Shown here: one piece after another, positions 1 to 64,000 of the stretch | Numbering within the stretch: position 1 is the stretch's first letter | Layout of the letters: the number at the start of each line of letters is the position of its first letter | Source of the DNA: Clostridia bacterium | GTDB taxonomy: Bacteria > Bacillota > Clostridia > Oscillospirales > CAG-272 | Direction: 5' to 3' | DNA: 64,000 nt | Assembly: GCA_017456985.1 (NCBI GenBank) | Contig: JAFTIH010000037.1 | Coordinates: forward strand, 5,558 to 69,557 | Notes under the pieces: model-generated | What the model was told of the DNA's origin: nothing | Databases searched by the model: none | Seen by the model: only the letters and a program-made list of their open reading frames with translations | Position numbers and translations under genes: made by a program

Positions 1-2127
1 GCCCACGAGGGTCAGTGCCGCCAAAGCGGAGAGCCTTATATCTGCCACCCCATCGCCGTTGCCGCAAGCGTTGCCTCGTTAGGGCTTGACACGGACAGCG
101 TCTGCGCCGCCCTTCTGCACGACACCGTCGAGGACTGCGAGGGCATCACCGCCGAGCTTCTTTGCGAGCGGTTCGGAAAGGACGTCGCCACCATCGTGGA
201 GGGCGTTACCAAGATCGTTTCGGTCTCCATTGAGGACCGCGAGGAGGCGCAGATCGAAAACATCCGCAAGATGATGCTCGCCATCTCCAAGGACATCCGC
301 GTCATCATCGTCAAGCTTTGCGATCGCTTGCACAATATGAGAACGCTGGGCGGCAAGAAAAACAGCGACCGCCAGCGTGAGATCGCGCTTGAAACGATGT
401 ACGTCTATGCGCCGCTTGCCCACCGACTCGGTATGCAGCGCATCAAGCTCGAGCTTGAAAATCTCGCGCTGTATTACCTAGACCCCATCGGCTACGCCGA
501 GGTCACCGAGGCGATCGACCGCCGCTTCGGCACCAGCCGAGAGCTTCTCGCCTCCGCCCGCACGAAGATCGAGGAGCGCGTGGCGTCCTACGGCATCAAG
601 GCGGACCTTGAGGACCGCATCAAATCCGTATATAGCCTGTACCGTAAGATCTACGAGCTTGGAAAGCCCTTTGAGGAGATCTACGACTTTTACGCACTGC
701 GTCTTATCGTGGATACCGTGGAGGAGTGCTATATGGTGCTTGGCATCGTGCACGAGATGTTCACCTCCATCCCCGGGCGCTTCAAGGACTATATTTCTAT
801 GCCCAAGCCCAATATGTACCGCTCCCTGCACACCACGGTCATGAGCCGTGACGGCATCCCCTTCGAGGTGCAGATCCGTACTCACGAGATGCACGAAACC
901 GCTGAGTTCGGTATCGCGGCGCATTGGCGTTACAAAACGGGCGAAGCGGCGAGCAAGAAGAGCGATGAGGTGGATAAACAGCTTGCGTGGATCGCTTCTC
1001 TTATCGAAGCGGATGAGGGAACGCGCGACCCCGACGAGTATATCCATTCCTTCAAGGGCAATCTCTTCCGCGAGGAGATCTTCGTATTTACTCCCAAGGG
1101 TGACGTCATCTCCCTGCCGCGCGGCGCGACCGTCATCGACTTCGCCTACACCATCCACACGGCAGTCGGCAATAAGATGGTGGGCGCTAAGATCAACGGC
1201 GTCATCGTCCCCATCGACCGCGTTCCCCAAACGGGCGACGTCGTGGAGATCTTAACGCAAAACAACAAGGGACCCAGCCGCGATTGGCTGAACATCGTCA
1301 CCACCTCCGAGGCACGCGGTAAGATCCGCCAGTGGTTCAAAAAGGAAAAACGCCCCGAGAATATTGAGCTTGGGCGCGAGATGCTTGAGCGTGAGCTTCG
1401 CCGTCTTGGGCACGCCTTTACCCCCTCGGAAACGAACGAGATCTTTACGGCGACCGCCGAGCGTATGGGTATGGCGACGCTTGACGATCTCTTTGATACC
1501 GTGGGCTATGGCGGACTGACGCTCTCTCGCGTAGCGGTGCGCTTAAAGGAAGAAAGCGCCAAGCTTTTGCGTGCGCAAGCCACGGCGACGGAAGCCCCCA
1601 AAACGGCAGACGAAGCCGCGATGGAGAGCATCAAGGAGAAGAGTCGCGTCCGCGCGAGCAAAAAGCAGAGCGGCGGCGTGATCGTGGACGGCGCAGAGGG
1701 GTGCCTCATCAAGTTCGCCCGTTGCTGCAACCCTCTGCCGGGCGACTCTATCATCGGCTTCGTCACGCGCGGCTTCGGCGTTTCGGTGCATAAGCGTGAC
1801 TGCCCCAACGCCGTTTCGGGCGTCGCTGACACCTCGCAGGCGTCGCGCTGGCTGAGCGCCCACTGGGAGCAAAAAACGGAAACGCAAAGCGAAATGTACG
1901 AGGCGTCCGTGTCTATTCTCACCGAGGATAAGATCGGCGTGCTTGCCGACGTTTCCATCGCACTTGCCGAGATGAAGATCCCCGTGCATACCATCAACGT
2001 CGCCCCGCCCAAGGACGGAAAGGCGATCATTCACCTGACGGTCGGATGTAAGAATACCGAGCACTATAACGCCATCGTTGCGCGCTTGCGTGCGATCCCC
2101 ACCGTCATTCGCATCACAAGAAATTAA
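1..2127 (+). CDS. relA: Bifunctional (p)ppGpp synthetase/hydrolase, RelA/SpoT family (5' end cut by window edge)
   Basis: Frame 1 is open from nt 1 and reads ...CHPIAVA...LLHDTVEDC (HD hydrolase motif) upstream of tracked ORF 196..2127. Synthetase region (YRSLHTTV, FEVQIRT), TGS-like segment (IFVFTPKGDVISLPRGATVIDFAY) and a C-terminal ACT-like domain are present. Confidence 0.95.
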   Translation, partial: AHEGQCRQSGEPYICHPIAVAASVASLGLDTDSVCAALLHDTVEDCEGITAELLCERFGKDVATIVEGVTKIVSVSIEDREEAQIENIRKMMLAISKDIRVIIVKLCDRLHNMRTLGGKKNSDRQREIALETMYVYAPLAHRLGMQRIKLELENLALYYLDPIGYAEVTEAIDRRFGTSRELLASARTKIEERVASYGIKADLEDRIKSVYSLYRKIYELGKPFEEIYDFYALRLIVDTVEECYMVLGIVHEMFTSIPGRFKDYISMPKPNMYRSLHTTVMSRDGIPFEVQIRTHEMHETAEFGIAAHWRYKTGEAASKKSDEVDKQLAWIASLIEADEGTRDPDEYIHSFKGNLFREEIFVFTPKGDVISLPRGATVIDFAYTIHTAVGNKMVGAKINGVIVPIDRVPQTGDVVEILTQNNKGPSRDWLNIVTTSEARGKIRQWFKKEKRPENIELGREMLERELRRLGHAFTPSETNEIFTATAERMGMATLDDLFDTVGYGGLTLSRVAVRLKEESAKLLRAQATATEAPKTADEAAMESIKEKSRVRASKKQSGGVIVDGAEGCLIKFARCCNPLPGDSIIGFVTRGFGVSVHKRDCPNAVSGVADTSQASRWLSAHWEQKTETQSEMYEASVSILTEDKIGVLADVSIALAEMKIPVHTINVAPPKDGKAIIHLTVGCKNTEHYNAIVARLRAIPTVIRITRN

Positions 2128-2173
2128 GAAGGGCGCGCGGCACCCTGCGGTGCCGCGCCCAAAAAGGACTTTT

Positions 2174-2638
2174 ATGATAGCAGTATTACAGCGCGTAAAA
2201 AACGCCGCCGTCAAAAGTGACGGCATCCCCACGGGCGCGTGCGGACAAGGCTTTATGATCCTGCTCGGCGTGCTTGCGGGCGATACCGAGGAGGACGCCC
2301 GCCTGCTTGCGGACAAAATCGCCAAATTCCGCGTCTTTTCGGACGCTGAGGGAAAAATGAATTTATCTTTGGGTGACGTTGGCGGGGAAGCGCTCGTCGT
2401 TTCCAACTTTACGCTCGGCGCCAACTACGCGCACGGCAACCGTCCCGACTTTTTCGCCTCAGCGCATCCGTCGGTGGCAGAGCCGCTTTACGAGCACTTC
2501 GTTTCGCTCCTTTCGGAGCGCGTTGCCCACGTTGGCACGGGCGTGTTCGGCGCAGATATGGAGATCACGATGACTGCGGACGGTCCCGTCACGGTCGTAA
2601 TGGACTCCGAAAAGCTGAAAAAAGGCAAGAAAGCATAA
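2174..2638 (+). CDS. dtd: D-aminoacyl-tRNA deacylase
   Basis: MIAVLQRV...GQGFMILLGV...VVSNFTL...GNRPDF is the typical Dtd sequence. The internal ATG at 2174 gives the canonical N-terminus; the ORF-track start at 2078 overlaps relA. Confidence 0.93.
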   Translation: MIAVLQRVKNAAVKSDGIPTGACGQGFMILLGVLAGDTEEDARLLADKIAKFRVFSDAEGKMNLSLGDVGGEALVVSNFTLGANYAHGNRPDFFASAHPSVAEPLYEHFVSLLSERVAHVGTGVFGADMEITMTADGPVTVVMDSEKLKKGKKA

Positions 2639-2730
2639 ATGTATTTTGATCTTATCGGCGCGTGCCGTCCCTCGGACGGAATCTCCACGCGCGTGACGGC
2701 ACGCACGGCGTGCAGAAGGGAGGTGCGCGT

Positions 2731-4236
2731 ATGATCCTTCGTATGGAGGGCACCGACAACAACTATTACGTTCAAACACTTTGTATGATCTTTTTCCCGG
2801 GCTCGCGCTTCTCCGAGAACGTGCAGCCCTCTCCCGATACCCCCGAGATCTTCGTCAAGCTGACGAAGGAAGAAAACAAATGCATCGCCTACACCTCGAT
2901 GAAGCTGGGCGCAAAATTCGTGGAGGCGTACGGCGAGGCTGAGCCTACCGCGGACATTCCCGATCCCGCGCGCGTAGAGAAAATCGCGCTCGGACGCGCC
3001 ATTTTCAGTGCGGGCAAGGCGCTTCTCGGCTATACGAACGCCTGGGGCATCTTAACGGGCGTGCGCCCCGCCAAGGTCGCCAACGAGATCATCGCGGGCG
3101 GCGCCGATCTCAATAAGACCAAGCGCATTTTGCGCGACGAGTATTTCGTCAACCCCAAGAAGGCGGCGCTTGCCGTTTCGGTGGCGGCGGCGGAAAACCG
3201 TCTGGTCAAAAAGCTTCCCGACGGACTTTGCAGCGTGTATATCTCTATCCCGTTCTGCCCGTCGCGGTGCGCTTATTGCTCCTTCGTCTCGGCGGCAACG
3301 CAAAAAATGCTTGCCCTGCTCGACGATTACTTAGCCCGCCTCTTTATTGACATTGAAAACATTTTCACCCTCATCCGCGAGCGGGGACTTCGCGTCGCTA
3401 CCGTCTATATCGGCGGCGGAACGCCCACGGTGCTTGACGAAAAGCAGTTAAACGCGCTTCTTTCGCACGTTCGCCGCTTCGTCGATCCCGAAACGCTCTT
3501 CGAGTTTACGCTTGAGGCAGGGCGCCCCGATACCATCACGGCGGAAAAGCTCCGCGTCGCCAAGGAAAACGGCATCAGCCGCATCAGCGTCAACCCCCAG
3601 ACGCTCGAAGCGCACGTTCTGCGCATCATCGGACGCCGCCATACGGTCGAGGATTTCTTCCGCGCCTATGAGATCGCGGAGCATTCGGGCATCCGTGACG
3701 TCAATATCGACCTGATCGCGGGACTGCCGGGCGACAACTTCCACGGCTTCTCCGCCACGCTGGACCGCATCCTTCCGATGGGAGCAAGCAACCTGACGGT
3801 GCATACCTTCACCGTCAAAAAGGCGGCGAACATCCTCAAAGAGGAGGAGAACTACTACTCCATCACGGGCGGCGACGTCGCCAAAAGCGTGGAGTACTCT
3901 CAACTGCGCACCAAGGCGTACGGCTATAAGCCCTACTATATGTACCGTCAAAAGAACACCGTGGGCAACCAGGAAAACGTCGGCTACGCCAAGGAAGGAC
4001 ACGAGGGCTATTACAACGTCTTTATGATGGAAGAGCTGCACAGTATCTTTGCCGTGGGTGCGGGCGCTGTGACCAAGCTCGTCAAGCGGGATGCCGAGGG
4101 AAAACGAAGCATTTCGCGTATATTTACCCCCAAATATCCATATGAATATTTACGGGATGCCGAAAAGATCAGTACGGGTGACGGCGAGAAGCTATCCTTC
4201 GCCGCACGCGTGAACGCCTTTTTCGACACGCCGTAA
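2731..4236 (+). CDS. hemZ: Radical SAM protein, HemZ/HemN-like coproporphyrinogen dehydrogenase family
   Basis: CxxxCxxC radical-SAM motif (IPFCPSRCAYCSF), GGGTPT motif and a HemN-type C-terminal region. GGAGG RBS lies before the ATG at 2731. The relA-dtd-hemZ order is common in Firmicutes. True substrate is unknown. Confidence 0.75.
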   Translation: MILRMEGTDNNYYVQTLCMIFFPGSRFSENVQPSPDTPEIFVKLTKEENKCIAYTSMKLGAKFVEAYGEAEPTADIPDPARVEKIALGRAIFSAGKALLGYTNAWGILTGVRPAKVANEIIAGGADLNKTKRILRDEYFVNPKKAALAVSVAAAENRLVKKLPDGLCSVYISIPFCPSRCAYCSFVSAATQKMLALLDDYLARLFIDIENIFTLIRERGLRVATVYIGGGTPTVLDEKQLNALLSHVRRFVDPETLFEFTLEAGRPDTITAEKLRVAKENGISRISVNPQTLEAHVLRIIGRRHTVEDFFRAYEIAEHSGIRDVNIDLIAGLPGDNFHGFSATLDRILPMGASNLTVHTFTVKKAANILKEEENYYSITGGDVAKSVEYSQLRTKAYGYKPYYMYRQKNTVGNQENVGYAKEGHEGYYNVFMMEELHSIFAVGAGAVTKLVKRDAEGKRSISRIFTPKYPYEYLRDAEKISTGDGEKLSFAARVNAFFDTP

Positions 4237-4248
4237 TGTTCGACACCC

Positions 4249-4282
4249 AAAACGGGGCAGTCGCAGACTGCCCCGTTTTTTT
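4249..4282 (+). terminator. Rho-independent terminator after hemZ-like gene
   Basis: ACGGGGCAGTC-gca-GACTGCCCCGT followed by a T7 run. Confidence 0.7.
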
Positions 4283-4292
4283 GGAGGGAAAT

Positions 4293-5912
4293 ATGGAAAA
4301 AGTCAAGAAACATACGAGGAGCGGCGCACTGCGCACGGGCGTTTTGATTTTAACGGTCGCCAATCTTGCCGTTAAGGTGCTGGGCTTCGCCTATAAGGTG
4401 CCGCTCAACGCGCTTCTCGGGGACGAGATGGCAAACGTCAACGCCGCGTGCGCGCTGTACGCGCTTCTTTACACCGTGTCTACCGCAGGGATCCCCAGCG
4501 CCGTCGCGCTCTCGGTCTCCCGTGCGCGTGCCGCAAAGGATGGCGCCCGCATCAAGCGCCTCTTCGACGGCACGATGACGCTCTTGCTTGCGGTGGGGTG
4601 CTTGCTTTCTCTTCTTCTTTTGCTTCTTGCTCACCCTATCTCCTTGATGAGCACGGATGGGGAAGGATTTCTTTGCACCGTCGCCATCGCCCCCGCGCTC
4701 TTCTTTACCGCCGCATCGGCTGTCCTGCGCGGTTTTTTTCAAGGCTTCTCCCTTCTGACTCCCACCGCCGTTTCAGAGCTGTTTGAGGCGCTTGGAAAAA
4801 CGCTCTTCGGGCTCGCTCTCGCCTTCTTTTCCTTGCAAAGCTTGGGAAAGCCCGCCCCCGTCGCCGCGGCGCTCGCTGTCTTTGGTATCACGCTCGGCGT
4901 TTTGATGGGCGCGGCGTACCTTGCACTTTTTTATAAGCGGCACGCGCCCGCACTGCTGGCACCGCTCGATGCTCCCTCGCCCCAAAAGGAAGGCTGGGGC
5001 GCCATCTACCGCACGCTCCTCGTGACCGCTCTGCCGCTTGCGCTTTGCTCGGCGTTAATGAGCCTTTCTTCGCTTCTCGATGCGGGGCTGATGCGCCCGC
5101 TCCTCGCCTCGTACTATGGGGACGAGGCGCTCGCCAAAGCCCTGTATTCCGATTATTCCACGGGAGCGCTGACGCTCTACAACCTGCCCGCCGTCCTGAT
5201 CACGCCGCTTGCCGCCGCGCTCATTCCCTACGTTTCGGGTGCCGCCGCTCGCGGGGAAGAGGAGCGCGCAAAGGAGATCACCCGTGCAACGATCAAGCTC
5301 GCCGCCGTCCTTTCGCTCCCCTGCGCGGCAGGACTGCTCGTGCTTGCTCGCCCCATTCTTTCCTTCGTTTTCGGTGCCGACGTCAATATGGCAGATCACG
5401 CGGGTCCCTCGCTCTCCGTCCTTGCCGTCGCCGTCTTTCTCGCCGCCGTCCTAACCGTCACCACCGCCACCCTGCAAGCGATGGGGCGCGCCCGTCTTCC
5501 CATTTTCTCTCTCGGCGTCGGGGTGCTTTGCAAGCTTCTTTCAATGTCGCTTCTCGTTTCGCGCTTCGGAACGCTTGGCGTCCCGCTTTCCACCGTTGCG
5601 TTTTACGCGGTTTCCGTTCTTTTAAATCTCGTGTTTCTTTCAAGGCTCCGCCTTTTACGCCTTCGTCCCTTCGACACCTTCTTGCGCCCTCTTTTTTGTG
5701 CCGCCGCGTGCGGCGGAATGGCGTATTTCTCCTACCGACCGCTTGCTCCCGTCCTCGGCTCCGCCGCAGCGCTCTTGCTTGCCGTTTTGCTGGGGGGCGT
5801 TGTTTATTTGCTCCTTCTCGTGCTCACGCGCGCCCTCAACGGACGCGAGATCGCACTGTTACCGCTTGGCAAACGGACGCGCGCTATTCTTGAAAATGTT
5901 TTCAAAGTGTGA
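4293..5912 (+). CDS. MOP-superfamily polysaccharide/lipid II flippase (YabM/SpoVB/MurJ-like)
   Basis: About 14 predicted TM segments and an N-terminus (GALRTGVLILTVANLAVKVLGFAYKVPLNALLGDE) typical of MurJ/SpoVB. Start chosen at 4293 (GGAGGG RBS, downstream of the terminator). Position upstream of hup-yabO-yabP-yabQ mirrors B. subtilis yabM. Confidence 0.75.
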   Translation: MEKVKKHTRSGALRTGVLILTVANLAVKVLGFAYKVPLNALLGDEMANVNAACALYALLYTVSTAGIPSAVALSVSRARAAKDGARIKRLFDGTMTLLLAVGCLLSLLLLLLAHPISLMSTDGEGFLCTVAIAPALFFTAASAVLRGFFQGFSLLTPTAVSELFEALGKTLFGLALAFFSLQSLGKPAPVAAALAVFGITLGVLMGAAYLALFYKRHAPALLAPLDAPSPQKEGWGAIYRTLLVTALPLALCSALMSLSSLLDAGLMRPLLASYYGDEALAKALYSDYSTGALTLYNLPAVLITPLAAALIPYVSGAAARGEEERAKEITRATIKLAAVLSLPCAAGLLVLARPILSFVFGADVNMADHAGPSLSVLAVAVFLAAVLTVTTATLQAMGRARLPIFSLGVGVLCKLLSMSLLVSRFGTLGVPLSTVAFYAVSVLLNLVFLSRLRLLRLRPFDTFLRPLFCAAACGGMAYFSYRPLAPVLGSAAALLLAVLLGGVVYLLLLVLTRALNGREIALLPLGKRTRAILENVFKV

Positions 5913-6013
5913 ACAAATCCACAAAAGGGGACCGAAAATGAACAAATTTGAGGAAAAAATATCAAAAAAATTCTAAAAATTGTAAAAAAAGCCCATTTTT
6001 TTTAAAAAACCTC

Positions 6014-6042
6014 TTGACTATTTGTATATTTTGCGGTACAAT
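6014..6042 (+). promoter_or_regulatory. Sigma-A type promoter for hup
   Basis: TTGACT (6014-6019), 17 nt spacer, TACAAT (6037-6042), preceded by an A/T-rich UP-like tract. Confidence 0.55.
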
Positions 6043-6078
6043 ATAAGTGGAAACTAAAAAAGAAAGGTGAGTACTCCC

Positions 6079-6354
6079 ATGAACAAGACGCAATTGATCG
6101 ATGTCGTAGCAAAAGAGGCTAATCTGAAGAAGAAGGATGCAGAGGCAGCAGTTGCAGCAGCATTTGATGCCATCGCAGCCGCTCTCGCAGCAGGCGAGAA
6201 GGTTCAGTTGATCGGCTTCGGCAGCTTTGAGGTTAAGGCAAGAGCTGCAAGAGAGGGTCACAACCCCGCTACGGGCGCAAAGATCACGATTCCCGCATCC
6301 AAGAACGTCGGCTTTGCTGCAAGCAAGGCTCTGAAGGAGAAGATCAACGGCTAA
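6079..6354 (+). CDS. hup: DNA-binding protein HU
   Basis: [11 protein letters not shown]...[38 protein letters not shown] is the canonical HU/IHF fold sequence. Confidence 0.96.
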
Positions 6355-6602
6355 TGCGCCTTGATAAATTCCTGAAGGTCTCTCGGATCATCAAGCGTCG
6401 CACCGTCGCCAATGACGCGTGCGACGCTTCGCACGTTTCGGTAAACGGGCGCCCCGCAAAAGCGTCGTACGACGTCAAGGTGGGGGATGAAATTGCCGTA
6501 TCCTTTGGCGCGCGCACGCTGCGCGTGCGTGTTCTCTCCGTCAAGGAGGTCGTGAAAAAGGAAGATGCGGCAGGGCTATATGAAATCGTAAGCGAAGGAT
6601 AG
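6354..6602 (+). CDS. yabO: S4-domain RNA-binding protein (YabO-like)
   Basis: [19 protein letters not shown]...V.VNGR.AK S4 motif, 82 aa. ATG overlaps the hup stop. Synteny with yabP/yabQ. Confidence 0.85.
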   Translation: MRLDKFLKVSRIIKRRTVANDACDASHVSVNGRPAKASYDVKVGDEIAVSFGARTLRVRVLSVKEVVKKEDAAGLYEIVSEG

Positions 6603-6630
6603 AGAAGAAACTCTATCCTTTTTCTTTTTT
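6597..6630 (+). terminator. Rho-independent terminator after yabO
   Basis: GGATAGAG-aagaaa-CTCTATCC followed by TTTTTCTTTTTT. Confidence 0.65.
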
Positions 6631-6654
6631 CGTGTAGGCAAGCCCTCGTACCCC

Positions 6655-6925
6655 CCTTATGCCCGCAGGCGCATTCCACTTGCCTTGGCGAATTGCAAGC
6701 CCAGAGGGCATTTCAAGAATTCCGCTAGGAATTCATTTCATCGCGCCCCGCTTTTGCGGGGCGCATAAAATCATAAGAGAAAAAACTCGCGGGCAAGGCT
6801 CCCTTACAAAAATCCTTATGCCCGCAGGCATTTCATTCGCCTTGGCGAATTTCAAGCCCAACGGGCATTTCAAGAATTCCGCTAGGAATTCATTTCATCG
6901 CGTTGCGCTTTCGCGCAACGCATAA
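6655..6925. repeat. Two copies (6655-6768, 6814-6925) of a 112-114 nt module built from consecutive mini-hairpins
   Basis: Direct comparison of the two copies, offset 159 nt. Hairpins ATGCC/GGCAT, ATTCGC/GCGAAT, GCCC/GGGC, GAATTCC/GGAATTC and GCGTTGCGC/GCGCAACGC are separated by TTC/ATTTCA. Confidence 0.85.
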
Positions 6926-6974
6926 GTGCCTCGCTTTTTGCATATCTTAAACCAAATCATAAGGGGGGAAGGAT

Positions 6975-7253
6975 ATGCAAGAGGAAAAGACGGGACGCAC
7001 GTCCCACACGCTGACGCTCAAGTCGCGCAAGGAGATCTTCCTGAACGAGGTCGAGGAGCTGATCCGCTTCGACGAAGCGGCGGTGCTTTGCAGGACATCA
7101 GAGGGACTTTTAACGGTCGAGGGGGAAGGGTTGCGCGTGACAGGCTTTCACGCCACCGAGGGAACGCTCTCGCTTTCGGGTGACATTTCAGGGCTCTTTT
7201 ACGAGAGCGGAAAAAAGAAGCCCGCCATCGGGCTCTTCGGTCGCGCACGGTGA
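6975..7253 (+). CDS. yabP: Sporulation protein YabP
   Basis: 92 aa; HTLTLKSRKEIFLNEVEELIRFDEAAVLCRTSEGLLTVEGEGLRV matches the YabP family pattern. Followed by yabQ with a GTGA start/stop overlap. Confidence 0.85.
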   Translation: MQEEKTGRTSHTLTLKSRKEIFLNEVEELIRFDEAAVLCRTSEGLLTVEGEGLRVTGFHATEGTLSLSGDISGLFYESGKKKPAIGLFGRAR

Positions 7254-7984
7254 CGGGCGCGACTCACCTTTGTGCGCTGGCGCTCGCACTGCTTTCCCTC
7301 TTGTTTGGTGGGGGACTTTGCGTTTTGCGCGAGGCGCTTCGCGGGTGCTTGGCGGCGCTTCGTTTGTTGCCGCCGCCCATCCGCTATCGCTCTCCCTTTC
7401 CTGCCTTGCTCGGTCAAGCTCACAGGAAAAAGAAAGAGGAAAGCGAAAAAGAAGCTCGGAGTGAAAGCAGAAAAGAAGATCCCGGCAAAAACGAAAAAGG
7501 AACGCGAAGCGAAAGCAGAAAAGAGGATCCCGGCAAAAGCGAAAAAGAAGTTCGGAGTGAAAGCAGAAAAAAAGATCCCGGCAAAAACGAAAAAGAAAAA
7601 GGGAAGGAGAAACGGCACCGCCTCCCACCCTTTGCTGTCGGAACTTTCTTTTTTGATCTTTTTTTCCTTCTCTCCTTCGCCGTCCTCTACCTGATCTTTT
7701 TATTCGTCGTCAACGAGGGTGTCGTGCGCGCCTATTCGCTCCTTTGCGTTTTTTTGGGCTTTTTCCTCTTGCGGCGAGCAGCGCACCGCGTGCTTGCTGT
7801 TCCGCTCTTTCGCCTTGGCAGCTTCCTTTTCTCCTTGCTCGCCTTTCTCGGTTCTTTTTTGATCTTTCCCGTTTTTGTGGGGATAAGAAGGCTCTCTTTT
7901 GAGAAAAAAGCCAAGAAGAACTTGACGAAAAGCAAAAAACGCAGTATAATAAAGGGGATAAAAAGGCATAAGGAGCAGACATGA
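7250..7984 (+). CDS. yabQ: Spore cortex biosynthesis protein YabQ with an inserted charged repeat region
   Basis: GTG start overlapping the yabP stop. TM-rich, with the YabQ signature region FVVNEGVVRAYSLLCVFLGF (compare B. subtilis HVNEGEMRFYIFLAVLLGF). Contains a KE-rich tandem-repeat insertion after TM1. Confidence 0.7.
   Translation: MTGATHLCALALALLSLLFGGGLCVLREALRGCLAALRLLPPPIRYRSPFPALLGQAHRKKKEESEKEARSESRKEDPGKNEKGTRSESRKEDPGKSEKEVRSESRKKDPGKNEKEKGKEKRHRLPPFAVGTFFFDLFFLLSFAVLYLIFLFVVNEGVVRAYSLLCVFLGFFLLRRAAHRVLAVPLFRLGSFLFSLLAFLGSFLIFPVFVGIRRLSFEKKAKKNLTKSKKRSIIKGIKRHKEQT
7436..7606. repeat. About 3.5 copies of a 48-bp (16-codon) tandem repeat inside yabQ
   Basis: CGGAGTGAAAGCAGAAAAGAAGATCCCGGCAAAAACGAAAAAGG recurs at 7457 and 7553, with a diverged copy at 7503. 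Encodes RSESRKEDPGKNEK(G/E)x units. Confidence 0.85.
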
Positions 7985-9900
7985 CGGTTTTAAGCACGCA
8001 CGCCCTGTCGCTGTCCTTCGGGGACCGCGATATTTTGACGGACGTCAGCTTTTCCCTGAACGAGGGGGATAAGCTGGGTGTCGTCGGCGCCAACGGCGCG
8101 GGAAAGACGACCCTTTTCCGTCTTCTTTCGGGAGAATATACCCCCACCTCGGGCGAGGTGTTTTTGGCGCACGATCGCACCGTCGGATACTTGAAGCAGG
8201 ACGAGGCGACGGGGACCGCCCACGCCGACGTATCGCTCTTTACCTATATGCTCGAAAGCTTCCCCGAGGCGCTTGCGCTTGAAGGGGAGATCGCCGCTGC
8301 CGAAGCCGCGCTTGCCACGGAAACGGACGAAGAGCGTCTTCTTGCGGGGAGCGCGCGCCTTGCCGCGCTGCACGAGCGCTTTGAAGCGGCGAACGGCACC
8401 TCCTTCCGCTCCCGCGCACGCGGAATGCTCCTTCATATGGGCTTTGCCGAGGAGGAGCTTGAACGCCCCGTAGGCTCTCTTTCGGGCGGTCAGCATACCC
8501 GCCTTGCCCTTGCAAGACTGCTCGCAAGTGAGCCCGACGTCTTGCTTCTCGACGAGCCGACCAACCATCTTGATCTGGATGCGCTCGTGTGGCTTGAGGA
8601 TTTTCTTGCAAGCTATCGAAAGACGGTTCTCGTCATTTCGCACGACCGTTATTTTCTCGACAAGGTCACGGACAAAACGCTGATGATCAGTCAAAATCGC
8701 GCCAAGCTCTACCCCGCCGCCTATACGGGTGCCAAGCAGATGCAAGCACTCGATGAAGCGGCGCAGGACAAGCGCTATCGCGAGCAGAGAAAGATCATCG
8801 CGCGCATGGAAGCCAATATCGACTTTCAGCGCCGTTGCGGACAGGCGCACAATTTCGTGACCATCCGCTCCAAGCAAAAGCAGCTTGACCGAATGGAAAA
8901 GGTGGAGGCGGTCAAAGCACCTGCCCGCACGGTCAATTTCTCCTTCAAGAGTGAAACGCTTCACAGCGAGGAGGTGCTTGCCGTGTCCGAGCTTTCCTTC
9001 TCTTACGGAAGGGAAGCGCTCATCGACTCGCTCACCTTCGGCGTTCGCCGTGAGGAGCGCGTGGTCATTTTGGGTGCCAACGGCACGGGAAAATCCACGC
9101 TGATGCGCCTTTTGGTCGGAAAGCTCTCGCCAAGCGGAGGCAAGATCCGCTTTGCCGAGGACGCCAAGATCGGCTATTACGACCAGGAGACCCGCTCCTT
9201 CTCGGAGGACAAGACCGTCTTTTCCGAGCTGCACGACGAATACCCGCAAAAAACGGTGGGAGAGATCCGCTCCGCTCTTGCACTCTTCCTCTTTACGGGC
9301 GAGGATGTGGATAAGCCCATCCGCGCTCTTTCGGGCGGCGAGCGCGCCCGCCTGACGCTTGCCAAGCTGATGCTGAAGCCCGTGTCGGTGCTTTTGCTCG
9401 ATGAGCCCACCAACCACCTTGACATCGGCTCGCGCGAAGCGCTCGAAACGGCGCTCATCGCGTTCCCGGGTACCGTCATCGCGGTGTCGCACGACCGCTA
9501 TTTTATCGACCGCATCGCGACCCGCCTTATCGAGCTGCACGGTGCCGCGGACGGCGGTGCCTTCAGCTATACCCCCTACGCCGACGAAACGGCGTACGAG
9601 GCGTATTTGCGCTTGCGTACCGAGGAAACGGCGGCAGACACTCCTGCCCCCCAGAAAAGCGCGGGCAGGGAAGCGTACGAAAAGCGCAAGGCAGAGCAAG
9701 CGCGCGACCGTGCCGCCCGTCGCAAGATCGAGCGCGCCGAGGCGCGCATCCCCATCGTCGAGGCGGAGATGGAACGCTTAAAGGCGGAGCTGTACGGCGA
9801 CGCCGCCACCGATTACACCCGCGCCGCCGCGATCGAAGAAGAGCTTGCCGCACTAGAGGAAGAGCTTCTATCCCTATACGAAACCGTTATGGACGAATAG
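7981..9900 (+). CDS. ABC-F family ATPase (two ABC domains, no TM domain; Uup/YdiF-like)
   Basis: Two Walker A motifs (GANGAGKTT, GANGTGKST), two LSGG signatures (LSGGQHTR, LSGGERAR) and a C-terminal coiled-coil. ATGA overlap with yabQ. TTGACG-17-TATAAT promoter at 7922-7950. Confidence 0.9.
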   Translation: MTVLSTHALSLSFGDRDILTDVSFSLNEGDKLGVVGANGAGKTTLFRLLSGEYTPTSGEVFLAHDRTVGYLKQDEATGTAHADVSLFTYMLESFPEALALEGEIAAAEAALATETDEERLLAGSARLAALHERFEAANGTSFRSRARGMLLHMGFAEEELERPVGSLSGGQHTRLALARLLASEPDVLLLDEPTNHLDLDALVWLEDFLASYRKTVLVISHDRYFLDKVTDKTLMISQNRAKLYPAAYTGAKQMQALDEAAQDKRYREQRKIIARMEANIDFQRRCGQAHNFVTIRSKQKQLDRMEKVEAVKAPARTVNFSFKSETLHSEEVLAVSELSFSYGREALIDSLTFGVRREERVVILGANGTGKSTLMRLLVGKLSPSGGKIRFAEDAKIGYYDQETRSFSEDKTVFSELHDEYPQKTVGEIRSALALFLFTGEDVDKPIRALSGGERARLTLAKLMLKPVSVLLLDEPTNHLDIGSREALETALIAFPGTVIAVSHDRYFIDRIATRLIELHGAADGGAFSYTPYADETAYEAYLRLRTEETAADTPAPQKSAGREAYEKRKAEQARDRAARRKIERAEARIPIVEAEMERLKAELYGDAATDYTRAAAIEEELAALEEELLSLYETVMDE

Positions 9901-9908
9901 TGTTCGAC

Positions 9909-9951
9909 AAAAAAGAACCGCAACGACCGTTGCGGTTCTTTCTCTTTTTTT
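9909..9951. terminator. Bidirectional terminator between convergent ABC-F and oxidoreductase genes
   Basis: AAGAACCGCAACG-acc-GTTGCGGTTCTT flanked by A-run and T-run. Confidence 0.7.
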
Positions 9952-9955
9952 ACGA

Positions 9956-11122
9956 TCAGATCTCGTCGTAGGACAGGACGTTGAGCTCGATCTCACGACC
10001 AAGGTCGCTGGATCTTGCGATACCGTCGAGGATCGCCTGGTTGTAAAGGATCTGCGAGGTAGGAACGGGAGAGGGCGTGCCGTTCTTTGCGGCGTCAAGG
10101 AAGGAGCGGATCTTAAGATCCCACAGGTTGTCGTTCTCTTCCAAAGGAATGACCGTCTCAACCTGTACGCCCGCGATTTCCTGATACAGGATGCAGGGGT
10201 TCGTGAGAATACCGTTCCAGCAGTCGGTAGCGGGAACGCGAAGACCGCCCTTGGTACCGAGAATGACGGTATCGCAGGGATAGTCGATGTTCTGCGCCCA
10301 ACCGATGCGGAAGTCAAGCGTGATATCGCCCTCAAGACGGATATAGCCCGTAGCCCAGTCGTCAACACCGAACTTCTCGGCGTATTCCTTGTGACCGAAG
10401 TAGGTCACGAAGTTGGGGTCCTTGCCAAACATCGCGCCGCGGAAGCCCGTAGCGGTCAGGGGCTTGGGATAGCCGACGGCGTTGAGCACGAGGTCGAGTG
10501 CATAGCATCCGATATCGCCGAGCGCACCAAGACCTGCGGTCGCGTCCTCAATGAAGGTGGTGCCGAAGGGGGTAGGAATGCCGCGACGGCGACCGCCGCC
10601 CGTCTGGATGTAGTAGATCTTGCCGAGAACACCGCTGTCAACGATCTTCTTGATGTTCTGCATATTCTTGTTGAAACGGGGCTGGAAGCCGACGGACACG
10701 ATCTTGCCGCTCTTCTTCTCGGCACGGATGATGTCGTAAGCCTCCTCGATCGTCACACACATCGGCTTTTCTAACAGAACGTGAACGCCTGCTTCCAGTG
10801 CGTGGATGGTGCAGGATGCGTGGGTGCGGTTGTAGGTACAAACGCTGACGCAATCAAGCTTCAGCGACTTGTCTGCCAGCATCTCCACCTCGTCCTTGTA
10901 GTCACACTTGACGCCTTCAAGACCGAACTTCTTGCAGAACGCCTCTGCCTTGCCGGGGATCAGGTCACACGCGGCAACGATCTCCACGTCGGGCTGATTC
11001 TGGTACGCCTTCACGTGGGGCTCTGCGATCCAACCCGTACCGATGATACCTACGCGCATTTTGCGGCTGGTGTCAATGGTGACGACTTCTTGGTTCTTTT
11101 CAAACGCATTCATATCTGCCAT
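9956..11122 (-). CDS. Gfo/Idh/MocA family NAD(P)-dependent oxidoreductase
   Basis: N-terminal Rossmann motif MRVGIIGTGWIAEPH and EKP motif (VLLEKPM). Start at 11122 (MADMNAF) with a GGAGGAG RBS. Confidence 0.85.
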   Translation of the reverse strand: MADMNAFEKNQEVVTIDTSRKMRVGIIGTGWIAEPHVKAYQNQPDVEIVAACDLIPGKAEAFCKKFGLEGVKCDYKDEVEMLADKSLKLDCVSVCTYNRTHASCTIHALEAGVHVLLEKPMCVTIEEAYDIIRAEKKSGKIVSVGFQPRFNKNMQNIKKIVDSGVLGKIYYIQTGGGRRRGIPTPFGTTFIEDATAGLGALGDIGCYALDLVLNAVGYPKPLTATGFRGAMFGKDPNFVTYFGHKEYAEKFGVDDWATGYIRLEGDITLDFRIGWAQNIDYPCDTVILGTKGGLRVPATDCWNGILTNPCILYQEIAGVQVETVIPLEENDNLWDLKIRSFLDAAKNGTPSPVPTSQILYNQAILDGIARSSDLGREIELNVLSYDEI

Positions 11123-11329
11123 GATTTTTGCTCCTCCATATAAAAACGGTGTGATAAAACACGATAATGTGGCTGAAGCCACTCAAAGCCATTATGCCAA
11201 ACGAAAGGGGATTTGTCAACCCTTTTTGCATATTTTTTTACATTTTTCTTGATTTTTTCACTTTACATTTGCGCGCGCGTGTGGTACAATAAACTTGTAT
11301 GCTATCATCTTTTTCTAGGAGGCGGACGA

Positions 11330-13297
11330 ATGGGCGTTTTTGAACTCAAAAGCGAATATCTTCCCACGGGCGACCAGCCCGAAGCGATCGAAACGCTCAC
11401 GCGCGGCGTTCTTGCGGGCGAGCGGATGCAGACGCTTCTCGGTGTCACGGGCTCGGGCAAGACCTTTACGATGGCGAACGTGATCGCTGCCGTCGGTAAG
11501 CCCACGCTCGTGCTTGCGCACAACAAGACTCTTGCCGCCCAGCTGTGCTCGGAATTTCGCGAGTTTTTTCCGAACAACGCGGTAGAATACTTCGTTTCCT
11601 ACTACGACTATTACCAGCCCGAGGCGTATATCCCGGGCAAGGATATGTATATCGAAAAGGACGCCCTCGTCAACGACGAGATCGATAAGCTGCGCCACAG
11701 TGCCACCAGCGCCCTCTTTGAGCGGCGGGACGTCATCATCGTGGCAAGCGTGTCCTGCATCTATTCCCTCGGCGACCCCTCGGAATATGAAAGCCTGCTC
11801 GTTTCCGTCCGACCGGGACAAAGGATGACGCGCGACGAGCTCATCCGCCGCCTCGTTGCCATCAGCTACGAGCGGGGCGACCTTAACTTCGTGCGTGACA
11901 AGTTCCGCGTGCGGGGTGACGTCGTGGAGATCTTTCCCGCATCCAGCACCGATCACGCCATCCGCGTGGAGTTCTTCGGGGACGAGATCGACCGCGTATC
12001 CAAGATCCGCGTCCTGACGGGCGAGGTGGAGGAAACGCTCTCCTACGCCGCCGTTTTCCCCGCGACCCACTACGCCGTTTCCGACGCCAAGCGCGAGGCG
12101 GCGATCGCCGAGATCTTCCGCGAAATGAAGGAACGCGTTGCATTTTTCAAATCGCAGGGCAAGCTCATCGAGGCACAGCGCATCGAGGAACGCACGCGCT
12201 ACGATATGGAAATGCTGCGCGAGGTGGGCTTCTGCTCGGGCGTTGAGAACTACTCCCGCGTCCTTGCGGGCAGAGAGCCGGGCGCTACCCCCTATACGCT
12301 TCTCGACTATATGCCCAAGGACTATCTTCTCATCGTGGACGAGTCGCACGTCACGCTCCCGCAGGTGCGCGGTATGAGCGGCGGCGACCGTGCGCGCAAG
12401 CAAAATCTGATCGAATACGGCTTCCGTCTGCCTTCGGCGGCGGACAACCGCCCGCTCTTCTTCGAGGAGTTTGAGGCACGCATCAACCAAGCCATCTTCG
12501 TTTCCGCTACCCCTGCCGATTACGAGAGGGAGCATTCTACCGTCACCGCTGAGCAGATCATCCGCCCGACGGGACTGCTCGACCCCGAGATCGAGGTGCG
12601 CCCCATTGAGGGACAGGTGGACGATCTGCTCGGCGAGATCCGCGCCGTTACCGCCGCAGAGGAAAAGGTGCTCGTCACCACACTCACCGTCAAAATGGCG
12701 GAGGACCTGACCGATTACCTCGCCGAGTGCGGCGTCAAGGTCAAATATATCCACCACACCGTCGAAACGATGGAGCGTCAGGAGATCATCCGCGACTTGC
12801 GCCTCGGCGTGTTCGACGTGCTCGTGGGCGTCAACCTTTTGCGTGAGGGACTTGATATCCCCGAGGTGTCGCTCGTCGCCATCCTCGATGCGGACAAGGA
12901 GGGCTTCTTGCGCTCCGCCTCCTCACTCATTCAGACGGTGGGACGCGCCGCGCGCAACGAGCACGGCAGAGTCGTGATGTACGCCGACACCGTTACCCGC
13001 TCAATGCAGACCTGTATCGACGAAACGGCGCGCCGCCGCGCCATCCAGAGCGCCTACAACGAAAAGCACGGCATCCGTCCCCACTCCGTCAAAAAGGCGG
13101 TCCGCGACCTCATCGAGATCGGCAAGAAGGAAAGCGCCGACACGAAGAAGACGCAAAAGCGCAGGATGAGCGCCGCCGAGAGGGAAAAGGAGATCGTCGC
13201 CCTCACCGCAGAAATGAAACGCGCCGCCGCACGGCTTGAATTTGAGCGTGCCGCCGCCCTGCGCGATAAGATCAAGGAATTGAGAAACGAAAAATGA
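11330..13297 (+). CDS. uvrB: Excinuclease ABC subunit B
   Basis: [17 protein letters not shown]..., GVTGSGKTF Walker A, helicase motifs and a C-terminal UVR domain ([14 protein letters not shown]). TTTACA-17-TGgTACAAT promoter around 11264-11292. Confidence 0.97.
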
Positions 13298-16233
13298 AGG
13301 ATAAACTAGTCATTCGGGGTGCGCGCACCCATAACTTAAAAAATATCGATCTGTCCGTGCCACGCGATACGCTGACCGTCTTTACGGGACTCTCGGGCTC
13401 GGGCAAGTCCTCGCTCGCATTCGATACCATCTACGCGGAGGGACATCGCCGCTTCGTCGAATCCCTTTCCTCGTACGCCCGTATGTTTCTCGGGCAGATG
13501 GATAAGCCGGACGTGGATTTCATCGAGGGGCTTTCCCCCGCCATCTCCATCGACCAGAAGACCACGTCGAAAAACCCCCGTTCTACCGTGGGTACGGTAA
13601 CGGAGATCTACGACTACCTGCGTCTTCTTTTTGCGCGCGTGGGCGTGCCGCACTGTCCCGTTTGCGGCAAGGAGATCCGCCAGCAAACGACCGAGCGCAT
13701 CCTCTCGCAGATCCTCGAGCTTCCCGAGGGAGAACGCTTTCTCGTGCTCGCGCCTATGGTGCGCGGACAAAAGGGTACGCACGAAAAGGTACTCGCCGAC
13801 GCCCGCCGCTCGGGCTACGTGCGCGTGCTTGTAGACGGCATCACCTACGAGCTGACCGAGGACATCAAATTGGAGAAGAACCAAAAGCACACCGTAGAGG
13901 TCGTGCTTGACCGTCTGGTGATGCGGGAGGACGTCCGCACCCGCCTTGCCGACTCGGTGGAGAGCGCCTTGCGCCTTGCCGACGGCAGAGTGGAGATCCT
14001 CACCGTTCCGCGCGAGGGGGAAGGGCGGCGCCTGTCCTTTTCGCAGAAATACGCCTGCGAGGAGCACGGCGTATCCTTTGGCGAGCTTGAGCCGCGTATG
14101 TTCTCCTTCAACAATCCCTTCGGTGCCTGCCCCACCTGTGCGGGGCTTGGCAGTGAGCGCATTCTTTCACCCCAAAAGATCATCCCCGACCTGAGCCTCT
14201 CGTTGCGCCGTGGCGCTATCGCCGTCAACGGCTTCAAAACGATGGAGGAGGACGGCTGGGGCGGTCCCCTTTACGCCGCCGTGGGTCAAAAATACGGCTT
14301 CACCCTCGACACCCCGCTTTGTGAGTTTTCGGAGGAGGCGCTTCACGCCCTCCTTTACGGCACGGGGGACGAAACCTATCACATCGTGCGCCACTATGAG
14401 GGCGTCCACCGCGAGCAGACCGTTCCCTTCGAGGGGGTCATCCGTGCGATGGAGCGCCGAAGCGTTTCCTTTGGCTTTGGCAAAGAATATTACGACGAAT
14501 TTATCGAGGACGCGCCCTGTCCCACCTGTCACGGCGCGCGCCTCGCTCCTCATATCCTCGCCGTCACGGTTGGCGGCAAAAACATTGACGAGGTGTGCCG
14601 ACTTCCCATTGACCGCGCGCTTGTCTTCTTCACGGAGCTCTCTCTTTCCGAAAGCGAAATGGCGGTGGCAAAGGAGGTCTTGAAGGAGATCCGCGCCCGC
14701 CTATCCTTCCTCTCTCGCGTGGGGCTTGGGTACCTGACGCTGGGCAGAAGTGCGGGAACGCTCTCGGGCGGTGAAGCCCAGCGCATCCGTCTTGCCACGC
14801 AGATCGGCTCCTCGCTCGTGGGTGTCCTTTATATTCTTGACGAGCCCAGCATCGGACTACACCAGCGCGACAACAGCAAGCTGATCGCCACCTTAAAGGA
14901 GCTGCGCGATCTGGGCAATACCGTCATCGTCGTCGAGCACGACGAGGAAACGATGGAGGCGGCGGACTATCTCGTGGATATCGGTCCGGGTGCAGGCATT
15001 CATGGCGGCGAGGTCGTTGCCGTCGGCACGCCCGCCGAGGTCGCGGCAAACGAGCACTCCGTCACGGGCGACTATCTGTCGGGGCGCCGCACCATCCCCG
15101 TTCCCGAAAAACGCCGCGCAGGCAACGGCGCTCGCCTTTCGGTGCGCGACGCCGAGGAAAACAACTTAAAGCGCCTTTCGGTCGAGATCCCGCTCGGCAC
15201 CTTCACCTGCGTGACGGGTGTATCGGGCTCTGGAAAATCCTCGCTCGTCAACGCCGTGCTCCTGCGCACGCTCCAAAAAAAGCTCAACCGTGCCTACACC
15301 ACCCCTGGTCGCTCGGGCGGTGTGTTTGGGTACGAGCATCTCGATAAGGTGATCGCCATCGACCAGTCTCCCATCGGCAGGACCCCCCGCTCCAACCCCG
15401 CCACCTATACGGGGCTCTTTACGGACATCCGCAACCTCTTTGCGATGACCCCCGAGGCAAAGGCGCGCGGCTACACCCCCGGACGCTTTTCCTTCAACGT
15501 GCGCGGCGGCAGATGCGAGGAATGCGAGGGCGACGGCGTGAAGCGTATTGAAATGCACTTTTTGCCCGACGTTTACGTCAAGTGCGACACCTGCCACGGC
15601 AAGCGCTACAACCGCGAAACGCTGGAGGTCACCTATAAAGGGAAAAATATCAGCGACGTTTTAGAAATGACGGTAGAGGAGGGCGTTTCCTTCTTCGAGG
15701 GCATCCCCTCGATCTCCCGCAAATTAAAAACCCTCTTCGACGTGGGACTCGGCTATATCAAGATCGGTCAGCCCTCCACCACGATGTCGGGCGGCGAAGC
15801 CCAGCGCGTCAAGCTGGCGACCGAGCTTGCCAAGCGCCAGACGGGCAAGACCGTCTACGTTCTTGACGAGCCTACGACGGGACTCCACACGGATGACGTC
15901 GCCAAACTCATCGGCATTCTTGACCGCCTTGTCGAGGCGGGAAATACCGTCATCGTCATCGAGCATAACCTTGACTTGATCAAGTGCGCCGATTATATCC
16001 TCGACCTCGGTCCCGAGGGGGGCGACGGCGGCGGCACGCTCGTCGCGAAGGGCACGCCCGAAGAGGTCGCCCGGTGCGAGCAGTCCTATACGGGACAGTA
16101 TCTCAGAAAAAAGCTAAATCTTGGAGACAGACTATGGAAATTAAAATCAAGCTCTTGGACAGTCGCGCAAAGGTCCCCACGCGCGGCACCCCCGACGCGG
16201 CGGGCGTCGATCTGTACGCCCTGGACGGCGTGA
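13294..16233 (+). CDS. uvrA: Excinuclease ABC subunit A (with about 35-40 aa C-terminal extension running into dut)
   Basis: [33 protein letters not shown], zinc-finger Cys pairs and a second ABC module ([10 protein letters not shown]). ATGA overlap with uvrB. The frame stays open 100 nt past the dut start. Confidence 0.93.
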
Positions 16234-16565
16234 CGGTGGAGGCGGGTGAAACGGTGCTCGTGCATACGGGTGTCGCCGTCGCCATTCCCCGCGGATACGC
16301 AGGCTTTATCTATGCGCGTAGCGGTCTTGCCACCAAGCGGCACCTCGCCCCCGCCAACAAGGTAGGCGTCATCGACGCGGACTATCGCGGCGAGATCATG
16401 GTCGCCCTTCACAATCACGGCAACGCGGCGCAAACGCTCGACGCGGGTGAGCGCATCGCGCAGATGGTGGTCGCGCCCTTCCTTTCGTTTGATTTCTCCC
16501 TCGCAGAGGAGCTAGACGAAACGGCGCGTGGCGAGGGCGGCTTCGGCTCCACGGGCAAGCGTTAA
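16134..16565 (+). CDS. dut: dUTP diphosphatase
   Basis: MEIKIKLLD...AAGVDLYA...RSGLA...IDADYRGEI...RIAQMV...[10 protein letters not shown] dUTPase motifs. GGAGA RBS before 16134. Confidence 0.92.
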
Positions 16566-16709
16566 GAATTTCACTCTTTGAGGAAGAAAAACACAAATTC
16601 GCCTTGACATTGATTAAAAAATGTGCTAAAATAGTAGGGATGAATAAATATGGGCGCTTGTGTGAGCGGCAGCGTGCCGCACGGAAAACGCCCTTCAAAG
16701 GAGCTTTTT

Positions 16710-17438
16710 ATGGAACTCAGCTTAAAGGACCTTTGGTCAATATTTAAAAGCAGCATCTTTTATTGCGCCATTTGTGCCGTGATCCTCGGTGCGGTCGTGG
16801 GCGTTTATACCAGCTTTGGTGTAAAGAAGGTGTATAAGTCTTCTGCAGAGTACGTGCTCGTCGTTGAAGATGACGCGACGAATGGGGGGGACCAGACTTT
16901 CGGCGTTACCCAGCAGAACAACTATCTGGTCGTGGGTGCCAAATCCATCTATACGCTCAGCAGTTATTTGATGAACGAAAAGACGATGGCGATGGTGCTT
17001 GATTACATTGAAACGCAGCACGCCGCAGATCCCACGAATGAGAATTACATTCTGGAGCACGAATACAAGGCGTCCTCCGTACCCTTTTTCTTTACGCTTC
17101 CCAAGGAGGAAACGGACGTTGTGTTCAGCGTCAGCTGTAACGCACTCTCCGCACAGGATTCCTTCGTTTTGATGAATGCCTTCTCTGCGGTGATCAACGA
17201 CCGCGCGGCTCGCGTTTTGAACGACGTCTTCACCATCGAGGTCAGCGTAGAGGCGAAGAAGGGCGCACTCATTTCCCCCAACGTTGCGCGTAACGCCGTT
17301 ATCGGTGCCCTCGTCGGCGCCCTCGTTCCCTTCGTCGTGATGCTTTTGCGTACTGCCTTTGACACCCGTATCACGAGGGAAGAGGACCTCAAAGAGAAAT
17401 TCGCATATCCCGTGCTGGGTCAGATCCCTCACATCTAA
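16710..17438 (+). CDS. Polysaccharide chain-length determinant (Wzz/CpsC/YveK-type) membrane protein
   Basis: N- and C-terminal TM segments flank a hydrophilic domain. Sits directly upstream of a BY-kinase. AAAGGAG RBS. TTGACA-17-TGcTAAAAT promoter around 16604-16633. Confidence 0.75.
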   Translation: MELSLKDLWSIFKSSIFYCAICAVILGAVVGVYTSFGVKKVYKSSAEYVLVVEDDATNGGDQTFGVTQQNNYLVVGAKSIYTLSSYLMNEKTMAMVLDYIETQHAADPTNENYILEHEYKASSVPFFFTLPKEETDVVFSVSCNALSAQDSFVLMNAFSAVINDRAARVLNDVFTIEVSVEAKKGALISPNVARNAVIGALVGALVPFVVMLLRTAFDTRITREEDLKEKFAYPVLGQIPHI

Positions 17439-17462
17439 TGCGGCGGAAAGGAAGACGGATCA

Positions 17463-18386
17463 ATGGATTTTAAGTGGCTCACCTCTTTGTTCTCCAAGAA
17501 AGGGAAGAAAGAAGATCAATATTATTACCGTGGTTACGGGTACGGTTATGGCTACGGCGGCAGACGCTCGCGCTCAAGACACCTTCGTCTGATTGGAGAG
17601 CATACCTCGCCGCGCGTCATCGAAGCGTACAGTATGATGAGAACCAACCTGCTCTATATGGGCGCGGATTCTCAAAGCGGTACGGTGTTCGGCTTTACGA
17701 GTGCGTCGCCCAGCGACGGCAAATCCCTCACCTGCGCCAACACGGCGATCTCGTTTGCAATGTCGGGCAAGCGCGTGCTTTTGCTTGACTGCGATATGAG
17801 AAAGCCCACGCAGAACGTCGCCTTCGAGATGGGAACGGAACGAGGTCTTTCGGAGTACCTGGCAGGCGTATGCCCCACCCCCGAAATTCTTGAAACCAAG
17901 TACGAGAACCTTTCTTTGATCTTGGCGGGCAGATGTCCTCCCAATCCTGCGGAGCTTCTTTATCGCCCCCGCTTTGCGGAGCTCATCCGCACCTTGAAGG
18001 GACAGTACGACTTTGTTTTCGTGGATCTGCCCCCCGTCGGTGTCGTGTCTGACGCGACCATCGTTTCCCCCTATATCAAATTCTACGTCTGCGTCGTCCG
18101 CTCGGGCAAGAGCGATTCCCGTGCTGTACAGCATATGGTGGAATCCATCGAGCAGCTTGACGGCAAGATCGCTGGCTTCGTGCTCAACGAAACGGAAAAC
18201 CGCTACCGTTCCGCGTATCGCAATAACCGTTACGGCAAGCAGTACGGCTATTACGCCCACAAGAACGAGGCAGAGGATGCTGCCGATGCGCAAGCATCCG
18301 TGGATGCACCTGCGGAAACGGAGAACGCCGAGGCGGCGCCCGAAGCCGTTAAGGAAGAGGAGCCCGCAAAGCCCGAAAACGAATGA
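17463..18386 (+). CDS. CpsD/CapB-family tyrosine-protein kinase (BY-kinase)
   Basis: Walker A-like SASPSDGKS, Walker A' LLLDCDMRKP, Walker B FVFVDLPP. C-terminal Tyr cluster (YRSAYRNNRYGKQYGYY) plus an unusual N-terminal YYYRGYGYGYGYGG tract. Confidence 0.85.
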   Translation: MDFKWLTSLFSKKGKKEDQYYYRGYGYGYGYGGRRSRSRHLRLIGEHTSPRVIEAYSMMRTNLLYMGADSQSGTVFGFTSASPSDGKSLTCANTAISFAMSGKRVLLLDCDMRKPTQNVAFEMGTERGLSEYLAGVCPTPEILETKYENLSLILAGRCPPNPAELLYRPRFAELIRTLKGQYDFVFVDLPPVGVVSDATIVSPYIKFYVCVVRSGKSDSRAVQHMVESIEQLDGKIAGFVLNETENRYRSAYRNNRYGKQYGYYAHKNEAEDAADAQASVDAPAETENAEAAPEAVKEEEPAKPENE

Positions 18387-18430
18387 TGCGGGGCGAAAAG
18401 TAAGGACAACGCCGTATCCCGCATTTGATA

Positions 18431-18460
18431 AAAGCCTCGGTCTGTCCGAGGCTTTTCTTT
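18431..18460 (+). terminator. Rho-independent terminator after BY-kinase gene
   Basis: AAAGCCTCGG-tctgt-CCGAGGCTTTT then TCTTT. Confidence 0.6.
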
Positions 18461-18483
18461 GCAAAAAAACGAAAGGAGTGCGT

Positions 18484-19800
18484 ATGGTAAAAATTACAAG
18501 CGTAGAGCAGGGCTCCCCCGCAGAACGCCACGGCATTCGCGCCGCCGACGCCCTTCTTTCCATCAACGGGCATCCCATTTCGGACGTGCTTGACTATCGG
18601 TTTTATCTGACCGAGCGGCGCGTAAAGCTCCTTTTGGAGGATGCAAACGGCAAAACCCGCACCGTTTTGATCAAAAAAGGCGAGTACGAGGACGTCGGAC
18701 TTTGCTTTGAAACGCCCTTAATGGATTGTAAGCATACCTGCCGAAACAAGTGCATCTTCTGCTTTATCGACCAGATGCCGAAGGGTTATCGTGACACGCT
18801 CTACTTCAAGGACGACGACTCCCGCCTTTCCTTTTTGCAGGGAAGCTACGTAACGCTCACCAATATGTTCGATGAGGACATCGAGCGCATCATCAAAATG
18901 CGCCTTTCTCCTCTGCACGTTTCGGTGCATACCACCAACCCCGCGCTACGCGTAAGCATGCTCAAAAACCCGCGCTCGGGGGAGGTTCTTTCTTATCTTC
19001 CGCGCCTTGCCGAGGCGGGCATCGCCATCTGTGCGCAGATCGTGCTTTGCCGCGGTGTGAACGACGGGGAAGAGCTGGTCCGCACCCTGACGGACCTCGA
19101 AGCGCTCTATCCCGCGCTTGACAGCGTTTCCGTCGTCCCCGCAGGGCTGACGCGCTTTCGCGAGGGACTGTATCCCCTCGAGCCCTTCACGCCCGAGGAA
19201 TGTGCCGCCATCATCCGCACCGTGGACGGGTTTGCCGAACGCTGTAAGGAAAAGTACGGGGTGTATTTGTTCCACTGTGCGGACGAGCTTTATCTCAAAG
19301 CGGGGCTGCCGCTTCCCCCCGAGGAACGGTATGACGGCTATCCGCAGTTTGAAAACGGCGTGGGAATGCTCCGCTCCTTTACGGAGGATTTCCACTTCGC
19401 GCTTTCCGCGTCCGAGGTGTCGGCTCTTGATACCCCCCGCCGCCTGACCGTCGCAACGGGATGGGCGGCATACCCCACGCTCTCGGCACTTGCCAAAGAA
19501 GCGATGGCGAAATACCCTGCGCTCACCGTCCGCACGCTGGCGATCGAAAACACCTTTTTCGGGGAAGAGATCACCGTTGCGGGACTTTTGACGGGACACG
19601 ACTATCTGCGCGCCTTGTCTGACGAGGATCTTGGTGATGCGCTTCTTATCTCCCGCACCTCGCTGCGCGCCGAGGGTGACCTCTTTTTGTGCGGCAGATC
19701 CTTGTCCGAGCTGCAAGATGCGCTCGGTGTACCCGTATATGCCGTAGAAAACGACGGTGCGGCATTTCTTGACGCCTTGCTTGGCAAGGGAAAGGAGTAA
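18484..19800 (+). CDS. PDZ domain + DUF512 radical-SAM-like protein
   Basis: N-terminal PDZ-like segment (ITSVEQGSPAERHGIRAADALLSINGHPI) and the Cys motif CRNKCIFCF. The conserved position immediately upstream of der is typical of DUF512 genes in Clostridia. Confidence 0.75.
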   Translation: MVKITSVEQGSPAERHGIRAADALLSINGHPISDVLDYRFYLTERRVKLLLEDANGKTRTVLIKKGEYEDVGLCFETPLMDCKHTCRNKCIFCFIDQMPKGYRDTLYFKDDDSRLSFLQGSYVTLTNMFDEDIERIIKMRLSPLHVSVHTTNPALRVSMLKNPRSGEVLSYLPRLAEAGIAICAQIVLCRGVNDGEELVRTLTDLEALYPALDSVSVVPAGLTRFREGLYPLEPFTPEECAAIIRTVDGFAERCKEKYGVYLFHCADELYLKAGLPLPPEERYDGYPQFENGVGMLRSFTEDFHFALSASEVSALDTPRRLTVATGWAAYPTLSALAKEAMAKYPALTVRTLAIENTFFGEEITVAGLLTGHDYLRALSDEDLGDALLISRTSLRAEGDLFLCGRSLSELQDALGVPVYAVENDGAAFLDALLGKGKE

Positions 19801-19803
19801 ATT

Positions 19804-21132
19804 ATGGCTAGATCCGTGGTTGCGATCGTTGGACGCCCCAACGTTGGCAAAAGCACGCTTTTCAATAAGCTGATCGGCGAGCGCCGCAGCATCGTGGAGG
19901 ACGTCCCGGGCGTCACGCGCGACCGTATTTACGGCGAGTGTGAGTGGCGCGGTCGGCGCTTCCTCGTGATCGATACGGGCGGTATCGAGCCCCAAAGCAA
20001 CGACGTCATTCTTTCGCAAATGCGCGACCAGGCGCAGATCGCGATCGACACGGCGGACGTCATCATCTTTATGTGCGACATCCGTGCAGGACTTCTTGCG
20101 GACGACCGCGACATCGCCGTGATGCTCAAAAAAAGCGGAAAGCCCATCGTGCTTGCCGTCAACAAGGCGGATCGCGTGGGCGATCTTCCGTATGAGTTTT
20201 ACGAGTTCTACGAGCTCGGCTTTGAAAACGAGCCCATCGCCCTTTCCTCGCTTCACGGAAGCGGAAGCGGTGACGTGCTCGACGCGGTAATGGAAGCCCT
20301 TCCGCCCGAGGCGGAGGAGGCAACCGACGAGGACGTGATCAACGTCGCCGTCATCGGCAAGCCCAACGCGGGCAAGTCCTCCATCATCAACAAAATGCTG
20401 GGCGCCAACCGCCTGATCGTATCGAATATCGCAGGCACCACGCGCGACGCGGTAGATACCTTGCTCGAAAACGAATACGGCAAATTCAACCTCATCGACA
20501 CGGCGGGCATCCGCCGCTCCTCGAAAATCGAGGACCGCATCGAAAAATTCAGCGTGCTCCGTGCCAAAATGGCGGTGGAGCGTGCGGACGTGTGCCTTAT
20601 TATGATCGACGCCGTAGAGGGCATCACCGAGCAGGATGAAAAGATCGCGGGCATCGCCCACGAGGCGGGAAAAGCCTCTATCGTCGTCGTCAACAAATGG
20701 GACGCCGTGGAAAAGGACAACTCCACCACGAACGAGTACACCAAGAAGATCACCACCGCGCTCTCGTATATGAGCTACGCACCGCTCGTTTTCGTTTCGG
20801 CGCTCACGGGTCAGCGTCTAAAAAACATCTTCGAGCAGATCACCTACGTGCACAATCAGTCGAAAACGCGCATCTCCACGGGTATGCTCAACGAGCTGCT
20901 GAACGCCGCAATGGAGAAGTGCCAGCCTCCCTCCGACCGAGGAAAGCGCCTGAAGATCTACTACGTCACGCAGTCCTCCGTCGCCCCTCCCACCTTCGTT
21001 TTCTTCTGCAACAGCATCGAGCTGTTCCATTTTTCGTATCAGCGATACCTTGAAAACTGCTTCCGCGAGACCTTCGGCTTCCGTGGAACGCCCATCCGTA
21101 TCGTCATCAAGCAACGCGGCGACAAGGAATAA
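19804..21132 (+). CDS. der: Ribosome-associated GTPase Der/EngA
   Basis: Two G domains (GRPNVGKST...DTGG; GKPNAGKSS...DTAG) and a KH-like C-terminus. Confidence 0.96.
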   Translation: MARSVVAIVGRPNVGKSTLFNKLIGERRSIVEDVPGVTRDRIYGECEWRGRRFLVIDTGGIEPQSNDVILSQMRDQAQIAIDTADVIIFMCDIRAGLLADDRDIAVMLKKSGKPIVLAVNKADRVGDLPYEFYEFYELGFENEPIALSSLHGSGSGDVLDAVMEALPPEAEEATDEDVINVAVIGKPNAGKSSIINKMLGANRLIVSNIAGTTRDAVDTLLENEYGKFNLIDTAGIRRSSKIEDRIEKFSVLRAKMAVERADVCLIMIDAVEGITEQDEKIAGIAHEAGKASIVVVNKWDAVEKDNSTTNEYTKKITTALSYMSYAPLVFVSALTGQRLKNIFEQITYVHNQSKTRISTGMLNELLNAAMEKCQPPSDRGKRLKIYYVTQSSVAPPTFVFFCNSIELFHFSYQRYLENCFRETFGFRGTPIRIVIKQRGDKE

Positions 21133-21179
21133 CGCCGCAAGGCGCGCCGAGCGCTCGGCGCAAGGAAAGGAAAAAAGCG

Positions 21180-22466
21180 ATGTTTATTGATCGCGTAACC
21201 ATTAACATCAAGGCGGGAGACGGCGGCAACGGCGCCATTTCCTTCCACCGTGAAAAATACGTCGCCGCGGGCGGTCCCGACGGTGGCGACGGCGGCAGAG
21301 GCGGTAACGTCGTCTTCCGCGTGGACGAGGGTGCAAACACGCTCCTCGCCTTCCGCTACAAGCGGAAATTCCACGCCACGCCGGGTGAAAACGGCAAGGG
21401 CAACAAGATGCACGGCAAAAACGGCGAGGACGTCGTCGTGCTCGTTCCCCCGGGAACTCTGCTCAAGGACCCCGCGACGGGCAAGATCATCTTCGATATG
21501 TCCCGCGATCGTGAATATATCGCCGCCAAGGGCGGCAGAGGCGGCTGGGGCAACCGCCATTTTGCCACGCCCACGAGGCAGATCCCCCGCTTTGCCAAAA
21601 ACGGCACCAAGGGAGAAGAGATGGAGATCCTTCTCGAGCTTAAAATGCTCGCGGACGTGGGACTCGTCGGCTTCCCGAGCGTGGGGAAATCCTCTATTCT
21701 CTCGCGCATTTCCGCCGCAAAGCCCAAGATCGCGGCGTACCACTTTACCACCCTGTCCCCCAATCTCGGCGTCGTGTCGGCATCGGGCGGTCGCGGCTTC
21801 GTCGCCGCCGATATTCCCGGGCTCATCGAGGGCGCGTCCGAGGGGCTTGGACTCGGGCACGAGTTCTTGCGCCACGTGGATCGCTGTCGGCTCATCCTTC
21901 ACGTCGTTGACATTTCGGCGGAGGAGGGAAGAGACCCCATCGAGGATGTCAAGACCATCAACGAGGAGCTTGCCAAATACAGCCCAGCGCTGGCTACCCG
22001 TCCCCAGCTCATCGTCGCCAATAAGTGCGACGCCGTGCTGATCGAGGAGGAGCCCTACGTGAAGGACTTTGAAGCGTACGTCTTGGAAAACTTCGGTACG
22101 GCGCCCTACTACGTTTCCGCCGCTACGGGTGAGGGACTTGACGCGCTCGTTGCCGCGACCGCCGAAAAGCTCGAGGAGCTTCCCCCCATCACCGTTTATG
22201 AAAGCGAGCTTGAGCGGGAAGAGAGCGCGACGCTCGGCGCGGGTGAGCGCAAGACCGAGATCCGCCGCGAGGGCGACATCTTCTACGTCGAGGGCGAGTG
22301 GATCTACAACCTGATGGGACAGATCAATTTCAGCGACTACGAGTCGATGAATTTCTTCCAGCGTATCCTGCAAAAGCAGGGCGTCTTCGATATGCTCAAG
22401 GCGGCGGGGATCGAGGACGGGCAAACCGTCAATCTCTACGACTTTGAGTTTGAATTCGTCTACTGA
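21180..22466 (+). CDS. obg: GTPase Obg/CgtA
   Basis: MFIDRVTINIKAGDGGNGAISFHREK...GGPDGGDGGRGG Obg fold, G domain (GFPSVGKSS, DIPGLIEGA, NKCD) and a C-terminal OCT/TGS-like domain. Confidence 0.96.
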   Translation: MFIDRVTINIKAGDGGNGAISFHREKYVAAGGPDGGDGGRGGNVVFRVDEGANTLLAFRYKRKFHATPGENGKGNKMHGKNGEDVVVLVPPGTLLKDPATGKIIFDMSRDREYIAAKGGRGGWGNRHFATPTRQIPRFAKNGTKGEEMEILLELKMLADVGLVGFPSVGKSSILSRISAAKPKIAAYHFTTLSPNLGVVSASGGRGFVAADIPGLIEGASEGLGLGHEFLRHVDRCRLILHVVDISAEEGRDPIEDVKTINEELAKYSPALATRPQLIVANKCDAVLIEEEPYVKDFEAYVLENFGTAPYYVSAATGEGLDALVAATAEKLEELPPITVYESELEREESATLGAGERKTEIRREGDIFYVEGEWIYNLMGQINFSDYESMNFFQRILQKQGVFDMLKAAGIEDGQTVNLYDFEFEFVY

Positions 22467-22520
22467 TTTTCGGAACAATTTTTCGCTTATTATTTTATTA
22501 TATAATGTAGGAGAAACGTT

Positions 22521-23828
22521 ATGAAACCCATTTCCTTCGATCCCAAAAGCGACCTTACCTTTGCCGTGCTCAGCGACCTGCATATGACGCATCGCGGTGA
22601 GGGACTTCAAAAGCTTTACCAGCATCTCGATCTGTATTCCCGAGCCGTCGGGCGCCTTGACGCGCACCTCTTTACGGGCGACATTGTGTATCAGATCAAC
22701 GTCTCGGGCGGCGGCACCTACGATAGGGTCCACGAGGCGCCCTACGTTTATCTTGATATGGCAATCGAAAAATACGCCAAGGATATTCCCGTGATCTATG
22801 TAAACGGTAACCACGAGTTCCCCCAGCATAACCCCGATCCCACCCTTCACGCCGAATCGCGCGCGATGATGGAAAAACACGGGTATCCCCTCCGCCAGCA
22901 CACCGAGATCCGCGGCTATCATTTCATCACGATCCCTCTTTGGAGTTATCAGGAGGAGATCCGTCCCGAGGACGAGGCGTGGGCAATGACCGAGATCCGC
23001 CGCGCCCTGCGCGCGTCGGGCGATAAGCCTGTTTTCGTCGCATACCACGTGCCGATCGACGGTACCGTCGTCGGTGCAACGCAGCAGCGCTTCAGCGATA
23101 AATTCCGCGCGTTTCTGCTCTCCTCGCGCCGCATTATCAATATCTGCGGTCACCTGCATACGGCGATCGAGCATCCCCTCAGTATCTGGCAGAAGGCGGG
23201 CGGCGCCACCGTCGTTCACGCGCCGATGTCGGGCGTTGGCAACGTCAACGTAAAGGGCTCGGTCGGCAACGTGCTCAGCGTCTATCAGTCCCGTTCCTTT
23301 TTCGTCGAGGTCACGGGAACGAAGGTCCTTTTCCATAAGGTCGACAACCTCACCGAAAGCGAGATCGGCGAGCCTTGGGTCGTTGACGTGGCAGGAAAGC
23401 AGTACTATACCGAGATCCGCAAAACGCGTGCGAAGAAGCCCGCCTTTGAAAAAGGCGTCAAGGTGGACGCGATGCAGGCTCCCGGCGGCGTGTTCTTCCG
23501 TTTTCCCAAGGCAAAGTGCGAGCTGACCGAGGGCAACGACGACCGTGAGGTTCCCGAATACCGCTTCACCTTTACGAAGAAGGGGAAAACGACTCCTGCT
23601 CTCACGCTTACGAAACCGAGCGATTTTTACGCCTCCTACCCGGGTGACACCTTTGAGGCGATCGTTCCCGCAAAGCTCCCTGCAGGCATCTACACCGTTG
23701 CCATCACCCCCGTTTCCTTCTTTGGAAAAGAGGGAAAAGCCGTCAGCGTCCGCGTAAAGCTGGGAGACTACGTCCCCGCCATCCGCGACGCCGAGAAGCG
23801 CGGCTTCGATGCATTCTGGCTGGTTTGA
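22521..23828 (+). CDS. Calcineurin-like metallophosphoesterase with extra C-terminal domain
   Basis: Motifs LSDLHM, GDIVY, NGNHEF and GHLH. No signal peptide is evident. Function unknown. Confidence 0.7.
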   Translation: MKPISFDPKSDLTFAVLSDLHMTHRGEGLQKLYQHLDLYSRAVGRLDAHLFTGDIVYQINVSGGGTYDRVHEAPYVYLDMAIEKYAKDIPVIYVNGNHEFPQHNPDPTLHAESRAMMEKHGYPLRQHTEIRGYHFITIPLWSYQEEIRPEDEAWAMTEIRRALRASGDKPVFVAYHVPIDGTVVGATQQRFSDKFRAFLLSSRRIINICGHLHTAIEHPLSIWQKAGGATVVHAPMSGVGNVNVKGSVGNVLSVYQSRSFFVEVTGTKVLFHKVDNLTESEIGEPWVVDVAGKQYYTEIRKTRAKKPAFEKGVKVDAMQAPGGVFFRFPKAKCELTEGNDDREVPEYRFTFTKKGKTTPALTLTKPSDFYASYPGDTFEAIVPAKLPAGIYTVAITPVSFFGKEGKAVSVRVKLGDYVPAIRDAEKRGFDAFWLV

Positions 23829-23871
23829 GCCCCAAAACGCCTTGTGAAATTGTAACAAAACTGTAAATATT

Positions 23872-23905
23872 AAGAAGTGCCGACTTGCGCGGCGCTTCTT
23901 TTTTT
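23872..23905 (+). terminator. Rho-independent terminator
   Basis: GAAGTGCCG-acttgcg-CGGCGCTTC followed by T7. Confidence 0.6.
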
Positions 23906-23968
23906 GCGCTTCACGAAAAAACAGGGGAATAAAAAGCACGAATTGTGCACTTTTTTTCCGAAAAACTC

Positions 23969-23997
23969 TTGCTTTTGTTTTCAAAATGTATTATAAT
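23969..23997 (+). promoter_or_regulatory. Sigma-A type promoter upstream of ackA / BMC gene string
   Basis: TTGCTT (23969-23974), 17 nt spacer, TATAAT (23992-23997). About 90 nt GC-rich leader follows. Confidence 0.5.
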
Positions 23998-24086
23998 AAG
24001 ATAGATTAAAAAGGGCGCCCATACTCGCGCACGCGCGCAAGTCTCTCGGCGCGGTGAAAAACGCCCGTTTTTGGAGGAAGGTCACA

Positions 24087-25289
24087 ATGAAAATTCTGGT
24101 CATCAACGCCGGAAGCTCCTCTCTCAAATACCAGCTGATCGATATGGACACCGACACGGTTCTTGCCAAGGGTGTCTGCGAGCGCATCGGTATCGAGGGT
24201 AGCTCCGTCACGCACAAGCGTCCCGCACAAGAAAAGTATTTTGAGCAGACGCCCATCGCCAACCACGACGAGGCTCTCGCTCTGGTTATGAAGCTTCTGA
24301 CGAGCGCCGAGGTGGGTGTCGTTTCCTCGGTTGACGAGATCGACGCCATCGGTCACCGTGCCGCACACGGCGGTACTGAGCTTTCGGGTGCCGTCGTCGT
24401 CACGGACGAGGTCTTGAAGTATCTCGAAAGCATCGTCGAGCTCAACCCCCTGCACGGTCCTCCCGCTATCGCGGGTATGAAGGCGTCTATGGCGGCAATG
24501 CCCGGCAAGACCAACGTCGTCCTTCCCGATACGGCGTACTACTCCACGATGCCCCCCGCATCCTACGTTTACCCCATCCCCTACGAGTATTACGAAAAGC
24601 ATCAGGTGCGTCGCTACGGCTTCCACGGTACCTCCCACCGCTACGTGTGCGGTAAGGTCGCCGAGGTGTTAGGCAAGCCCCTGTCCGAGCTTAAGATCAT
24701 CACCTGCCACATCGGCTCGGGCTCCTCGATCACCGCAACCAAGTACGGCAAGGCGGTAGATACTTCGATGGGCTTCACGCCCCAGGACGGCGTTCCTATG
24801 GGTACCCGCTCGGGCGCGATCGACCCCACCATCCCCACCTACTTAATGAAGGCGTTCGGCTACACCCCCGAAGAGGTTGAGGATATCCTCAACAACAAGT
24901 CGGGACTCCTCGGCGTTTCGGGACTTTCGAGCGACTGCCTCAAGGTGCTCATCGCCGCATCCGAGGGCAACGAGCGTTGCGCACTCGCGATGGACATCCT
25001 TTACCACAACATCAAGAAGATCATCGGCTCCTACATCGCTGAAATGAACGGCGTGGATGCCATCGTCTTCACCGCAGGCATCGGTGAGAACGATAAGATC
25101 GTTCGCGAGAACATTTGCCGCGATATGCAGTGGCTGGGCATCGAGATGGACAAGGCTGCCAACGATGGCTCCGCGCGCGGCGAATTTGCCGACATTACCG
25201 CAGAGGGCTCCCGTGTGAAGCTTCTCGTCATCCCCACGGATGAAGAGCTGATGATCGCGAAGGAAACCGCCCGCCTTGCGGCAAACTAA
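24087..25289 (+). CDS. ackA: Acetate/propionate kinase (AckA/PduW family)
   Basis: MKILVINAGSSSLKYQL, HRYGFHGTSH and GIGEN motifs. GGAGGAAGG RBS. Only 51 nt upstream of the BMC aldolase gene. Confidence 0.93.
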   Translation: MKILVINAGSSSLKYQLIDMDTDTVLAKGVCERIGIEGSSVTHKRPAQEKYFEQTPIANHDEALALVMKLLTSAEVGVVSSVDEIDAIGHRAAHGGTELSGAVVVTDEVLKYLESIVELNPLHGPPAIAGMKASMAAMPGKTNVVLPDTAYYSTMPPASYVYPIPYEYYEKHQVRRYGFHGTSHRYVCGKVAEVLGKPLSELKIITCHIGSGSSITATKYGKAVDTSMGFTPQDGVPMGTRSGAIDPTIPTYLMKAFGYTPEEVEDILNNKSGLLGVSGLSSDCLKVLIAASEGNERCALAMDILYHNIKKIIGSYIAEMNGVDAIVFTAGIGENDKIVRENICRDMQWLGIEMDKAANDGSARGEFADITAEGSRVKLLVIPTDEELMIAKETARLAAN

Positions 25290-25340
25290 TTGTGTTCGCA
25301 AAAAAATAAATATAAAAAATCTTGAAAGGAAACACAAATC

Positions 25341-26150
25341 ATGGCTATGAATGCTTTCGAAATCAAGAAGCAAATCTGCGAAGTCGGCCACAAGCTCTAC
25401 GCGAAGGGCTTCGTTGCCGCAAACGACGGTAACATCTCCGTCAAGGTCAACGACAATGAGTTCTACTGCACTCCTACGGGCGTATCCAAGGGCGACCTGA
25501 CCCCCGATATGATCATCCGTATCGATGCAACGGGCAAGAAGATCGAGGGTAAGCTCAATCCTTCCTCCGAGATCAAGATGCACCTTCGTGTGTATCAGGA
25601 GCGCCCCGACGTGCGCGCCGTTGTTCACGCACATCCCCCCGTTGCCACCGCTTTCACCGTTGCAGGTGTTGAGCTTGACCAGTACATCCTTCCCGAGGCT
25701 GTCCTGACCATCGGTAACGTTCCTACCTGTGAGTACGGTACCCCCTCCACCATGGAGATCCCCGACTCTCTGATGCCCTTCATCCAGAAGCACGACGCAT
25801 TCCTGCTCAAGAACCACGGTGCTCTTACCGTTGGTAACACTCTGCAGAAGGCACAGTTCACGATGGAAGAGGTTGAGTTCAACGCAGTGATCTGCAAGCA
25901 CGCACGCGAGCTTGGCGGCGTTGAGGAGATCCCCTGCGAGCAGCTTGAGAAGCTTATGGAGCTCCGCAAGAAGATGCAGATCCCCGGCCGTCACCCCGGC
26001 TGCAAGACCTGTAAGAACCTCGGCACCGAAAACTGCCGTTGCAAGCACAACTGCGACAAGGGCGACAAGAAGGCAGCTGCTCCCGCAGCAGGCGACGCCG
26101 CTCTCGTAGCAGAGATCACCAAGAAAGTTATGGAGGCGCTTGGAAGATAA
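25341..26150 (+). CDS. Class II aldolase (L-fuculose/rhamnulose-1-phosphate aldolase-like) with Cys-rich linker and C-terminal encapsulation-peptide-like helix
   Basis: Class II aldolase/adducin motifs (GNISVKV, VVHAHPP, LLKNHGALTVG). C-terminal extension CKTCKNLGTENCRCKHNC...AALVAEITKKVMEALGR. Confidence 0.85.
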   Translation: MAMNAFEIKKQICEVGHKLYAKGFVAANDGNISVKVNDNEFYCTPTGVSKGDLTPDMIIRIDATGKKIEGKLNPSSEIKMHLRVYQERPDVRAVVHAHPPVATAFTVAGVELDQYILPEAVLTIGNVPTCEYGTPSTMEIPDSLMPFIQKHDAFLLKNHGALTVGNTLQKAQFTMEEVEFNAVICKHARELGGVEEIPCEQLEKLMELRKKMQIPGRHPGCKTCKNLGTENCRCKHNCDKGDKKAAAPAAGDAALVAEITKKVMEALGR

Positions 26151-26180
26151 TTCCGCGTTTTCGGAAAGGATAACAGCACT

Positions 26181-27641
26181 ATGGCCATCAATTGGACCGA
26201 AGCACAGATCGAACAGATCGTCAAGGCTGTGATCGAAAACGTCAGCGCAGCACCCAAGGCAAGCGCCACCGTCGCTTGGAGCTCCACCGCGTATGCGGGC
26301 AGAGAGCTTATCGGCGTGTATGAAAAGATGGAGGACGCCATTGCCGCGGCAGAGAACGGCTACCGTGCCGTTCGCGCGATGTCCGTGGCAAAGCGTGAAA
26401 AGCTCATCACCCGTATTCGTGAAATGATCCGCGAGGAGGCGCCCATTATGGCGGCGCTCGGCGTTGCGGAAACGAAGATGGGCAGAGTGGATCACAAAAC
26501 CGCCAAGCATCTTCTCGTCGCCGACAAGACCCCCGGTACGGAGGACATCACGCCCACCGTCCGCACGGGTGACGACGGATTAACGCTGACCGAGATGGCA
26601 CCCTTCGGTGTCGTCGGTGCGATCACGCCCTCCACCAACCCCAGCGAAACCGTGCTGTGCAACAGTATGGGTATGATCGCCGCAGGAAACGGCGTCGTGT
26701 TCAACCCCCACCCGGGTGCGATCGCGACCTCCAACTACGCCGTTGACCTCGTCAACCGCGCGTGCGCGGCTGAGGGCGGTCCCCGCGTTCTCGTTTCCTC
26801 CGTGGTAAAGCCTACGCTGGATACGGCGAAGATCATGTACGCACATCCTTCCATCCGCCTGCTCGTTTGCACGGGCGGCCCCGGCGTTGTGAAGGCAGTG
26901 CTTTCCTCGGGTAAAAAAGCAATCGGCGCAGGCGCAGGCAATCCCCCCGTTATCGTGGACGATACGGCGGACATCGCCAAGGCGGCAAAGGACATCATCG
27001 ACGGATGCACCTTTGACAACAACCTCCCCTGCATTGCCGAGAAGGAAGTTTTCGCTTTCGATAACATTGCCGACGAGCTGATCGCCGGAATGCTCAAAAA
27101 CGGTGCCTACAAGATCACGGCGGCGCAGGCAGACGAGCTTGCCAAGATCGTGCTTGTCGATACCAAAAATCCCAAGACGGGTATCATCAAGAAGACCGTA
27201 TCGCGCGATTGCGTGGGCAGAGATGCCGCCGTGCTTCTTGAAAAGATCGGCGTAAAGGTCGGTCCCGAGATCCGTTGTATCATCTGCGAGACCGATTTCG
27301 ATCACCTGTTCGTACAGGAAGAGCTGATGATGCCTATCCTCCCCATCGTTCGTGTACATAACATTGACGAAGCGATCGAGCTCGCCGTCAAAGCGGAGCA
27401 CGGCAACCGCCACACCGCGCATATGCACTCGAAGAACATCGATCACCTGTCCCGCTTTGCCAAGGCGGTGGAAACGACCATCTTCGTCAAGAACGCGCCC
27501 TCTTATGCGGGCATCGGCTTTGGCGGTGAGGGTCACGCCACCTTCACCATCGCAGGTCCTACGGGTGAGGGAATTACCTCGGCAAAGAGCTTTACGCGTC
27601 TGCGCCGTTGCGTAATGGCGGATAACTTCCGTATTATTTAA
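26181..27641 (+). CDS. pduP: CoA-acylating aldehyde dehydrogenase (PduP/EutE-like) with N-terminal encapsulation peptide
   Basis: ALDH fold with catalytic Cys region (NNLPCIAEKE) and GAGAGNPP. N-terminus INWTEAQIEQIVKAVIENV is an amphipathic helix. Confidence 0.88.
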   Translation: MAINWTEAQIEQIVKAVIENVSAAPKASATVAWSSTAYAGRELIGVYEKMEDAIAAAENGYRAVRAMSVAKREKLITRIREMIREEAPIMAALGVAETKMGRVDHKTAKHLLVADKTPGTEDITPTVRTGDDGLTLTEMAPFGVVGAITPSTNPSETVLCNSMGMIAAGNGVVFNPHPGAIATSNYAVDLVNRACAAEGGPRVLVSSVVKPTLDTAKIMYAHPSIRLLVCTGGPGVVKAVLSSGKKAIGAGAGNPPVIVDDTADIAKAAKDIIDGCTFDNNLPCIAEKEVFAFDNIADELIAGMLKNGAYKITAAQADELAKIVLVDTKNPKTGIIKKTVSRDCVGRDAAVLLEKIGVKVGPEIRCIICETDFDHLFVQEELMMPILPIVRVHNIDEAIELAVKAEHGNRHTAHMHSKNIDHLSRFAKAVETTIFVKNAPSYAGIGFGGEGHATFTIAGPTGEGITSAKSFTRLRRCVMADNFRII

Positions 27642-27679
27642 GGTTTTTAAAATATTATGATAGAAAGGAAGTCTATGAC

Positions 27680-28876
27680 ATGGAATTGAATTCCGCACAG
27701 GTGGAAGGCATCGTACGCAAGATCCTTGGCGAGATGACCGGCAGCGCACCCGCAAAGAGCGCAGGCGGTATGGCTAAGGTAGCAATGCTGACTTCCCCCA
27801 AAAACATTGAGATCAAGGAATTCCCCATTCCCACCGTGCTTGAGGATGACGACATCCTCGTAAAGGTCGAGGGCTGCGGCGTTTGCGGTACCGACGTACA
27901 CGAGTGGAAGGGCGACCCCTTCGGACTCATCCCTGTCGTGCTGGGTCACGAGGGTACGGGCGAGATCATCGGTCTTGGTAAGAACGTAAAGTTCGATACC
28001 GCGGGCAACCCCATCAAGATTGGCGACAAGATCGTCACCTCGGTTATCTCCTGCGGCGAGTGCCAGATCTGCCGTAATCATCCTGCAAATACCAACCTCT
28101 GCGACAAGCAGGGCGTGTTCGGTCTGATCGGACACAACGATGCAAACCCCCTCAACGGTTGGTTTGCTACCCACCTTCTTATCCGCGCCAAGGGCGCAAC
28201 CTACTTCGTGGTCAATGAGCTTGACCTCAAGGAGAGAATGATCCTCGAGCTCGCTTGCGTTTGCGTACACGCTCTGAAGCGTGCGAACGGTACGGGTTTG
28301 ATGAACTTCAACTCCAAGGTCCTCATCCAGGGTCTCGGCCCCGTTGGTTTGGTTATGATCAGCGTCCTTCGTGCCGCAGGTATCAACCACATCATCGCTG
28401 TTGACGGCGCTCCGATGCGTCTTGAAATGGCGAAGAAGCTGGGCGCAAAGACCGTCATCAACTTCCGCGAGGCACAGACGCTTGATGAGCGCGTTGCCAT
28501 CGTCAAGGGTGTGACCGCGGGCATGGGTGCTGACTTTGCATTCCAGTGCACGGGTGCTCCCCCCGCAGCAGCTGACATTTACTCCTACATCCGTCGCGGC
28601 GGCGGACTTTGCGAGATGGGCTTCTTCGTCAACAACGGCGAATACAGCGTGAACCCCCACTTCGCAATGTGCAACAAGGAGATCAACATCGTTGGCTCTT
28701 GGGACTACAGTGCAGACGATTATCCCACCACCGTTGCGTTCCTGAAGCAGGCGCGTGAGATGAACATTCCGATCAAGGACCTCATCACGCACACCTATCC
28801 TCTTGACAAGCTCAACGAGGCGATGGAGACCAACCTGGCGCAGAAGGGCATTAAGATCTGCTACATCAACGAGTAA
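27680..28876 (+). CDS. Zn-dependent (MDR family) alcohol dehydrogenase with N-terminal encapsulation peptide
   Basis: GCGVCGTDVHEWKG, structural Zn Cys cluster (CGECQICRNH) and GLGPVGL Rossmann motif. N-terminus MELNSAQVEGIVRKILGEM is an amphipathic helix. Confidence 0.85.
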   Translation: MELNSAQVEGIVRKILGEMTGSAPAKSAGGMAKVAMLTSPKNIEIKEFPIPTVLEDDDILVKVEGCGVCGTDVHEWKGDPFGLIPVVLGHEGTGEIIGLGKNVKFDTAGNPIKIGDKIVTSVISCGECQICRNHPANTNLCDKQGVFGLIGHNDANPLNGWFATHLLIRAKGATYFVVNELDLKERMILELACVCVHALKRANGTGLMNFNSKVLIQGLGPVGLVMISVLRAAGINHIIAVDGAPMRLEMAKKLGAKTVINFREAQTLDERVAIVKGVTAGMGADFAFQCTGAPPAAADIYSYIRRGGGLCEMGFFVNNGEYSVNPHFAMCNKEINIVGSWDYSADDYPTTVAFLKQAREMNIPIKDLITHTYPLDKLNEAMETNLAQKGIKICYINE

Positions 28877-28900
28877 TCTCGGAAAGTAAGGTTTCTTGCT

Positions 28901-29218
28901 ATGGCACTTGGAATGGTTGAGGTTTACGGCTTTGTTACCTCTATCGTCGTGGCAGATAAAATGGCGAAGGCGGCTGATGTCGAAATCGTTGCCATTGACA
29001 AAAACAAGCCGGCAAACGCCGACAGCGCGGAGGTTCCGCTGGTGATGGTGGTCAAATGCGAGGGAACGGTAGCGGCTGTAGAATCTGCTGTCGCGGCAGG
29101 CATTGCCGAGGCAGAGGAGCGCGGTCTTTACATCACCTCGAAGATCATCTCGCGCCAGTCGGACGACGTCGAATGGTTCGCACGTCTTTCCGCTCTCGGC
29201 AAGGATAAGCTTCGATAA
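28901..29218 (+). CDS. BMC-H shell protein, divergent (Pfam00936-type)
   Basis: MALGMVEVYGFVTSIVVADKMAKAADVEIV...VKCEGTVAAVESAVAAG is a BMC domain with an inserted loop (KNKPANADSAEVP). Confidence 0.8.
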   Translation: MALGMVEVYGFVTSIVVADKMAKAADVEIVAIDKNKPANADSAEVPLVMVVKCEGTVAAVESAVAAGIAEAEERGLYITSKIISRQSDDVEWFARLSALGKDKLR

Positions 29219-29257
29219 TTTTAAAAAATAAAAAATACTTAAAGGAGAACACAAAAA

Positions 29258-29530
29258 ATGATGGAAGCTCTTGGTATGGTTGAAACCCGCGGTCTTGTTG
29301 CCGCAATTGAGGCTGCTGATGCAATGGTAAAGGCAGCAAACGTAGTACTCGTTGGTTCCGAGAAGATCGGTTCCGGCCTCGTATCCGTAATGGTTCGTGG
29401 CGACGTTGGCGCCGTTAAGGCTGCTGTAGAGGCTGGCTCTGCTGCCGCTTCGGGCCTTGGCGAGGTTATCGCAACGCACGTCATCCCCAGACCCCACGCA
29501 GACGTGGAGAAGCTCCTTCCCAAGAAGTAA
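29258..29530 (+). CDS. pduA: BMC-H shell protein (PduA/EutM-like), paralog 1
   Basis: [28 protein letters not shown]...[23 protein letters not shown]...IPRPH is canonical hexamer shell protein sequence. Confidence 0.93.
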
Positions 29531-29542
29531 TCAGATACGCTT

Positions 29543-29821
29543 ATGATGAACGAAGCAATCGCACTTCTTGAAGTGCAGGCAAACGTTGCCGCGATTGCTG
29601 GGCTGGATGCTATGGTAAAGGCGGCGAACGTTCGTCTGATTCACGTGGAAAGACGCTTGGGCGGAAGACTGGTCACGGTCGTGGTCGAAGGCACCGTCTC
29701 CGACGTTACGGCAGCTGCAGAAGCAGGTGCTGAAGCGGCGAGAGAGGTTGGCAAGGTCAAGCTGTGCGAGGTCATCGCGCGCCCGCACCCCGAAGTGATG
29801 AAATTTCTCAAACAGGGGTAA
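29543..29821 (+). CDS. BMC-H shell protein, divergent
   Basis: [29 protein letters not shown]...VTVVVEGTVSDVTAAAEAG...IARPHPEV is a BMC domain. Confidence 0.8.
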   Translation: MMNEAIALLEVQANVAAIAGLDAMVKAANVRLIHVERRLGGRLVTVVVEGTVSDVTAAAEAGAEAAREVGKVKLCEVIARPHPEVMKFLKQG

Positions 29822-29873
29822 AAAAATTCGATTTTATTTGCAAAAATAAAAAATCTTTATGGAGGATTTCAAA

Positions 29874-30143
29874 ATGGAAGCACTTGGTATGGTCGAAACC
29901 CGCGGCTTGGTTGCCGCAATCGAGGCTGCTGATGCAATGGTAAAGGCAGCAAACGTGATCCTGATCGGCTCCGAGAAGATCGGTTCCGGACTCGTATCCG
30001 TTATGGTTCGTGGCGACGTTGGTGCCGTTAAGGCTGCTGTTGAGGCTGGCTCTGCTGCCGCTTCGGGCCTTGGCGAGGTTATCGCAACGCACGTCATCCC
30101 CAGACCCCACGCAGACGTGGAGAAGCTTCTGCCCAAGATCTAA
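29874..30143 (+). CDS. pduA: BMC-H shell protein (PduA/EutM-like), paralog 2
   Basis: Near-identical to 29258..29530. Start taken at MEALGM (29874) with a TGGAGGA RBS. Confidence 0.93.
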
Positions 30144-30355
30144 TCTTGCGGGAGCGATCCTTCGCCGTCCCTTTTTGGGACGGCGAAGGGTAACATCGAA
30201 AGCAAGGCGCGCCGTTACCTGGCAAGCGCCAAACCCGCTTTTGCGGTCGATGGTCCCCCCTGCAAAACGCTTGCAGAGCGGAGCATTGCCCGTCCAAAAG
30301 ACGGAACCAATAAAAGAAATTATGCGACGAGCGTCGCAGGAAAGAGCGGTAACGT

Positions 30356-31015
30356 ATGGAACTGACTGCAAAACAAATGGAAGAACTCGTAAGACAGATC
30401 ACGGCAGAGATCGTTGCGGGAGGCAGTGCTGCGGCACAGTCGGATGAGATCCCCGTGGGCGTCTCCAACCGTCATATTCACTTAACGCGTGAGCACGTGG
30501 AGATTTTGTTTGGAAAGGGCTATGAGTTACAAAAGCTCAAGGACCTCTCCCAGCCCGGTCAGTACGCTTGTAAGGAGACCCTCACCATCGTTGGTCCCTC
30601 GCTCCGTCCCATCGAGCGCGTCCGTGTTCTGGGTCCCGAGCGCCGCGCCTCGCAGGTCGAGATCTCCAAGACCGACTCCTACGCTCTCAAGGTCAAGGCG
30701 CCCGTCCGTGAGTCGGGCAAGGTCGCAGGCTCCGCAGGTGTCACCATCATCGGTCCTTGCGGCGTGGTCACGCTTGAAGAGGGCTGTATCATCGCCAACC
30801 GCCATATTCATATGTCGCTTGCAGACGGAGAGCACTTCGGTGTTTCGGACGGCGACTACGTTACCGTTGACGCCGTGGGCGAGCGCCGCACGCGCTTCTA
30901 CGACGTGCAGGTGCGCGTGAGCAAGGATTTCTGCCTCGAAATGCACCTTGATACGGACGATGCCAACGCCGTCGGACTCACGGGCAAGAGCACCGTCAAG
31001 ATCGTAAAAGAGTAA
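30356..31015 (+). CDS. pduL: Phosphate propanoyltransferase PduL with N-terminal encapsulation peptide
   Basis: IPVGVSNRHIHLTREHVEILFG and a second repeat IIANRHIHMS (PduL duplicated motif). N-terminus MELTAKQMEELVRQITAEIV. Confidence 0.9.
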   Translation: MELTAKQMEELVRQITAEIVAGGSAAAQSDEIPVGVSNRHIHLTREHVEILFGKGYELQKLKDLSQPGQYACKETLTIVGPSLRPIERVRVLGPERRASQVEISKTDSYALKVKAPVRESGKVAGSAGVTIIGPCGVVTLEEGCIIANRHIHMSLADGEHFGVSDGDYVTVDAVGERRTRFYDVQVRVSKDFCLEMHLDTDDANAVGLTGKSTVKIVKE

Positions 31016-31040
31016 AAAAGAGCAGGGAAGGATATAAGCT

Positions 31041-31295
31041 ATGTTAAAAGGAATTGTGATCGGCAACGTCGTATCCACGAGAAAGCAGGAAGCGCTTGTC
31101 GGAAGCAAGTTTATGGAAGTGCAGATTCTGCAAAACGGCAAGGAAACGGATGAGTATATCATCGCAGTTGACAGCGTGGGCGCAGGCATCGGTGAGACGG
31201 TTCTTCTCACCACGGGCTCCTCTGCGCGCCTTGCTCTCTCCCACCCCAACGTTCCCACCGACGCCGTGATCGTCGGTATCGTGGACCCCGTATAA
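31041..31295 (+). CDS. pduN: BMC-P pentameric vertex protein (EutN/PduN/CcmL family)
   Basis: MLKGIVIGNVVSTRK...AVDSVGAGIGETVLLTTGSSAR, 84 aa. Confidence 0.9.
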   Translation: MLKGIVIGNVVSTRKQEALVGSKFMEVQILQNGKETDEYIIAVDSVGAGIGETVLLTTGSSARLALSHPNVPTDAVIVGIVDPV

Positions 31296-31311
31296 GAAAG
31301 GATCGTTCACC

Positions 31312-32634
31312 ATGAATGAAGAATTAAAGAAACGCATCCAGGACGGCGCAGTCGTCGGTGCAGGCGGCGCGGGCTTCCCCTCGTACGCCAAGCTTGCCGC
31401 AGGTGCTGATACGCTCGTGATCAACGCCTCCGAGTGTGAGCCGTTGCTCGATACGGACTACATACTGATGCGCGAGCATATGGACAAGGTCGTGGACGGC
31501 GCCAAGATCATTATGGAATGCGCCGACATCCCGAGAACGCTGCTTTGCTTAAAGGAGCACAACGCGCACCGCCTCTCGCTTACAGAAGGACAGAAGCTCG
31601 CCGAGGGCGTCTTCGTCAAGACGCTTCCCGACGTTTATCCCATCGGTGACGAGTTAGCCACCATTTACGAAGCAACGGGGCGCCTTGTCAGCCCGGGCAA
31701 CCTGCCCATCACCAAGGGCGTCATCGTCTATAACGTCGAAACGCTCGTCAACGTTTCCTTCGCCGTGCGCGAGGGTAAGCCCGTGACGGAAAAGTGGCTG
31801 ACCATCGGCGGCGACGTGGAAAAGTCCGTTGTCCTGCGCGTGCCCGTCGGTATGCGCGTGCGCGACCTTTTCAAAAAGTTCGGCATCGTCGTACCCGAGG
31901 GCTACGCGGTCATCGACGGCGGTCCTTCGATGGGTCAGATCATCAACCCCAACATCGCGGTGGTGAAAAAAAGCACCAAGGGTCTGCTTATTCTTCCCGA
32001 GCTGATCCCCGCGGTCGCAGGTAAAAAGGGCGATATCAAAACGCAGATCTCCCGCGCCTCCTCGATGTGTTGCCAGTGTACGCGTTGTACCGATATGTGC
32101 CCGCGTAATTTGCTCGGCTATCCCCTTTACCCGCACAAAATGGTCAGAACTGCGATCAACATCGCGGAAATGACGCCCGATATGATCCTCACCGCCTCGC
32201 TCTGCTGCTCCTGCGGCGTCTGCGAAACGGCGGCTTGCTGCCAGAACATTTCTCCCCGAAACGTCATTTTGGAGTTCAAGAGCATCTTGGCGAAGAACCG
32301 TATGAAGTACGTGGCGACCGAGGACGTGGTGGCAGACGAGTACCGTGACAGCCGTCTCATCCCCATCTCCCGATGGAAGGCACAGCTTGGCGTCACACCC
32401 TTCGACAGAGAAGGCGTGCTCGTGGATCCCATCGAAACGGTCGGCACCGTTGAGATCGGTTTGAATTGGCACATCGGCGCGCCCTCCGTCCTCGCCGTTA
32501 AGGTGGGAGACGTCGTCAAGAAGGGCGACAAGATCGCCGATGCGGCTGGCGGACTCTCCGTTCCCGCATACGCATCCATCGACGGAAAAGTAATCTACGC
32601 CGACGACAAAAAAGTCGTTATCGAAAGCGTTTGA
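31312..32634 (+). CDS. pduS: PduS/RnfC-like flavin and Fe-S oxidoreductase
   Basis: GAGGAGFPSYAKL, SLBB-type middle region and two 4Fe-4S Cys clusters (CCQCTRCTDMCP, CCSCGVCETAAC). Confidence 0.8.
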   Translation: MNEELKKRIQDGAVVGAGGAGFPSYAKLAAGADTLVINASECEPLLDTDYILMREHMDKVVDGAKIIMECADIPRTLLCLKEHNAHRLSLTEGQKLAEGVFVKTLPDVYPIGDELATIYEATGRLVSPGNLPITKGVIVYNVETLVNVSFAVREGKPVTEKWLTIGGDVEKSVVLRVPVGMRVRDLFKKFGIVVPEGYAVIDGGPSMGQIINPNIAVVKKSTKGLLILPELIPAVAGKKGDIKTQISRASSMCCQCTRCTDMCPRNLLGYPLYPHKMVRTAINIAEMTPDMILTASLCCSCGVCETAACCQNISPRNVILEFKSILAKNRMKYVATEDVVADEYRDSRLIPISRWKAQLGVTPFDREGVLVDPIETVGTVEIGLNWHIGAPSVLAVKVGDVVKKGDKIADAAGGLSVPAYASIDGKVIYADDKKVVIESV

Positions 32635-32657
32635 GCTTGAAAGGAAAGTAAAGTATT

Positions 32658-33203
32658 ATGATATATGCAGTAGGTGTTATTGAACTCAAAAGCATCGCAA
32701 AGGGCGTAGATGCTACCGACGCCGCACTCAAAAGCGCAGGCGTCAAGCTCATCAGCGCGCACCCCGCCTGCCCCGGTAAATACGAGATCATCCTGACGGG
32801 CTCGATCTCCGACGTAACGGCGGCGCTGGAGCACGTGCGCGGCCGCTTCGAGCAGTACATCGTTGACAGCTCCGTGATGGGACGCATCGACGAGCAGGTC
32901 ATCAAGGCGCTCTTCGGCACGCAGAGCGGTGTCAAGCAGGGCTCGCTCGGACTTATCGAAACTTATTCGGCGGCTTCCGCCATCAAGGCGGGCGATATCG
33001 CCGTCAAGACCTCGCGCGTCGAGCTTTACGATATGCGCGTTTCCCGCGGTATGGGCGGTAAGGGTATCGTCTTCGTCACGGGTGAGGTTGGCGACGTGAC
33101 CGCAGCAGTCGAAGCAGGCGGTGCCTATGCAAAGGGCATCGGTATGCTTCACGCCACCACCGTCATTGCCGCTCCCCACAAAGAGCTCTGGGAGCAGCTG
33201 TAA
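32658..33203 (+). CDS. pduT: BMC-T tandem-domain shell protein (PduT-like)
   Basis: Two BMC domains in 181 aa (AVGVIELKSIAKGVDATDAALKSAGV...; SLGLIETYSAASAIKAGDIAVKTSRV...). Cys in HPACPGKY sits where PduT ligates its 4Fe-4S cluster. Confidence 0.85.
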   Translation: MIYAVGVIELKSIAKGVDATDAALKSAGVKLISAHPACPGKYEIILTGSISDVTAALEHVRGRFEQYIVDSSVMGRIDEQVIKALFGTQSGVKQGSLGLIETYSAASAIKAGDIAVKTSRVELYDMRVSRGMGGKGIVFVTGEVGDVTAAVEAGGAYAKGIGMLHATTVIAAPHKELWEQL

Positions 33204-33258
33204 TCTAAAAAAACAACGTCCCACCCAAAGGGATAGGGATTGAAAGGAGAATAAAGCT

Positions 33259-35793
33259 ATGGTGCATCAGCCCACCCGCTTTACCACGGAAAAGAGTGCG
33301 CGCATCCCTATGCTCATTTCCGATATTTTCGGCAATTTTCCTCAGATCGAAGCCGACCGCGCGATCCTTCTGACCGAGAGCTACAAGGCAACGGAGGCGC
33401 TTCCTACGATCCGCCGCCGCAGTGCGGCATTCGCCCACATCCTTGCAGGTCTTCCCGTCGTCATTCGCCGCGGCGAGCTGATCGTGGGTGTCAATACCAA
33501 GAACCCCCGCAGCTGCCCCACCTTCCCCGAGTATTCCTGGGAATGGCTTGAAGCAGAATTCGACACCGTTGAAACGCGTGAGGCAGACCCCTTCCACATC
33601 TCCGAACAGACCAAGGAAGCACTTCGCGCCATCCATCCCTATTGGAAGGGTAAGACCTCGAGCGAGCTCGCGGCATCCTTGATGTCCCCCGAGGCGTACG
33701 ACGTCTTTATGAACCACGGTATCTTCACCGTCGGTAACTACTTCTATAACGGCGTGGGTCATATCACCGTGGATTACGGTAAGGTGCTCCGCATCGGCTA
33801 CGAGGGCATCAAGAAGGAAGCGCTTGCGGCGCTTGCCTCCATCAAAACGGGTGACGGCGACTATATGCAGCGCACCCACTTCATCAAGGCGGTCATCGAG
33901 TGCTGTGACGCCGCAAGAGATTTTGCCGCGCGCTACGCAGACGAGGCAGAGCGTCTTGCCGCCGCCGAGAGCGATCGCGTTCGCCGCGAGGAGCTTCTTG
34001 AGATCGCCAAGATCTGCCGCCACGTGCCGTATCACGGCGCACGCTCCTTCCACGAGGCTTGCCAGTCCTTCTGGTTCGTTCAGCTTCTCATCCAGACGGA
34101 GGGCAGCGGTCACTCCATCTCCCCCGGTCGCTTCGACCAGTATATGTATCCCTTCTACAAGGCTGACCTTGACGCGGGTAAGATCACCCACGAGCAGGCA
34201 CAGGAGCTGATCGACTGCATTTGGGTCAAGCTCAACAGCTTGAGCAAGGTGCGTGACGCCGAGTCCGCCGCAGGCTTTGCAGGATACAGTATGTTCCAGA
34301 ACCTCATCGTCGGTGGTCAGGATAAAAATGGTATGGACGCTACCAACGACCTGTCCTATATGTGTCTTGAAGCATCCATCCACGTTCGTCTGCCTCAGCC
34401 CTCGCTCTCTATCCGCGTATGGAACGGCTCGCCCCAGGAGCTTCTTCTGAAGGCGGCGTACTTAACGCGTCTTGGCGACGGCGTTCCCGCATACTACAAC
34501 GACGAGATCATCATCCCCGCGCTTATGTCCCGTGGACTTTCTCTTGAGGAAGCGCGCGACTATTCCATCATCGGATGCGTTGAGCCGCAGACGCCCCACG
34601 CAACCGACGGCTGGCACGACGCGGCATTCTTCAATATGTGCCGCCCGATGGAGCTCGTATTCTCCAACGGTGTGGACGAGGGTGTGCAGATCGGTCCTCG
34701 CACGGGCGAGCTTCGCGAGCTTGATACCTTTGAAAAGTTTTTTGACGCATACAAGAAGCAGGAAGCGTATTTCATCGAGCTGATGGTCAACGCCGACAAC
34801 GCCGTTGACGTTGCGCACGGTGTCCGTTGCCCCCTCCCCTTCGAGTCCTCGATGGTGGACGGTTGTCTTGCCAGCGGTAAGGCGGTCGAAGAGGGCGGTG
34901 CCCGTCACAACTTTACGGGTCCCCAGGGCTTTGGTATTGCCAATATGACCGACGCACTCCTTGCGATCCGTGAGCTGGTCTATGAAAAGAAGCTCGTTAC
35001 GCTTTGCGAATATAAGGAAGCGATGGCGGCAAACTTCGGTAAGGGCTTTACGGGCAAGGGCGCCGAGAAGATGACCATCAAGGTCGCAAGCGCACTTGCA
35101 AAGGCGGGCGTCGAGATCACGGACGCCGTCATCAAGACCATCCACGAAACCGTAAGCTCGGGCGACTATCTGCCCAAGGAGAAGCGCGCACGCTACGAGG
35201 AGATCTACAAGCTCATCGGCACCGTCAAGAAGTACGGTAACGACGATAAGGAAGCCGACCTCTTTGCGCGTGAGGTCGCTTACACCTATACCAAGGAAGT
35301 AGAGAAGTACACCAACCCCCGCGGCGGTATCTACCACGCAGGTCTGTACCCCGTATCCGCAAACGTGCCGCTCGGCGCGCAGACGGGAGCAACGCCCGAC
35401 GGACGTCTTGCTTACACGCCTATTGCGGACGGTGTCGGTCCCGCATCGGGCAGAGACGTGTGCGGTCCTACGGCGGCGGCAAACTCCGTAGCCAAGCTTG
35501 ACCACGGTATCGCCTCCAACGGTACGCTCTTTAACCAGAAGTTCCACCCCGCCGCTCTTGCAGGCGAGGCAGGACTGCTCAAGTTCGTTTCGCTCATTCG
35601 CGGCTTCTTTGACCAGAAGGGTATGCATATGCAGTTTAACGTGGTCAACCGCGAAACGCTTCTCGATGCGCAAGCGCATCCCGAAAACTACCGCAACCTC
35701 GTGGTGCGCGTCGCAGGCTATAGCGCGCTGTTCACCACCCTCTCCCGCTCGCTGCAGGACGACATCATCGCCCGTACCGAGCAGGGATTCTGA
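33259..35793 (+). CDS. Glycyl radical enzyme, PFL-like family; probable B12-independent diol (1,2-propanediol) dehydratase
   Basis: 844 aa. Catalytic Cys loop IIGCVEPQ and C-terminal glycyl radical motif VVRVAGYSALF. The substrate call is contextual (aldolase + PduP + PduL). Confidence 0.9.
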   Translation: MVHQPTRFTTEKSARIPMLISDIFGNFPQIEADRAILLTESYKATEALPTIRRRSAAFAHILAGLPVVIRRGELIVGVNTKNPRSCPTFPEYSWEWLEAEFDTVETREADPFHISEQTKEALRAIHPYWKGKTSSELAASLMSPEAYDVFMNHGIFTVGNYFYNGVGHITVDYGKVLRIGYEGIKKEALAALASIKTGDGDYMQRTHFIKAVIECCDAARDFAARYADEAERLAAAESDRVRREELLEIAKICRHVPYHGARSFHEACQSFWFVQLLIQTEGSGHSISPGRFDQYMYPFYKADLDAGKITHEQAQELIDCIWVKLNSLSKVRDAESAAGFAGYSMFQNLIVGGQDKNGMDATNDLSYMCLEASIHVRLPQPSLSIRVWNGSPQELLLKAAYLTRLGDGVPAYYNDEIIIPALMSRGLSLEEARDYSIIGCVEPQTPHATDGWHDAAFFNMCRPMELVFSNGVDEGVQIGPRTGELRELDTFEKFFDAYKKQEAYFIELMVNADNAVDVAHGVRCPLPFESSMVDGCLASGKAVEEGGARHNFTGPQGFGIANMTDALLAIRELVYEKKLVTLCEYKEAMAANFGKGFTGKGAEKMTIKVASALAKAGVEITDAVIKTIHETVSSGDYLPKEKRARYEEIYKLIGTVKKYGNDDKEADLFAREVAYTYTKEVEKYTNPRGGIYHAGLYPVSANVPLGAQTGATPDGRLAYTPIADGVGPASGRDVCGPTAAANSVAKLDHGIASNGTLFNQKFHPAALAGEAGLLKFVSLIRGFFDQKGMHMQFNVVNRETLLDAQAHPENYRNLVVRVAGYSALFTTLSRSLQDDIIARTEQGF

Positions 35794-35830
35794 TCCCCGA
35801 TCCTCTAAACATCCACGAAAGGAGACCGTC

Positions 35831-36640
35831 GTGACGGAATATTACGCATCCGACGCCGCAACTCGCGGCAGAATCTTCGATATCCAGCGCTATTCCGTCA
35901 ACGACGGTCCCGGCATTCGTACCATCGTTTTTTTAAAGGGCTGTATGTTCCGTTGCCGCTGGTGCTCCAACCCCGAGGGACAGCTCTTTGAGCCCGTCAC
36001 CTTGAAGGCGATGCACGGCAAGGGTGACAAGATCGCAGGCACGGACGTGACGGCGGGCGAGGTGATGGAAACCGTCCTGCGCGACAGCGTCTATTACGCA
36101 CGCTCGGGCGGCGGACTCACCCTTTCGGGCGGCGAAGCGCTTCTTCAGCCCGACTTTGCACTCGCGCTCTTCCGTCTTGCTCACTTGCACGGCGTGAACA
36201 CCGCTATTGAAACGACGGGCTACGCCTCGCGCGAGGTGCTGGATAGACTCCTGCCGCACATTGATTACGTCTTGATGGATATCAAGCATATGGACCCGAA
36301 AAAGCACGAAGCCTTTATCGGAAAGACCAACGAGCGCGTCCTTGAAAACGCGCCGTATATCGCACAGCACGCGCACCACTATACCGTGCGCGTCCCCGTC
36401 ATCCCCACCTTCAACGACACCGACGCGGAGATCGCCGCCATCGCGCGCTTCGCCGCATCGATGCCCGGTACCAAGGCGATCCACCTGCTTCCGTATCACC
36501 GACTGGGTATGGATAAGTACACTGCTCTCGGCAGAGATTACGGTATGGGAACGGTCCCCCTGATCCCCGATGAGAAAATGCGCCGACTGCTGTTGGTAGC
36601 GCAGGAAAGTAGCGGTTTAGCCTGCCAGATCGGCGGTTGA
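35831..36640 (+). CDS. Glycyl-radical enzyme activating enzyme (radical SAM)
   Basis: GTG start at 35831 with GAAAGGAG RBS. GPGIRTIVFLKGCMFRCRWCSNPE (CxxxCxxC). The tracked ORF start at 35498 lies inside the GRE gene and was rejected. Confidence 0.88.
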   Translation: MTEYYASDAATRGRIFDIQRYSVNDGPGIRTIVFLKGCMFRCRWCSNPEGQLFEPVTLKAMHGKGDKIAGTDVTAGEVMETVLRDSVYYARSGGGLTLSGGEALLQPDFALALFRLAHLHGVNTAIETTGYASREVLDRLLPHIDYVLMDIKHMDPKKHEAFIGKTNERVLENAPYIAQHAHHYTVRVPVIPTFNDTDAEIAAIARFAASMPGTKAIHLLPYHRLGMDKYTALGRDYGMGTVPLIPDEKMRRLLLVAQESSGLACQIGG

Positions 36641-36679
36641 GTATTTGGTGAAAATTGCCCCATACTTCGGTTGCCACTC

Positions 36680-36816
36680 GGGGCAGTACAAAGTACAGCT
36701 CCCTCGTGTCAAGCCTCGTCTGGAACAATTTTCCCTCAAATAGATGGTTTTGGTCCTTTAAGGGGCAGTACAAGGTACAGCGCCCTCGTGTCAAACATCG
36801 TCTGGAACGCTTTTTC
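36680..36816 (+). repeat. Two about 55-nt direct repeats (36680-36734 and 36762-36816), 82 nt period, in the activase-pduU spacer
   Basis: GGGGCAGTACAAAGTACAGCTCCCTCGTGTCAAGCCTCGTCTGGAACAATTTTCC versus GGGGCAGTACAAGGTACAGCGCCCTCGTGTCAAACATCGTCTGGAACGCTTTTTCC. Each starts with a GGGGCAGTAC-nnn-GTACAGCnCCC hairpin. Confidence 0.8.
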
Positions 36817-36878
36817 CATAAGCACTCGGCCCTCAAAATTTTAACTTTGCAAATAACGCACCGTAAGGAGCAAAACAT

Positions 36879-37238
36879 ATGGAACTTAAAGAAAATATGC
36901 GCATTGTCCAAGAGCTGGTCCCCGGTAAACAGATCACGCTCGCGCACATCATCGCAAATCCCGACCCGCTTCTTTATCAGAAGCTCGGTCTTAATCCCAA
37001 GACGGACTATTCCAAGTCTGCGATCGGTATTCTCACCGTTTCCCCTGCGGAAACGGCGGTCATTTGTGCGGACATCTCGATGAAGTCCTCCAACGCCGAG
37101 GTCGGCTTTGTGGACCGCTTCACGGGTACCTTGATCATCACGGGTACGGTTTCTGCCGTGGATGAGGCGTTCAACGCCATTATGACCTACGTACAGGAGA
37201 AGCTCGGCTATACCGTCGTAGAGAAGACGCGCACGTAA
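36879..37238 (+). CDS. pduU: Circularly permuted BMC shell protein PduU/EutS
   Basis: RIVQELVPGKQITLAHIIANP...SAIGILTVSPAETAVICADI is the PduU/EutS signature N-terminus. Confidence 0.88.
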   Translation: MELKENMRIVQELVPGKQITLAHIIANPDPLLYQKLGLNPKTDYSKSAIGILTVSPAETAVICADISMKSSNAEVGFVDRFTGTLIITGTVSAVDEAFNAIMTYVQEKLGYTVVEKTRT

Positions 37239-37239
37239 G

Positions 37240-37710
37240 ATGAAAAAGCTGATTCTGATGGGGCGTGTCGCCGCAGGAAAGACCACGCTATTGCAGGCGC
37301 TTTCGGGCGAGGACATCTCCTATTATAAAACGCAATCCATCCATTATCTCGACTACATTATTGACACCCCGGGCGAATACACCGAGCGGAGAGAAACCGG
37401 CGGTGCTCTCGCCCTTTATGCATATGAGGCAGACGTTGTGGGACTTGTGATCTCGGCAAACGAGCCTTATTCTATTTATAGCCCCTGCATCACCTGTATG
37501 GTCAACCGCGACGTCATCGGTATCATTACGGGTGTCGATAAGCCGGACGCCAACCCCGAGCAGGTAGAAAATTGGCTCCGCCTTGCAGGATGCTCCCACG
37601 TGTTCCGCGTATCCTCTTATACGGGAGAGGGCATTGAGGAGCTTCTCGATTACTTAAAGGACGACTCGGACCGCGAACAAGAACAAACGGAAGGGAAGAA
37701 AACAGTATGA
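37240..37710 (+). CDS. pduV: PduV/EutP family small GTPase
   Basis: MKKLILMGRVAAGKTTLLQAL...IDTPGEY. Starts 1 nt after the pduU stop. Confidence 0.88.
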   Translation: MKKLILMGRVAAGKTTLLQALSGEDISYYKTQSIHYLDYIIDTPGEYTERRETGGALALYAYEADVVGLVISANEPYSIYSPCITCMVNRDVIGIITGVDKPDANPEQVENWLRLAGCSHVFRVSSYTGEGIEELLDYLKDDSDREQEQTEGKKTV

Positions 37711-38498
37711 GCTTAACCAAAGTGATCTGCTTCGCCAATAACAAGGGAGGAAGCGGAAAATCCACCACCTGCTCCAACGTCGGTACCGCACTTGCACAGA
37801 TGGGAAAGCGCGTGCTTCTCGTGGATGGCGATATGCAGTTAAACCTCTCGCTTTCCTTCTTCGACGAGGACACCGTGCTTTCGATGGCGGCAAGCGAAAA
37901 AAATCTTTATTACGCCATCAAAAACGAGCAGGACCTTGCCGACTATATCATCCCCACTCCCTACGAAAACCTTGACCTCATCCCCTCCTCGACCCTGATG
38001 AGCGGTATTGAGGTGGAGCTTTTCACCAAGTGGCAAAGAGAGTTTATTCTTAAGAAGTGCTTAGAACGCGTGCGCGCCTCGGGCAAATACGATTTTATTC
38101 TGCTCGACTCGCCCCCGACGCTCGGCGGCTGGGTGATGAACATTATGTGCGCCTCCGATTATCTCATCGTTCCCGTTGAGGCAAGCCCCTGGGGACTGTT
38201 CGGACTTGCCAATATGTTCGAGTTTGCAGACAAGGTGCGCTCGCTCGCGCCGAATCTCACCGTGCTCGGCATCGCCGTCACCAAGGCGGACGAGCGCAAG
38301 AACTACTTCCGTCAGACGCTCGAAACGCTGGGCGAGATCGACGGCGTCCATCTGTTTGAGTCCATCATCCGTGTCGATAGCACGGTGGAATGGTCGCAGG
38401 ATAACTCCAAGCCCGTTTTGGTGTATAAGCCTTCGGCAAGAAGTGCCAAGGAATACATAAATCTTACAAAGGAGATTTTAAATTATGTCAGTAGGTAA
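37707..38498 (+). CDS. ParA/MinD-family P-loop ATPase (candidate McdA-like BMC positioning ATPase)
   Basis: Deviant Walker A with signature Lys (NNKGGSGKST), A' motif LLVDGDMQ, Walker B FILLDSPP. 263 aa, no N-terminal HTH. ATGA overlap with pduV. The ParA family call is solid; the BMC-positioning role is inference. Confidence 0.9.
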   Translation: MSLTKVICFANNKGGSGKSTTCSNVGTALAQMGKRVLLVDGDMQLNLSLSFFDEDTVLSMAASEKNLYYAIKNEQDLADYIIPTPYENLDLIPSSTLMSGIEVELFTKWQREFILKKCLERVRASGKYDFILLDSPPTLGGWVMNIMCASDYLIVPVEASPWGLFGLANMFEFADKVRSLAPNLTVLGIAVTKADERKNYFRQTLETLGEIDGVHLFESIIRVDSTVEWSQDNSKPVLVYKPSARSAKEYINLTKEILNYVSR

Positions 38499-38784
38499 AG
38501 CAAGCATTAAGCGCGCTGTCGGCGATAGCGCAAAGGTGGAAGAAAAGGTTGCCGTAGAAAAGGCAGAGGTAGCAAAGGCTCCCGCAGCCAAGAAGGCACC
38601 CGCAAAAAAAGCCCCCGCGAAAAAGCCCGCCGCTCCTAAGGCAGCCGCACCCAAAGCAGAGGCGCCCGCAAAGCCCGCGCCTGCAAAGAAGCCCGCCGCT
38701 CCCAAGCCCGCATCCGCCCCTAAGGCGACCGCCGCAAACGATGCCGTTGCCGTTGGTGACGCGATGCCCTACTATTTGTTATGA
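38485..38784 (+). CDS. Small Lys/Ala/Pro-rich, probably disordered protein (candidate McdB-like adaptor); hypothetical
   Basis: 99 aa counted from the track: 33 A, 19 K, 14 P, net charge about +12. N-terminal basic patch GKASIKR, (P)AKK repeats, C-terminus AMPYYLL. AAGGAG RBS. Overlaps the parA-like stop by 14 nt, and the next gene overlaps its stop by 4 nt. Confidence 0.6.
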   Translation: MSVGKASIKRAVGDSAKVEEKVAVEKAEVAKAPAAKKAPAKKAPAKKPAAPKAAAPKAEAPAKPAPAKKPAAPKPASAPKATAANDAVAVGDAMPYYLL

Positions 38785-40346
38785 TGAAAAAAATACTGTC
38801 CCTATTTCTGCTTTTATCCCTTCTTTTGACGACAGCGTGCTCGTCCTCCCCTTATTTTGATTTCGTCGGCGAGGATCTCTCCGCGTATTACGAGCTTTCT
38901 CTCGATGAGATCACGGGCGGGACCTACGAGATCACGATGTCGGACGAGGTCACGATGGCGGACGTTGAGAAGGAGCTGCGCAGACTGCGTCTGTATCACG
39001 CCACCTACGGTCCCAACGATATTGACACCTACGCGATGATTCCCGAATACGGCGACGACGTGCGTATCTTTTACGAGATCAAGCTCACTGAGGACGGGGA
39101 GTGCCTTCTCTCCAACCTCTACGCCAAGGAGCCGCAATCCGTTATCATCGGACAGTGGGAGTTCCCCGAAGCCATCGAGAAAACCTACTCTCCCGTACTT
39201 GACAACCCCGCTGTTTCCGAGTCGCTTCTTTCGGCGATGCCCGCAGAGCGTATCTTTACGGGCACGGTTGCTGAGGGGGACGTCGTTTATGTAAACTATA
39301 AGCGCTATGCCACCGCTGCCCCCTCCAAGATCCTCTCCTCGCAAACGGCGGCGCGTATCGACTCGGGCGTTCCCGCCGACACGTATGCCGACACCTACGG
39401 TGCGGAATTTGCCCGTGCCGTGGTCGGAAAAACGGTAGGGGATACCTATCGCTTCACCGCGATGGAAACGGTGGACGGTACGCTCCAAGAGGTCACCTAC
39501 GTTTGCAAGGTGTCCTATATTGCAAAGGAAACCTATCGCACCGTTACGGTTGCAGTCCCTGCGGACGCTTACGACGAGGAATACAGCGAGGTGATGCAGA
39601 GCCTCAACGGCAAGACCGTTCTCGTTCGCTACGTCATCCATCGTTACGTTGACTACGCGACCCCCGAGCTTGACGTCAATTTCTTTACCGAGAAGCTGGG
39701 CTTTGAGACCGAGGAAACGGATCCCGCACGCGTCAAGGAAGAGGTGTGCGCCAAGCTTTTGGAGCAGATGGAGCAAACGCGCCTGATCGAAGAGATCTAT
39801 CCCCAGGTCTGGGCGCATATCTTCGATAAACTCTTCGCGCGCAAGGATCGCCTTAAAAAGCTTCCCGAAGCAACGGTGGAGCTTGAATACGACCTTTTGA
39901 TGCTCGAAGGACGCCTTGCGTACGAAAGTGCGCAAAAGAAGGCGACTGAAAACGGCACGGCGTTCTCTTATGCCAATATCGATGCCTTCGCTCCCGAGTA
40001 TTTCGGGTACGACGCGGCGCGCTATTCCACGATGAAGGCATTCTGTGAGGCAGAAGCCGAATACCAGGTCACCGTCAAGGTGATGACCTTCGCGATCGCG
40101 CAGGCGGCGGACATCCTTCTCACCCCCGAGGAGTATGACAAGCTGATCGAAGAGTATCTCGCTTATCTGATCGAATATTATAAATCCTCGTATCAAACGG
40201 ATCAGATCACCCCCGTGATGATCTACCAGAATTACGGCGCAGGCACGCGCGAGGATTTTGAAGCCTTCGTTCTCTATCGTGACACCGAAGGACAGATCCT
40301 AGAATATCTTTACAAAAACAACACCTGGAAGCCCAAGGCTTCTTAA
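38781..40346 (+). CDS. Lipoprotein, function unknown (weak trigger-factor/PPIase-chaperone-like character)
   Basis: Signal peptide plus lipobox MMKKILSLFLLLSLLLTTAC. Helical C-terminal region resembles chaperone arm domains. No confident family assignment by eye. Confidence 0.6.
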   Translation: MMKKILSLFLLLSLLLTTACSSSPYFDFVGEDLSAYYELSLDEITGGTYEITMSDEVTMADVEKELRRLRLYHATYGPNDIDTYAMIPEYGDDVRIFYEIKLTEDGECLLSNLYAKEPQSVIIGQWEFPEAIEKTYSPVLDNPAVSESLLSAMPAERIFTGTVAEGDVVYVNYKRYATAAPSKILSSQTAARIDSGVPADTYADTYGAEFARAVVGKTVGDTYRFTAMETVDGTLQEVTYVCKVSYIAKETYRTVTVAVPADAYDEEYSEVMQSLNGKTVLVRYVIHRYVDYATPELDVNFFTEKLGFETEETDPARVKEEVCAKLLEQMEQTRLIEEIYPQVWAHIFDKLFARKDRLKKLPEATVELEYDLLMLEGRLAYESAQKKATENGTAFSYANIDAFAPEYFGYDAARYSTMKAFCEAEAEYQVTVKVMTFAIAQAADILLTPEEYDKLIEEYLAYLIEYYKSSYQTDQITPVMIYQNYGAGTREDFEAFVLYRDTEGQILEYLYKNNTWKPKAS

Positions 40347-40366
40347 TTTCGGAAAGGACCGCTCGT

Positions 40367-41275
40367 ATGAAAAAACTGATCGCCCTCGCCTTCCTTTTGG
40401 GCATTCTTCTTTCCTGCCTTTTCGGATGCGCGAAGGATCCGAACCCCACGCTTCGCTATATGGTGGACGGGGAAGTCTTTTTTGAGGACGTGATCGAGGA
40501 GGACTCCGAGCGCTTCGACGAGGTGCGAGAGCTTCCCGAAAAAACGGGCTATATTTTCGGCGGTTGGTATTACGACGACGGCAAGTGGGAAAAGCCGCTT
40601 GAGCTCACCGTACTCAACGGCAGGGTGGAAAACAAGACTTACACCGTATATGCCAAATGGGAGGTCGTAGAGCTTTCCTTCGATAAGACCGCCTTGACCT
40701 ATACGGTCACGGGTCTTCTCTCGGGCGCGGGTGCGAGCGTCGTTATTCCCGAAAAGGTGAACGGCTATCCCATCGTCGCCATCGCGGACGGCGCCTTCAA
40801 GGACGTCGTTACGTTAAAGGAGATCACCATTCCGAATACCGTCAAAACGATCGGCGAGCACGCCTTTGAGGGCTGCACGGCGCTTGAGGGCGTCATCATC
40901 CCTCATAGCGTCACCGCCATCGGCAGATATGCTTTTACGGGTTGCTCGTCGCTGGCAAGCGTTCGTTTGAGCGCATCCATCAACACGGTCAGCGCCCACC
41001 TCTTCAAGGACTGTACGGCGCTCACCGAGGTGGTCGTATTCGACGGCGTCACCGCAGTCGGACACGCCTCCTTTGCGGGTTGCTCGTCGCTCTCGTCGCT
41101 GACGCTTCCCAAAAGCGTCAAAACGATCGGCACCGCGATCCTCTCGGGAAGCGCACTTACCGAGCTCACCTTCGGCGGCTCGCTCGACACCTGGTCGCGG
41201 GTGGAGAAGACCGATTTTGCAAACGCCTCTTCGCTCACGGTCGTCCGTTGCACCAACGGCACTGTGGCTCCCTAA
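40367..41275 (+). CDS. Lipoprotein with InlB-type B-repeat and BspA-type leucine-rich repeats
   Basis: Lipobox LLSCLFGC, GYIFGGWYYDDGKWEKP repeat, and repeated IP.SV..IG..AF.GC..L units. Confidence 0.75.
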   Translation: MKKLIALAFLLGILLSCLFGCAKDPNPTLRYMVDGEVFFEDVIEEDSERFDEVRELPEKTGYIFGGWYYDDGKWEKPLELTVLNGRVENKTYTVYAKWEVVELSFDKTALTYTVTGLLSGAGASVVIPEKVNGYPIVAIADGAFKDVVTLKEITIPNTVKTIGEHAFEGCTALEGVIIPHSVTAIGRYAFTGCSSLASVRLSASINTVSAHLFKDCTALTEVVVFDGVTAVGHASFAGCSSLSSLTLPKSVKTIGTAILSGSALTELTFGGSLDTWSRVEKTDFANASSLTVVRCTNGTVAP

Positions 41276-41281
41276 ATAACG

Positions 41282-41311
41282 AAAAGACGCGCAATTTTGC
41301 GCGTCTTTTTT
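41282..41311 (+). terminator. Rho-independent terminator ending the long BMC gene string
   Basis: AAAAGACGCGCA-attt-TGCGCGTCTTTTTT. Confidence 0.8.
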
Positions 41312-41351
41312 CATAAAAACGTGTCAAGCAGATCTTTGAGCGGAGCCGGTT

Positions 41352-41888
41352 TTAATCGGGCTTTTCCTTGCCCGAAAGCTTACGGTTGAAGTGGAAGATC
41401 GAGCTTTCAAACCACGCAAACGCGAGCCAATGCAGCAAATAGCAGGGAATCGCGGCATACGGCAGAAAGGTCGTAACAAAAAGCAAAAGGGAACTGATGC
41501 AAAGAAAGGTCCACGCAGAGGAGATCTTCTCCGCCCCTAACCGCTTATACGCGCCGCGCTCGATCGTCTTGGCGCCCTCTGCAAACTCATAGGTGATATA
41601 AAGCGCCGCCATCGTCATCAAAACGCCGATGGAAAGCTCAATGCCAAGAAAGAGCGGAACGGCGAAGAGATTGAGAAAGAACTCCGCAAGGGAAAAGACG
41701 GTGGCAATCACCGAAACGAGGCGCAAACGCCGAAATGAGTTGTTCTCACGGCGCAAGGAAATGCTTGCAAAGAACAAAAGCGCATACCCGATGAAGTCGG
41801 GCATCAGGTTGACGATCCTCTCGCTCTCGGGAAGCGGGAAGGAAAAATCAAGAAAAACGAAGAAAAAACCGATAAAATAAAGCCACAT
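41352..41888 (-). CDS. Hypothetical integral membrane protein (5-6 TM)
   Basis: Hydrophobic profile only. Start lies 3 nt after the stop of the upstream zinc-ribbon gene. Confidence 0.45.
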   Translation of the reverse strand: MWLYFIGFFFVFLDFSFPLPESERIVNLMPDFIGYALLFFASISLRRENNSFRRLRLVSVIATVFSLAEFFLNLFAVPLFLGIELSIGVLMTMAALYITYEFAEGAKTIERGAYKRLGAEKISSAWTFLCISSLLLFVTTFLPYAAIPCYLLHWLAFAWFESSIFHFNRKLSGKEKPD

Positions 41889-41891
41889 ATC

Positions 41892-42332
41892 TTAAAAGAA
41901 GTAAAACCAGAGGACGAAAAAGACGAGCGCAAGACCAAAGGCGCCCAAAAGAATATAAGAGAACAGATCACCTTTGCCCTTGCTTCCCTCGGCAAGACGC
42001 GCCGCCTCTTCCTCTTCCTTGGCGACCTCCTCAAGCACCGCCGCCATTTCTTCCTCTTCTTCGGGCGTCGGAGCATCCTCGTTCTCAATTTCTCCCGCAA
42101 TAATGGCACCCAGCGTTTCGATCGCTTCGGGATCCTTCATTACGGTTGCGGCAAGGTGATCAAGCTTCTCAATCGCCTCTTTTTTCTGTAAGCTTTCTTC
42201 CACGGCGGTTGCCGTGTCAAGCAAAGCCTCACACTCGGCGCAAAGCACGCGGCGCGTGCCGTAGCGGCTGATAAAAAGAATGGCGGGAGATTCCGCTTCA
42301 AAGCGATTTCTGCAAATAGCACAAGTATTCAT
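41892..42332 (-). CDS. Hypothetical zinc-ribbon protein with acidic linker and C-terminal TM anchor
   Basis: CAIC...CAEC pairs at the N-terminus, an E-rich segment, and the C-terminal LFSYILLGAFGLALVFFVLWFYFF. Confidence 0.45.
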   Translation of the reverse strand: MNTCAICRNRFEAESPAILFISRYGTRRVLCAECEALLDTATAVEESLQKKEAIEKLDHLAATVMKDPEAIETLGAIIAGEIENEDAPTPEEEEEMAAVLEEVAKEEEEAARLAEGSKGKGDLFSYILLGAFGLALVFFVLWFYFF

Positions 42333-42506
42333 TTTTTCGTTTCCTTGTTTTTTTGAAGTGGTAGCCTGAGCTACTTATAGAAGTATAGCACAAACGGGCG
42401 GATTTGTCAACACCTAAGTAGGAATGCGGGAGAAAATGCGCCCTGCCACTTGCTTTTCTCATCGAAATATGATAGAATAAAGAAAAGAAACATGGGAGGA
42501 AAGCTT

Positions 42507-44678
42507 ATGATTTTGATCATCGCGGAAAAGCCAAGTCTTGGCAGAAATATCGCCGCCGCGATTGGCAAGCTGCAATCCCGTAACGGCTATATGGAAGGAG
42601 AAGGGTACCTCGTCAGCTGGGCGTTCGGGCACCTCTTCTCGCTTGCCGACGTTGACCACTACACCCCCAACCCCGACGGCTCGGGCAGATGGTGCCGCGA
42701 GGTGCTTCCTTGCTTCCCGAAGCGCTTCGATTTTGAGCTTCGGCGCGGCGCAGACGGTAAGCGCGACGCGGGCGTCGAGCGGCAGTTTAAGCTCCTTGAG
42801 ACCCTTGCCAACCGCCCCGACGTAGAAGCCGTCGTCAATGCGGGGGACGCCGACCGTGAGGGCGAGATCATCGTGCGCCTTTGTATCGAAAAAGCGCTCA
42901 AAACGAAAAAGCGCGTGCTCCGTCTGTGGCTCCCCGACCAGACGCCCGAAACGGTGCGTGCTGCACTCGCGGATATGAAGGAGGACGCCGCCTACGATAA
43001 TCTTGCAGGCGAGGGCTTCGCCCGCACCTATATCGATTGGCTGTACGGCGTGAACTTTACGCGCTACGCGACGCTTCGCAACGGTCAGCTTCTGCGCGTC
43101 GGTCGCGTAATCGTTCCCATCGTGCGCGCCATTTACGACCGCGATATGGCGATCCGCAACTTCAAAAGCGAAAAATACTTCGCCATCATCAGCCGCGCCG
43201 AGACCAAGGGCGAGGTCGTAGAGCTGACGAGTAAAAAGAAATTTCCCCTTGCCGAGCGCGCAAAAGCTGAGGCTCTTTGTAAGCGATACAACGAAACGGG
43301 CGCGCGCGTGCTCTCCGTCAAAAAGAAAAAAACCACGCTTGCCCCCGGAAAGCTCTATTCGCTTTCCAAGCTGCAAAGCGTTCTCGGAAAAAAGTATAAA
43401 ATGTCAATGACCGACTCGCTCGCCATCGTGCAAAAGCTGTACGAAGCGGGCTACGTCACCTACCCCCGTACCAACTCGGAATACCTCGCCGTGGCGGAAA
43501 AGGATAAAATGCGCAAGATCATCGCAGGCGTGTCCAAGCTCGGCTACCCCGTGCGCTTCAAGGACTCCAAGCAGATCTTTGACGACAGTAAGATCGAATC
43601 CCACTCCGCCCTGACGCCTACCTATAAGATCCCCGCACCCAACGCGCTCTCCGAGGACGAAAAAAAGGTGTATGCCACCATTCTGCGCCGCTTCGTCGCC
43701 GTCTTCTGCGCCGAGGACTGCACCGCCGCCAAAACGGAAATGAAGATCGGCGTGGGGGAGCTTGAGGAATTCGTCTTAAAGGGAACCACCATCCTTACCC
43801 CCGGTTGGACCAAATACGACGACGGCGGACAAAAGGATAAGGTCCTGCCCGACCTTGCCGAGGGTGACGAGGTCGCCGTGGCGTTTGCCCCGACCGAAAA
43901 GGAAACCACGCCGCCCCGTCATTACACCATCGAAACGCTCAACCAGTATCTCAAAAACCCCTTCCGTGAGGAAAAGGCAGAGCTTAAGGAGCGAGAGGAG
44001 AACGGGGAGCTCGACGACGACACGGAGGAGTACCGTGCGATGCTTGAGGGCGTTGAGCTCGGCACCGAAGCAACGCGCACCTCGATCATCGACAACGCCC
44101 GCAAAAGCAAGTATATTGACCTCAAAAAGGACGTCTATACCATTCTTCCGGGCGGCATCCACCTGATCGAGTCCCTTGCCGATATGCACATCACGATGGA
44201 TAAATACAAGACCTGCGAGCTTGGCAAGGCGCTCAAACGCGTCTTCCGCGGTACGATCACGGTCGAAGAGGGTGTGGAGCTTGCCAAGCGCGAGATCGCC
44301 GCAGTCTTTTCCGAGGCGGAAGCCGAGGAGGAGCGGGACGGCATCGGCTATTTCGGCGACGAGGTGGGCGCGTGTCCGCTTTGCGGCGCCCCCGTGCGCC
44401 GCACCTCTTTTGGCTACGGTTGCTCGGCGTACAAGGAAAAGAATTGCCGCTTCTCCATTCGTATGAAGATCCTCGGCAGGCAGATCCCCAAAAGCGTCGC
44501 CGTCGCTTTGCTTCGTGACGGCAAGACGGAGCTTCTCTCAGGCTTCATCTCGCAGAAATCGGGTAAGCCCTTTGACGCGATGCTCACGCTTGAAAAGGAC
44601 GGCAGAGTTGGCTTCGTCTTCCCGCCCCGCCCGAGCGCGTACGAGGAAAACCCCTTTCCTCCCGCATTCCCCCGGTGA
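42507..44678 (+). CDS. topB: DNA topoisomerase III
   Basis: MILIIAEKPS TOPRIM start, GHLF, DADREGE, active-site region TYPRTNSEYL and C-terminal Zn ribbons (CPLCGAPV). TTGCTT-17-TGaTAGAAT promoter around 42449-42478. Confidence 0.9.
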   Translation: MILIIAEKPSLGRNIAAAIGKLQSRNGYMEGEGYLVSWAFGHLFSLADVDHYTPNPDGSGRWCREVLPCFPKRFDFELRRGADGKRDAGVERQFKLLETLANRPDVEAVVNAGDADREGEIIVRLCIEKALKTKKRVLRLWLPDQTPETVRAALADMKEDAAYDNLAGEGFARTYIDWLYGVNFTRYATLRNGQLLRVGRVIVPIVRAIYDRDMAIRNFKSEKYFAIISRAETKGEVVELTSKKKFPLAERAKAEALCKRYNETGARVLSVKKKKTTLAPGKLYSLSKLQSVLGKKYKMSMTDSLAIVQKLYEAGYVTYPRTNSEYLAVAEKDKMRKIIAGVSKLGYPVRFKDSKQIFDDSKIESHSALTPTYKIPAPNALSEDEKKVYATILRRFVAVFCAEDCTAAKTEMKIGVGELEEFVLKGTTILTPGWTKYDDGGQKDKVLPDLAEGDEVAVAFAPTEKETTPPRHYTIETLNQYLKNPFREEKAELKEREENGELDDDTEEYRAMLEGVELGTEATRTSIIDNARKSKYIDLKKDVYTILPGGIHLIESLADMHITMDKYKTCELGKALKRVFRGTITVEEGVELAKREIAAVFSEAEAEEERDGIGYFGDEVGACPLCGAPVRRTSFGYGCSAYKEKNCRFSIRMKILGRQIPKSVAVALLRDGKTELLSGFISQKSGKPFDAMLTLEKDGRVGFVFPPRPSAYEENPFPPAFPR

Positions 44679-44686
44679 AATAAAGA

Positions 44687-44716
44687 AAAGACCTTGCTCG
44701 TGGCAAGGTCTTTTTT
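44687..44716. terminator. Bidirectional terminator (topB / rpsR convergent)
   Basis: AAAAGACCTTGC-tcgtg-GCAAGGTCTTTTTT. Confidence 0.8.
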
Positions 44717-44732
44717 ATAGCGTTTCGCCCAA

Positions 44733-44981
44733 TTAGTTGGAAACGTAGGGAAGCAGAGCCATGTAACGAGCGCGCTTGATAGCGGTCGTCAGCTCACGCT
44801 GGTGCTGAGCGCAGGTGCCGGATACGCGGCGGGGAAGGATCTTTGCACGCTCGGAGATGAACTTGCGGAGCTTTGCAACGTCCTTGTAATCGATGCACTC
44901 TACCTTGTCTGCACAGAAGATGCAAACCTTCTTACGCTTCTGATGGGGACGAAAAGAACGCTGGGTATCGTTTCTATCCAT
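44733..44981 (-). CDS. rpsR: 30S ribosomal protein S18
   Basis: [56 protein letters not shown]. Confidence 0.96.
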
Positions 44982-45061
44982 TTTTCTTTTCTCCTTAATT
45001 TTTTCTTGATCACCTGATGAATTCACTCGCTCTCGGTGAAGGAGCAAGCGTGCCTTCTCTT

Positions 45062-45508
45062 TTAGAAGGGAAGGCTGTTGTCGTCAACCTCTTCAAACTC
45101 GGGAGCGCTGCCTGCCGAAGCAGAGTGGCTTCCGTATGCGTCAGGGGTGTACGAGGGAGCGCCGTCACCCGAGGAATTCTTGTTCTCGACGAAGGTGATC
45201 TCGTCTGCAACGACCTCGGTGATATACCGCTTGTTGCCCTGTGCATCGGTCCAGCTTCTGTTTTGAAGCTGTCCGCAAACGAGAAGGGGACGACCCTTCT
45301 TGAAATACTTGGCAACGAATTCGGCACGCTCACGCCATGCAACAACGCTGATGAAATCTGCGGTGGGCTGTCCCTGGTCGGCGTTACGGGAGAAACGGCG
45401 GTTGATTGCCAGCGTAAAGCTGCAAACCGACGTGCCCTGAGCCGTTTGCTTAAGCTCGGGATCTGCCGTGAGGTTGCCGATCAAAATTACCTTGTTGAAG
45501 CTTGCCAT
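45062..45508 (-). CDS. ssb: Single-stranded DNA-binding protein
   Basis: [21 protein letters not shown] fold and an acidic C-terminal tip DDNSLPF. Confidence 0.96.
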
Positions 45509-45550
45509 AATTTGTCCTTGCCTTTCTGAAGTTTAGTCGTAAGCGTTCGC

Positions 45551-45910
45551 TTACTCAGCGTCGGTAGCTTCTTCGACAGGCGCCGCAGCGGGTGCCTCGG
45601 TGGAAGCTTCCGGTGCCTTCTCGAGACGCGTCGTCATAGAGCGCAGGATCGCATCGTTGATGCCAAGCAGACGCTCAAGCTCGAGAGGGAAATCGGGCGT
45701 GCTCTCGAATGCAGCGAGCACGTAGTAGCCTTCGCTTACCTTGTTGATCGGATAAGCAAGTCTACGCTTGCCCCATGCGTTCACAGAGATCAGCGTGCCG
45801 TTGGCAGCGATCAGCGAGGTGAACTTCTCTTCAACAGCCTTGGCATCCTCTTCGGAAAGCGCACCGCTGATGACGAACAGGTTTTCGTAGAAGCAAGTTT
45901 TCTTTTCCAT
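45551..45910 (-). CDS. rpsF: 30S ribosomal protein S6
   Basis: YENLFVISGALSEED...WGKRRLAYPI...GYYVL. Confidence 0.93.
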   Translation of the reverse strand: MEKKTCFYENLFVISGALSEEDAKAVEEKFTSLIAANGTLISVNAWGKRRLAYPINKVSEGYYVLAAFESTPDFPLELERLLGINDAILRSMTTRLEKAPEASTEAPAAAPVEEATDAE

Positions 45911-45988
45911 CGTTTTTATACCTCCTTATGGACTTTTGGCTACTTGCGTAGCAAGGAGATGGATCAAAGTGATCCAAATCACCAAAGT

Positions 45989-46017
45989 ATTATATCATCT
46001 TTTTTTTCTTTTGTCAA
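45989..46017 (-). promoter_or_regulatory. Sigma-A promoter for rpsF-ssb-rpsR, followed by a structured leader
   Basis: On the minus strand: TTGACA (46017-46012), 17 nt spacer, TATAAT (45994-45989). The leader contains TGGATC/GATCCA and GCTAC-gcaa-GTAGC hairpins. Confidence 0.6.
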
Positions 46018-46055
46018 GTAGGAGAAGCGGGAATTTTGCGTTTTTTGTAAAAAGT

Positions 46056-47321
46056 TTATTCTTCCTCATCCTCATCCTTGTCCTCGCGGATGGCGGCTTC
46101 TGCCTCTCTGCGGACCGCCTCTTCAGCCGTCTTCATATCGTTAAGATCAAAGTCCTCGTATGCCTGTGCGGAAACGGGGAGCTTTTTCTTGGCAAGGCGG
46201 TGAATGATAAAGCGGCGAGTCTCCGCAGCGATCGTCGCGTACAGCGGTACGGCAACGAAAGCACCGATCACACCGAACAGCGACATACAAAGCAGCACGA
46301 GCACCGCGGTCAGCGCAAAGGGAGGGCGGAGCTTGCTCGGAAGCAGATGCGGCAGCACCAAATTGGTGCAAAGGATCTCAAGCGTCAGAACGACTGCTGC
46401 GAAAACAAAGCCTTTCCATCCTGCGGAGAGCAAGAACACCAGAATGATCGCAAGCGTCGTGCCCACGATGGGACCGATAACGGGGATAAGGTGTGACAGA
46501 AGCACCAAAAGCACCACCACGGAACGCAGACGCACACCGAGGAGCGAGCAGATGAGGAAGGTGATGACCGAGAAGAAGAGCGTTACGACCAAACGGTTGA
46601 ACGCAAACGCACAAAAGTCCGTGTAAAGGCGCTTGAAGAACATCACGAAGCCCGTCGTACGCTCCTTGGGAATAAAGGCAACGACAAGCTTGCCAATGAC
46701 GCTCGAAAGCACGCGGCGGGACGCTAACAGATAAATGGAAAGGATCAAGCCGAGAAAAATATTGGATGCCTGCGAAAATACGATCGAAAGGAGCGTTCCT
46801 GCCGAAGCGATCGCGCTGCCGAGCGCCGAGGAGAAAAATCCGCCCTCGCCCTCGCCGAAGAAAAAGTCCATCACGGAGTCGTAAAGGTCGGCGAGCATCG
46901 CGTTTTGCGCACGGTTTGCCTCCACGAATGCGTCGAGTCGGTCCTTTTGCACGGCAAGAAAGCTCGTGAGTGCGTTGATGTCGTCGATGAGAAGCGGAAC
47001 GATCACGATCACGATCAGTGCCGCGATGCCCAGCGCCAGAACGTACGTAACGCCAATGGCGAAGCCCGAGGCAAGGTGCGGATGCGGCTTCTTTTTTGAG
47101 AACAGCTTGTCAAACAAGGGCTCGAGCCGTTTTACGGCAGGGAGCAGAAGAAAGGCGAAAAGGATCGCGTAAAGAATAGAGCCAATCGCGGAAAGAAAGG
47201 AGCCGAACGCCTCGGTGATCGCACCCAGATTGATGCAAAAGAGCAAAAACACGATCGAAACGGCAAGCACGGCAAGCGCATAGACCGCAATGGTGAAATA
47301 TTTGGTATTGAGCTTTTTCAT
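46056..47321 (-). CDS. AI-2E family transporter (PerM/UPF0118)
   Basis: Eight or so TM segments and a conserved C-terminal core (HLIPVIGPIVG...). Acidic tail. Confidence 0.85.
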   Translation of the reverse strand: MKKLNTKYFTIAVYALAVLAVSIVFLLFCINLGAITEAFGSFLSAIGSILYAILFAFLLLPAVKRLEPLFDKLFSKKKPHPHLASGFAIGVTYVLALGIAALIVIVIVPLLIDDINALTSFLAVQKDRLDAFVEANRAQNAMLADLYDSVMDFFFGEGEGGFFSSALGSAIASAGTLLSIVFSQASNIFLGLILSIYLLASRRVLSSVIGKLVVAFIPKERTTGFVMFFKRLYTDFCAFAFNRLVVTLFFSVITFLICSLLGVRLRSVVVLLVLLSHLIPVIGPIVGTTLAIILVFLLSAGWKGFVFAAVVLTLEILCTNLVLPHLLPSKLRPPFALTAVLVLLCMSLFGVIGAFVAVPLYATIAAETRRFIIHRLAKKKLPVSAQAYEDFDLNDMKTAEEAVRREAEAAIREDKDEDEEE

Positions 47322-47333
47322 CCTGCCGCCTCC

Positions 47334-48623
47334 TTACTTTTTACTTGCGTCGTCGCCGTCCTTGTCGTGGACGCCGAAGAAGAAATGATGCTTAAAGGCG
47401 CGCTTTCTCGGCGGCGCCGTGGTTGCGAAAAGATCGGAATAATATTCGGTATCCTGCGTCATATCCTTTTTTGCAAGACGGTGGTTGGTCGCGTCCCGCA
47501 AAAGCATATAAACGATGCTGAAGATGGGAACGGATAAAAACATACCGATCACGCCGAACAGTCCGCCGAAGAGCGCTACGGCGATCATGATCCAAACGGG
47601 ACGCAGACCGATAATGGAGCCGATCACGCGGGGGAAGACAATGTTACCGTCGATCTGCTCTACCGCGAGCACGATGATGATAAAGACGATGAGCATCCAC
47701 AGATGCGTATCGCTGCCGGGACGCATAATTTCCGTGAGAATAAGGATGCCGCTCGGAATACCGCCGAGAATGGCACCGATGATGGGAATAAAGTTCGTCA
47801 CGGTCATAATGATCGTGATCAAGAAGGGGTAAGGACAGCCAATGATCGGCAAAACGATCAGATAAAGAAGCCCGATGATCAGACACTCCACGATCTTACC
47901 CACCAAATATTTACCGACCACGCCGTCGGAGTATTTGGTCACACGGCTGACGTAGTTGACTGCACGGTGGGGGAAAAGCGCAACGAAAATACGGCGTACG
48001 CGTGCCGAAAGCGCTGTGCGGTGAAAGAGAATACCTGTCGAAAGGCAAAGCCCCACGATCATTTCGAACACCGTAACCGCGAAGCCTGCGCCAAAATCGG
48101 CGACGTAGGAAAGAATGGTGTCGCGAGAGCTTATGATGAAGTCCGTAACGTCGGTGCTCGTGAAGGTGAAGCCGAAAATAGCACCGATCTCGTTGATCAG
48201 ATCGATCGAGCTCGTTGCAAGATGCAAAAGGTTTCGTCCGAGCTGTGCGCTGTCGCCCACGAGCAAGGGAACGAGGAAAAACACGAAGCAGAACAAAAAG
48301 ACAGCCACGCAAAGGAAGGAGGCGAGGATCGCGGTACCCTTTGCCAGGGCGATGGCTCTTTGCGCCGTATTCTCCGTTTCCCGTCGCTCTACCTTGAAGA
48401 GCTTCCAAAAGAGCTTTTCAAAGCGCTTAACGAGAGGGCGAAGCAGATACGCAAAAACAAAACCGTACACCAGCGGCGAGAAGGAAGAAAACAGATCGCC
48501 AAACCAAGCGCCGACGCTTGCGGCATTGAATAGAGAAACCGCAAGGAGGATGACGAGGGCAATGGTGCAAGCCGTATAAACGGCGATTGTCGTATATTGC
48601 TTTTTCGGCTTGAAGGGAAGCAT
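47334..48623 (-). CDS. AI-2E family transporter (PerM/UPF0118), paralog
   Basis: Same architecture (TNFIPIIGAILGGIP). Start at 48623 (MLPFKPKK) with AAAGGAG RBS. Confidence 0.85.
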   Translation of the reverse strand: MLPFKPKKQYTTIAVYTACTIALVILLAVSLFNAASVGAWFGDLFSSFSPLVYGFVFAYLLRPLVKRFEKLFWKLFKVERRETENTAQRAIALAKGTAILASFLCVAVFLFCFVFFLVPLLVGDSAQLGRNLLHLATSSIDLINEIGAIFGFTFTSTDVTDFIISSRDTILSYVADFGAGFAVTVFEMIVGLCLSTGILFHRTALSARVRRIFVALFPHRAVNYVSRVTKYSDGVVGKYLVGKIVECLIIGLLYLIVLPIIGCPYPFLITIIMTVTNFIPIIGAILGGIPSGILILTEIMRPGSDTHLWMLIVFIIIVLAVEQIDGNIVFPRVIGSIIGLRPVWIMIAVALFGGLFGVIGMFLSVPIFSIVYMLLRDATNHRLAKKDMTQDTEYYSDLFATTAPPRKRAFKHHFFFGVHDKDGDDASKK

Positions 48624-48825
48624 AGGCACTCCTTTCTTTTGACTTTTCGTAATTTTTATGATAGGAAGCAATAAAAAGCGATTTTATTCTATTTTACAAC
48701 ACTTTTATGAAAAAAGCAAGAGGGGAAGGTGAAAAGTCGATGAAAAGAGAAACTTTTTTCTCGACAAACCTTGCATTTTTTTGCGCGTTGCGGTACAATA
48801 ATAAAAAAGACTCACGGAGGGCGGT

Positions 48826-49689
48826 ATGGAACGCATCGAACAGGCTTACGCCAAGCTCAATCTCTTTCTCGACGTAACGGGAAAACGGGCGGACGGCTAC
48901 CACGAGATCAAAAGCGTGATGCACAGCGTCACCCTCGCAGACACCGTTACGGTGCGCGCGACGGCGGCGGACTTTAGCTGTATCACCTTGAAAATGGAAA
49001 ACAGCAGCATCCCCGCAGACGAAAGAAATCTTGCCTATCTCGCGGCAGAAGCCTTCCTTGAAAAAACGGGAATCACGGCAAACGTCGCCATCGTCGTCGA
49101 AAAGCAGATTCCCGCCGCCGCAGGACTTGGCGGCGGAAGCGCAGACGCCGCCGCCGTTTTGCGTGCACTCAACGCCATCTTTGATCATCCCTTATCGACC
49201 GAGGCACTCTGTGCGCTGGGCGCTACGCTCGGCTCGGACGTCCCCTTCTGCGTTCTCGGCGGCACGATGCTGTGCGAGGGACGCGGAGAAGTGTGTACCC
49301 CTTACAGCTATCCCGAGGGCTACTTCGTCATCGCCGTTCCCGAGGATGAAAAAATGAAGACCCCCGAGGCGTACGCCCTGCTTGACGAGGCGTTCGAGAA
49401 CTTTGAGGAGCCGCAGACCGCGCTGCACGAAATGCTCTTTTCCTTCTTTGAGGAGGACCCCTATTACAGTATGTATAACGTCTTTGAGGGCATCGTTTTA
49501 CCCCGCTCGCACGCCGCCACCATCCTGCGCACCCGCCTGCTTGACGCCAAGGCGAAAAACGCGATGATGTCGGGAAGCGGCACCGCCGTCTTCGGCGTGT
49601 TCGATACGGAAGACGAGGCGAAGGCGGCAGCCGCCAAGATCAAGGGTGCTATCGTTTGTGCCTCTGCCCCCGCTTCCCTGACGCTTTGA
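48826..49689 (+). CDS. ispE: 4-diphosphocytidyl-2-C-methyl-D-erythritol kinase
   Basis: AYAKLNLFLDVTGKRADGYHEI and the GHMP motif PAAAGLGGGSADAAA. TTGCAT-17-TACAAT promoter around 48770-48800. Confidence 0.92.
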   Translation: MERIEQAYAKLNLFLDVTGKRADGYHEIKSVMHSVTLADTVTVRATAADFSCITLKMENSSIPADERNLAYLAAEAFLEKTGITANVAIVVEKQIPAAAGLGGGSADAAAVLRALNAIFDHPLSTEALCALGATLGSDVPFCVLGGTMLCEGRGEVCTPYSYPEGYFVIAVPEDEKMKTPEAYALLDEAFENFEEPQTALHEMLFSFFEEDPYYSMYNVFEGIVLPRSHAATILRTRLLDAKAKNAMMSGSGTAVFGVFDTEDEAKAAAAKIKGAIVCASAPASLTL

Positions 49690-49701
49690 AATGACATTTT
49701 G

Positions 49702-49767
49702 AAAAAAAGCACCCGACCTAGCGTGATGCTCCAAGCGGAGCATTCACGCTAGGTCGGGTGCTTTTTT
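49702..49767. terminator. Long bidirectional terminator
   Basis: AAAAAAAGCACCCGACCTAGCGTGA...TCACGCTAGGTCGGGTGCTTTTTT, with an inner TGCTCC-aagc-GGAGCA hairpin. Confidence 0.8.
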
Positions 49768-49785
49768 ATCGTTCCATTAAGAGGA

Positions 49786-50220
49786 TTAAGGGATCCACTT
49801 GTTCGTTTCAAAGTTGAAACGACGACTGACCTTTAAAGAACCGCTTCCGTACGTTGCAATGAAATACGATACGCCATTCTCGTCCTTGTTTGCCGGGTTG
49901 CCGTGATTTTCGGAAGAAAACTGACAAAGCACCCAGCAAGGCGTAATGTAATCAAGCTCGCCATTTCGGTACGAGATCAGCTTGCTCTTTATCTGCTCTC
50001 CGGGTGCAAGGGTAAACGGATCTGTTTCAACGTACATAACAATCTCGTCGCCATCCTCGTCTGTCTCACGCCAAAGCTCATATGGTCCTTCATCGTCAGC
50101 CCCTGCTTCGTTTGCATCTCCGTTGTCGCCCTTCGTCCAATCTTTAAAGCAGGACGAAAGACAGAGAGGTAGGGAAAAGAGCATCGCGACAACGATCAAA
50201 AAACAAATTGGTTTTTTCAT
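49786..50220 (-). CDS. Hypothetical lipoprotein
   Basis: MKKPICFLIVVAMLFSLPLCLSSC lipobox. GGAG RBS. Confidence 0.5.
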   Translation of the reverse strand: MKKPICFLIVVAMLFSLPLCLSSCFKDWTKGDNGDANEAGADDEGPYELWRETDEDGDEIVMYVETDPFTLAPGEQIKSKLISYRNGELDYITPCWVLCQFSSENHGNPANKDENGVSYFIATYGSGSLKVSRRFNFETNKWIP

Positions 50221-50236
50221 TTAGAAACTCCCTTCA

Positions 50237-50905
50237 TTATTCTGCCGCCTTTGCGGAAAGCCGTTTCGCGCCAAAGCAGCCTACGTAATACGCAAAGCCG
50301 CCCGCAAGCAGGATCCATAAAACAAAGTAGCAAAAATCGAACACGTCAGCCCCCGTCAGGACCCAAAGACGATCCTTTGCGTAGGACAGGAAATCCACGA
50401 TCTCCGTCACGAGGTAATAGATCGACAGCGACGCCGCCCCCAGCGCTACCGTGCGCGCGACGGGATTTTTTAAGGAATACGCGGACGCGTCGCCCTCCCT
50501 TTGCAGGAAAAGCGCGTACCCGCCGCCAAGGCACCCGAGCACGATCAGCCCGACCACGAGCGCGGTGAGCATATAGATCAAAAGCGTAAGGGCGTAAGGC
50601 GCCGAAAAGGAAACGTCATACGCGATGAGCGAAAGCGGGACGGAAAACAGTAGCTCCACCCCCGTATAGATCCCAACGAAAACGAGCCCGTGAGAAAAGC
50701 GTTCCTCGCGCGCCACATTCGCCGCGACCCCGAGCGTGAAGAAGGGCGCGCTTACCGCAAGCAGGCGGGAGATGGGTTTGACAGCGTAGACGGAGAGCGG
50801 CACGGCATCCGAAAGAAAACTGAAAAGGGGGGTAAGCAGACACGCGAGCACCGCAAGAGAAAACAGCACGAGCGTAAAGACGAAAAACTTTTTTTGCTCC
50901 TTCAT
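50237..50905 (-). CDS. Hypothetical integral membrane protein
   Basis: Six or so TM segments. Start at MKEQKK (50905) with GAGG RBS. Confidence 0.45.
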   Translation of the reverse strand: MKEQKKFFVFTLVLFSLAVLACLLTPLFSFLSDAVPLSVYAVKPISRLLAVSAPFFTLGVAANVAREERFSHGLVFVGIYTGVELLFSVPLSLIAYDVSFSAPYALTLLIYMLTALVVGLIVLGCLGGGYALFLQREGDASAYSLKNPVARTVALGAASLSIYYLVTEIVDFLSYAKDRLWVLTGADVFDFCYFVLWILLAGGFAYYVGCFGAKRLSAKAAE

Positions 50906-51094
50906 AAGAACCTCGAAAAAACGTTTGTATTGCCATTTTATCACATTTTATGAAAAAAAGAAAGCCCCAAATACAAAAATGTGACGAGTTTTTAAAAAGA
51001 TGTCTGCTTTTCTCTTGACAAACGGATGCGTGTGACGCTATAACAGGCATAGTGAGTATTGCCGCCGTGCTATAAAACACAAATGGAGAATGAT

Positions 51095-52183
51095 ATGAAA
51101 GTAGAACGTCTGGGAGACGCGCGCGTCATTATGAAAAATGAGGGAAGCCGCCATAATTATTTCGGGTGGTCTACCGTTACTCGCCTGCAAAACGGCAAGA
51201 TCGCTGCCGTCGCGTCGGGCTATCGCCTCGGACATGTCTGTCCCTTTGGAAAAGCCGTCATCTCGTATAGCGAGGACGAGGGCGAAAGCTTTACCGTCCC
51301 CGCGCCCGTGATTGATACGGTGCTTGATGACCGTGACGCCGGTATCCTTGCCTTTGGTGACAAGAGCGTTATGGTCACGTCCTTTAACAACACGCGCACT
51401 TTTCAGCGCAACTATAACAACACCTACGTGAGAAGTCCTTACGTTGAAGGGTATTTGAACGGCATCACGGATGAGGAGGAGGTGGCAGTTCTCGGCTCCA
51501 CCTTCCGCATCAGCAATGACTGCGGCGTCACCTTCGGTGAGGTGAAGCGCTGTCCTGTTTCCTCGCCTCACGGCCCTTGCGTGCTTTCGGACGGGACCGT
51601 GCTTTGGGTGGGATGGCTTTGTACAGGTGACTATCGCGAGCCTGAGGACGAGCCGTTTTTGCAGGCATACCGTGTAAATCCCGATGGTACTTGCGAATAC
51701 GTCGGCTCGATCGAGAGTGTTCCCACTTTGCGCTCGGAAGAACCCTACGCCGTCGAAGCGGCGGACGGCACCGTCATCTGCCATATCCGCGTGCAAGGCG
51801 GCGGCGGACTGACCGACGGACGCAAGTTCACTCTTTATCAGACTGAGTCCCACGATCAAGGAAAAACCTGGACAAAGCCCCATCAGATCCTTTCGGATTT
51901 CGGTGGCGCACCTGCGCACATTTTGCGCCTTGCGGACGGTACGCTCATCAGTAGCTACGGCTACCGTGAGGCACCGTATGCCATCCGTGTGATGTTCAGC
52001 AAGGATAACGGAAAAACGTGGGATACCGACCACGAGATCTACGTCAACGGCGTGCACGCCGACCTTGGGTATCCTTCTACCGTGCAACTCAAAAACGGAG
52101 ATTTTCTTACCGTCTTTTACGCCCACGAAAAGCCCGATGCCCCCGCCGTGATTTTGGCACAGAAGTGGCGCATCGCCGAATAA
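51095..52183 (+). CDS. BNR/Asp-box repeat beta-propeller protein (sialidase-like), no signal peptide
   Basis: Asp-box motifs SEDEGESF, SNDCGVTF, SHDQGKTW and SKDNGKTW. Start could be 51083 or 51095. Confidence 0.72.
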   Translation: MKVERLGDARVIMKNEGSRHNYFGWSTVTRLQNGKIAAVASGYRLGHVCPFGKAVISYSEDEGESFTVPAPVIDTVLDDRDAGILAFGDKSVMVTSFNNTRTFQRNYNNTYVRSPYVEGYLNGITDEEEVAVLGSTFRISNDCGVTFGEVKRCPVSSPHGPCVLSDGTVLWVGWLCTGDYREPEDEPFLQAYRVNPDGTCEYVGSIESVPTLRSEEPYAVEAADGTVICHIRVQGGGGLTDGRKFTLYQTESHDQGKTWTKPHQILSDFGGAPAHILRLADGTLISSYGYREAPYAIRVMFSKDNGKTWDTDHEIYVNGVHADLGYPSTVQLKNGDFLTVFYAHEKPDAPAVILAQKWRIAE

Positions 52184-52265
52184 AATGCTCAAAGAGCAGC
52201 CGCGCACGGTTGCTCTTTTTTCGTTTTTATCGCATATAATGGTGCAAAAACGAAAGGAGAAGGGT

Positions 52266-52544
52266 ATGGGTTGCTGTAACAGCGAGGATTTTCGCGAAAA
52301 GGAGGTCGTCAGCGTGTGCGACGGCAAGAAGCTCGGGTGCGTCGCGGAGGTGGAGTTTGACGTCTGCGACGGGCGCCTGACCGCCATCGTCGTGCCGCTG
52401 GAAAGCGGGTTTCTCGGACTTGGCGCCAAGGAGCGCCTTGTGATCCCCTGGGATAAGATCGTGCGCATCGGTGAGGACGTCATTTTGGTCAACACCGAGG
52501 GGCTTTGCCCCGTCTCGCGCAAGAAAAAAGAGAGAAAAATGTAA
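52266..52544 (+). CDS. ylmC: YlmC/YmxH family sporulation protein (PRC-barrel)
   Basis: FREKEVVSVCDGKKLGCV.EVEFDVCDGRLTAIVVP...LVIPWDKIVRIGEDVILV. AAAGGAGAAGGG RBS. Confidence 0.8.
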   Translation: MGCCNSEDFREKEVVSVCDGKKLGCVAEVEFDVCDGRLTAIVVPLESGFLGLGAKERLVIPWDKIVRIGEDVILVNTEGLCPVSRKKKERKM

Positions 52545-52726
52545 ATTTTTTAAAAACAAGGAAAAAGAGGGTTGCATTTTAATAAAAAATGTGTTATAGT
52601 AGTTCCATCTGCGCGAAAACGCGGAAATACAAAACTCACGTAACGTCGGAATCCGCTGGTGCCGCGAAAAAAGCGGTTGCGGAGAGGCAAGGCGTTACGG
52701 CGGAAAAACCAAGGAGGAACAGTAAA

Positions 52727-53458
52727 ATGTTCGAAATCTCGATCAAGCAGTTGCTTGAAGCAGGTGTCCATTTCGGTCACCCCACCAAGAAGTGGAACCC
52801 CAAGATGGCGGAGTACATCTTCACCATGAGAAACGGTATCCACATCATCGACCTGCAGAAGACCGTCAAGAAGTTTGAGGCAGCTTACAACTTCGTAAAC
52901 GGCGTCGCTCAGGAGGGCGGCACCATCCTCTTCATCGGTACCAAGAAGCAGGCAGCCGAGACTATGAAGGAAGAGGCTCAGAGATGCGGTATGTACTACG
53001 TCAACGTTCGTTGGCCCGGCGGTATGCTGACCAACTTCAAGACCATCCGCAAGAGCATCAACCGTCTGAACGAGCTCACCAGAATGCAGGAGGACGGCAC
53101 CTTCAATCTGCTTCCTAAGAAGGAAGTCGCAAAGAAGCTCAAGGAGATCGAAGACCTTGAGAAGAACTATGGCGGTATCAAGACGATGGAGACCCTTCCT
53201 TCCGCAGTGTTCGTTGTTGACACGCGCAAGGAGCACATCGCAGTGACCGAGGCGAAGAAGCTCGGCATTCCCGTTGTTGCGATCGTTGACACCAACTGCG
53301 ATCCCGATGATGCTGATTACATCATCCCCGGTAACGACGACGCGATCCGTGCCATCAAGCTCATCGGCGGCGCACTTGCTGACGCTGTCATCGAGGGCAA
53401 GGGTGGCGAGCAGCTGACCGACGCTACGGAGGCTCCCGCAGCAGAGGACGCTGAATAA
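52727..53458 (+). CDS. rpsB: 30S ribosomal protein S2
   Basis: [19 protein letters not shown]..., AAGGAGG RBS. TTGCAT-17-TATAGT promoter around 52571-52600. Confidence 0.97.
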
Positions 53459-53484
53459 TTCTAAAAAATAAGGAGAATAAAACA

Positions 53485-54408
53485 ATGGCATTTACCGCAA
53501 AAGACGTTGCCGAACTGAGAAAACAGACCGGTTGCGGCATGATGGATTGCAAGAACGCACTCGTCGAGGCTGACGGTGATTTCGACAAGGCGATCAAGGT
53601 TCTTCGTGAGAAGGGCGTTGCCGCTTCCGCAAAGAAGGCAAGCAGAATTGCTGCCGAGGGTCTTGTTGCGATCCTTACCATTGACGGCGTGACCGCAATG
53701 GCAGAGGTCAACTCCGAGACCGACTTCGTTGCAAAGAACGAAAGCTTCCGCGCTTTCGTTGACGGCATCCTCCGCACCATCATCGCAAACCGTCCCGCAG
53801 ACGTTGAGGCTCTGATGGCTTGCAAGTTTGACGGCACCGACGACACCGTTGAGGCTGCCTTCCAGGAAAAGACCTTCACCATCGGTGAGAAGCTGAGCAT
53901 GCGCCGCTTCCTCATCGTTGACGGCATCGTTTCCACCTATGTTCACGGCATCGGCGCTACGGGCGTTATCGTGAAGTTCGATACCGACGCTGCAATCGCT
54001 GCAAAGCCCGAGTTCGCTGAGTTCGCAAAGAACATCGCACTCCAGGTTGCCGCTATGAGCTGCCAGTACGTTGACAAGGATTCCGTTCCCGCATCCGTTA
54101 TCGCTGAGGAGAAGGAGATTATCCTCAAGCAGATGGAGCAGGATCCCAAGATGGCGAACAAGCCCGCAAAGGTGCTTGAGGGCATCGTGATGGGTAAGCT
54201 TGGCAAGTTCTACGAGGCAAACTGCCTTGTCGAGCAGGCTTACGTGAAGGAAGACAATATGAAGGTTGGCAAGTACGTTGCTGACACCGCTAAGGCACTT
54301 GGCGGCGACATCAAGGTCGTAGCATTCCACCGCTATGACAAGGGCGAGGGTCTGCAGAAGAGAGAAGAGAACTTCGCAGAAGAGATCGCCAAGATGGTTC
54401 AGGGCTAA
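53485..54408 (+). CDS. tsf: Translation elongation factor Ts
   Basis: AKDVAELRKQTGCGMMDCKNALVEADGDFDKAIKVLREKG (UBA-like N-terminus) plus the dimerisation core. Confidence 0.97.
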   Translation: MAFTAKDVAELRKQTGCGMMDCKNALVEADGDFDKAIKVLREKGVAASAKKASRIAAEGLVAILTIDGVTAMAEVNSETDFVAKNESFRAFVDGILRTIIANRPADVEALMACKFDGTDDTVEAAFQEKTFTIGEKLSMRRFLIVDGIVSTYVHGIGATGVIVKFDTDAAIAAKPEFAEFAKNIALQVAAMSCQYVDKDSVPASVIAEEKEIILKQMEQDPKMANKPAKVLEGIVMGKLGKFYEANCLVEQAYVKEDNMKVGKYVADTAKALGGDIKVVAFHRYDKGEGLQKREENFAEEIAKMVQG

Positions 54409-54417
54409 TTTTCAAAA

Positions 54418-54451
54418 AGAAAAGAGCGTTTCGAGAGAAACGCTCTTTTTT
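54418..54451. terminator. Terminator after tsf (bidirectional with araC-family gene)
   Basis: AAAGAGCGTTTC-gaga-GAAACGCTCTTTTTT. Confidence 0.8.
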
Positions 54452-54457
54452 ACTGTC

Positions 54458-55306
54458 CTACGTTTTTCCAAGCCTGAAATCCGAGGGTGATACGCCCGTT
54501 TCCTTTTTAAAGACCTTGGAAAAAAAGTGCGCATCGCGATAGCCGCAAAGCACCCCGATCTCCTTGACTGAGAGGTCGGTCGCCGTCAAAAGGTCCTTGG
54601 CGCTCGCCATACGGAGGCGCAAAATGTACTGCACGGGCGCAAACCCCGTCTGCGCCTTAAAAAGCGCGTGATAGCGCGAGGGACTCAGGCTCTCCATCGC
54701 CGCAAGCGACGGCACGGAGATCTCCTCCGCGTAATGCTCCGCAAGATACGCAAGAGAGGTGCGAAGTCCGCCCGCCGTCCCCTCGCTCGTCGCGCGCGCT
54801 GCCGTGATCAAAAGGCGGGAAAGGAGTGCCGAAAGTTCAAGGTCGCGGAAGGCGTCCGCCCGCGCATAGGCGTCAAGAATTCCTTCAAATCGGCGCAAAA
54901 TGCGCGCAGATGCCGCCGCGTGAAGCACCGTAGGGAAGAGTGAAAGCGACAGCTCGTCAAGCATCCTTTGTGCGTCGCGCCCCGTGAAGTGCGCCCAAAG
55001 ATAAGAAATGCTGTCCCCGCGTGCGTGCGCGTAGTGATACGGCGTTCGCGGCGGAATGATAACGAGATCTCCCGCGCGTGCAGATATTTCACGTTCGTCA
55101 AGAAAAAAGGAGAGCACCCCGTCAAGCAGGTACATAAAATAATAATCCGCGCGCCCCTCGCGGTTGTGGGTCGTGAAGGGAAGCGCCGTCGTAAAGGACC
55201 CCGCACAGTTGAGCACAAGAGCGTGGGCGTCCGACGCACGGCTCCCGTAATTATACCCGTCGTCGGTGTCCTCAAAAAAAGAATAAAAGCTACGGTTTTT
55301 TATCAT
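54458..55306 (-). CDS. AraC family transcriptional regulator (cupin sensor + HTH)
   Basis: N-terminal cupin-like region (GDLVIIPPRTPYHY) and a C-terminal double HTH (SPSRYHALFKAQTGFAPVQY...; GYRDAHFFSKVFKKETGVSP). Confidence 0.85.
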   Translation of the reverse strand: MIKNRSFYSFFEDTDDGYNYGSRASDAHALVLNCAGSFTTALPFTTHNREGRADYYFMYLLDGVLSFFLDEREISARAGDLVIIPPRTPYHYAHARGDSISYLWAHFTGRDAQRMLDELSLSLFPTVLHAAASARILRRFEGILDAYARADAFRDLELSALLSRLLITAARATSEGTAGGLRTSLAYLAEHYAEEISVPSLAAMESLSPSRYHALFKAQTGFAPVQYILRLRMASAKDLLTATDLSVKEIGVLCGYRDAHFFSKVFKKETGVSPSDFRLGKT

Positions 55307-55417
55307 TTGCCTTTACCTCGTCGCAATAGGATAATACACGTGCTTAGGAAAAAAATCCATTGACACCCGTCCTTTTCTATGATACGATAAAAGTGGTAAA
55401 ATGTCAAGTACGAAAGG

Positions 55418-56719
55418 ATGAAAAAAGCTATGGAAAAGAAAAAAGTGATCGTCATCGGCTGCGGTGACCGCGGTAGGACCTACACCGATATTATGAAGGA
55501 TGAGTTCTCCGACTGCTTCGAGGTCGTTGCGGTCGCTGAGCCCGTTGCGGCACGCCGCAACTATATGAAGGAAAAGCATAACCTTCCCGACGAGCTGTGC
55601 TTTGAGAGCTGGGAGCCCTTGCTCGAGCTCCCCAAAATGGCAGACGTCGCCATCATTGCCACGATGGATAAGGACCACTACGGTCCCGCAATGAAGGCGC
55701 TGGATCTGGGATATCCCCTCCTTCTCGAAAAGCCCATTGCCCCCACGCCCGAGGAGTGCGTCGCCATCGCGAAGAAGGCAGAGGAAAAGAATCTTTTCGT
55801 CATCGTCTGCCACGTGCTTCGCTACACCGCGTTCTTTATGGCGCTGAAGGACATCATCGAAAGCGGCGAGATCGGCAAGGTCATGGCGATCCAGCACATC
55901 GAGGGCGTCGGCAACGTCCACCAGAGCCACAGCTTCGTGCGCGGCAACTGGGGGCAAAGCGCAAAAAGCTCCTCGATGCTCTTGCAAAAGACCTGCCACG
56001 ATATGGATATTATGGCGTGGCTGGCAGGAGAAAAATGCACGGCAGTGCAGAGCTTCGGTAAGCTCTCCTATTTCTGTGAGAAGAACGCACCCGCAGGCGC
56101 ACCCGCGCGTTGCATTGACGGCTGTCCCGAGGGCGACCGTTGCCCCTACAACGCCGTCAAGCTCTACGTTGAAGACAACGAGTACAGCGATTGGTTCCGC
56201 CGTACCTCTGCAAAATGCCCCAACCCTACGCGCGAGCAGATGCTCGAGGTGATGCGCACCACCGACTACGGCAGATGCGTCTTCCGCTCGGATAACGACG
56301 TGGTCGATCACCAGGTCGTCAATCTGCAATTCGGTGACGACGTCTTTGCCGACTTCTCGATGAGCGCCTTCACCAAGGGCGGCAGATGCATCCGCATTAT
56401 GGGCACCGAGGGCGAGATCAACGCAAAGATGGAGGGCAACACCATCGACGTGTATAGCTTCATCACCTCCACCACCCGCCGTCACGACTGCAACACGGCT
56501 GTCAGCGGTGAAATGCTCACGGGCGGCCACGGCGGCGGCGATACGGGCATTGTCAAAGCCCTCTACGACACCTTGATGGGCGAAAAGTGCCGCTCCGTTT
56601 GCTCCGTTCGCGAGTCCTGCGACAACCACCTCATCGTCTTTGCCGCCGAGCACTCCCGCCACACGGGCACCGTCGTGTCCCTTGCCGAGTATGAAGCAAG
56701 CCTGGCTGAAAAGAATTAA
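55418..56719 (+). CDS. Gfo/Idh/MocA family oxidoreductase
   Basis: KVIVIGCGDRGRTY Rossmann motif and LLLEKP motif. Divergent from the AraC gene. TTGACA-17-TACGAT promoter around 55363-55391. Start may be 55418 or 55430. Confidence 0.85.
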   Translation: MKKAMEKKKVIVIGCGDRGRTYTDIMKDEFSDCFEVVAVAEPVAARRNYMKEKHNLPDELCFESWEPLLELPKMADVAIIATMDKDHYGPAMKALDLGYPLLLEKPIAPTPEECVAIAKKAEEKNLFVIVCHVLRYTAFFMALKDIIESGEIGKVMAIQHIEGVGNVHQSHSFVRGNWGQSAKSSSMLLQKTCHDMDIMAWLAGEKCTAVQSFGKLSYFCEKNAPAGAPARCIDGCPEGDRCPYNAVKLYVEDNEYSDWFRRTSAKCPNPTREQMLEVMRTTDYGRCVFRSDNDVVDHQVVNLQFGDDVFADFSMSAFTKGGRCIRIMGTEGEINAKMEGNTIDVYSFITSTTRRHDCNTAVSGEMLTGGHGGGDTGIVKALYDTLMGEKCRSVCSVRESCDNHLIVFAAEHSRHTGTVVSLAEYEASLAEKN

Positions 56720-56793
56720 GCTTACCTGCTCCACGCAAATTTTCAACAAAAATCCCCCGTAGAATGCGTGTTATCCTTAACGGAGAACACGCA

Positions 56794-56954
56794 ATGAATT
56801 GCAACCTCGCGCTTGCGTGAATTGAAAGACAAGCTTTCATGAATTGCCTGCGGCATGAATTGTGCCTTGCGGCACATCCGTTGCAATTCAATTCATGGAG
56901 CGAAGCGAGAATTCATGGCGAAGCCAATTCATGATGCGTTAGCATCAATTCATT
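56794..56954. repeat. Array of short hairpins separated by 4x (A/G)TGAATTG then 4-5x CAATTCAT (inverted orientation)
   Basis: TGAATTG at 56795, 56818, 56840 and 56856. The reverse-complement core is at 56884 (CAATTCA), followed by AATTCAT copies at 56890, 56910, 56926 and 56947. Intervening GCC-tgc-GGC, GTGCC-ttgc-GGCAC, GGC-gaa-GCC and GATGC-gtta-GCATC hairpins. Confidence 0.75.
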
Positions 56955-57150
56955 CACAGAAAACAAACAGAGCAAGAATATAAGGATTTTCTCCTTGTAC
57001 TCTTGCTCTCTTTCTGTTTGTATAAAGGTTTGGGCTTAGCCCATATTTGAATTTGACTAGTCAAATGCGATGCTCGCGCTGCATTGAATGTTCAAATTCT
57101 CCGCTAAGAACATCACGCTAACGGGGGATCTTTTGTTTTTTAGTTCTGCG

Positions 57151-58311
57151 TCAAGAAATTCCCAAAGCCGCGTTAAGCTCCGTCCAAGTGATCTTTTTGA
57201 TCTTGGTCGCGGCAAGGCACATCGGCGTGCTTGCGCTGTGGTAGTAGCCTACGAGGAAGCCGCCTTCTACCTCGATCATCTCGGGGTAACAATAGCTTTC
57301 GCTCTCATCGTCTTCAATCAGAAACAATCTGTCACGGAAGCCGCGATACGCGCCGTTTGCGCTGACGTAGTCCGTCGTATCGAAGGATCGACCGTCGTCG
57401 GTGCTCACCGCACAGAGCAGAGGCGTGCGCTTGGGCGTGTTCCAAAGCTCGGTCGCCTTACGCATCGGCTGATAGGCGTTGGGGTTAAATACTGCGAGCG
57501 TATAATCGCCCAAGCGCTTGACGCGCATCGGCGCCTCAGGGGAGGTAAAGAAGAAATTGGGGCGAGGAGTGGAAAAGGTCTTGCCACCGTCCGTCGAGCG
57601 TGCCTCGTATTGAAAGCCGTAGCCCGTGCGCGCATAGACCCAGAGATCGCCGTTTTCGTACTCGTAAATACCCGGCTCTTGCATTCCTACGGGGTCGTTG
57701 TAGGGGGAAGCGACGACGGGCATATCCTCGTGCCAAGTCTTGCCCGAGTCGTCCGAATAGGCAAAGTGAAGATCGTGACCGATATAGGGAGCGGGTTCCC
57801 CCTCCACGTGATACTCGCAGTTCGGGTTGTTGCACATGGATGCCGCGAGAATGACTCTGCCACCGCGCGTGACGATAGCGCTGTCGTTAACACCGCAATA
57901 AAAGCCGTCGCGTGCGAATACGGCGATAGGCGCCGAGAAGGTCTTGCCCTCGTCTGCGGAAGAGCAGAAGAACGGAACGCAAGAAACCTTGCCTTCCTTC
58001 GTAACGGTATTTCTTAAATAGAAAACACCAAGATTACCGTCGGGCAGGCGCACGAGCGACGAGGACATATAGTTTTCCGCATCTGCGTCCTTTTCGATCA
58101 AAACAAAAGGCTTTCCCCAGCTTTCCCCTTCGTCCGTGGAGATGCACGCGGAAATGCGTGCCGTCGCATGGTCAGCGTAGTTGTCGCCGTAATATTCCGT
58201 GTAGGAAAAAAGAATGGAGCCGTCCTTTAAGCGCAAAAAGGATCCTTCTCCGTTGCGGGGATTTCCTTCACCGATGGGTAAAAACAAAACTTCTTTTCCG
58301 AGGGTTTTCAT
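57151..58311 (-). CDS. BNR/Asp-box repeat beta-propeller protein (sialidase-like), no signal peptide
   Basis: Asp-boxes STDEGESW, SADEGKTF, SDDSGKTW, STDGGKTF and STDDGRSF. AAAGGAGG RBS. TTTACA-17-TATAAT promoter on the minus strand at 58370-58342. Confidence 0.78.
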   Translation of the reverse strand: MKTLGKEVLFLPIGEGNPRNGEGSFLRLKDGSILFSYTEYYGDNYADHATARISACISTDEGESWGKPFVLIEKDADAENYMSSSLVRLPDGNLGVFYLRNTVTKEGKVSCVPFFCSSADEGKTFSAPIAVFARDGFYCGVNDSAIVTRGGRVILAASMCNNPNCEYHVEGEPAPYIGHDLHFAYSDDSGKTWHEDMPVVASPYNDPVGMQEPGIYEYENGDLWVYARTGYGFQYEARSTDGGKTFSTPRPNFFFTSPEAPMRVKRLGDYTLAVFNPNAYQPMRKATELWNTPKRTPLLCAVSTDDGRSFDTTDYVSANGAYRGFRDRLFLIEDDESESYCYPEMIEVEGGFLVGYYHSASTPMCLAATKIKKITWTELNAALGIS

Positions 58312-58451
58312 AAAAGGCTGCCTCCTTTATGGTTTGTTTCCATTATAGCAAACAAAAAAACGCTTGTAAACAGGAAAAAAGACGACTTTTGTAAAAGCCG
58401 TCTTTTTTGTGACAAAAGCGGAACGCACACCGTGCGTTCCGCTTAAAAATC

Positions 58452-60098
<1,647 letters not shown>

Positions 60099-60107
60099 CT
60101 ACCTTTC

Positions 60108-60392
60108 TTACTCTACGATTGCGAGAATATCGCTCTGACGCACGATGTTGTATTCCGTGCCGTCACACTTGACCTCGGTGCCTGCGTACTTCGAGGTGAT
60201 CACGCGGTCGCCCACCTTTACGGTCATCACGACCTCGGTGCCGTCAACCATCCCACCGGGACCAACGGCAACGACCTCTGCAACCTGGGGCTTTTCCTTC
60301 GCCGTACCGGGCAGAATGATTCCCGTCTTGGTGGTTTCCTCCATCTCGACAAGCTTAACGACAACGCGGTCAGCAAGTGGTTTGATCGTCAT
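60108..60392 (-). CDS. groS: Co-chaperonin GroES
   Basis: [13 protein letters not shown]...GIILP...GTEV. Confidence 0.97.
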
Positions 60393-60443
60393 AATAAAAT
60401 CCTCCGTTTCTTCACGCCCACGGATGGGCGGTATCGTACAAGT

Positions 60444-60470
60444 TTAGCACTCGACCTTTTTGAGTGCTAA
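60444..60470 (-). promoter_or_regulatory. CIRCE operator (HrcA binding site)
   Basis: Perfect TTAGCACTC-N9-GAGTGCTAA inverted repeat in the groES leader. Confidence 0.92.
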
Positions 60471-60474
60471 ACCT

Positions 60475-60503
60475 ATTTTAGCCTACTATATAGGAAAAAT
60501 CAA
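60475..60503 (-). promoter_or_regulatory. Sigma-A promoter for groES-groEL
   Basis: Minus strand: TTGATT (60503-60498), 17 nt spacer, TAAAAT (60480-60475), immediately upstream of CIRCE. Confidence 0.6.
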
Positions 60504-60571
60504 GTCTTTTTCGTATAATTCACATTTTATTAACAAATATTGGAAAAGCACCGGTTTCGCCTCGGAATCGG

Positions 60572-61294
60572 CTAGGAAAGCTCCTCCCTTAAAAAGCGCA
60601 GGATCTTTTTTTCCTCGCGTGAAACCTTGACCTGGGAAAGTCCTAAAATGCTCGCCGTCTGCATTTGTGAGAGATCGCGGAAATAACGCAAAAGAAGGAT
60701 CTTGCTCCACAGCGCGGGAAGCTTTTCGATCGCCCCGCGAAGCGCCAGCTTTTCAAACTCTCTTTCGGGCGCATCCGCATCCGTCAGCATCTCCTCAAGC
60801 GTCGCCCCGCTCTCGTCGGGCAGGGTGTATTCGCAAAGCGAGCGCGGCGGCGTCAGCGCCTCAAGGGCAGAGGAGACCTCCTCCGCACTCACCCCCGCCG
60901 CCGTCGCAAGCTCCGAAACTGTGGGCTCCGTTACCCCCTCCGCCGCCAAGCGCTCGCGCGCCCGCAGGATCGCCGCCCCCGTGCGCTTTTGCGCGCGGGA
61001 CACCTTGATCGGACCGTCGTCCCGCAAAAAGCGGCGGATCTCCCCGAAAATGAGCGGAACAGCGTAGGTGGAAAACGCCAGCCCGCGCGAGAGATCAAAC
61101 GAGCGGATCGCGCGCAAAAGTCCGATGTTGCCGAGTGAGCAAAGGTCCTCGAAATCCGTCCCTCTGCCCACGTAGCGCGCAGCAATGCTTCGCACGAGCC
61201 CCGCATTCTTGCGGAACAGCTCCTCCGTTGCCTCCTCGTCGCCCGCTTGCGCGCGCGCGATCAGCGTGGGGTTGTCCTTATATTTTTCATTCAT
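60572..61294 (-). CDS. sigF: Sporulation sigma factor SigF
   Basis: Sigma-70 regions 2-4 (DLCSLGNIGLLRAIRSFD, YAVPLIFGEIRRFLRD, ILLLRYF...QMQTASILGLSQVKVSREEKK). Third gene after spoIIAA-spoIIAB. Start at MNEKYK overlaps the spoIIAB stop. Confidence 0.88.
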   Translation of the reverse strand: MNEKYKDNPTLIARAQAGDEEATEELFRKNAGLVRSIAARYVGRGTDFEDLCSLGNIGLLRAIRSFDLSRGLAFSTYAVPLIFGEIRRFLRDDGPIKVSRAQKRTGAAILRARERLAAEGVTEPTVSELATAAGVSAEEVSSALEALTPPRSLCEYTLPDESGATLEEMLTDADAPEREFEKLALRGAIEKLPALWSKILLLRYFRDLSQMQTASILGLSQVKVSREEKKILRFLREELS

Positions 61295-61733
61295 TCTCCG
61301 TGTCCTTGAGCCGCTTGTATAACACCACGCGCGTCCCCTTGCCAAGCTGGGAGAATACGCGCACCTTGTCCGTGAACGCCTCCATCACGGCAAAGCCCAT
61401 TCCCGAGCGCTCGCCCGAGCGATCCGTAGTAAAAAGCGGCAGTCTTGCCTCCTCCACGTCGGCGATTCCGCATCCGCGGTCGCGCACCTCGATCTTCAAG
61501 GTACGGTCGCTATACAGCCAAGCCGATATGTAAACGGTTCCATCGCCACCGCCGTAGCCGTGAACGATGGCGTTGGTCACCGCCTCGGACACCGCACAGC
61601 GGACGTCTGCCAGCTCCTCCACGGTCGGGTCGGGCAGGGAAGCGAAATACCCTACGAGCCCGCGCGCGAGTCCCTCGTTCACCGACAACGCGGGAAAGGC
61701 AAGCGCCAGACGGTTGATACACTTCTTTTTCAT
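61287..61733 (-). CDS. spoIIAB: Anti-sigma F factor SpoIIAB (serine kinase)
   Basis: HATPase_c motifs (EAVTNAIVHGY, DRGCGI, GMGF). ATGA overlap with spoIIAA. Confidence 0.9.
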   Translation of the reverse strand: MKKKCINRLALAFPALSVNEGLARGLVGYFASLPDPTVEELADVRCAVSEAVTNAIVHGYGGGDGTVYISAWLYSDRTLKIEVRDRGCGIADVEEARLPLFTTDRSGERSGMGFAVMEAFTDKVRVFSQLGKGTRVVLYKRLKDTENE

Positions 61734-62092
61734 ACGTTCTTCCTCTTTTCTTCGGCACCCTCGAGCGTCAGACCGCGCATGCGCTCCAGCCCTGCCATCT
61801 CAAAAATTTTTCTCGTTCTTGCGTCCGCGCCCGTCAGCGTCATCACGGCGCCCACCTCCTTGGCGGTCACGAGCCGTCCGATGATAAGACCCAGCCCCGA
61901 GCTATCCATAAACGCCACCCCCGACAGCTCAAGCACGAGCTCGTGCGGGCGGTGTAGATAGATCTGTCGGTCAAGCTCCTCGCGTAGCGCCTTCGCACTG
62001 TGATGGTCGATCTCTCCCGCGATCTGTGCGCGAAGGACCGTCCCCACGGCAGTCACGCGAAGACGCCCCTGCCTTTCTTTCGTTTGCGACAT
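61730..62092 (-). CDS. spoIIAA: Anti-sigma F factor antagonist SpoIIAA (STAS domain)
   Basis: LSGVAFMDSSGLGLIIG phospho-Ser motif region. Start at MSQTKE (62092) with GGAAAGGA RBS. The longer tracked ORF start at 62245 was rejected. Confidence 0.88.
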   Translation of the reverse strand: MSQTKERQGRLRVTAVGTVLRAQIAGEIDHHSAKALREELDRQIYLHRPHELVLELSGVAFMDSSGLGLIIGRLVTAKEVGAVMTLTGADARTRKIFEMAGLERMRGLTLEGAEEKRKNV

Positions 62093-62187
62093 CCCAATCC
62101 TTTCCTTTCTATTGGTTTCCTCATTTAGTATATCTTGGTAAAGGCGCGACTTTTGTCGCTTTTTGCGAAAGAGAAAACGGAATTTTT

Positions 62188-63333
62188 TCAAATCCCGTTT
62201 TCTAAAACTCGATAGAGCCGATCCACGAGCCGTCGGCAGTCGCAAAGCCGCGTTTGCCCATCCACCGACACGCGAAGCGTCCCCGTCGGCGGCGTTCCGA
62301 GTGACGCGTGCGCAAGCGGCGCACAGTGGAGCCCCGCCCGCACCGCGACCCCCTCCTCATCCAAAAGCGCGGCAAGATGCTCGGGCGCAAAGCGCTCGCA
62401 CGAAAGGGAGATCACCCCGCCGCCGCGAAAGCCGCCCGTATAAAGACGCACCCCCGCCATTGCCGAAAGATCCTCGATCAGCGCCCCCTCCAAAAGGCGA
62501 ACGTGCGACGCGATCTCCTCCGCGCCGCGCGCAAGCACGTCGCGCACGCCCGCCTCCATCGCGGCAATCGCAACGAGAGGGAGCGTCCCCGCCTCAAAGC
62601 GCTCGGGAAGCTCCTGCGGCATCTCCCGCGCACGCGGTGCCGCCCCACCGCCCCCCGACAAAAACTGCGGCAGGTCCTCGCGCGGACGCGCAAACAGGAT
62701 CGCCCCCGCGCCCATGATCCCCCCAAGCCCCTTGTGCGAGGGAACGCAAACGGCGTCCGCACCGAGCGCGTCGACCGAAAAGGGAAGATGCCCCGCGCTT
62801 TGCGCCGCATCGAGCAAAAAGGGGACTCCCGCCGCGCGGCAGACCCGCCCGATCGCGGTAGCGTCCGCGATGAAGGGGCAAATATTCGAGGCGTGCGTCG
62901 CACAAACGAGCACCGTGTCGGGACAAAGCCGCTCGGCGACCGCCTCGGCGCCCCGCCTTGCGTCGAATACCTCAAGGCGGATGCGTCCCGCATCCGCCAG
63001 TGCATACAGCGGACGCGCCAGCGCGTTGTGCGCCATATTACAGCACAAAACGTGACCGCCCGTCCCCGCAAAGGCGTTGACCCCGAGGTTGAGCGCCTCC
63101 GTCGCGTTCTTCGTAAAGACGACGCATCGCTCATCGGAAAGGGAAAACAGCTCCGCAAGCGCGCACCGCGCCCCATATACCCGTTCCGCCGCGCGCAGAG
63201 AGAGCGCGTGCGCGCCCCGACCGGGGTTGCCGCCCTCAAACAGGATCGCCCGCCGCACCGCACGGCGCACCGCGCGGCTCTTGGGATAGGAGGTCGCCGC
63301 GCTGTCAAAATATAAAAGCTTACCGCACCTCAT
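62188..63333 (-). CDS. Class V aminotransferase / cysteine desulfurase family protein
   Basis: YFDSAATS N-terminus, PLP-lysine motif SHKGLGG and a C-terminal RVSV segment. The start at 63333 overlaps the upstream small gene. Confidence 0.8.
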   Translation of the reverse strand: MRCGKLLYFDSAATSYPKSRAVRRAVRRAILFEGGNPGRGAHALSLRAAERVYGARCALAELFSLSDERCVVFTKNATEALNLGVNAFAGTGGHVLCCNMAHNALARPLYALADAGRIRLEVFDARRGAEAVAERLCPDTVLVCATHASNICPFIADATAIGRVCRAAGVPFLLDAAQSAGHLPFSVDALGADAVCVPSHKGLGGIMGAGAILFARPREDLPQFLSGGGGAAPRAREMPQELPERFEAGTLPLVAIAAMEAGVRDVLARGAEEIASHVRLLEGALIEDLSAMAGVRLYTGGFRGGGVISLSCERFAPEHLAALLDEEGVAVRAGLHCAPLAHASLGTPPTGTLRVSVDGQTRLCDCRRLVDRLYRVLENGI

Positions 63334-63529
63334 AGCGGACGCCCTCCGCACGCAGGACCTGCGCCGCGCGAAGAAGCTCCTCCTCGCGCAGTCGCAATCC
63401 CCACGCGCACCCCTCTTCGTCGCTCTCTAATTTGATAAGATGCGCGCGGATGCGGGCGGCGGCAAGCAGGCGTTTGCCGCGAGAAGCACTCGATACCGAG
63501 CCGAAATAAAGCGTTCTTTCCATCGTCAT
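63320..63529 (-). CDS. Small DUF3343-like putative S/Se carrier protein
   Basis: 69 aa, coupled to the desulfurase gene. The family call is from size and context only. Confidence 0.5.
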   Translation of the reverse strand: MTMERTLYFGSVSSASRGKRLLAAARIRAHLIKLESDEEGCAWGLRLREEELLRAAQVLRAEGVRYEVR

Positions 63530-63683
63530 TTCCTCCGAAAGTCTTTCTTCCTTCTCATTGTATGCGGCAAATGCGGCGCGTGTTCCCGAAAAAAATGAAA
63601 AAAAGCAAGAAAAAGTAGAGCAAAACAGTGGACTTTTTGATTTTTTTGTGTTAAAATAAGAATATATTTTAAAAGGGGAAAGT

Positions 63684-64000
63684 ATGAAGGTTTACGCACT
63701 TTACGGCGGCGGCGTTGCCGCAGTCTGTTATCTTGCGGTGTCGGACGACGAAAAAGAGGGCGTCCTCATCGACCCCGCCGTCACACCCGAAGTCGCGGCG
63801 GCGCGTCTTGGCACGCTTCCTACCCTCACCGCGATCCTGCTCACGCACGGTCACTTTGACCATATGCTCGCGCTTGACGCGTGGCGAAGAAAAACGGGTG
63901 CGCCCGTCTATATTCACGAAGCGGACGCAGAGGCACTCTCCGATCCCGAGAAAAACGCAAGCGGCGTCTTTTTCCCGATGGGCGAGTGCTATGGGAGAGC
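63684..64000 (+). CDS. MBL-fold metallo-hydrolase (3' end cut by window edge)
   Basis: Not in the ORF track because no stop is reached. ATG at 63684 after AAAAGGGGAA. MKVYALYGG...ILLTHGHFDHM (HxHxDH motif). Confidence 0.8.
   Translation, partial: MKVYALYGGGVAAVCYLAVSDDEKEGVLIDPAVTPEVAAARLGTLPTLTAILLTHGHFDHMLALDAWRRKTGAPVYIHEADAEALSDPEKNASGVFFPMGECYGR

Follow-up and report, generated by a model that had tools for sequence, protein, structure and literature searches.

Twenty genes, all on the + strand, occupy positions 24087-41275 of the 64-kb window (the whole stretch of DNA analysed), bounded by an upstream terminator and promoter and by a strong downstream terminator. The first-pass annotation had described a same-strand string running from a promoter at 23969 to a strong terminator at 41282, and this is confirmed in the sequence, as is the gene set it named: every member lies on the + strand and matches its family strongly. 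The upstream intrinsic terminator (23872-23900, + strand) combines an 11-bp stem, in which 6 pairs are G-C, with a T run behind it and closes a metallophosphoesterase gene. The candidate sigma-70-type promoter, TTGCTT-17-TATAAT (23969-23997, + strand; TATAAT at 23992-23997), was read directly in the sequence; a consensus scan missed it because its -35 element matches at just 3 of 6 positions. The closest relative of the locus, L007, carries TTGCAT-17-TATAAT at the equivalent position. At the opposite end, a bidirectional intrinsic terminator (41282-41309), with a 12-bp stem between an A run and a T run, closes the locus. A terminator scan ranks these two hairpins as the strongest, although its total of terminator-like sites is no higher or lower than that expected from shuffled sequence. 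The genes are probably co-transcribed. The gaps between them, reported as short, are so for the most part, but two reach 212 nt (last BMC-H gene to pduL) and 238 nt (activase to pduU). The der-obg and topB flanks are also present, but the metallophosphoesterase gene (22521-23828) intervenes between obg and the locus and two minus-strand genes with no assigned function (41352-42332) precede topB. The rest of the window holds housekeeping genes.

Enzymes and shell proteins of the compartment

The first gene, ackA (24087-25289), encodes an acetate/propionate kinase in the AckA/PduW role (PF00871, 460 bits; TIGR00016, 466 bits) and starts with an ATG served by a GGAGGA ribosome-binding site. Further enzymes are a class II aldolase of the fuculose/rhamnulose-1-phosphate type (25341-26150; PF00596, 163 bits over residues 11-182 of 269), a PduP-type CoA-acylating propionaldehyde dehydrogenase (26181-27641; NF011927, 669 bits), a Zn-dependent medium-chain alcohol dehydrogenase corresponding to the lactaldehyde reductase of GRM5 (27680-28876; PF08240 and PF00107), the phosphotransacylase PduL (30356-31015; PF06130, 256 bits) and a PduS-type flavin/Fe-S oxidoreductase (31312-32634; PF01512, PF13375 and PF13534). 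Four enzymes possess a terminal amphipathic helix followed by an Ala/Pro/Gly linker. Predicted N-terminal encapsulation peptides precede the Aldedh domain of PduP, which begins at residue 48 (MAINWTEAQIEQIVKAVIENV), the Zn-ADH domain, from residue 56 (MELNSAQVEGIVRKILGEM), and the PF06130 match of PduL, from residue 33 (MELTAKQMEELVRQITAEIV); the aldolase ends in an encapsulation-peptide-like helix with the tail AAAPAAGDAALVAEITKKVMEALGR. AckA, by contrast, opens straight at the conserved MKILVINAGSSS and is probably cytosolic, because it lacks such a peptide.

The shell genes comprise four of the BMC-H type (28901-29218, 29258-29530, 29543-29821 and 29859-30143; PF00936, 66-101 bits each), the second and fourth sharing 97.7% identity, a BMC-P pentamer of the EutN/PduN type (31041-31295; PF03319, 102 bits), a PduT-type tandem BMC-T protein (32658-33203; two PF00936 domains, 134 bits) with an ACPGK cysteine near residue 38, and a PduU/EutS-type protein (36879-37238; PF00936, 45 bits), whose orthologues come after the activase gene in all related loci. 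A PduV/EutP small GTPase follows (37240-37710; PF10662, 166 bits).

The glycyl radical enzyme (GRE; 33259-35793) matches the Roseburia inulinivorans diol dehydratase 5i2a over its full length with 1170.7 bits, against 964 for glycerol dehydratase, 493 for CutC and 490 for HypD, which bears out its assignment as a 1,2-propanediol dehydratase. Cys440 and Glu442 (Cys-x-Glu), GVGH and YPVSANV are identical to 5i2a, whereas glycerol dehydratase has YPSSINV in place of the last motif and is missing an insert found here at about residues 594-645. Its radical SAM activating enzyme (35831-36640; TIGR02494, 285 bits), with a GTG start and an aaggag ribosome-binding site, is the short form without a ferredoxin insert and matches just Radical_SAM and Fer4_12.

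All sequence-testable features of GRM5 as defined by Ferlez 2019 are present: a propanediol-dehydratase-type GRE, an insert-less activase, a class II aldolase, a Zn-ADH, PduS and PduT. Furthermore, 61 of the 80 closest GRE loci, each from a different species, have exactly the same gene order (type A), so that the layout is common to at least 61 species of uncultured gut Clostridia. We consider the locus, which comes from an uncultured Oscillospiraceae-like gut bacterium of the Clostridia, to be a GRM5-type glycyl-radical microcompartment operon and a typical member of this shared layout, with a probability of about 0.82. The fuculose/rhamnulose-type identity proposed earlier is therefore upheld by strong family assignments and by the type of the GRE, and the order of reactions proposed with it (aldolase, ADH, GRE, PduP, PduL, AckA) agrees with the one inferred here from protein families.

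According to this pathway, L-rhamnulose-1-phosphate or L-fuculose-1-phosphate would be supplied by enzymes encoded elsewhere and converted by the encapsulated aldolase to DHAP and lactaldehyde, which the encapsulated Zn-ADH would reduce with NADH to 1,2-propanediol. The GRE, switched on by its activase, would yield propionaldehyde by dehydration, from which PduP would form propionyl-CoA in an oxidation that regenerates the NADH, and PduL propionyl-phosphate; AckA, probably in the cytosol, would then release propionate and ATP. The shell would be built from the four BMC-H proteins, PduT, PduU and the single BMC-P, and electron transfer would probably involve PduS and PduT. The 17-kb operon would thus specify a protein-shelled organelle converting rhamnose and fucose to propionate, its substrates being deduced from the families of its enzymes.

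The exact substrate of the aldolase is not fixed, since the protein falls under every NCBIfam equivalog cut-off, with the 3-oxo-tetronate-4-phosphate decarboxylase model as top match (134 bits). Together with the absence from the 64-kb window of any detected rhaA, rhaB, fucI or fucK, permease or regulator gene, and of other rha/fuc genes outside the locus, this would suit a compartment that mainly uses free gut 1,2-propanediol, like GRM3 or PDU, or an aldolase acting on some other sugar phosphate, deoxyhexoses not being the physiological input. Such a reading is nevertheless unlikely: the aldolase and Zn-ADH, with their encapsulation-peptide-like termini, are kept in all 61 type A loci, rhaA or rhaB adjoins the locus in six relatives, and the orthologous operon of Clostridium (Lachnoclostridium) phytofermentans is induced by fucose and rhamnose (15-87 fold for Cphy_1177-1186) despite unlinked sugar genes.

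The C. phytofermentans (Cphy_1174-1187) and R. inulinivorans GRM5 loci have the same enzyme and shell set, including a propanediol-dehydratase-type GRE and a short-form activase, and likewise leave the sugar isomerase and kinase genes unlinked. The order from aldolase to PduT had been likened to these loci, and indeed equals that of Cphy_1177-1186 (aldolase, PduP, Zn-ADH, BMC-H, PduL, PduN, PduS, PduT). However, the GRE-activase-PduU block stands at the end of the window locus but at the start of the model loci, which are flanked by a DeoR regulator absent here. Extra genes in the window locus are ackA at its 5' end and, at its 3' end, pduV, parA and the adaptor gene. The Salmonella enterica pdu operon has the same later reactions, carried out by PduP, PduL and a kinase of the PduW type encoded inside the operon, and homologues of PduS, PduT, PduU, PduV and PduN, but relies on B12-dependent PduCDE with a reactivase and cobalamin enzymes instead of a GRE and activase, and has no aldolase, lactaldehyde reductase or ParA pair. 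The fucose/rhamnose compartment of Planctomycetes and Verrucomicrobia (PVM) also encapsulates a class II aldolase acting on fuculose or rhamnulose phosphate ahead of aldehyde processing; without a GRE and activase, it dismutates lactaldehyde, in contrast to the route via propanediol to propionaldehyde proposed here.

Position of ackA and regulation in cis

The placement of ackA at the head of the string had been regarded as unusual. Among relatives it is not: the gene lies directly 5' of the aldolase gene, on the same strand and with a gap of 28-68 nt, in 27 of the 29 related loci, each from a different species, in which this could be tested. In Salmonella, pduW is near the end of the pdu operon rather than at its head. 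Directly upstream of ackA or the aldolase gene, relatives have an RpiR-family gene (13 loci), a divergent DeoR gene (3) or rhaA/rhaB (6), so that ackA is not the first gene of the string there; the occurrence of rhaA, rhaB or RpiR directly 5' of ackA points to rhamnose. Neither a cis regulator nor rhaA/rhaB is found upstream in the window or in its closest relative. The lack of cis-encoded sugar genes and of a regulator, remarked on in the first-pass annotation, is real on both counts, but only the missing regulator sets the locus truly apart, unlinked sugar genes being shared with C. phytofermentans. The absence of a cis regulator and of rhaAB, together with two added lipoprotein genes, are the sole departures from many relatives.

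The same conservation makes it improbable that ackA is the cell's single housekeeping acetate kinase, transcribed on its own and a neighbour of the locus by chance. AckA does match the general ackA subfamily model and not the propionate-kinase equivalog, the window contains no second ackA, and the sole promoter-like site seen is the one preceding this gene. Yet, in addition to the adjacency to the aldolase gene, the 51-nt spacer between the two contains no hairpin or promoter-like site, and in 12 relatives ackA lies between the RpiR gene and the aldolase gene, and so is internal to the string. As a component of the operon, AckA may double as a housekeeping enzyme as well.

The ParA ATPase and its adaptor

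The next gene, whose start overlaps the pduV stop, encodes a ParA/MinD-family, McdA-like ATPase (37707-38498; PF13614, 179 bits) with the deviant Walker A motif KGGSGKST; its nearest solved structures are ParA/Soj. It overlaps by 14 nt a gene for a 99-residue basic, disordered, McdB-like adaptor (38485-38784; 33% Ala, 19% Lys, 14% Pro; pI 10), start and stop codons thus overlapping across all three genes. The adaptor family combines an N-terminal MxxGKxx[IL]xR, a disordered Lys/Ala/Pro-rich middle and a C-terminal G-x-[DE]-[LM]-P-x-[YWHF]-LL. Positions G4, K5, R10, P-5, the aromatic residue or His at -3 and LL-COOH are almost invariant among 56 sequences, and the termini MSVGKASIKR and GDAMPYYLL found here fit the family motifs. 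The ParA gene follows pduV in 50 of 52 related species-level loci, never without an overlapping small adaptor gene, and the conservation of ParA matches that of the core enzymes (61-87% identity). The ParA module noted earlier in the tail is therefore there but is not unusual, and it had gone unrecognised as a conserved ParA and adaptor pair of the McdAB-like kind.

The pair fits the putative McdAB-like positioning pairs of GRM loci, and the module probably spaces the organelles in the cell. pduV, parA and the adaptor gene would most likely form a surface and positioning module in which ATP-bound ParA would attach to the nucleoid and be stimulated by the adaptor's N-terminal MxxGKxx[IL]xR peptide, and the adaptor's C-terminal LPxYLL would hold the compartment, as McdB does with carboxysomes. 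As with McdA and McdB of Synechococcus elongatus and Halothiobacillus neapolitanus, and with the putative GRM and PDU pairs, the gene for a ParA-family ATPase precedes one for a small, basic and mostly disordered protein, and both lie inside a BMC operon. McdB-type proteins and the adaptor share a charged N-terminus and, in the last 4-5 positions, an aromatic residue with acidic residues nearby; a C-terminal Tyr or Phe within the last 4-5 residues has been described for putative McdB-like proteins of GRM and PDU loci. On the other hand, carboxysomal McdB has no detectable sequence similarity to the adaptor and has an invariant Trp where the adaptor family, with its fixed LPx[YWHF]LL-COOH, accepts Tyr, His, Trp or Phe, and the ParA is nearer to Soj-type ParA (8ray, 118 bits) than to solved McdA (53 bits).

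A tentative alternative, less favoured but deserving serious weight, is that the two proteins form a self-contained ParA/mini-ParB-type module with a non-microcompartment cargo, such as DNA or another cell structure, which became fixed at the operon end in one lineage. As in ParABS partition systems, the Walker A motif conforms to KGGxxK[ST] and the partner gene is immediately downstream, and the Lys/Arg peptide at the adaptor's N-terminus is similar to the one with which ParB stimulates ParA. Ten adaptor relatives, a rare variant, retain a ParB_N domain with a GYRR box, and the Lys/Ala/Pro middle is like a histone-H1-type DNA-binding tail (weak HC2 match). Moreover, Blautia and relatives encode the same pair far from BMC loci, with BMC genes within up to 10 kb in none of 80 Blautia-type loci; when six close ParA homologues were looked up, five proved to have unrelated gene contexts, ParA proteins of 72-75% identity with the same adaptor termini occur beside unrelated genes (LysR, GNAT, Fe-ADH, MerR), and non-BMC members are nested inside BMC-linked ones in the ParA tree. 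As the family is not tied to BMC loci and its terminal motifs are shared by members outside them, the C-terminal one could bind a non-shell partner. However, the linkage to pduV persists while everything further downstream varies, the pair occurs in a third context beside a GRE and activase, and the adaptor has no ParB_N or dimerisation domain and no HTH or other DNA-specific one and sits, unlike ParABS, inside a metabolic operon. The Blautia species named as having unlinked pairs also carry GRM5 or PDU1, and McdAB genes of beta-cyanobacteria are reportedly also commonly unlinked from carboxysome operons.

Tail lipoproteins and intergenic spacers

Two genes encoding proteins with lipobox signal peptides complete the locus: lipoprotein 1 (38781-40346), for which family and structure searches gave no match, and lipoprotein 2 (40367-41275; PF13306), with BspA-type leucine-rich repeats. 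Both had been listed as an unusual feature; they are present, but among related loci lipoprotein 1 occurs in L007 and L008 only, after the adaptor gene, and lipoprotein 2 in L007 only, so that neither extends beyond the nearest one or two relatives. Their position, with an ATGA overlap that couples lipoprotein 1 translationally to the adaptor and no terminator ahead of 41282, might suggest working parts of the system, for instance as surface proteins that bind deoxy-sugar glycans or help to take them up. This seems improbable given their absence from the other ~50 loci, whose downstream genes are mutually unrelated, the lack of any match for lipoprotein 1, and the occurrence of BspA-type leucine-rich-repeat lipoproteins at other sites of several related loci, away from the operon and on one strand or the other (weak matches in L019, L024, L050 and L052). 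We regard both as lineage-specific, co-transcribed passengers.

The 212-nt spacer between the last BMC-H gene and pduL (30144-30355, + strand) is structured (MFE -96 kcal/mol), with a 13-bp hairpin just 3' of the BMC-H gene. At this place nearly all related loci have a spacer, 78-463 nt long, that contains a strong hairpin; of 50 spacers, 49 have a best-scoring hairpin between -23 and -40 kcal/mol and the remaining one has -15. The 238-nt activase-pduU spacer contains two 56-nt direct repeats (36680-36817, + strand), 88% identical and 82 nt apart, with no further copy in the window. In L007 the same spacer measures just 34 nt.

Organization of the locus and its assignment to GRM5

An ORF map combined with protein family scans shows an unbroken run of twenty genes on the forward strand (24087-41275). 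The run opens with ackA, followed by genes for a class II aldolase, a PduP-type acylating aldehyde dehydrogenase, a Zn-dependent alcohol dehydrogenase (Zn-ADH) and four BMC-H shell proteins; it continues with PduL, BMC-P (EutN), PduS, PduT, the glycyl radical enzyme (GRE), its activase and PduU/EutS, and ends with PduV, ParA, a 99-residue protein and two lipoproteins. The full gene set named in the first-pass annotation is present. A terminator with an 11-bp stem (23872-23900) closes the metallophosphoesterase gene upstream, and a bidirectional terminator with a 12-bp stem (41282-41309) marks the end of the locus. The TTGCTT-17-TATAAT promoter previously read at the head of the run does occur in the sequence (23969-23997) but lies under the threshold of the promoter scan, with three of six matches at the -35 element; the same site in L007, the closest relative of this locus, reads TTGCAT-17-TATAAT. 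Intergenic gaps are mostly short, as described (1-55 nt, or overlaps), with the exception of the spacers ahead of pduL (212 nt) and pduU (238 nt). The locus is indeed flanked by der and obg on the 5′ side and by topB on the 3′ side, although the metallophosphoesterase gene and two unknown minus-strand genes also intervene. The rest of the window carries housekeeping genes (relA, uvrBA, rpsB, tsf, groEL, a sigma factor and others), and the contig derives from ruminant-gut metagenome assemblies.

As far as can be judged from sequence, the locus is a complete GRM5, the fuculose/rhamnulose-phosphate type of glycyl radical microcompartment (BMC), and its earlier identification as such was correct: all sequence-testable features of this class, as listed by Ferlez 2019, are found. 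The GRE contains the PF02901 and PF01228 domains (788 and 123 bits) and the activase matches Radical_SAM (PF04055) and TIGR02494 (285 bits); the same string also encodes shell proteins, six with PF00936 and one with PF03319. The class II aldolase (PF00596, 163 bits), the Zn-ADH (PF00107, 84 bits; PF08240, 64 bits), the PduS domains and a tandem-BMC PduT are likewise present.

Comparison of the GRE with solved structures gives a clear best match to the Roseburia inulinivorans diol dehydratase (5i2a; 1170.7 bits over the whole length, residues 11-843), with lower scores for glycerol dehydratase (964 bits), CutC (about 493 bits) and HypD (490 bits). The thiyl-loop sequence IIGCVEPQ and the GVGH and YPVSANV stretches are the same as in 5i2a, whereas glycerol dehydratase has YPSSINV. 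These active-site and pocket stretches reportedly have the roles described in structural work on the R. inulinivorans enzyme. The scores and the YPVSANV pocket stretch exclude CutC, HypD and glycerol dehydratase, and the GRE is predicted to be of the 1,2-propanediol dehydratase type, in agreement with the first-pass annotation.

Residues 594-645 of the GRE (about 52 residues) align with 5i2a only, the alignment with glycerol dehydratase being broken between residues 593 and 646, and the protein has no N-terminal extension, only 10 residues preceding the 5i2a alignment. This corresponds to the GRM5 enzyme of Ferlez 2019, which has an internal insertion of about 60 residues and no N-terminal extension; the insertion is the proposed encapsulation peptide of GRM3, GRM4 and GRM5 dehydratases. 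The activase (GTG start at 35831; 269 residues) has a single CxxxCxxC cluster motif and matches only Radical_SAM and Fer4_12, with no PF00037-type match that would indicate a ferredoxin insert. Absence of this ferredoxin-like insert of about 70 residues is a hallmark of GRM5, other GRM activases carrying it (Ferlez 2019). Among the shell proteins only one is of the permuted type, and it is orthologous to the PduU encoded 3′ of the activase gene in all related loci. GrpU appears to be absent: the PduU-type protein has a single Cys and no recognisable Fe-S motif of the kind expected for GrpU. The B12-dependent PDU system is characterized by the PduCDE diol dehydratase, the PduGH reactivase and cobalamin-handling enzymes; members of these families are absent from the products of the 20 genes, and the dehydratase is a GRE.

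An encapsulation-peptide-like element, a short amphipathic helix joined to an Ala/Pro/Gly linker, is found at the C terminus of the aldolase and at the N termini of PduP, Zn-ADH and PduL, whereas AckA begins directly at its conserved core without such a helix. Together with the GRE insertion, this distribution fits an arrangement in which these four enzymes and the GRE would reside inside the shell and the kinase outside. The NADH cycle would then be balanced within the compartment, Zn-ADH using the NADH that PduP restores. Gene order from the aldolase to PduT is equal to that of Cphy_1177-1186 in C. phytofermentans, bearing out the likeness to known fucose/rhamnose BMC loci drawn earlier. Induction of that operon by fucose and rhamnose (15-87 fold) and the formation of polyhedral bodies have been shown in C. 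phytofermentans; the organism of the window is known only from metagenome assemblies.

Distribution of the layout and its regulators

A GRE scan using one genome per species retrieved 596 relatives, and the closest 80 were mapped by tblastn with all window proteins. The gene order of the window (type A) is found in 61 of the 80, which belong to Oscillospiraceae, Christensenellaceae, Candidatus Scatosoma and other uncultured Clostridia. Twelve loci show the order of the model organisms, with the GRE gene first and neither ackA nor ParA (type B), and four clear cases, probably six, consist of GRE and activase genes only, with no shell genes nearby; the last three loci are unclassed, two of them (L060 and L077) likewise showing only GRE and activase. 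The ackA gene adjoins the aldolase gene in 27 of the 29 type A loci with enough upstream DNA (gaps of 28-68 nt), and ParA follows pduV in 50 of 52. The head and the tail of the locus, both singled out as unusual by the first-pass annotation, are therefore the norm.

The remark holds for the two lipoproteins at the tail: L007 and L008 alone have a counterpart of the first, and L007 alone has one of the second. Both genes are translationally coupled to the operon and look like passengers; the first product has no match in Pfam, NCBIfam or PDB sequences except a sub-threshold one to trigger factor. No genes are conserved 3′ of the adaptor gene, as the 99-residue protein is called here: across about 50 loci, clusters of downstream ORFs are common to no more than four or five. 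The locus is ordinary for its clade, and offers no new chemistry for the fermentation of deoxy-sugars. What emerges is one fixed 18-gene layout, from ackA to the adaptor gene, that recurs widely among uncultured Clostridia of the ruminant and human gut predicted to make propionate from rhamnose and fucose.

In the relatives, other genes frequently precede ackA. In 12 of them a same-strand gene for an RpiR/MurR-family regulator is found 23-192 nt 5′ of ackA, and in a thirteenth such a gene lies directly 5′ of the aldolase gene. L-rhamnose isomerase is encoded directly upstream in four related loci, rhamnulokinase in two and a divergent DeoR regulator in three; the linkage to rhaAB points to rhamnose as a main input. 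Six of the RpiR loci (L032, L048, L057, L058, L061 and L023) show a TTGACA-17-TAAAAT promoter upstream of the regulator gene; behind this promoter lie two or three TGAAA-N5-6-TTTCA palindromes, a putative operator on which the regulator would act. No such palindrome is present near the ackA promoter of the window; three copies occur elsewhere in the window, against 0.4 expected, none of them near the locus. Searches of the window by tblastn with the RpiR, DeoR, RhaA and RhaB proteins of the relatives gave no matches. Since neither one of these regulator genes in the window nor a palindrome near the promoter is found, the cis regulator is truly absent, as originally noted. This absence, common to L007, is the one true departure of the locus, and implies that operon control in this lineage must come from elsewhere in the genome. 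Sugar genes are also missing in cis as reported, but this is not peculiar, because they are unlinked in C. phytofermentans too.

The 83-nt leader of ackA (24004-24086) contains a GC-rich hairpin, a GTTTTT run and, just 5′ of the ribosome-binding site, the stretch CGCCCGTTTTT. The hairpin and T run, which might attenuate transcription, are not conserved in L007 and have no Rfam match. Rfam scans detected no riboswitch or leader RNA, either at the gathering threshold over the whole window or at E≤1 over the locus, where a single chance match to a snoRNA (E value of 0.99) was returned.

A ParA and its putative small adaptor

The most interesting part of the locus is the pair formed by ParA and the adaptor. 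The parA gene (37707-38498), whose start overlaps the pduV stop, encodes a PF13614 protein (179 bits) with a deviant Walker A motif, KGGSGKST, at residues 13-20. It is a standard ATPase of the ParA/Soj type, scoring 118 bits against ParA 8ray versus 53 bits against the solved McdA. A small gene beginning about 14 nt before the parA stop is present in every locus with ParA. In the window this gene (38485-38784; 14-nt overlap) encodes a protein of 99 residues and pI 10 (33% Ala, 19% Lys, 14% Pro) that reads MSVGKASIKR...GDAMPYYLL and is predicted from its composition to be largely disordered. Members of the family are 71-176 residues long and basic (median pI of 9.7), with unalignable middles rich in Lys, Ala, Pro, Glu and Thr. 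Both ends are almost invariant across 56 sequences: M-[PSA]-[IV]-G-K-x-[SA]-[IL]-x-R at the N terminus and G-x-[ED]-[LM]-P-x-[YHWF]-L-L-COOH at the C terminus. Position -3 is Tyr in 39, His in 9, Trp in 5 and Phe in 3 of the 56, and so is not always aromatic; position -7 is Glu in 26 and Asp in 18.

In ParABS chromosome or plasmid partition the partner would be a ParB, which has ParB_N, HTH DNA-binding and dimerization domains and acts on parS; the 99-residue protein is not of this kind, giving against Pfam only a sub-threshold HC2 low-complexity match. The pair does share features with McdAB-like systems, as compiled from MacCready 2021 and Basalla 2024: the ATPase belongs to the ParA family, has a deviant Walker A motif and is encoded within a BMC operon; the small gene directly downstream has a product of biased composition, largely disordered by prediction, with a charged N terminus; and one of the last four to five residues of this product is aromatic, with acidic neighbours. 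Pairs of putative McdA/McdB-like type, located next to GRM and PDU loci, are known from MacCready et al. and Basalla et al., with Tyr or Phe in the last four to five residues of the McdB-like proteins and acidic neighbours; these authors call the proteins uncharacterised and metabolosome positioning unknown. Presence of such pairs beside GRM loci is therefore already in the literature, while the definition of the motifs and the partly BMC-unlinked distribution come from the present analysis.

Six ParA homologues sharing 72-75% identity were looked up: one follows GRE and activase genes without shell genes, and five lie in unrelated neighbourhoods. A metagenome scan seeded with one unlinked homologue yielded 80 loci in Blautia, Robinsoniella and Faecalicatena, in which both terminal motifs of the adaptor are kept and no BMC genes occur within up to 10 kb. 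The ParA-adaptor family also occurs outside BMC loci. UniRef places the commonest unlinked ParA in Blautia, and Blautia sp. CAG:257 was named outright in the look-up; from their accession prefixes, other unlinked pairs are presumably those of Blautia obeum and Blautia sp. KLE 1732. Survey data list GRM5 and PDU1 for Blautia obeum, GRM5 for Blautia sp. KLE 1732 and PDU1 for Blautia sp. CAG:257. The named carriers of unlinked pairs thus own BMCs, but BMCs are common in that group. In a neighbour-joining tree of ParA, built on biased sampling, the unlinked sequences fall inside the BMC-linked set.

Ten rare adaptors (P0121-P0130; 10 clusters in a search of 5.8 billion proteins) carry a ParB_N domain and a GYRR box between the same termini, which suggests that they descend from a ParB-like partner or have recombined with one. 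No HTH match is listed for any of the ten, and the neighbourhoods of the two that were looked at (L092, 6776-7306; L093, 6779-7240) are not BMC loci. Loci L001-L003 (6684-11093) show a four-gene block coding for a propanediol-dehydratase-type GRE, an activase, a ParA and an adaptor ending in LPIWLL. Oxaloacetate decarboxylase genes adjoin this block and no shell genes lie within 10 kb of it; one possibility is a satellite block belonging to a BMC locus that is split.

The odds that the pair has a BMC-positioning role are roughly even. A fuller proposal, to which we assign a probability slightly below one half (about 0.45), is that ParA and the adaptor constitute a genuine positioning system for catabolic BMCs, in which one ParB-derived, three-part adaptor family serves GRM5 and PDU compartments of gut Clostridia, whether linked to them or not. 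The N-terminal MxxGKxx[IL]xR peptide of the adaptor would fire ParA, the middle would be a replaceable part made of disordered Lys/Ala/Pro repeats or, rarely, of a ParB_N domain, and the C-terminal G-x-[DE]-[LM]-P-x-[YWHF]-L-L hook would grip the shell. If true, this would provide the first general, sequence-defined handle on metabolosome spacing and inheritance. A sharp sequence definition of the pair that ends the layout is a useful by-product. The invariant adaptor termini, like the BMC-unlinked pairs of culturable Blautia, offer mutagenesis and binding tests a definite starting point.

Spacers, duplicated shell genes and other genes of the window

The 212-nt spacer 3′ of the last BMC-H gene (30144-30355) folds at -96 kcal/mol. 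A spacer of 78-463 nt with a strong hairpin occupies the same position in nearly all type A loci (L007-L084), the best-scoring hairpins reaching -23 to -40 kcal/mol, with L048 alone at -15 kcal/mol. Many of these hairpins sit between an A run and a T run (GGAAAA...TTTTTC), and their position is conserved but not their sequence. The pattern suggests that an internal attenuator, or an element stabilising the RNA, is conserved here; it might favour the upstream enzyme and shell genes and set shell-to-enzyme ratios.

The 238-nt spacer between the activase gene and pduU contains two direct repeats of 56 nt (36680-36735 and 36762-36817), which are 88% identical and lie 82 nt apart. Further copies are absent from the window and from all the fetched loci, and the corresponding spacer of L007 is only 34 nt long. 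The second and fourth BMC-H genes (29258-29530 and 29859-30143) encode proteins that are 97.7% identical; both copies in the relatives are about 90-97% identical to these, suggesting gene conversion or strong constraint.

Upstream of the locus, genes at 16650-18386 encode a Wzz-like chain-length protein and a distant second ParA/CpsD-like P-loop protein (29% identical to the ParA of the locus), and resemble a polysaccharide tyrosine-kinase pair with no connection to it. On the other side, an AraC-family regulator gene on the minus strand is divergent from that of a Gfo/Idh/MocA oxidoreductase (54458-56719), and BNR-repeat (sialidase-like) proteins are encoded at 51059-52183 and 57151-58311; lying 13 kb from the locus, these genes may make up a glycan-related unit of their own.

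Follow-up and report, generated by a model that had tools for sequence, protein, structure and literature searches.

Our analysis of the window, namely the whole 64-kb stretch of clostridial DNA considered here, suggests with moderate confidence that a ParA-type ATPase and the small protein encoded immediately after it (hereafter the adaptor) constitute a two-protein, ParA-type positioning system for the bacterial microcompartment (BMC) encoded upstream, which would act in a manner similar to McdA and McdB of carboxysomes. The resemblance is one of working principle, and the pair is not a member of the McdAB group by descent. The conserved module of ParA and adaptor genes posited in the first-pass annotation was recovered in the relatives: the small ORF and the motifs at its two ends persist in 79 of 80 species-level relatives, and the pair shows a strong association with BMC genes (40 of 72), usually through coupling to PduV. 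Since the ORF and both of its motifs are retained to this extent the feature goes beyond chance, and the adaptor ORF is a real gene.

The pair forms the end of a tightly coupled chain, pduU-pduV-ParA-adaptor, which in turn closes a GRM5-type BMC locus on its 3' side (Table 1). As recognized by Pfam searches, this single locus combines genes for a class II aldolase, an aldehyde dehydrogenase, a Zn-ADH, four BMC-H proteins, PduL, a PduS-like protein, BMC-T, and a glycyl-radical enzyme with its activase, in agreement with the definition of the GRM5 class (Axen 2014); it is a fucose/rhamnose microcompartment gene cluster. The pduU-like gene is the first of the conserved four-gene block, and the GTPase encoded by pduV also matches TIGR02528 just above its cutoff (138.7 versus 138.35 bits). 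All the junctions of the unbroken chain described in the first-pass annotation were confirmed, namely a gap of 1 nt between the pduU stop and pduV, an ATGA overlap between pduV and the ParA gene, and a 14-nt overlap of the adaptor start with the ParA gene. The coupled chain goes on beyond the adaptor, with a 521-aa ORF at 38781-40346 that overlaps the adaptor stop by ATGA and is not mentioned in that annotation. This ORF was considered as a third component of the system and rejected, as it is kept in the closest relatives only; other lineages carry different genes 3' of the adaptor. Rfam and tRNA scans of the window returned no matches, and the vicinity of these genes contains a single repeat, a 56-nt stretch duplicated locally 5' of pduU.

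Table 1. Features of the BMC locus and of the ParA-adaptor pair (positions within the window)
Feature	Position	Strand	Basis or remark
GRM5-type BMC locus	25341..36640	+	Pfam matches; relatives with same gene order
pduU-like minor shell protein gene	36879..37238	+	PF00936, E 7.5e-12
pduV/eutP-family small GTPase gene	37240..37710	+	PF10662, E 7e-49
ParA/MinD-family ATPase gene, 263 aa	37707..38498	+	
Adaptor ribosome-binding site AAGGAG	38469..38474	+	10 nt 5' of ATG, within 3' end of ParA gene
Adaptor gene, 99 aa, net charge +12, predicted disordered	38485..38784	+	
Adaptor N-terminal motif MSVGKASIKRA	38485..38517	+	motif table of relatives
Adaptor Ala/Lys/Pro-rich low-complexity linker	38518..38754	+	variable length and sequence among relatives
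Adaptor C-terminal tail AVGDAMPYYLL-COOH	38755..38781	+	family alignment

The ATPase matches the AAA_31 (PF13614, E 8e-53) and CbiA (PF01656, E 1e-18) profiles, and the Pfam search detected neither an HTH nor any extra domain in it. Its segments NNKGGSGKST (residues 11-20), DGDMQ (at 40) and LLDSPP (at 132) supply the deviant Walker A motif (K13GGSGKS-T20) with the signature lysine, the Walker A' motif (D40GD) and the Walker B aspartate (D134), which are the hallmarks of the ParA/MinD deviant Walker A family. The first-pass annotation had thus described the motifs and domain content of this protein correctly. Across 83 orthologues, 113 of the 263 residues are at least 95% conserved, and the NNKGGSGK segment is conserved at this level. 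The best matches among solved structures are a ParA family protein (PDB: 8RAY; E 3e-33) and Soj (PDB: 1WCV; 3e-24), with 6IUB also recovered, whereas the match to the crystallised McdA-like proteins of Cyanothece (PDB: 6NON/6NOO) is weaker (2e-13). Soj-type ParA thus resembles the ATPase more closely in sequence than the crystallised McdA-like proteins do. No specific sequence relation to McdA was found in this comparison, for which the standard was the Cyanothece proteins, themselves regarded as not true McdAB (MacCready 2020). The residue R197 lies within an Asp-x-Arg motif that aligns with Soj, and together with the Soj-like C-terminal helix this argues that DNA binding may have been retained.

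The adaptor is preceded by its own ribosome-binding site, and its 99 residues include 33 Ala, 19 Lys and 14 Pro (67% Ala/Lys/Pro); these counts, the site and the charge of +12 agree with the first-pass annotation, as do the GKASIKR and AMPYYLL segments and the AKK repeats, all of which are present. Comparison with the relatives resolves the protein into two conserved ends and an intervening linker. The N-terminal family motif is M-[SP]-[VI]-G-K-x-S-I-x-R, in which G4 and R10 do not vary, and 78 of 79 partners keep K5. By analogy with residues 1-20 of the McdB of Halothiobacillus neapolitanus (Hn), which include K7, it is predicted to be a ParA-binding, ATPase-stimulating peptide. The tail has the consensus [VIL]x[DE][ED][LM]Px[YHWF]L[LM], with invariant P(-5) and L(-2), acidic residues at -8 and -7 in most sequences, and an aromatic residue at -3 in 79/79 (Y 66, H 6, W 4, F 3); the window adaptor, ending in MPYYLL, has Tyr at both -4 and -3. 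We predict that this tail is a cargo-docking motif. It is highly specific to the family: across all fetched loci it occurs in 93 of the 18,183 segments running from stop to stop, every one of the 93 a partner, and in one of the 859 such segments of the window. The linker gives weak histone-H1-like matches (PF07382, 19.7 bits against a cutoff of 40; NF038053, 20.6 against 80) that reflect composition only, and the Pfam search of the window adaptor yielded no domain beyond such sub-threshold compositional matches. An AF2 model has low confidence (pLDDT 59, pTM 0.13), as expected for a disordered protein, with a sole helix at residues 6-29. In 72 of 79 species the ParA stop lies within the adaptor ORF. 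Thus, as in the ParA family in general, the ATPase is followed by a cognate downstream partner with a basic N-terminal peptide, for which stimulation is predicted. A metagenome scan built on the adaptor alignment gave 201 pattern matches of which two were confirmed, tblastn being weak on so low-complexity a query; it added nothing on genomic context, and one apparent natural ParA-adaptor fusion (P0002) was rejected as an assembly artefact with internal duplication.

The survey of related Clostridia proposed in the first-pass annotation was carried out by means of tblastn, with linkage scored as a BMC gene within 10 kb in 72 evaluable species-level relatives. In 40 of these the pair lies within a BMC locus, and in 33 of the 40 it directly follows PduU-PduV, with a PduV-ParA spacing ranging from -41 to +52 nt and a -4 overlap as the commonest state. 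One Blautia has a satellite locus composed of an M18 peptidase, two BMC shell genes, PduV, ParA and the adaptor; it includes a PduU-like gene. The remaining 31 relatives, mostly Blautia but also including Herbinix and Galacturonibacter, carry the pair but lack any BMC gene closer than 10 kb to it. Its neighbours there are housekeeping genes such as sugar ABC and PTS transporters, araA, aspartate kinase and Rnf. The pair is therefore an autonomous module, and the earlier view that it is "dedicated to" a glycyl-radical enzyme microcompartment appears overstated. At the genus level, Blautia has been reported to carry pdu (PMC11414229). The BMC-linked arrangement persists down to 69% ParA identity and its layouts vary: the genes for the glycyl-radical enzyme and its activase may lie between BMC-T and PduU or be absent, and in Hespellia the pair follows a DeoR regulator and an Fe-ADH. 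Look-ups anchored on the adaptor reach the same activase-PduU-PduV-ParA-adaptor block, with differing downstream genes. In a neighbour-joining tree without support values BMC linkage largely tracks ParA phylogeny, implying that independent associations are few, with roughly 4 to 6 configurations.

The origin of the adaptor is illuminated by relatives in which a ParB_N domain (PF02195) occupies the linker position between the same two end motifs (E 1e-13, 1e-12 and 4e-8, all above the 26.3-bit cutoff). Among the clusters returned for homologues with both end motifs, 11 of 12 contain this domain, indicating that the adaptor family descends from ParB. No ParB_N match was obtained for the window adaptor in the Pfam search, and it is a descendant that lost the domain rather than a member of ParB. 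Noc and Spo0J are the closest matches to the ParB_N-type partners, the GERR CTP box of these partners is degenerate, and none of them is BMC-linked; no HTH or dimerisation domain was detected in partner variants of any type. Chromosomal ParB N-termini may read LG(R/K)GLxAL. A clostridial ParB encoded beside a ParA of 40% identity starts with LSSKKVINK, which is basic but has no match to the adaptor motif.

These features differ in their agreement with the known systems. As in the Hn alpha-carboxysome McdAB, the window pair combines an ATPase bearing the signature lysine with a small, monomer-like, mostly disordered adaptor, and its invariant termini joined by a free linker match the description of Hn alpha-McdB, as does the critical Lys of the N-terminal helix, K5 here being likened by description to K7 there (PMC12139897). 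The C-terminal aromatic-acidic motif of Hn McdB is sufficient for cargo binding (PMC12139897, PMC11321042). The adaptor also has the layout expected of McdB in being small, encoded after the ATPase, basic at its N-terminus, disordered and biased in composition, and in having acidic residues by its C-terminal aromatic residue. Thus, the layout part of the initial McdA/McdB-like assignment stands, but membership by descent does not: Soj is nearer to the ATPase, some relatives contain ParB_N, and the aromatic residue, an invariant Trp in McdB, is mostly Tyr in this family (W at -3 in 4/79; Y in the window). The adaptor family is further set apart by its ParB ancestry, and the cargo would be a catabolic GRM5 metabolosome as opposed to an alpha-carboxysome. 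In cyanobacteria, the mcdAB genes are frequently grouped with those for minor shell proteins or located at a distance from the main operon (PMC7182216), a placement paralleled by the satellite and unlinked loci of the present pair.

McdA/McdB-like genes with a C-terminal Tyr or Phe have been noted beside GRM/PDU loci (MacCready et al. 2021 Mol Microbiol, PMC8359340 section 2.9, Fig. 8f; Basalla et al. 2024 MBoC, PMC11321042 Fig. 4; PMC8262871), and the McdAB-like reading is therefore not new, being already in print as a prediction in the cited parts of the first two papers. In those sections the published pairs consist, like that of the window, of a ParA-type gene followed by a small ORF with Tyr or Phe in the last 4-5 residues and acidic residues nearby. 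The position of the window pair, after pduV at the end of a GRM5 locus, is likewise that of the non-carboxysome McdB-like class, and it very probably belongs to the same family as the published pairs. As presented there, those comprise a handful of examples and the C-terminal feature only; new here are the species-level count (40/72), the autonomous unlinked copies, the N-terminal motif, the PduU-PduV coupling, the satellite locus and the ParB_N-containing relatives. The literature bears out the earlier statement that such a system lacks experimental demonstration for a metabolosome (PMC13052382, PMC12139897, PMC12866334). A role in positioning Pdu BMCs has been proposed for PduV itself, a Ras-like GTPase (Parsons 2010, as cited in PMC8262871). 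It is encoded directly upstream of the ATPase and coupled to it, and belongs to another protein family than the ParA-adaptor pair. Apart from such pairs and PduV, we know of no factor put forward for the localisation of metabolosomes. In Salmonella, PduU-PduV are the last genes of the operon, and no ParA pair is known to follow them. The Pdu BMCs of Salmonella are unaffected by heterologous Hn McdAB and by the native ParA and MinD (PMC12866334), implying that metabolosomes are not universally dependent on such systems.

What the analysis shows directly is how the genes are built and conserved, how often they are syntenic with BMC loci, which domains they encode, and that the adaptor family derives from ParB; every biochemical step of the positioning model is inferred. 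Given the intact deviant Walker A motif with its signature lysine and the Asp-x-Arg motif conserved as in Soj, the ATPase would dimerise with ATP and coat the nucleoid. By analogy with the N-termini of ParB, MinE and McdB, the adaptor N-terminal peptide (G4-K5...R10, with helix propensity) would dock on the ATPase dimer and stimulate hydrolysis and release, while the acidic-aromatic tail (D/E-D/E-L/M-P-x-Y-L-L) would dock on the BMC surface, possibly via the adjoining PduU/PduV. The Lys/Ala/Pro linker would be a flexible polycationic spacer, which may, more speculatively, add multivalency, condensate behaviour or DNA contacts. The outcome would be a diffusion-ratchet that spaces BMCs and prevents their clumping, such that both daughter cells inherit them. 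In favour of this model are the tight coupling of the four genes, the BMC linkage in 40 of 72 relatives, the satellite and varied layouts, and the invariant adaptor termini around a free-running linker in a protein predicted to be disordered save for its N-terminal helix. Against it are the 31 of 72 pairs distant from BMC genes, the small number of independent associations, the absence of BMC linkage among ParB_N-type partners, and the lack of effect of such proteins on Salmonella Pdu BMCs.

A DNA partition system for a chromosome region, an integrated element or a plasmid, in which the polycationic H1-like linker replaces the ParB DNA-binding domain, is extremely unlikely. The Soj-like ATPase, the ParB descent of its partner and the weak compositional H1-like matches of the linker are compatible with it, and the gene order and best structure matches are shared with the Soj/ParA-Spo0J/ParB systems. 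Yet, unlike Spo0J, the window adaptor has no ParB_N, HTH or dimerisation domain, and the last two are missing from every partner variant, with even the CTP box degenerate where ParB_N is retained. Conservation is confined to the ends and includes a C-terminal tail that is extra with respect to canonical ParB, whereas the sequence of the linker, which would have to contact DNA, is not conserved. There is no parS in the window: at 3 mismatches the consensus matches once in the 64 kb, where chance alone would give 1.09 matches. Nor did a scan of the ORFs from 25.3 to 42.3 kb reveal a ParB or replication gene, in accord with the first-pass annotation. Its view that this is not a DNA-partition locus is likewise upheld by the search for plasmid, phage and parS links, which found none: the best ParA identity is 41.5% among 72,556 plasmids and 35.6% among 50,697 phages, and with parS at chance level a plasmid or phage partition function was rejected. 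Neither a DNA-binding ParB with a centromere nor a plasmid, prophage or origin location, as would be expected of type I partition, was observed; the relatives sit among chromosomal housekeeping or BMC genes, not mobile-element genes (e.g., 1.64 Mb into a 4.8-Mb contig).

Two other readings accommodate the BMC linkage differently, and both are unlikely. The pair could be an orphan ParA with a ParB-derived adaptor directed to some other general cellular cargo or target, the BMC adjacency being a lineage-specific gene arrangement. In this case the tail could engage binders of the FtsZ tail (FtsA, SepF, MinC, EzrA) from the nucleoid in a nucleoid-occlusion-like or division-coupling role. The occurrence of the pair among unrelated housekeeping genes in 43% of the species favours it, as does the closeness of the never BMC-linked ParB_N-type partners to Noc and Spo0J. 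The peptide at the FtsZ tail ends a long disordered linker. We take the adaptor tail, [DE][LM]Px[YF]L, to be akin to it, and partner tails such as ELPTFLM, DLPTYLL and ELPVYLL match D-[IL]-P-x-[FY]-L. The conserved FtsZ peptide reads DIPAFLR or DIPTFLR (PMC6657595). However, the presumed likeness is that of a linear motif of 6 residues, the adaptor tail ends in L or M whereas FtsZ ends in a basic residue, and no division gene recurs as a neighbour; ftsZ itself, sought for comparison of the tails, is absent from the window and the fetched loci. The PduV coupling in 33 species and the satellite in which shell, PduV, ParA and adaptor genes occur together are also left unexplained. The pair might alternatively serve the BMC in a non-positioning capacity, for instance by acting with PduV to control how BMCs are assembled and turned over or how many there are, with no need of the nucleoid as a track. 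The synteny evidence favours this as much as positioning, and the role of PduV is itself unsettled (PMC8262871), but characterised ParA/MinD-family pairs with an N-terminal stimulating peptide are positioning systems, and the Soj-like Asp-x-Arg motif and C-terminal helix argue for retained DNA binding. A bolder proposal, decidedly a long shot, is that the adaptor is an evolutionary bridge, i.e. a ParB that keeps its ATPase-activating N-peptide, has a polycationic spacer in place of the ParB_N/DNA-binding body, and carries an FtsZ-like tail (D-[IL]-P-x-[FY]-L). Were the tail to engage FtsA, SepF or MinC, whether in addition to the shell or in its place, the PduU-PduV-ParA-adaptor genes would form a portable cassette coupling organelle inheritance or nucleoid state to the divisome. 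We know of no link between the divisome and organelle inheritance for any bacterial organelle.

On the positioning reading, which we favour, the family makes the spacing and inheritance of catabolic microcompartments a directly testable question, because its short end motifs and compact four-gene block lend themselves to work with peptides, point mutants and heterologous shells; the four genes may also be of use in engineering, as a cassette to space synthetic metabolosomes. The family is abundant in gut Clostridia, for example Roseburia, Agathobacter and Blautia, and its ParB_N-containing relatives suggest a route from DNA-partition proteins to organelle adaptors.

The first-pass annotation described an unbroken coupled chain of pduU, pduV, a ParA-type ATPase gene and a 99-aa ORF, and its junctions, motifs and composition were all recovered as described by the ORF map, the sequence and Pfam (see table). 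Upstream lies a complete GRM5-type microcompartment (BMC) locus with, by Pfam, a class II aldolase, AldDH, Zn-ADH, four BMC-H proteins, PduL, a PduS-like protein, BMC-T, and a GRE with its activase. The ATPase carries the motifs NNKGGSGKST at residues 11-20, DGDMQ at 40 and LLDSPP at 132, and the Pfam scan detected no domain beyond AAA_31/CbiA, in agreement with the earlier statement that an HTH is lacking. The product of the small ORF, termed the adaptor, contains 33 Ala, 19 Lys and 14 Pro, with a net charge of +12. A histone-H1-like identity was rejected for it, the weak hits being compositional and far below cutoffs.

Features of the pduU-pduV-ParA-adaptor chain and its flanks in the window
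Feature	Position	Strand	Remarks
56-nt direct repeat, copy 1	36680-36735
56-nt direct repeat, copy 2	36762-36817		88% identical to copy 1; 82-nt spacing
pduU	36879-37238	+	BMC domain (Pfam)
pduV	37240-37710	+	PduV-EutP, E 7e-49 (Pfam); start 1 nt past pduU stop
ParA ATPase, 263 aa	37707-38498	+	ATGA overlap with pduV; AAA_31 E 8e-53 and CbiA (Pfam)
Adaptor ORF, 99 aa	38485-38784	+	14-nt overlap with ParA; AAGGAG 10 nt ahead of ATG
Adaptor C-terminal tail	38755-38781
521-aa lipoprotein-like ORF	38781-40346	+	ATGA overlap with adaptor stop; signal MMKKILSLFLLLSLLLTTAC
BspA-type LRR_5 protein	40367-41275		3' of 521-aa ORF
Perfect 12-bp palindromic hairpin	41282-41309		AAAAGACGCGCAAAATTGCGCGTCTTTT; between convergent genes

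The coupled chain runs past 38784 into the 521-aa ORF and then the BspA-type LRR gene, and the first convincing terminator-like hairpin that follows is probably a bidirectional terminator closing a long + strand operon. The 521-aa ORF bears a faint resemblance to trigger factor (TIGR00115, E 4e-5, far under the cutoff); both it and the LRR_5 gene have counterparts solely in the closest relatives, at 30-48% identity, and other lineages carry neither 3' of the adaptor. Two look-ups with divergent adaptors returned the same activase-PduU-PduV-ParA-adaptor block followed by unrelated downstream genes, one of them GH106-like; thus, the conserved unit is PduU-PduV-ParA-adaptor, and the 521-aa ORF is excluded from it. 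Between the genes for the GRE activase and pduU, a gap of 238 nt holds a 56-nt direct repeat, with no further copy in the window and a core absent from 89 fetched loci, which could be a tandem operator or internal promoter region for this unit. The RNA of the gap folds marginally better than its shuffles (z = -1.97).

The small adaptor ORF is a real gene. A protein search returned some 20 small proteins sharing both ends, and an ORF is found in the same position in 79 of 80 species-representative loci located via the ATPase, with the same overlap geometry in 72. Across these 79 sequences the N-terminal consensus is M-[SPA]-[VI]-G-K-x-S-I-x-R, with G4 and R10 invariant and K5 present in 78, and the C-terminal one is [VIL]-x-[DE]-[ED]-[LM]-P-x-[Y66/H6/W4/F3]-L-[L76/M3], with P(-5) and L(-2) invariant, while the middle is free in both sequence and length (totals 61-181 aa). 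The two terminal motifs singled out in the first-pass annotation are hence conserved in relatives. The C-terminal pattern matches 93 of the 18,183 stop-to-stop segments over all fetched loci, every one of them a partner, and a single one of 859 in the window. As the last residues of ParA within the shared overlap are not conserved, the constraint on the overlap stems from the reading frame of the partner. An AF2 model of the adaptor (18-sequence alignment; pLDDT 59, pTM 0.13), with a sole low-confidence helix at 6-29, is consistent with a disordered protein bearing a helical N-terminal peptide.

The ATPase falls within a compact clade that takes in >120 clusters at >=70% identity; a scan of species-representative genomes gave at least 500 stretches that match it. 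Linkage was assessed by tblastn of the window's BMC proteins against 80 loci, eight of which had upstream sequence too short to judge. Shell genes with PduV directly upstream of ParA were observed in 33 loci, shell genes within 10 kb without an adjacent PduV in six, PduV upstream on a short contig in one, a GRE only in one, and no BMC gene within the flanks in 31. BMC linkage therefore holds for 40 of the 72 evaluable loci (56%), far beyond chance given that a BMC locus and its flanks make up ~1% of a genome. The synteny proposed earlier is thus upheld in these loci, although the 31 lacking a BMC gene show that the pair also occurs away from the GRM locus, and the claim that it is dedicated to a GRE microcompartment is overstated.

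The linked loci are more than one frozen arrangement. Some have the GRE and its activase between BMC-T and PduU, like the window; the Hespellia layout is BMC-T, DeoR, Fe-ADH, ParA and adaptor (L029), and a satellite in an uncultured Blautia (L041:5641-8249) comprises an M18 aminopeptidase, a PduU-like BMC protein, a 142-aa BMC protein, PduV, ParA and adaptor, with no pathway enzyme genes within its 13-kb contig. Eight GRM5-like loci with the window's gene order (L017, L026, L048, L055, L060, L063, L069, L078; e.g. L026:340-10789) have no GRE or activase between BMC-T and PduU or elsewhere in the 10-kb flank, and may be an aldolase-only variant or have the GRE encoded elsewhere. In one lineage (L003-L006; e.g. 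L003:5684-10075) a GRE 66% identical to that of the window and its activase directly precede ParA and an adaptor ending in ELPIWLL, with no shell, PduU or PduV gene within 9 kb, which points to either a BMC locus that has been split or a GRE that is not encapsulated but retained the pair. The 31 unlinked loci, mostly from Blautia but also from Herbinix, Galacturonibacter and some Lachnospiraceae, have varied housekeeping neighbors (sugar ABC/PTS transporters, araA, aspartate kinase, Rnf, cyclophilin, GNAT). Linked and unlinked loci largely separate on a neighbor-joining ParA tree without support values, suggesting a modest number of independent linkage events. A PduQ-like Fe-alcohol dehydrogenase (one blastp cluster) adjoins the pair within the Hespellia BMC locus (L029:8834-9979), and downstream of the adaptor in L031, L080 and L088, which have no shell genes within 10 kb. 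An apparent ParA-adaptor fusion (P0002, 357 aa) was rejected, the extra length being an artefact of assembly in which ~95 residues are duplicated internally.

The earlier view that this is no DNA-partition locus is supported: no ParB, replication or mobile-element genes were found among the ORFs scanned near the window pair, the parS consensus gives chance-level matches only, and the best ParA identity is 41.5% among 72,556 plasmids and 35.6% among 50,697 phages. A connection to ParB emerged instead in the partners. In five, found by genome scan, a ParB N-terminal domain sits between the same terminal motifs (PF02195, E 1e-13, 1e-12 and 4e-8 in the three scanned), and PF02195 is present in 11 of the 12 clusters that a targeted search returned. 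These partners (L058, L047, L062, L073, L087, L097:9223-10468, L098:9202-10564) are 145-228 aa long, lie 3' of ParA, start with MPVGKGSIxRA and end in DMPxYLL, with an extra conserved stretch, IHELKFK.VTT.SRD, ahead of the tail. Their domain most resembles that of Noc and Spo0J, has a degenerate GERR box (SG[GNHS]xRLQA), and is accompanied by no HTH or dimerisation domain. The pairs lie on chromosomes, in several genomes beside araA/AraC, with no BMC gene within 10 kb, and occupy two places on the neighbor-joining ParA tree. Domain loss being the simpler history, we infer that the adaptor family probably descended from a ParB, with the Ala/Lys/Pro linker in the window replacing the ParB_N body. 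Inside many unlinked Blautia-type partners (e.g. L018, L053, L071; ORF just 3' of ParA, ~10776) lies another, semi-conserved motif, SVLTPxNSEELQAKFLS, HVIANIDPEVVEKVVG or SxVIxxPDEQVVEKMV, absent from the window adaptor, which could be a leftover of the ParB_N start. The best solved relatives of the ATPase are the ParA family protein 8RAY (3e-33), and Soj (1WCV, 3e-24; 6IUB, 2e-22), and its D-x-R arginine (R197) and C-terminal helix align with Soj. By these scores it is nearer Soj than the Cyanothece McdA-like structures (2e-13), against an McdA affinity.

The consensus of the adaptor tails, [DE][LM]Px[YF]L[LM], is similar to the FtsZ C-terminal conserved peptide, DIP(A/T)FLR; tails such as ELPTFLM, DLPTYLL and ELPVYLL are near matches, and both peptides end a long disordered linker. 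Mimicry of the FtsZ tail is nevertheless improbable, because this short-motif resemblance leaves the coupling to PduV unexplained. The best-supported reading of the pair, by analogy, is a diffusion ratchet like that of the carboxysome-positioning McdAB, in which an ATP-bound Soj-like dimer would reside on the nucleoid, the adaptor N-peptide would dock on it and stimulate hydrolysis, and the C-tail would dock on the BMC. Stimulation of hydrolysis by the McdB of Halothiobacillus neapolitanus (Hn) requires residues 1-20, which also suffice for it, with K7 critical (PMC12139897), and McdB-carboxysome association needs acidic-aromatic C-terminal motifs in which Tyr can partly replace Trp (PMC11321042). 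PduU and PduV, as the constant neighbors, are the obvious candidate receptors for the tail. An unlinked pair, as 43% of species have, is not in itself a contradiction of this positioning model, since cyanobacterial mcdAB often lies far from the ccm operon or beside the minor shell genes ccmK3/4 (PMC7182216), and Blautia is reported at the genus level to carry pdu (PMC11414229).

ParA (PF01656) was listed among ancillary Pfams of BMC loci in 2014 (PMC4207490). MacCready et al. 2021 (PMC8359340) described McdA- and/or McdB-like genes in or beside BMC loci of four types other than carboxysomes, where a Tyr falls among the final four residues, and Basalla et al. 2024 (PMC11321042) gave C-terminal logos of PDU and GRM McdB-like proteins in which Y or F occurs among the final five, with acidic residues close by. 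Reviews restate such genes (PMC8262871 among them), a 2025 preprint names other BMC operons as future work, and a 2026 paper found Hn McdAB, ParA and MinD to be without effect on Salmonella Pdu BMCs (PMC12866334). Given these earlier predictions, the positioning hypothesis is sound as a prediction but not new. Of the McdAB-like module proposed in the first-pass annotation, a conserved BMC-associated ParA and adaptor stand; the likeness to McdAB is one of proposed function, and not of descent or an invariant Trp. What appears to go beyond the literature consulted is the species-level statistics and autonomous unlinked copies, the invariant adaptor N-terminal motif, the PduU-PduV-ParA-adaptor cassette with its satellite form, and the ParB_N-bearing relatives together with the affinity of the ATPase to Soj instead of McdA. 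The pair would not surprise specialists, but, abundant and well defined as it is, it lends itself to direct tests of how catabolic microcompartments are spaced and inherited.
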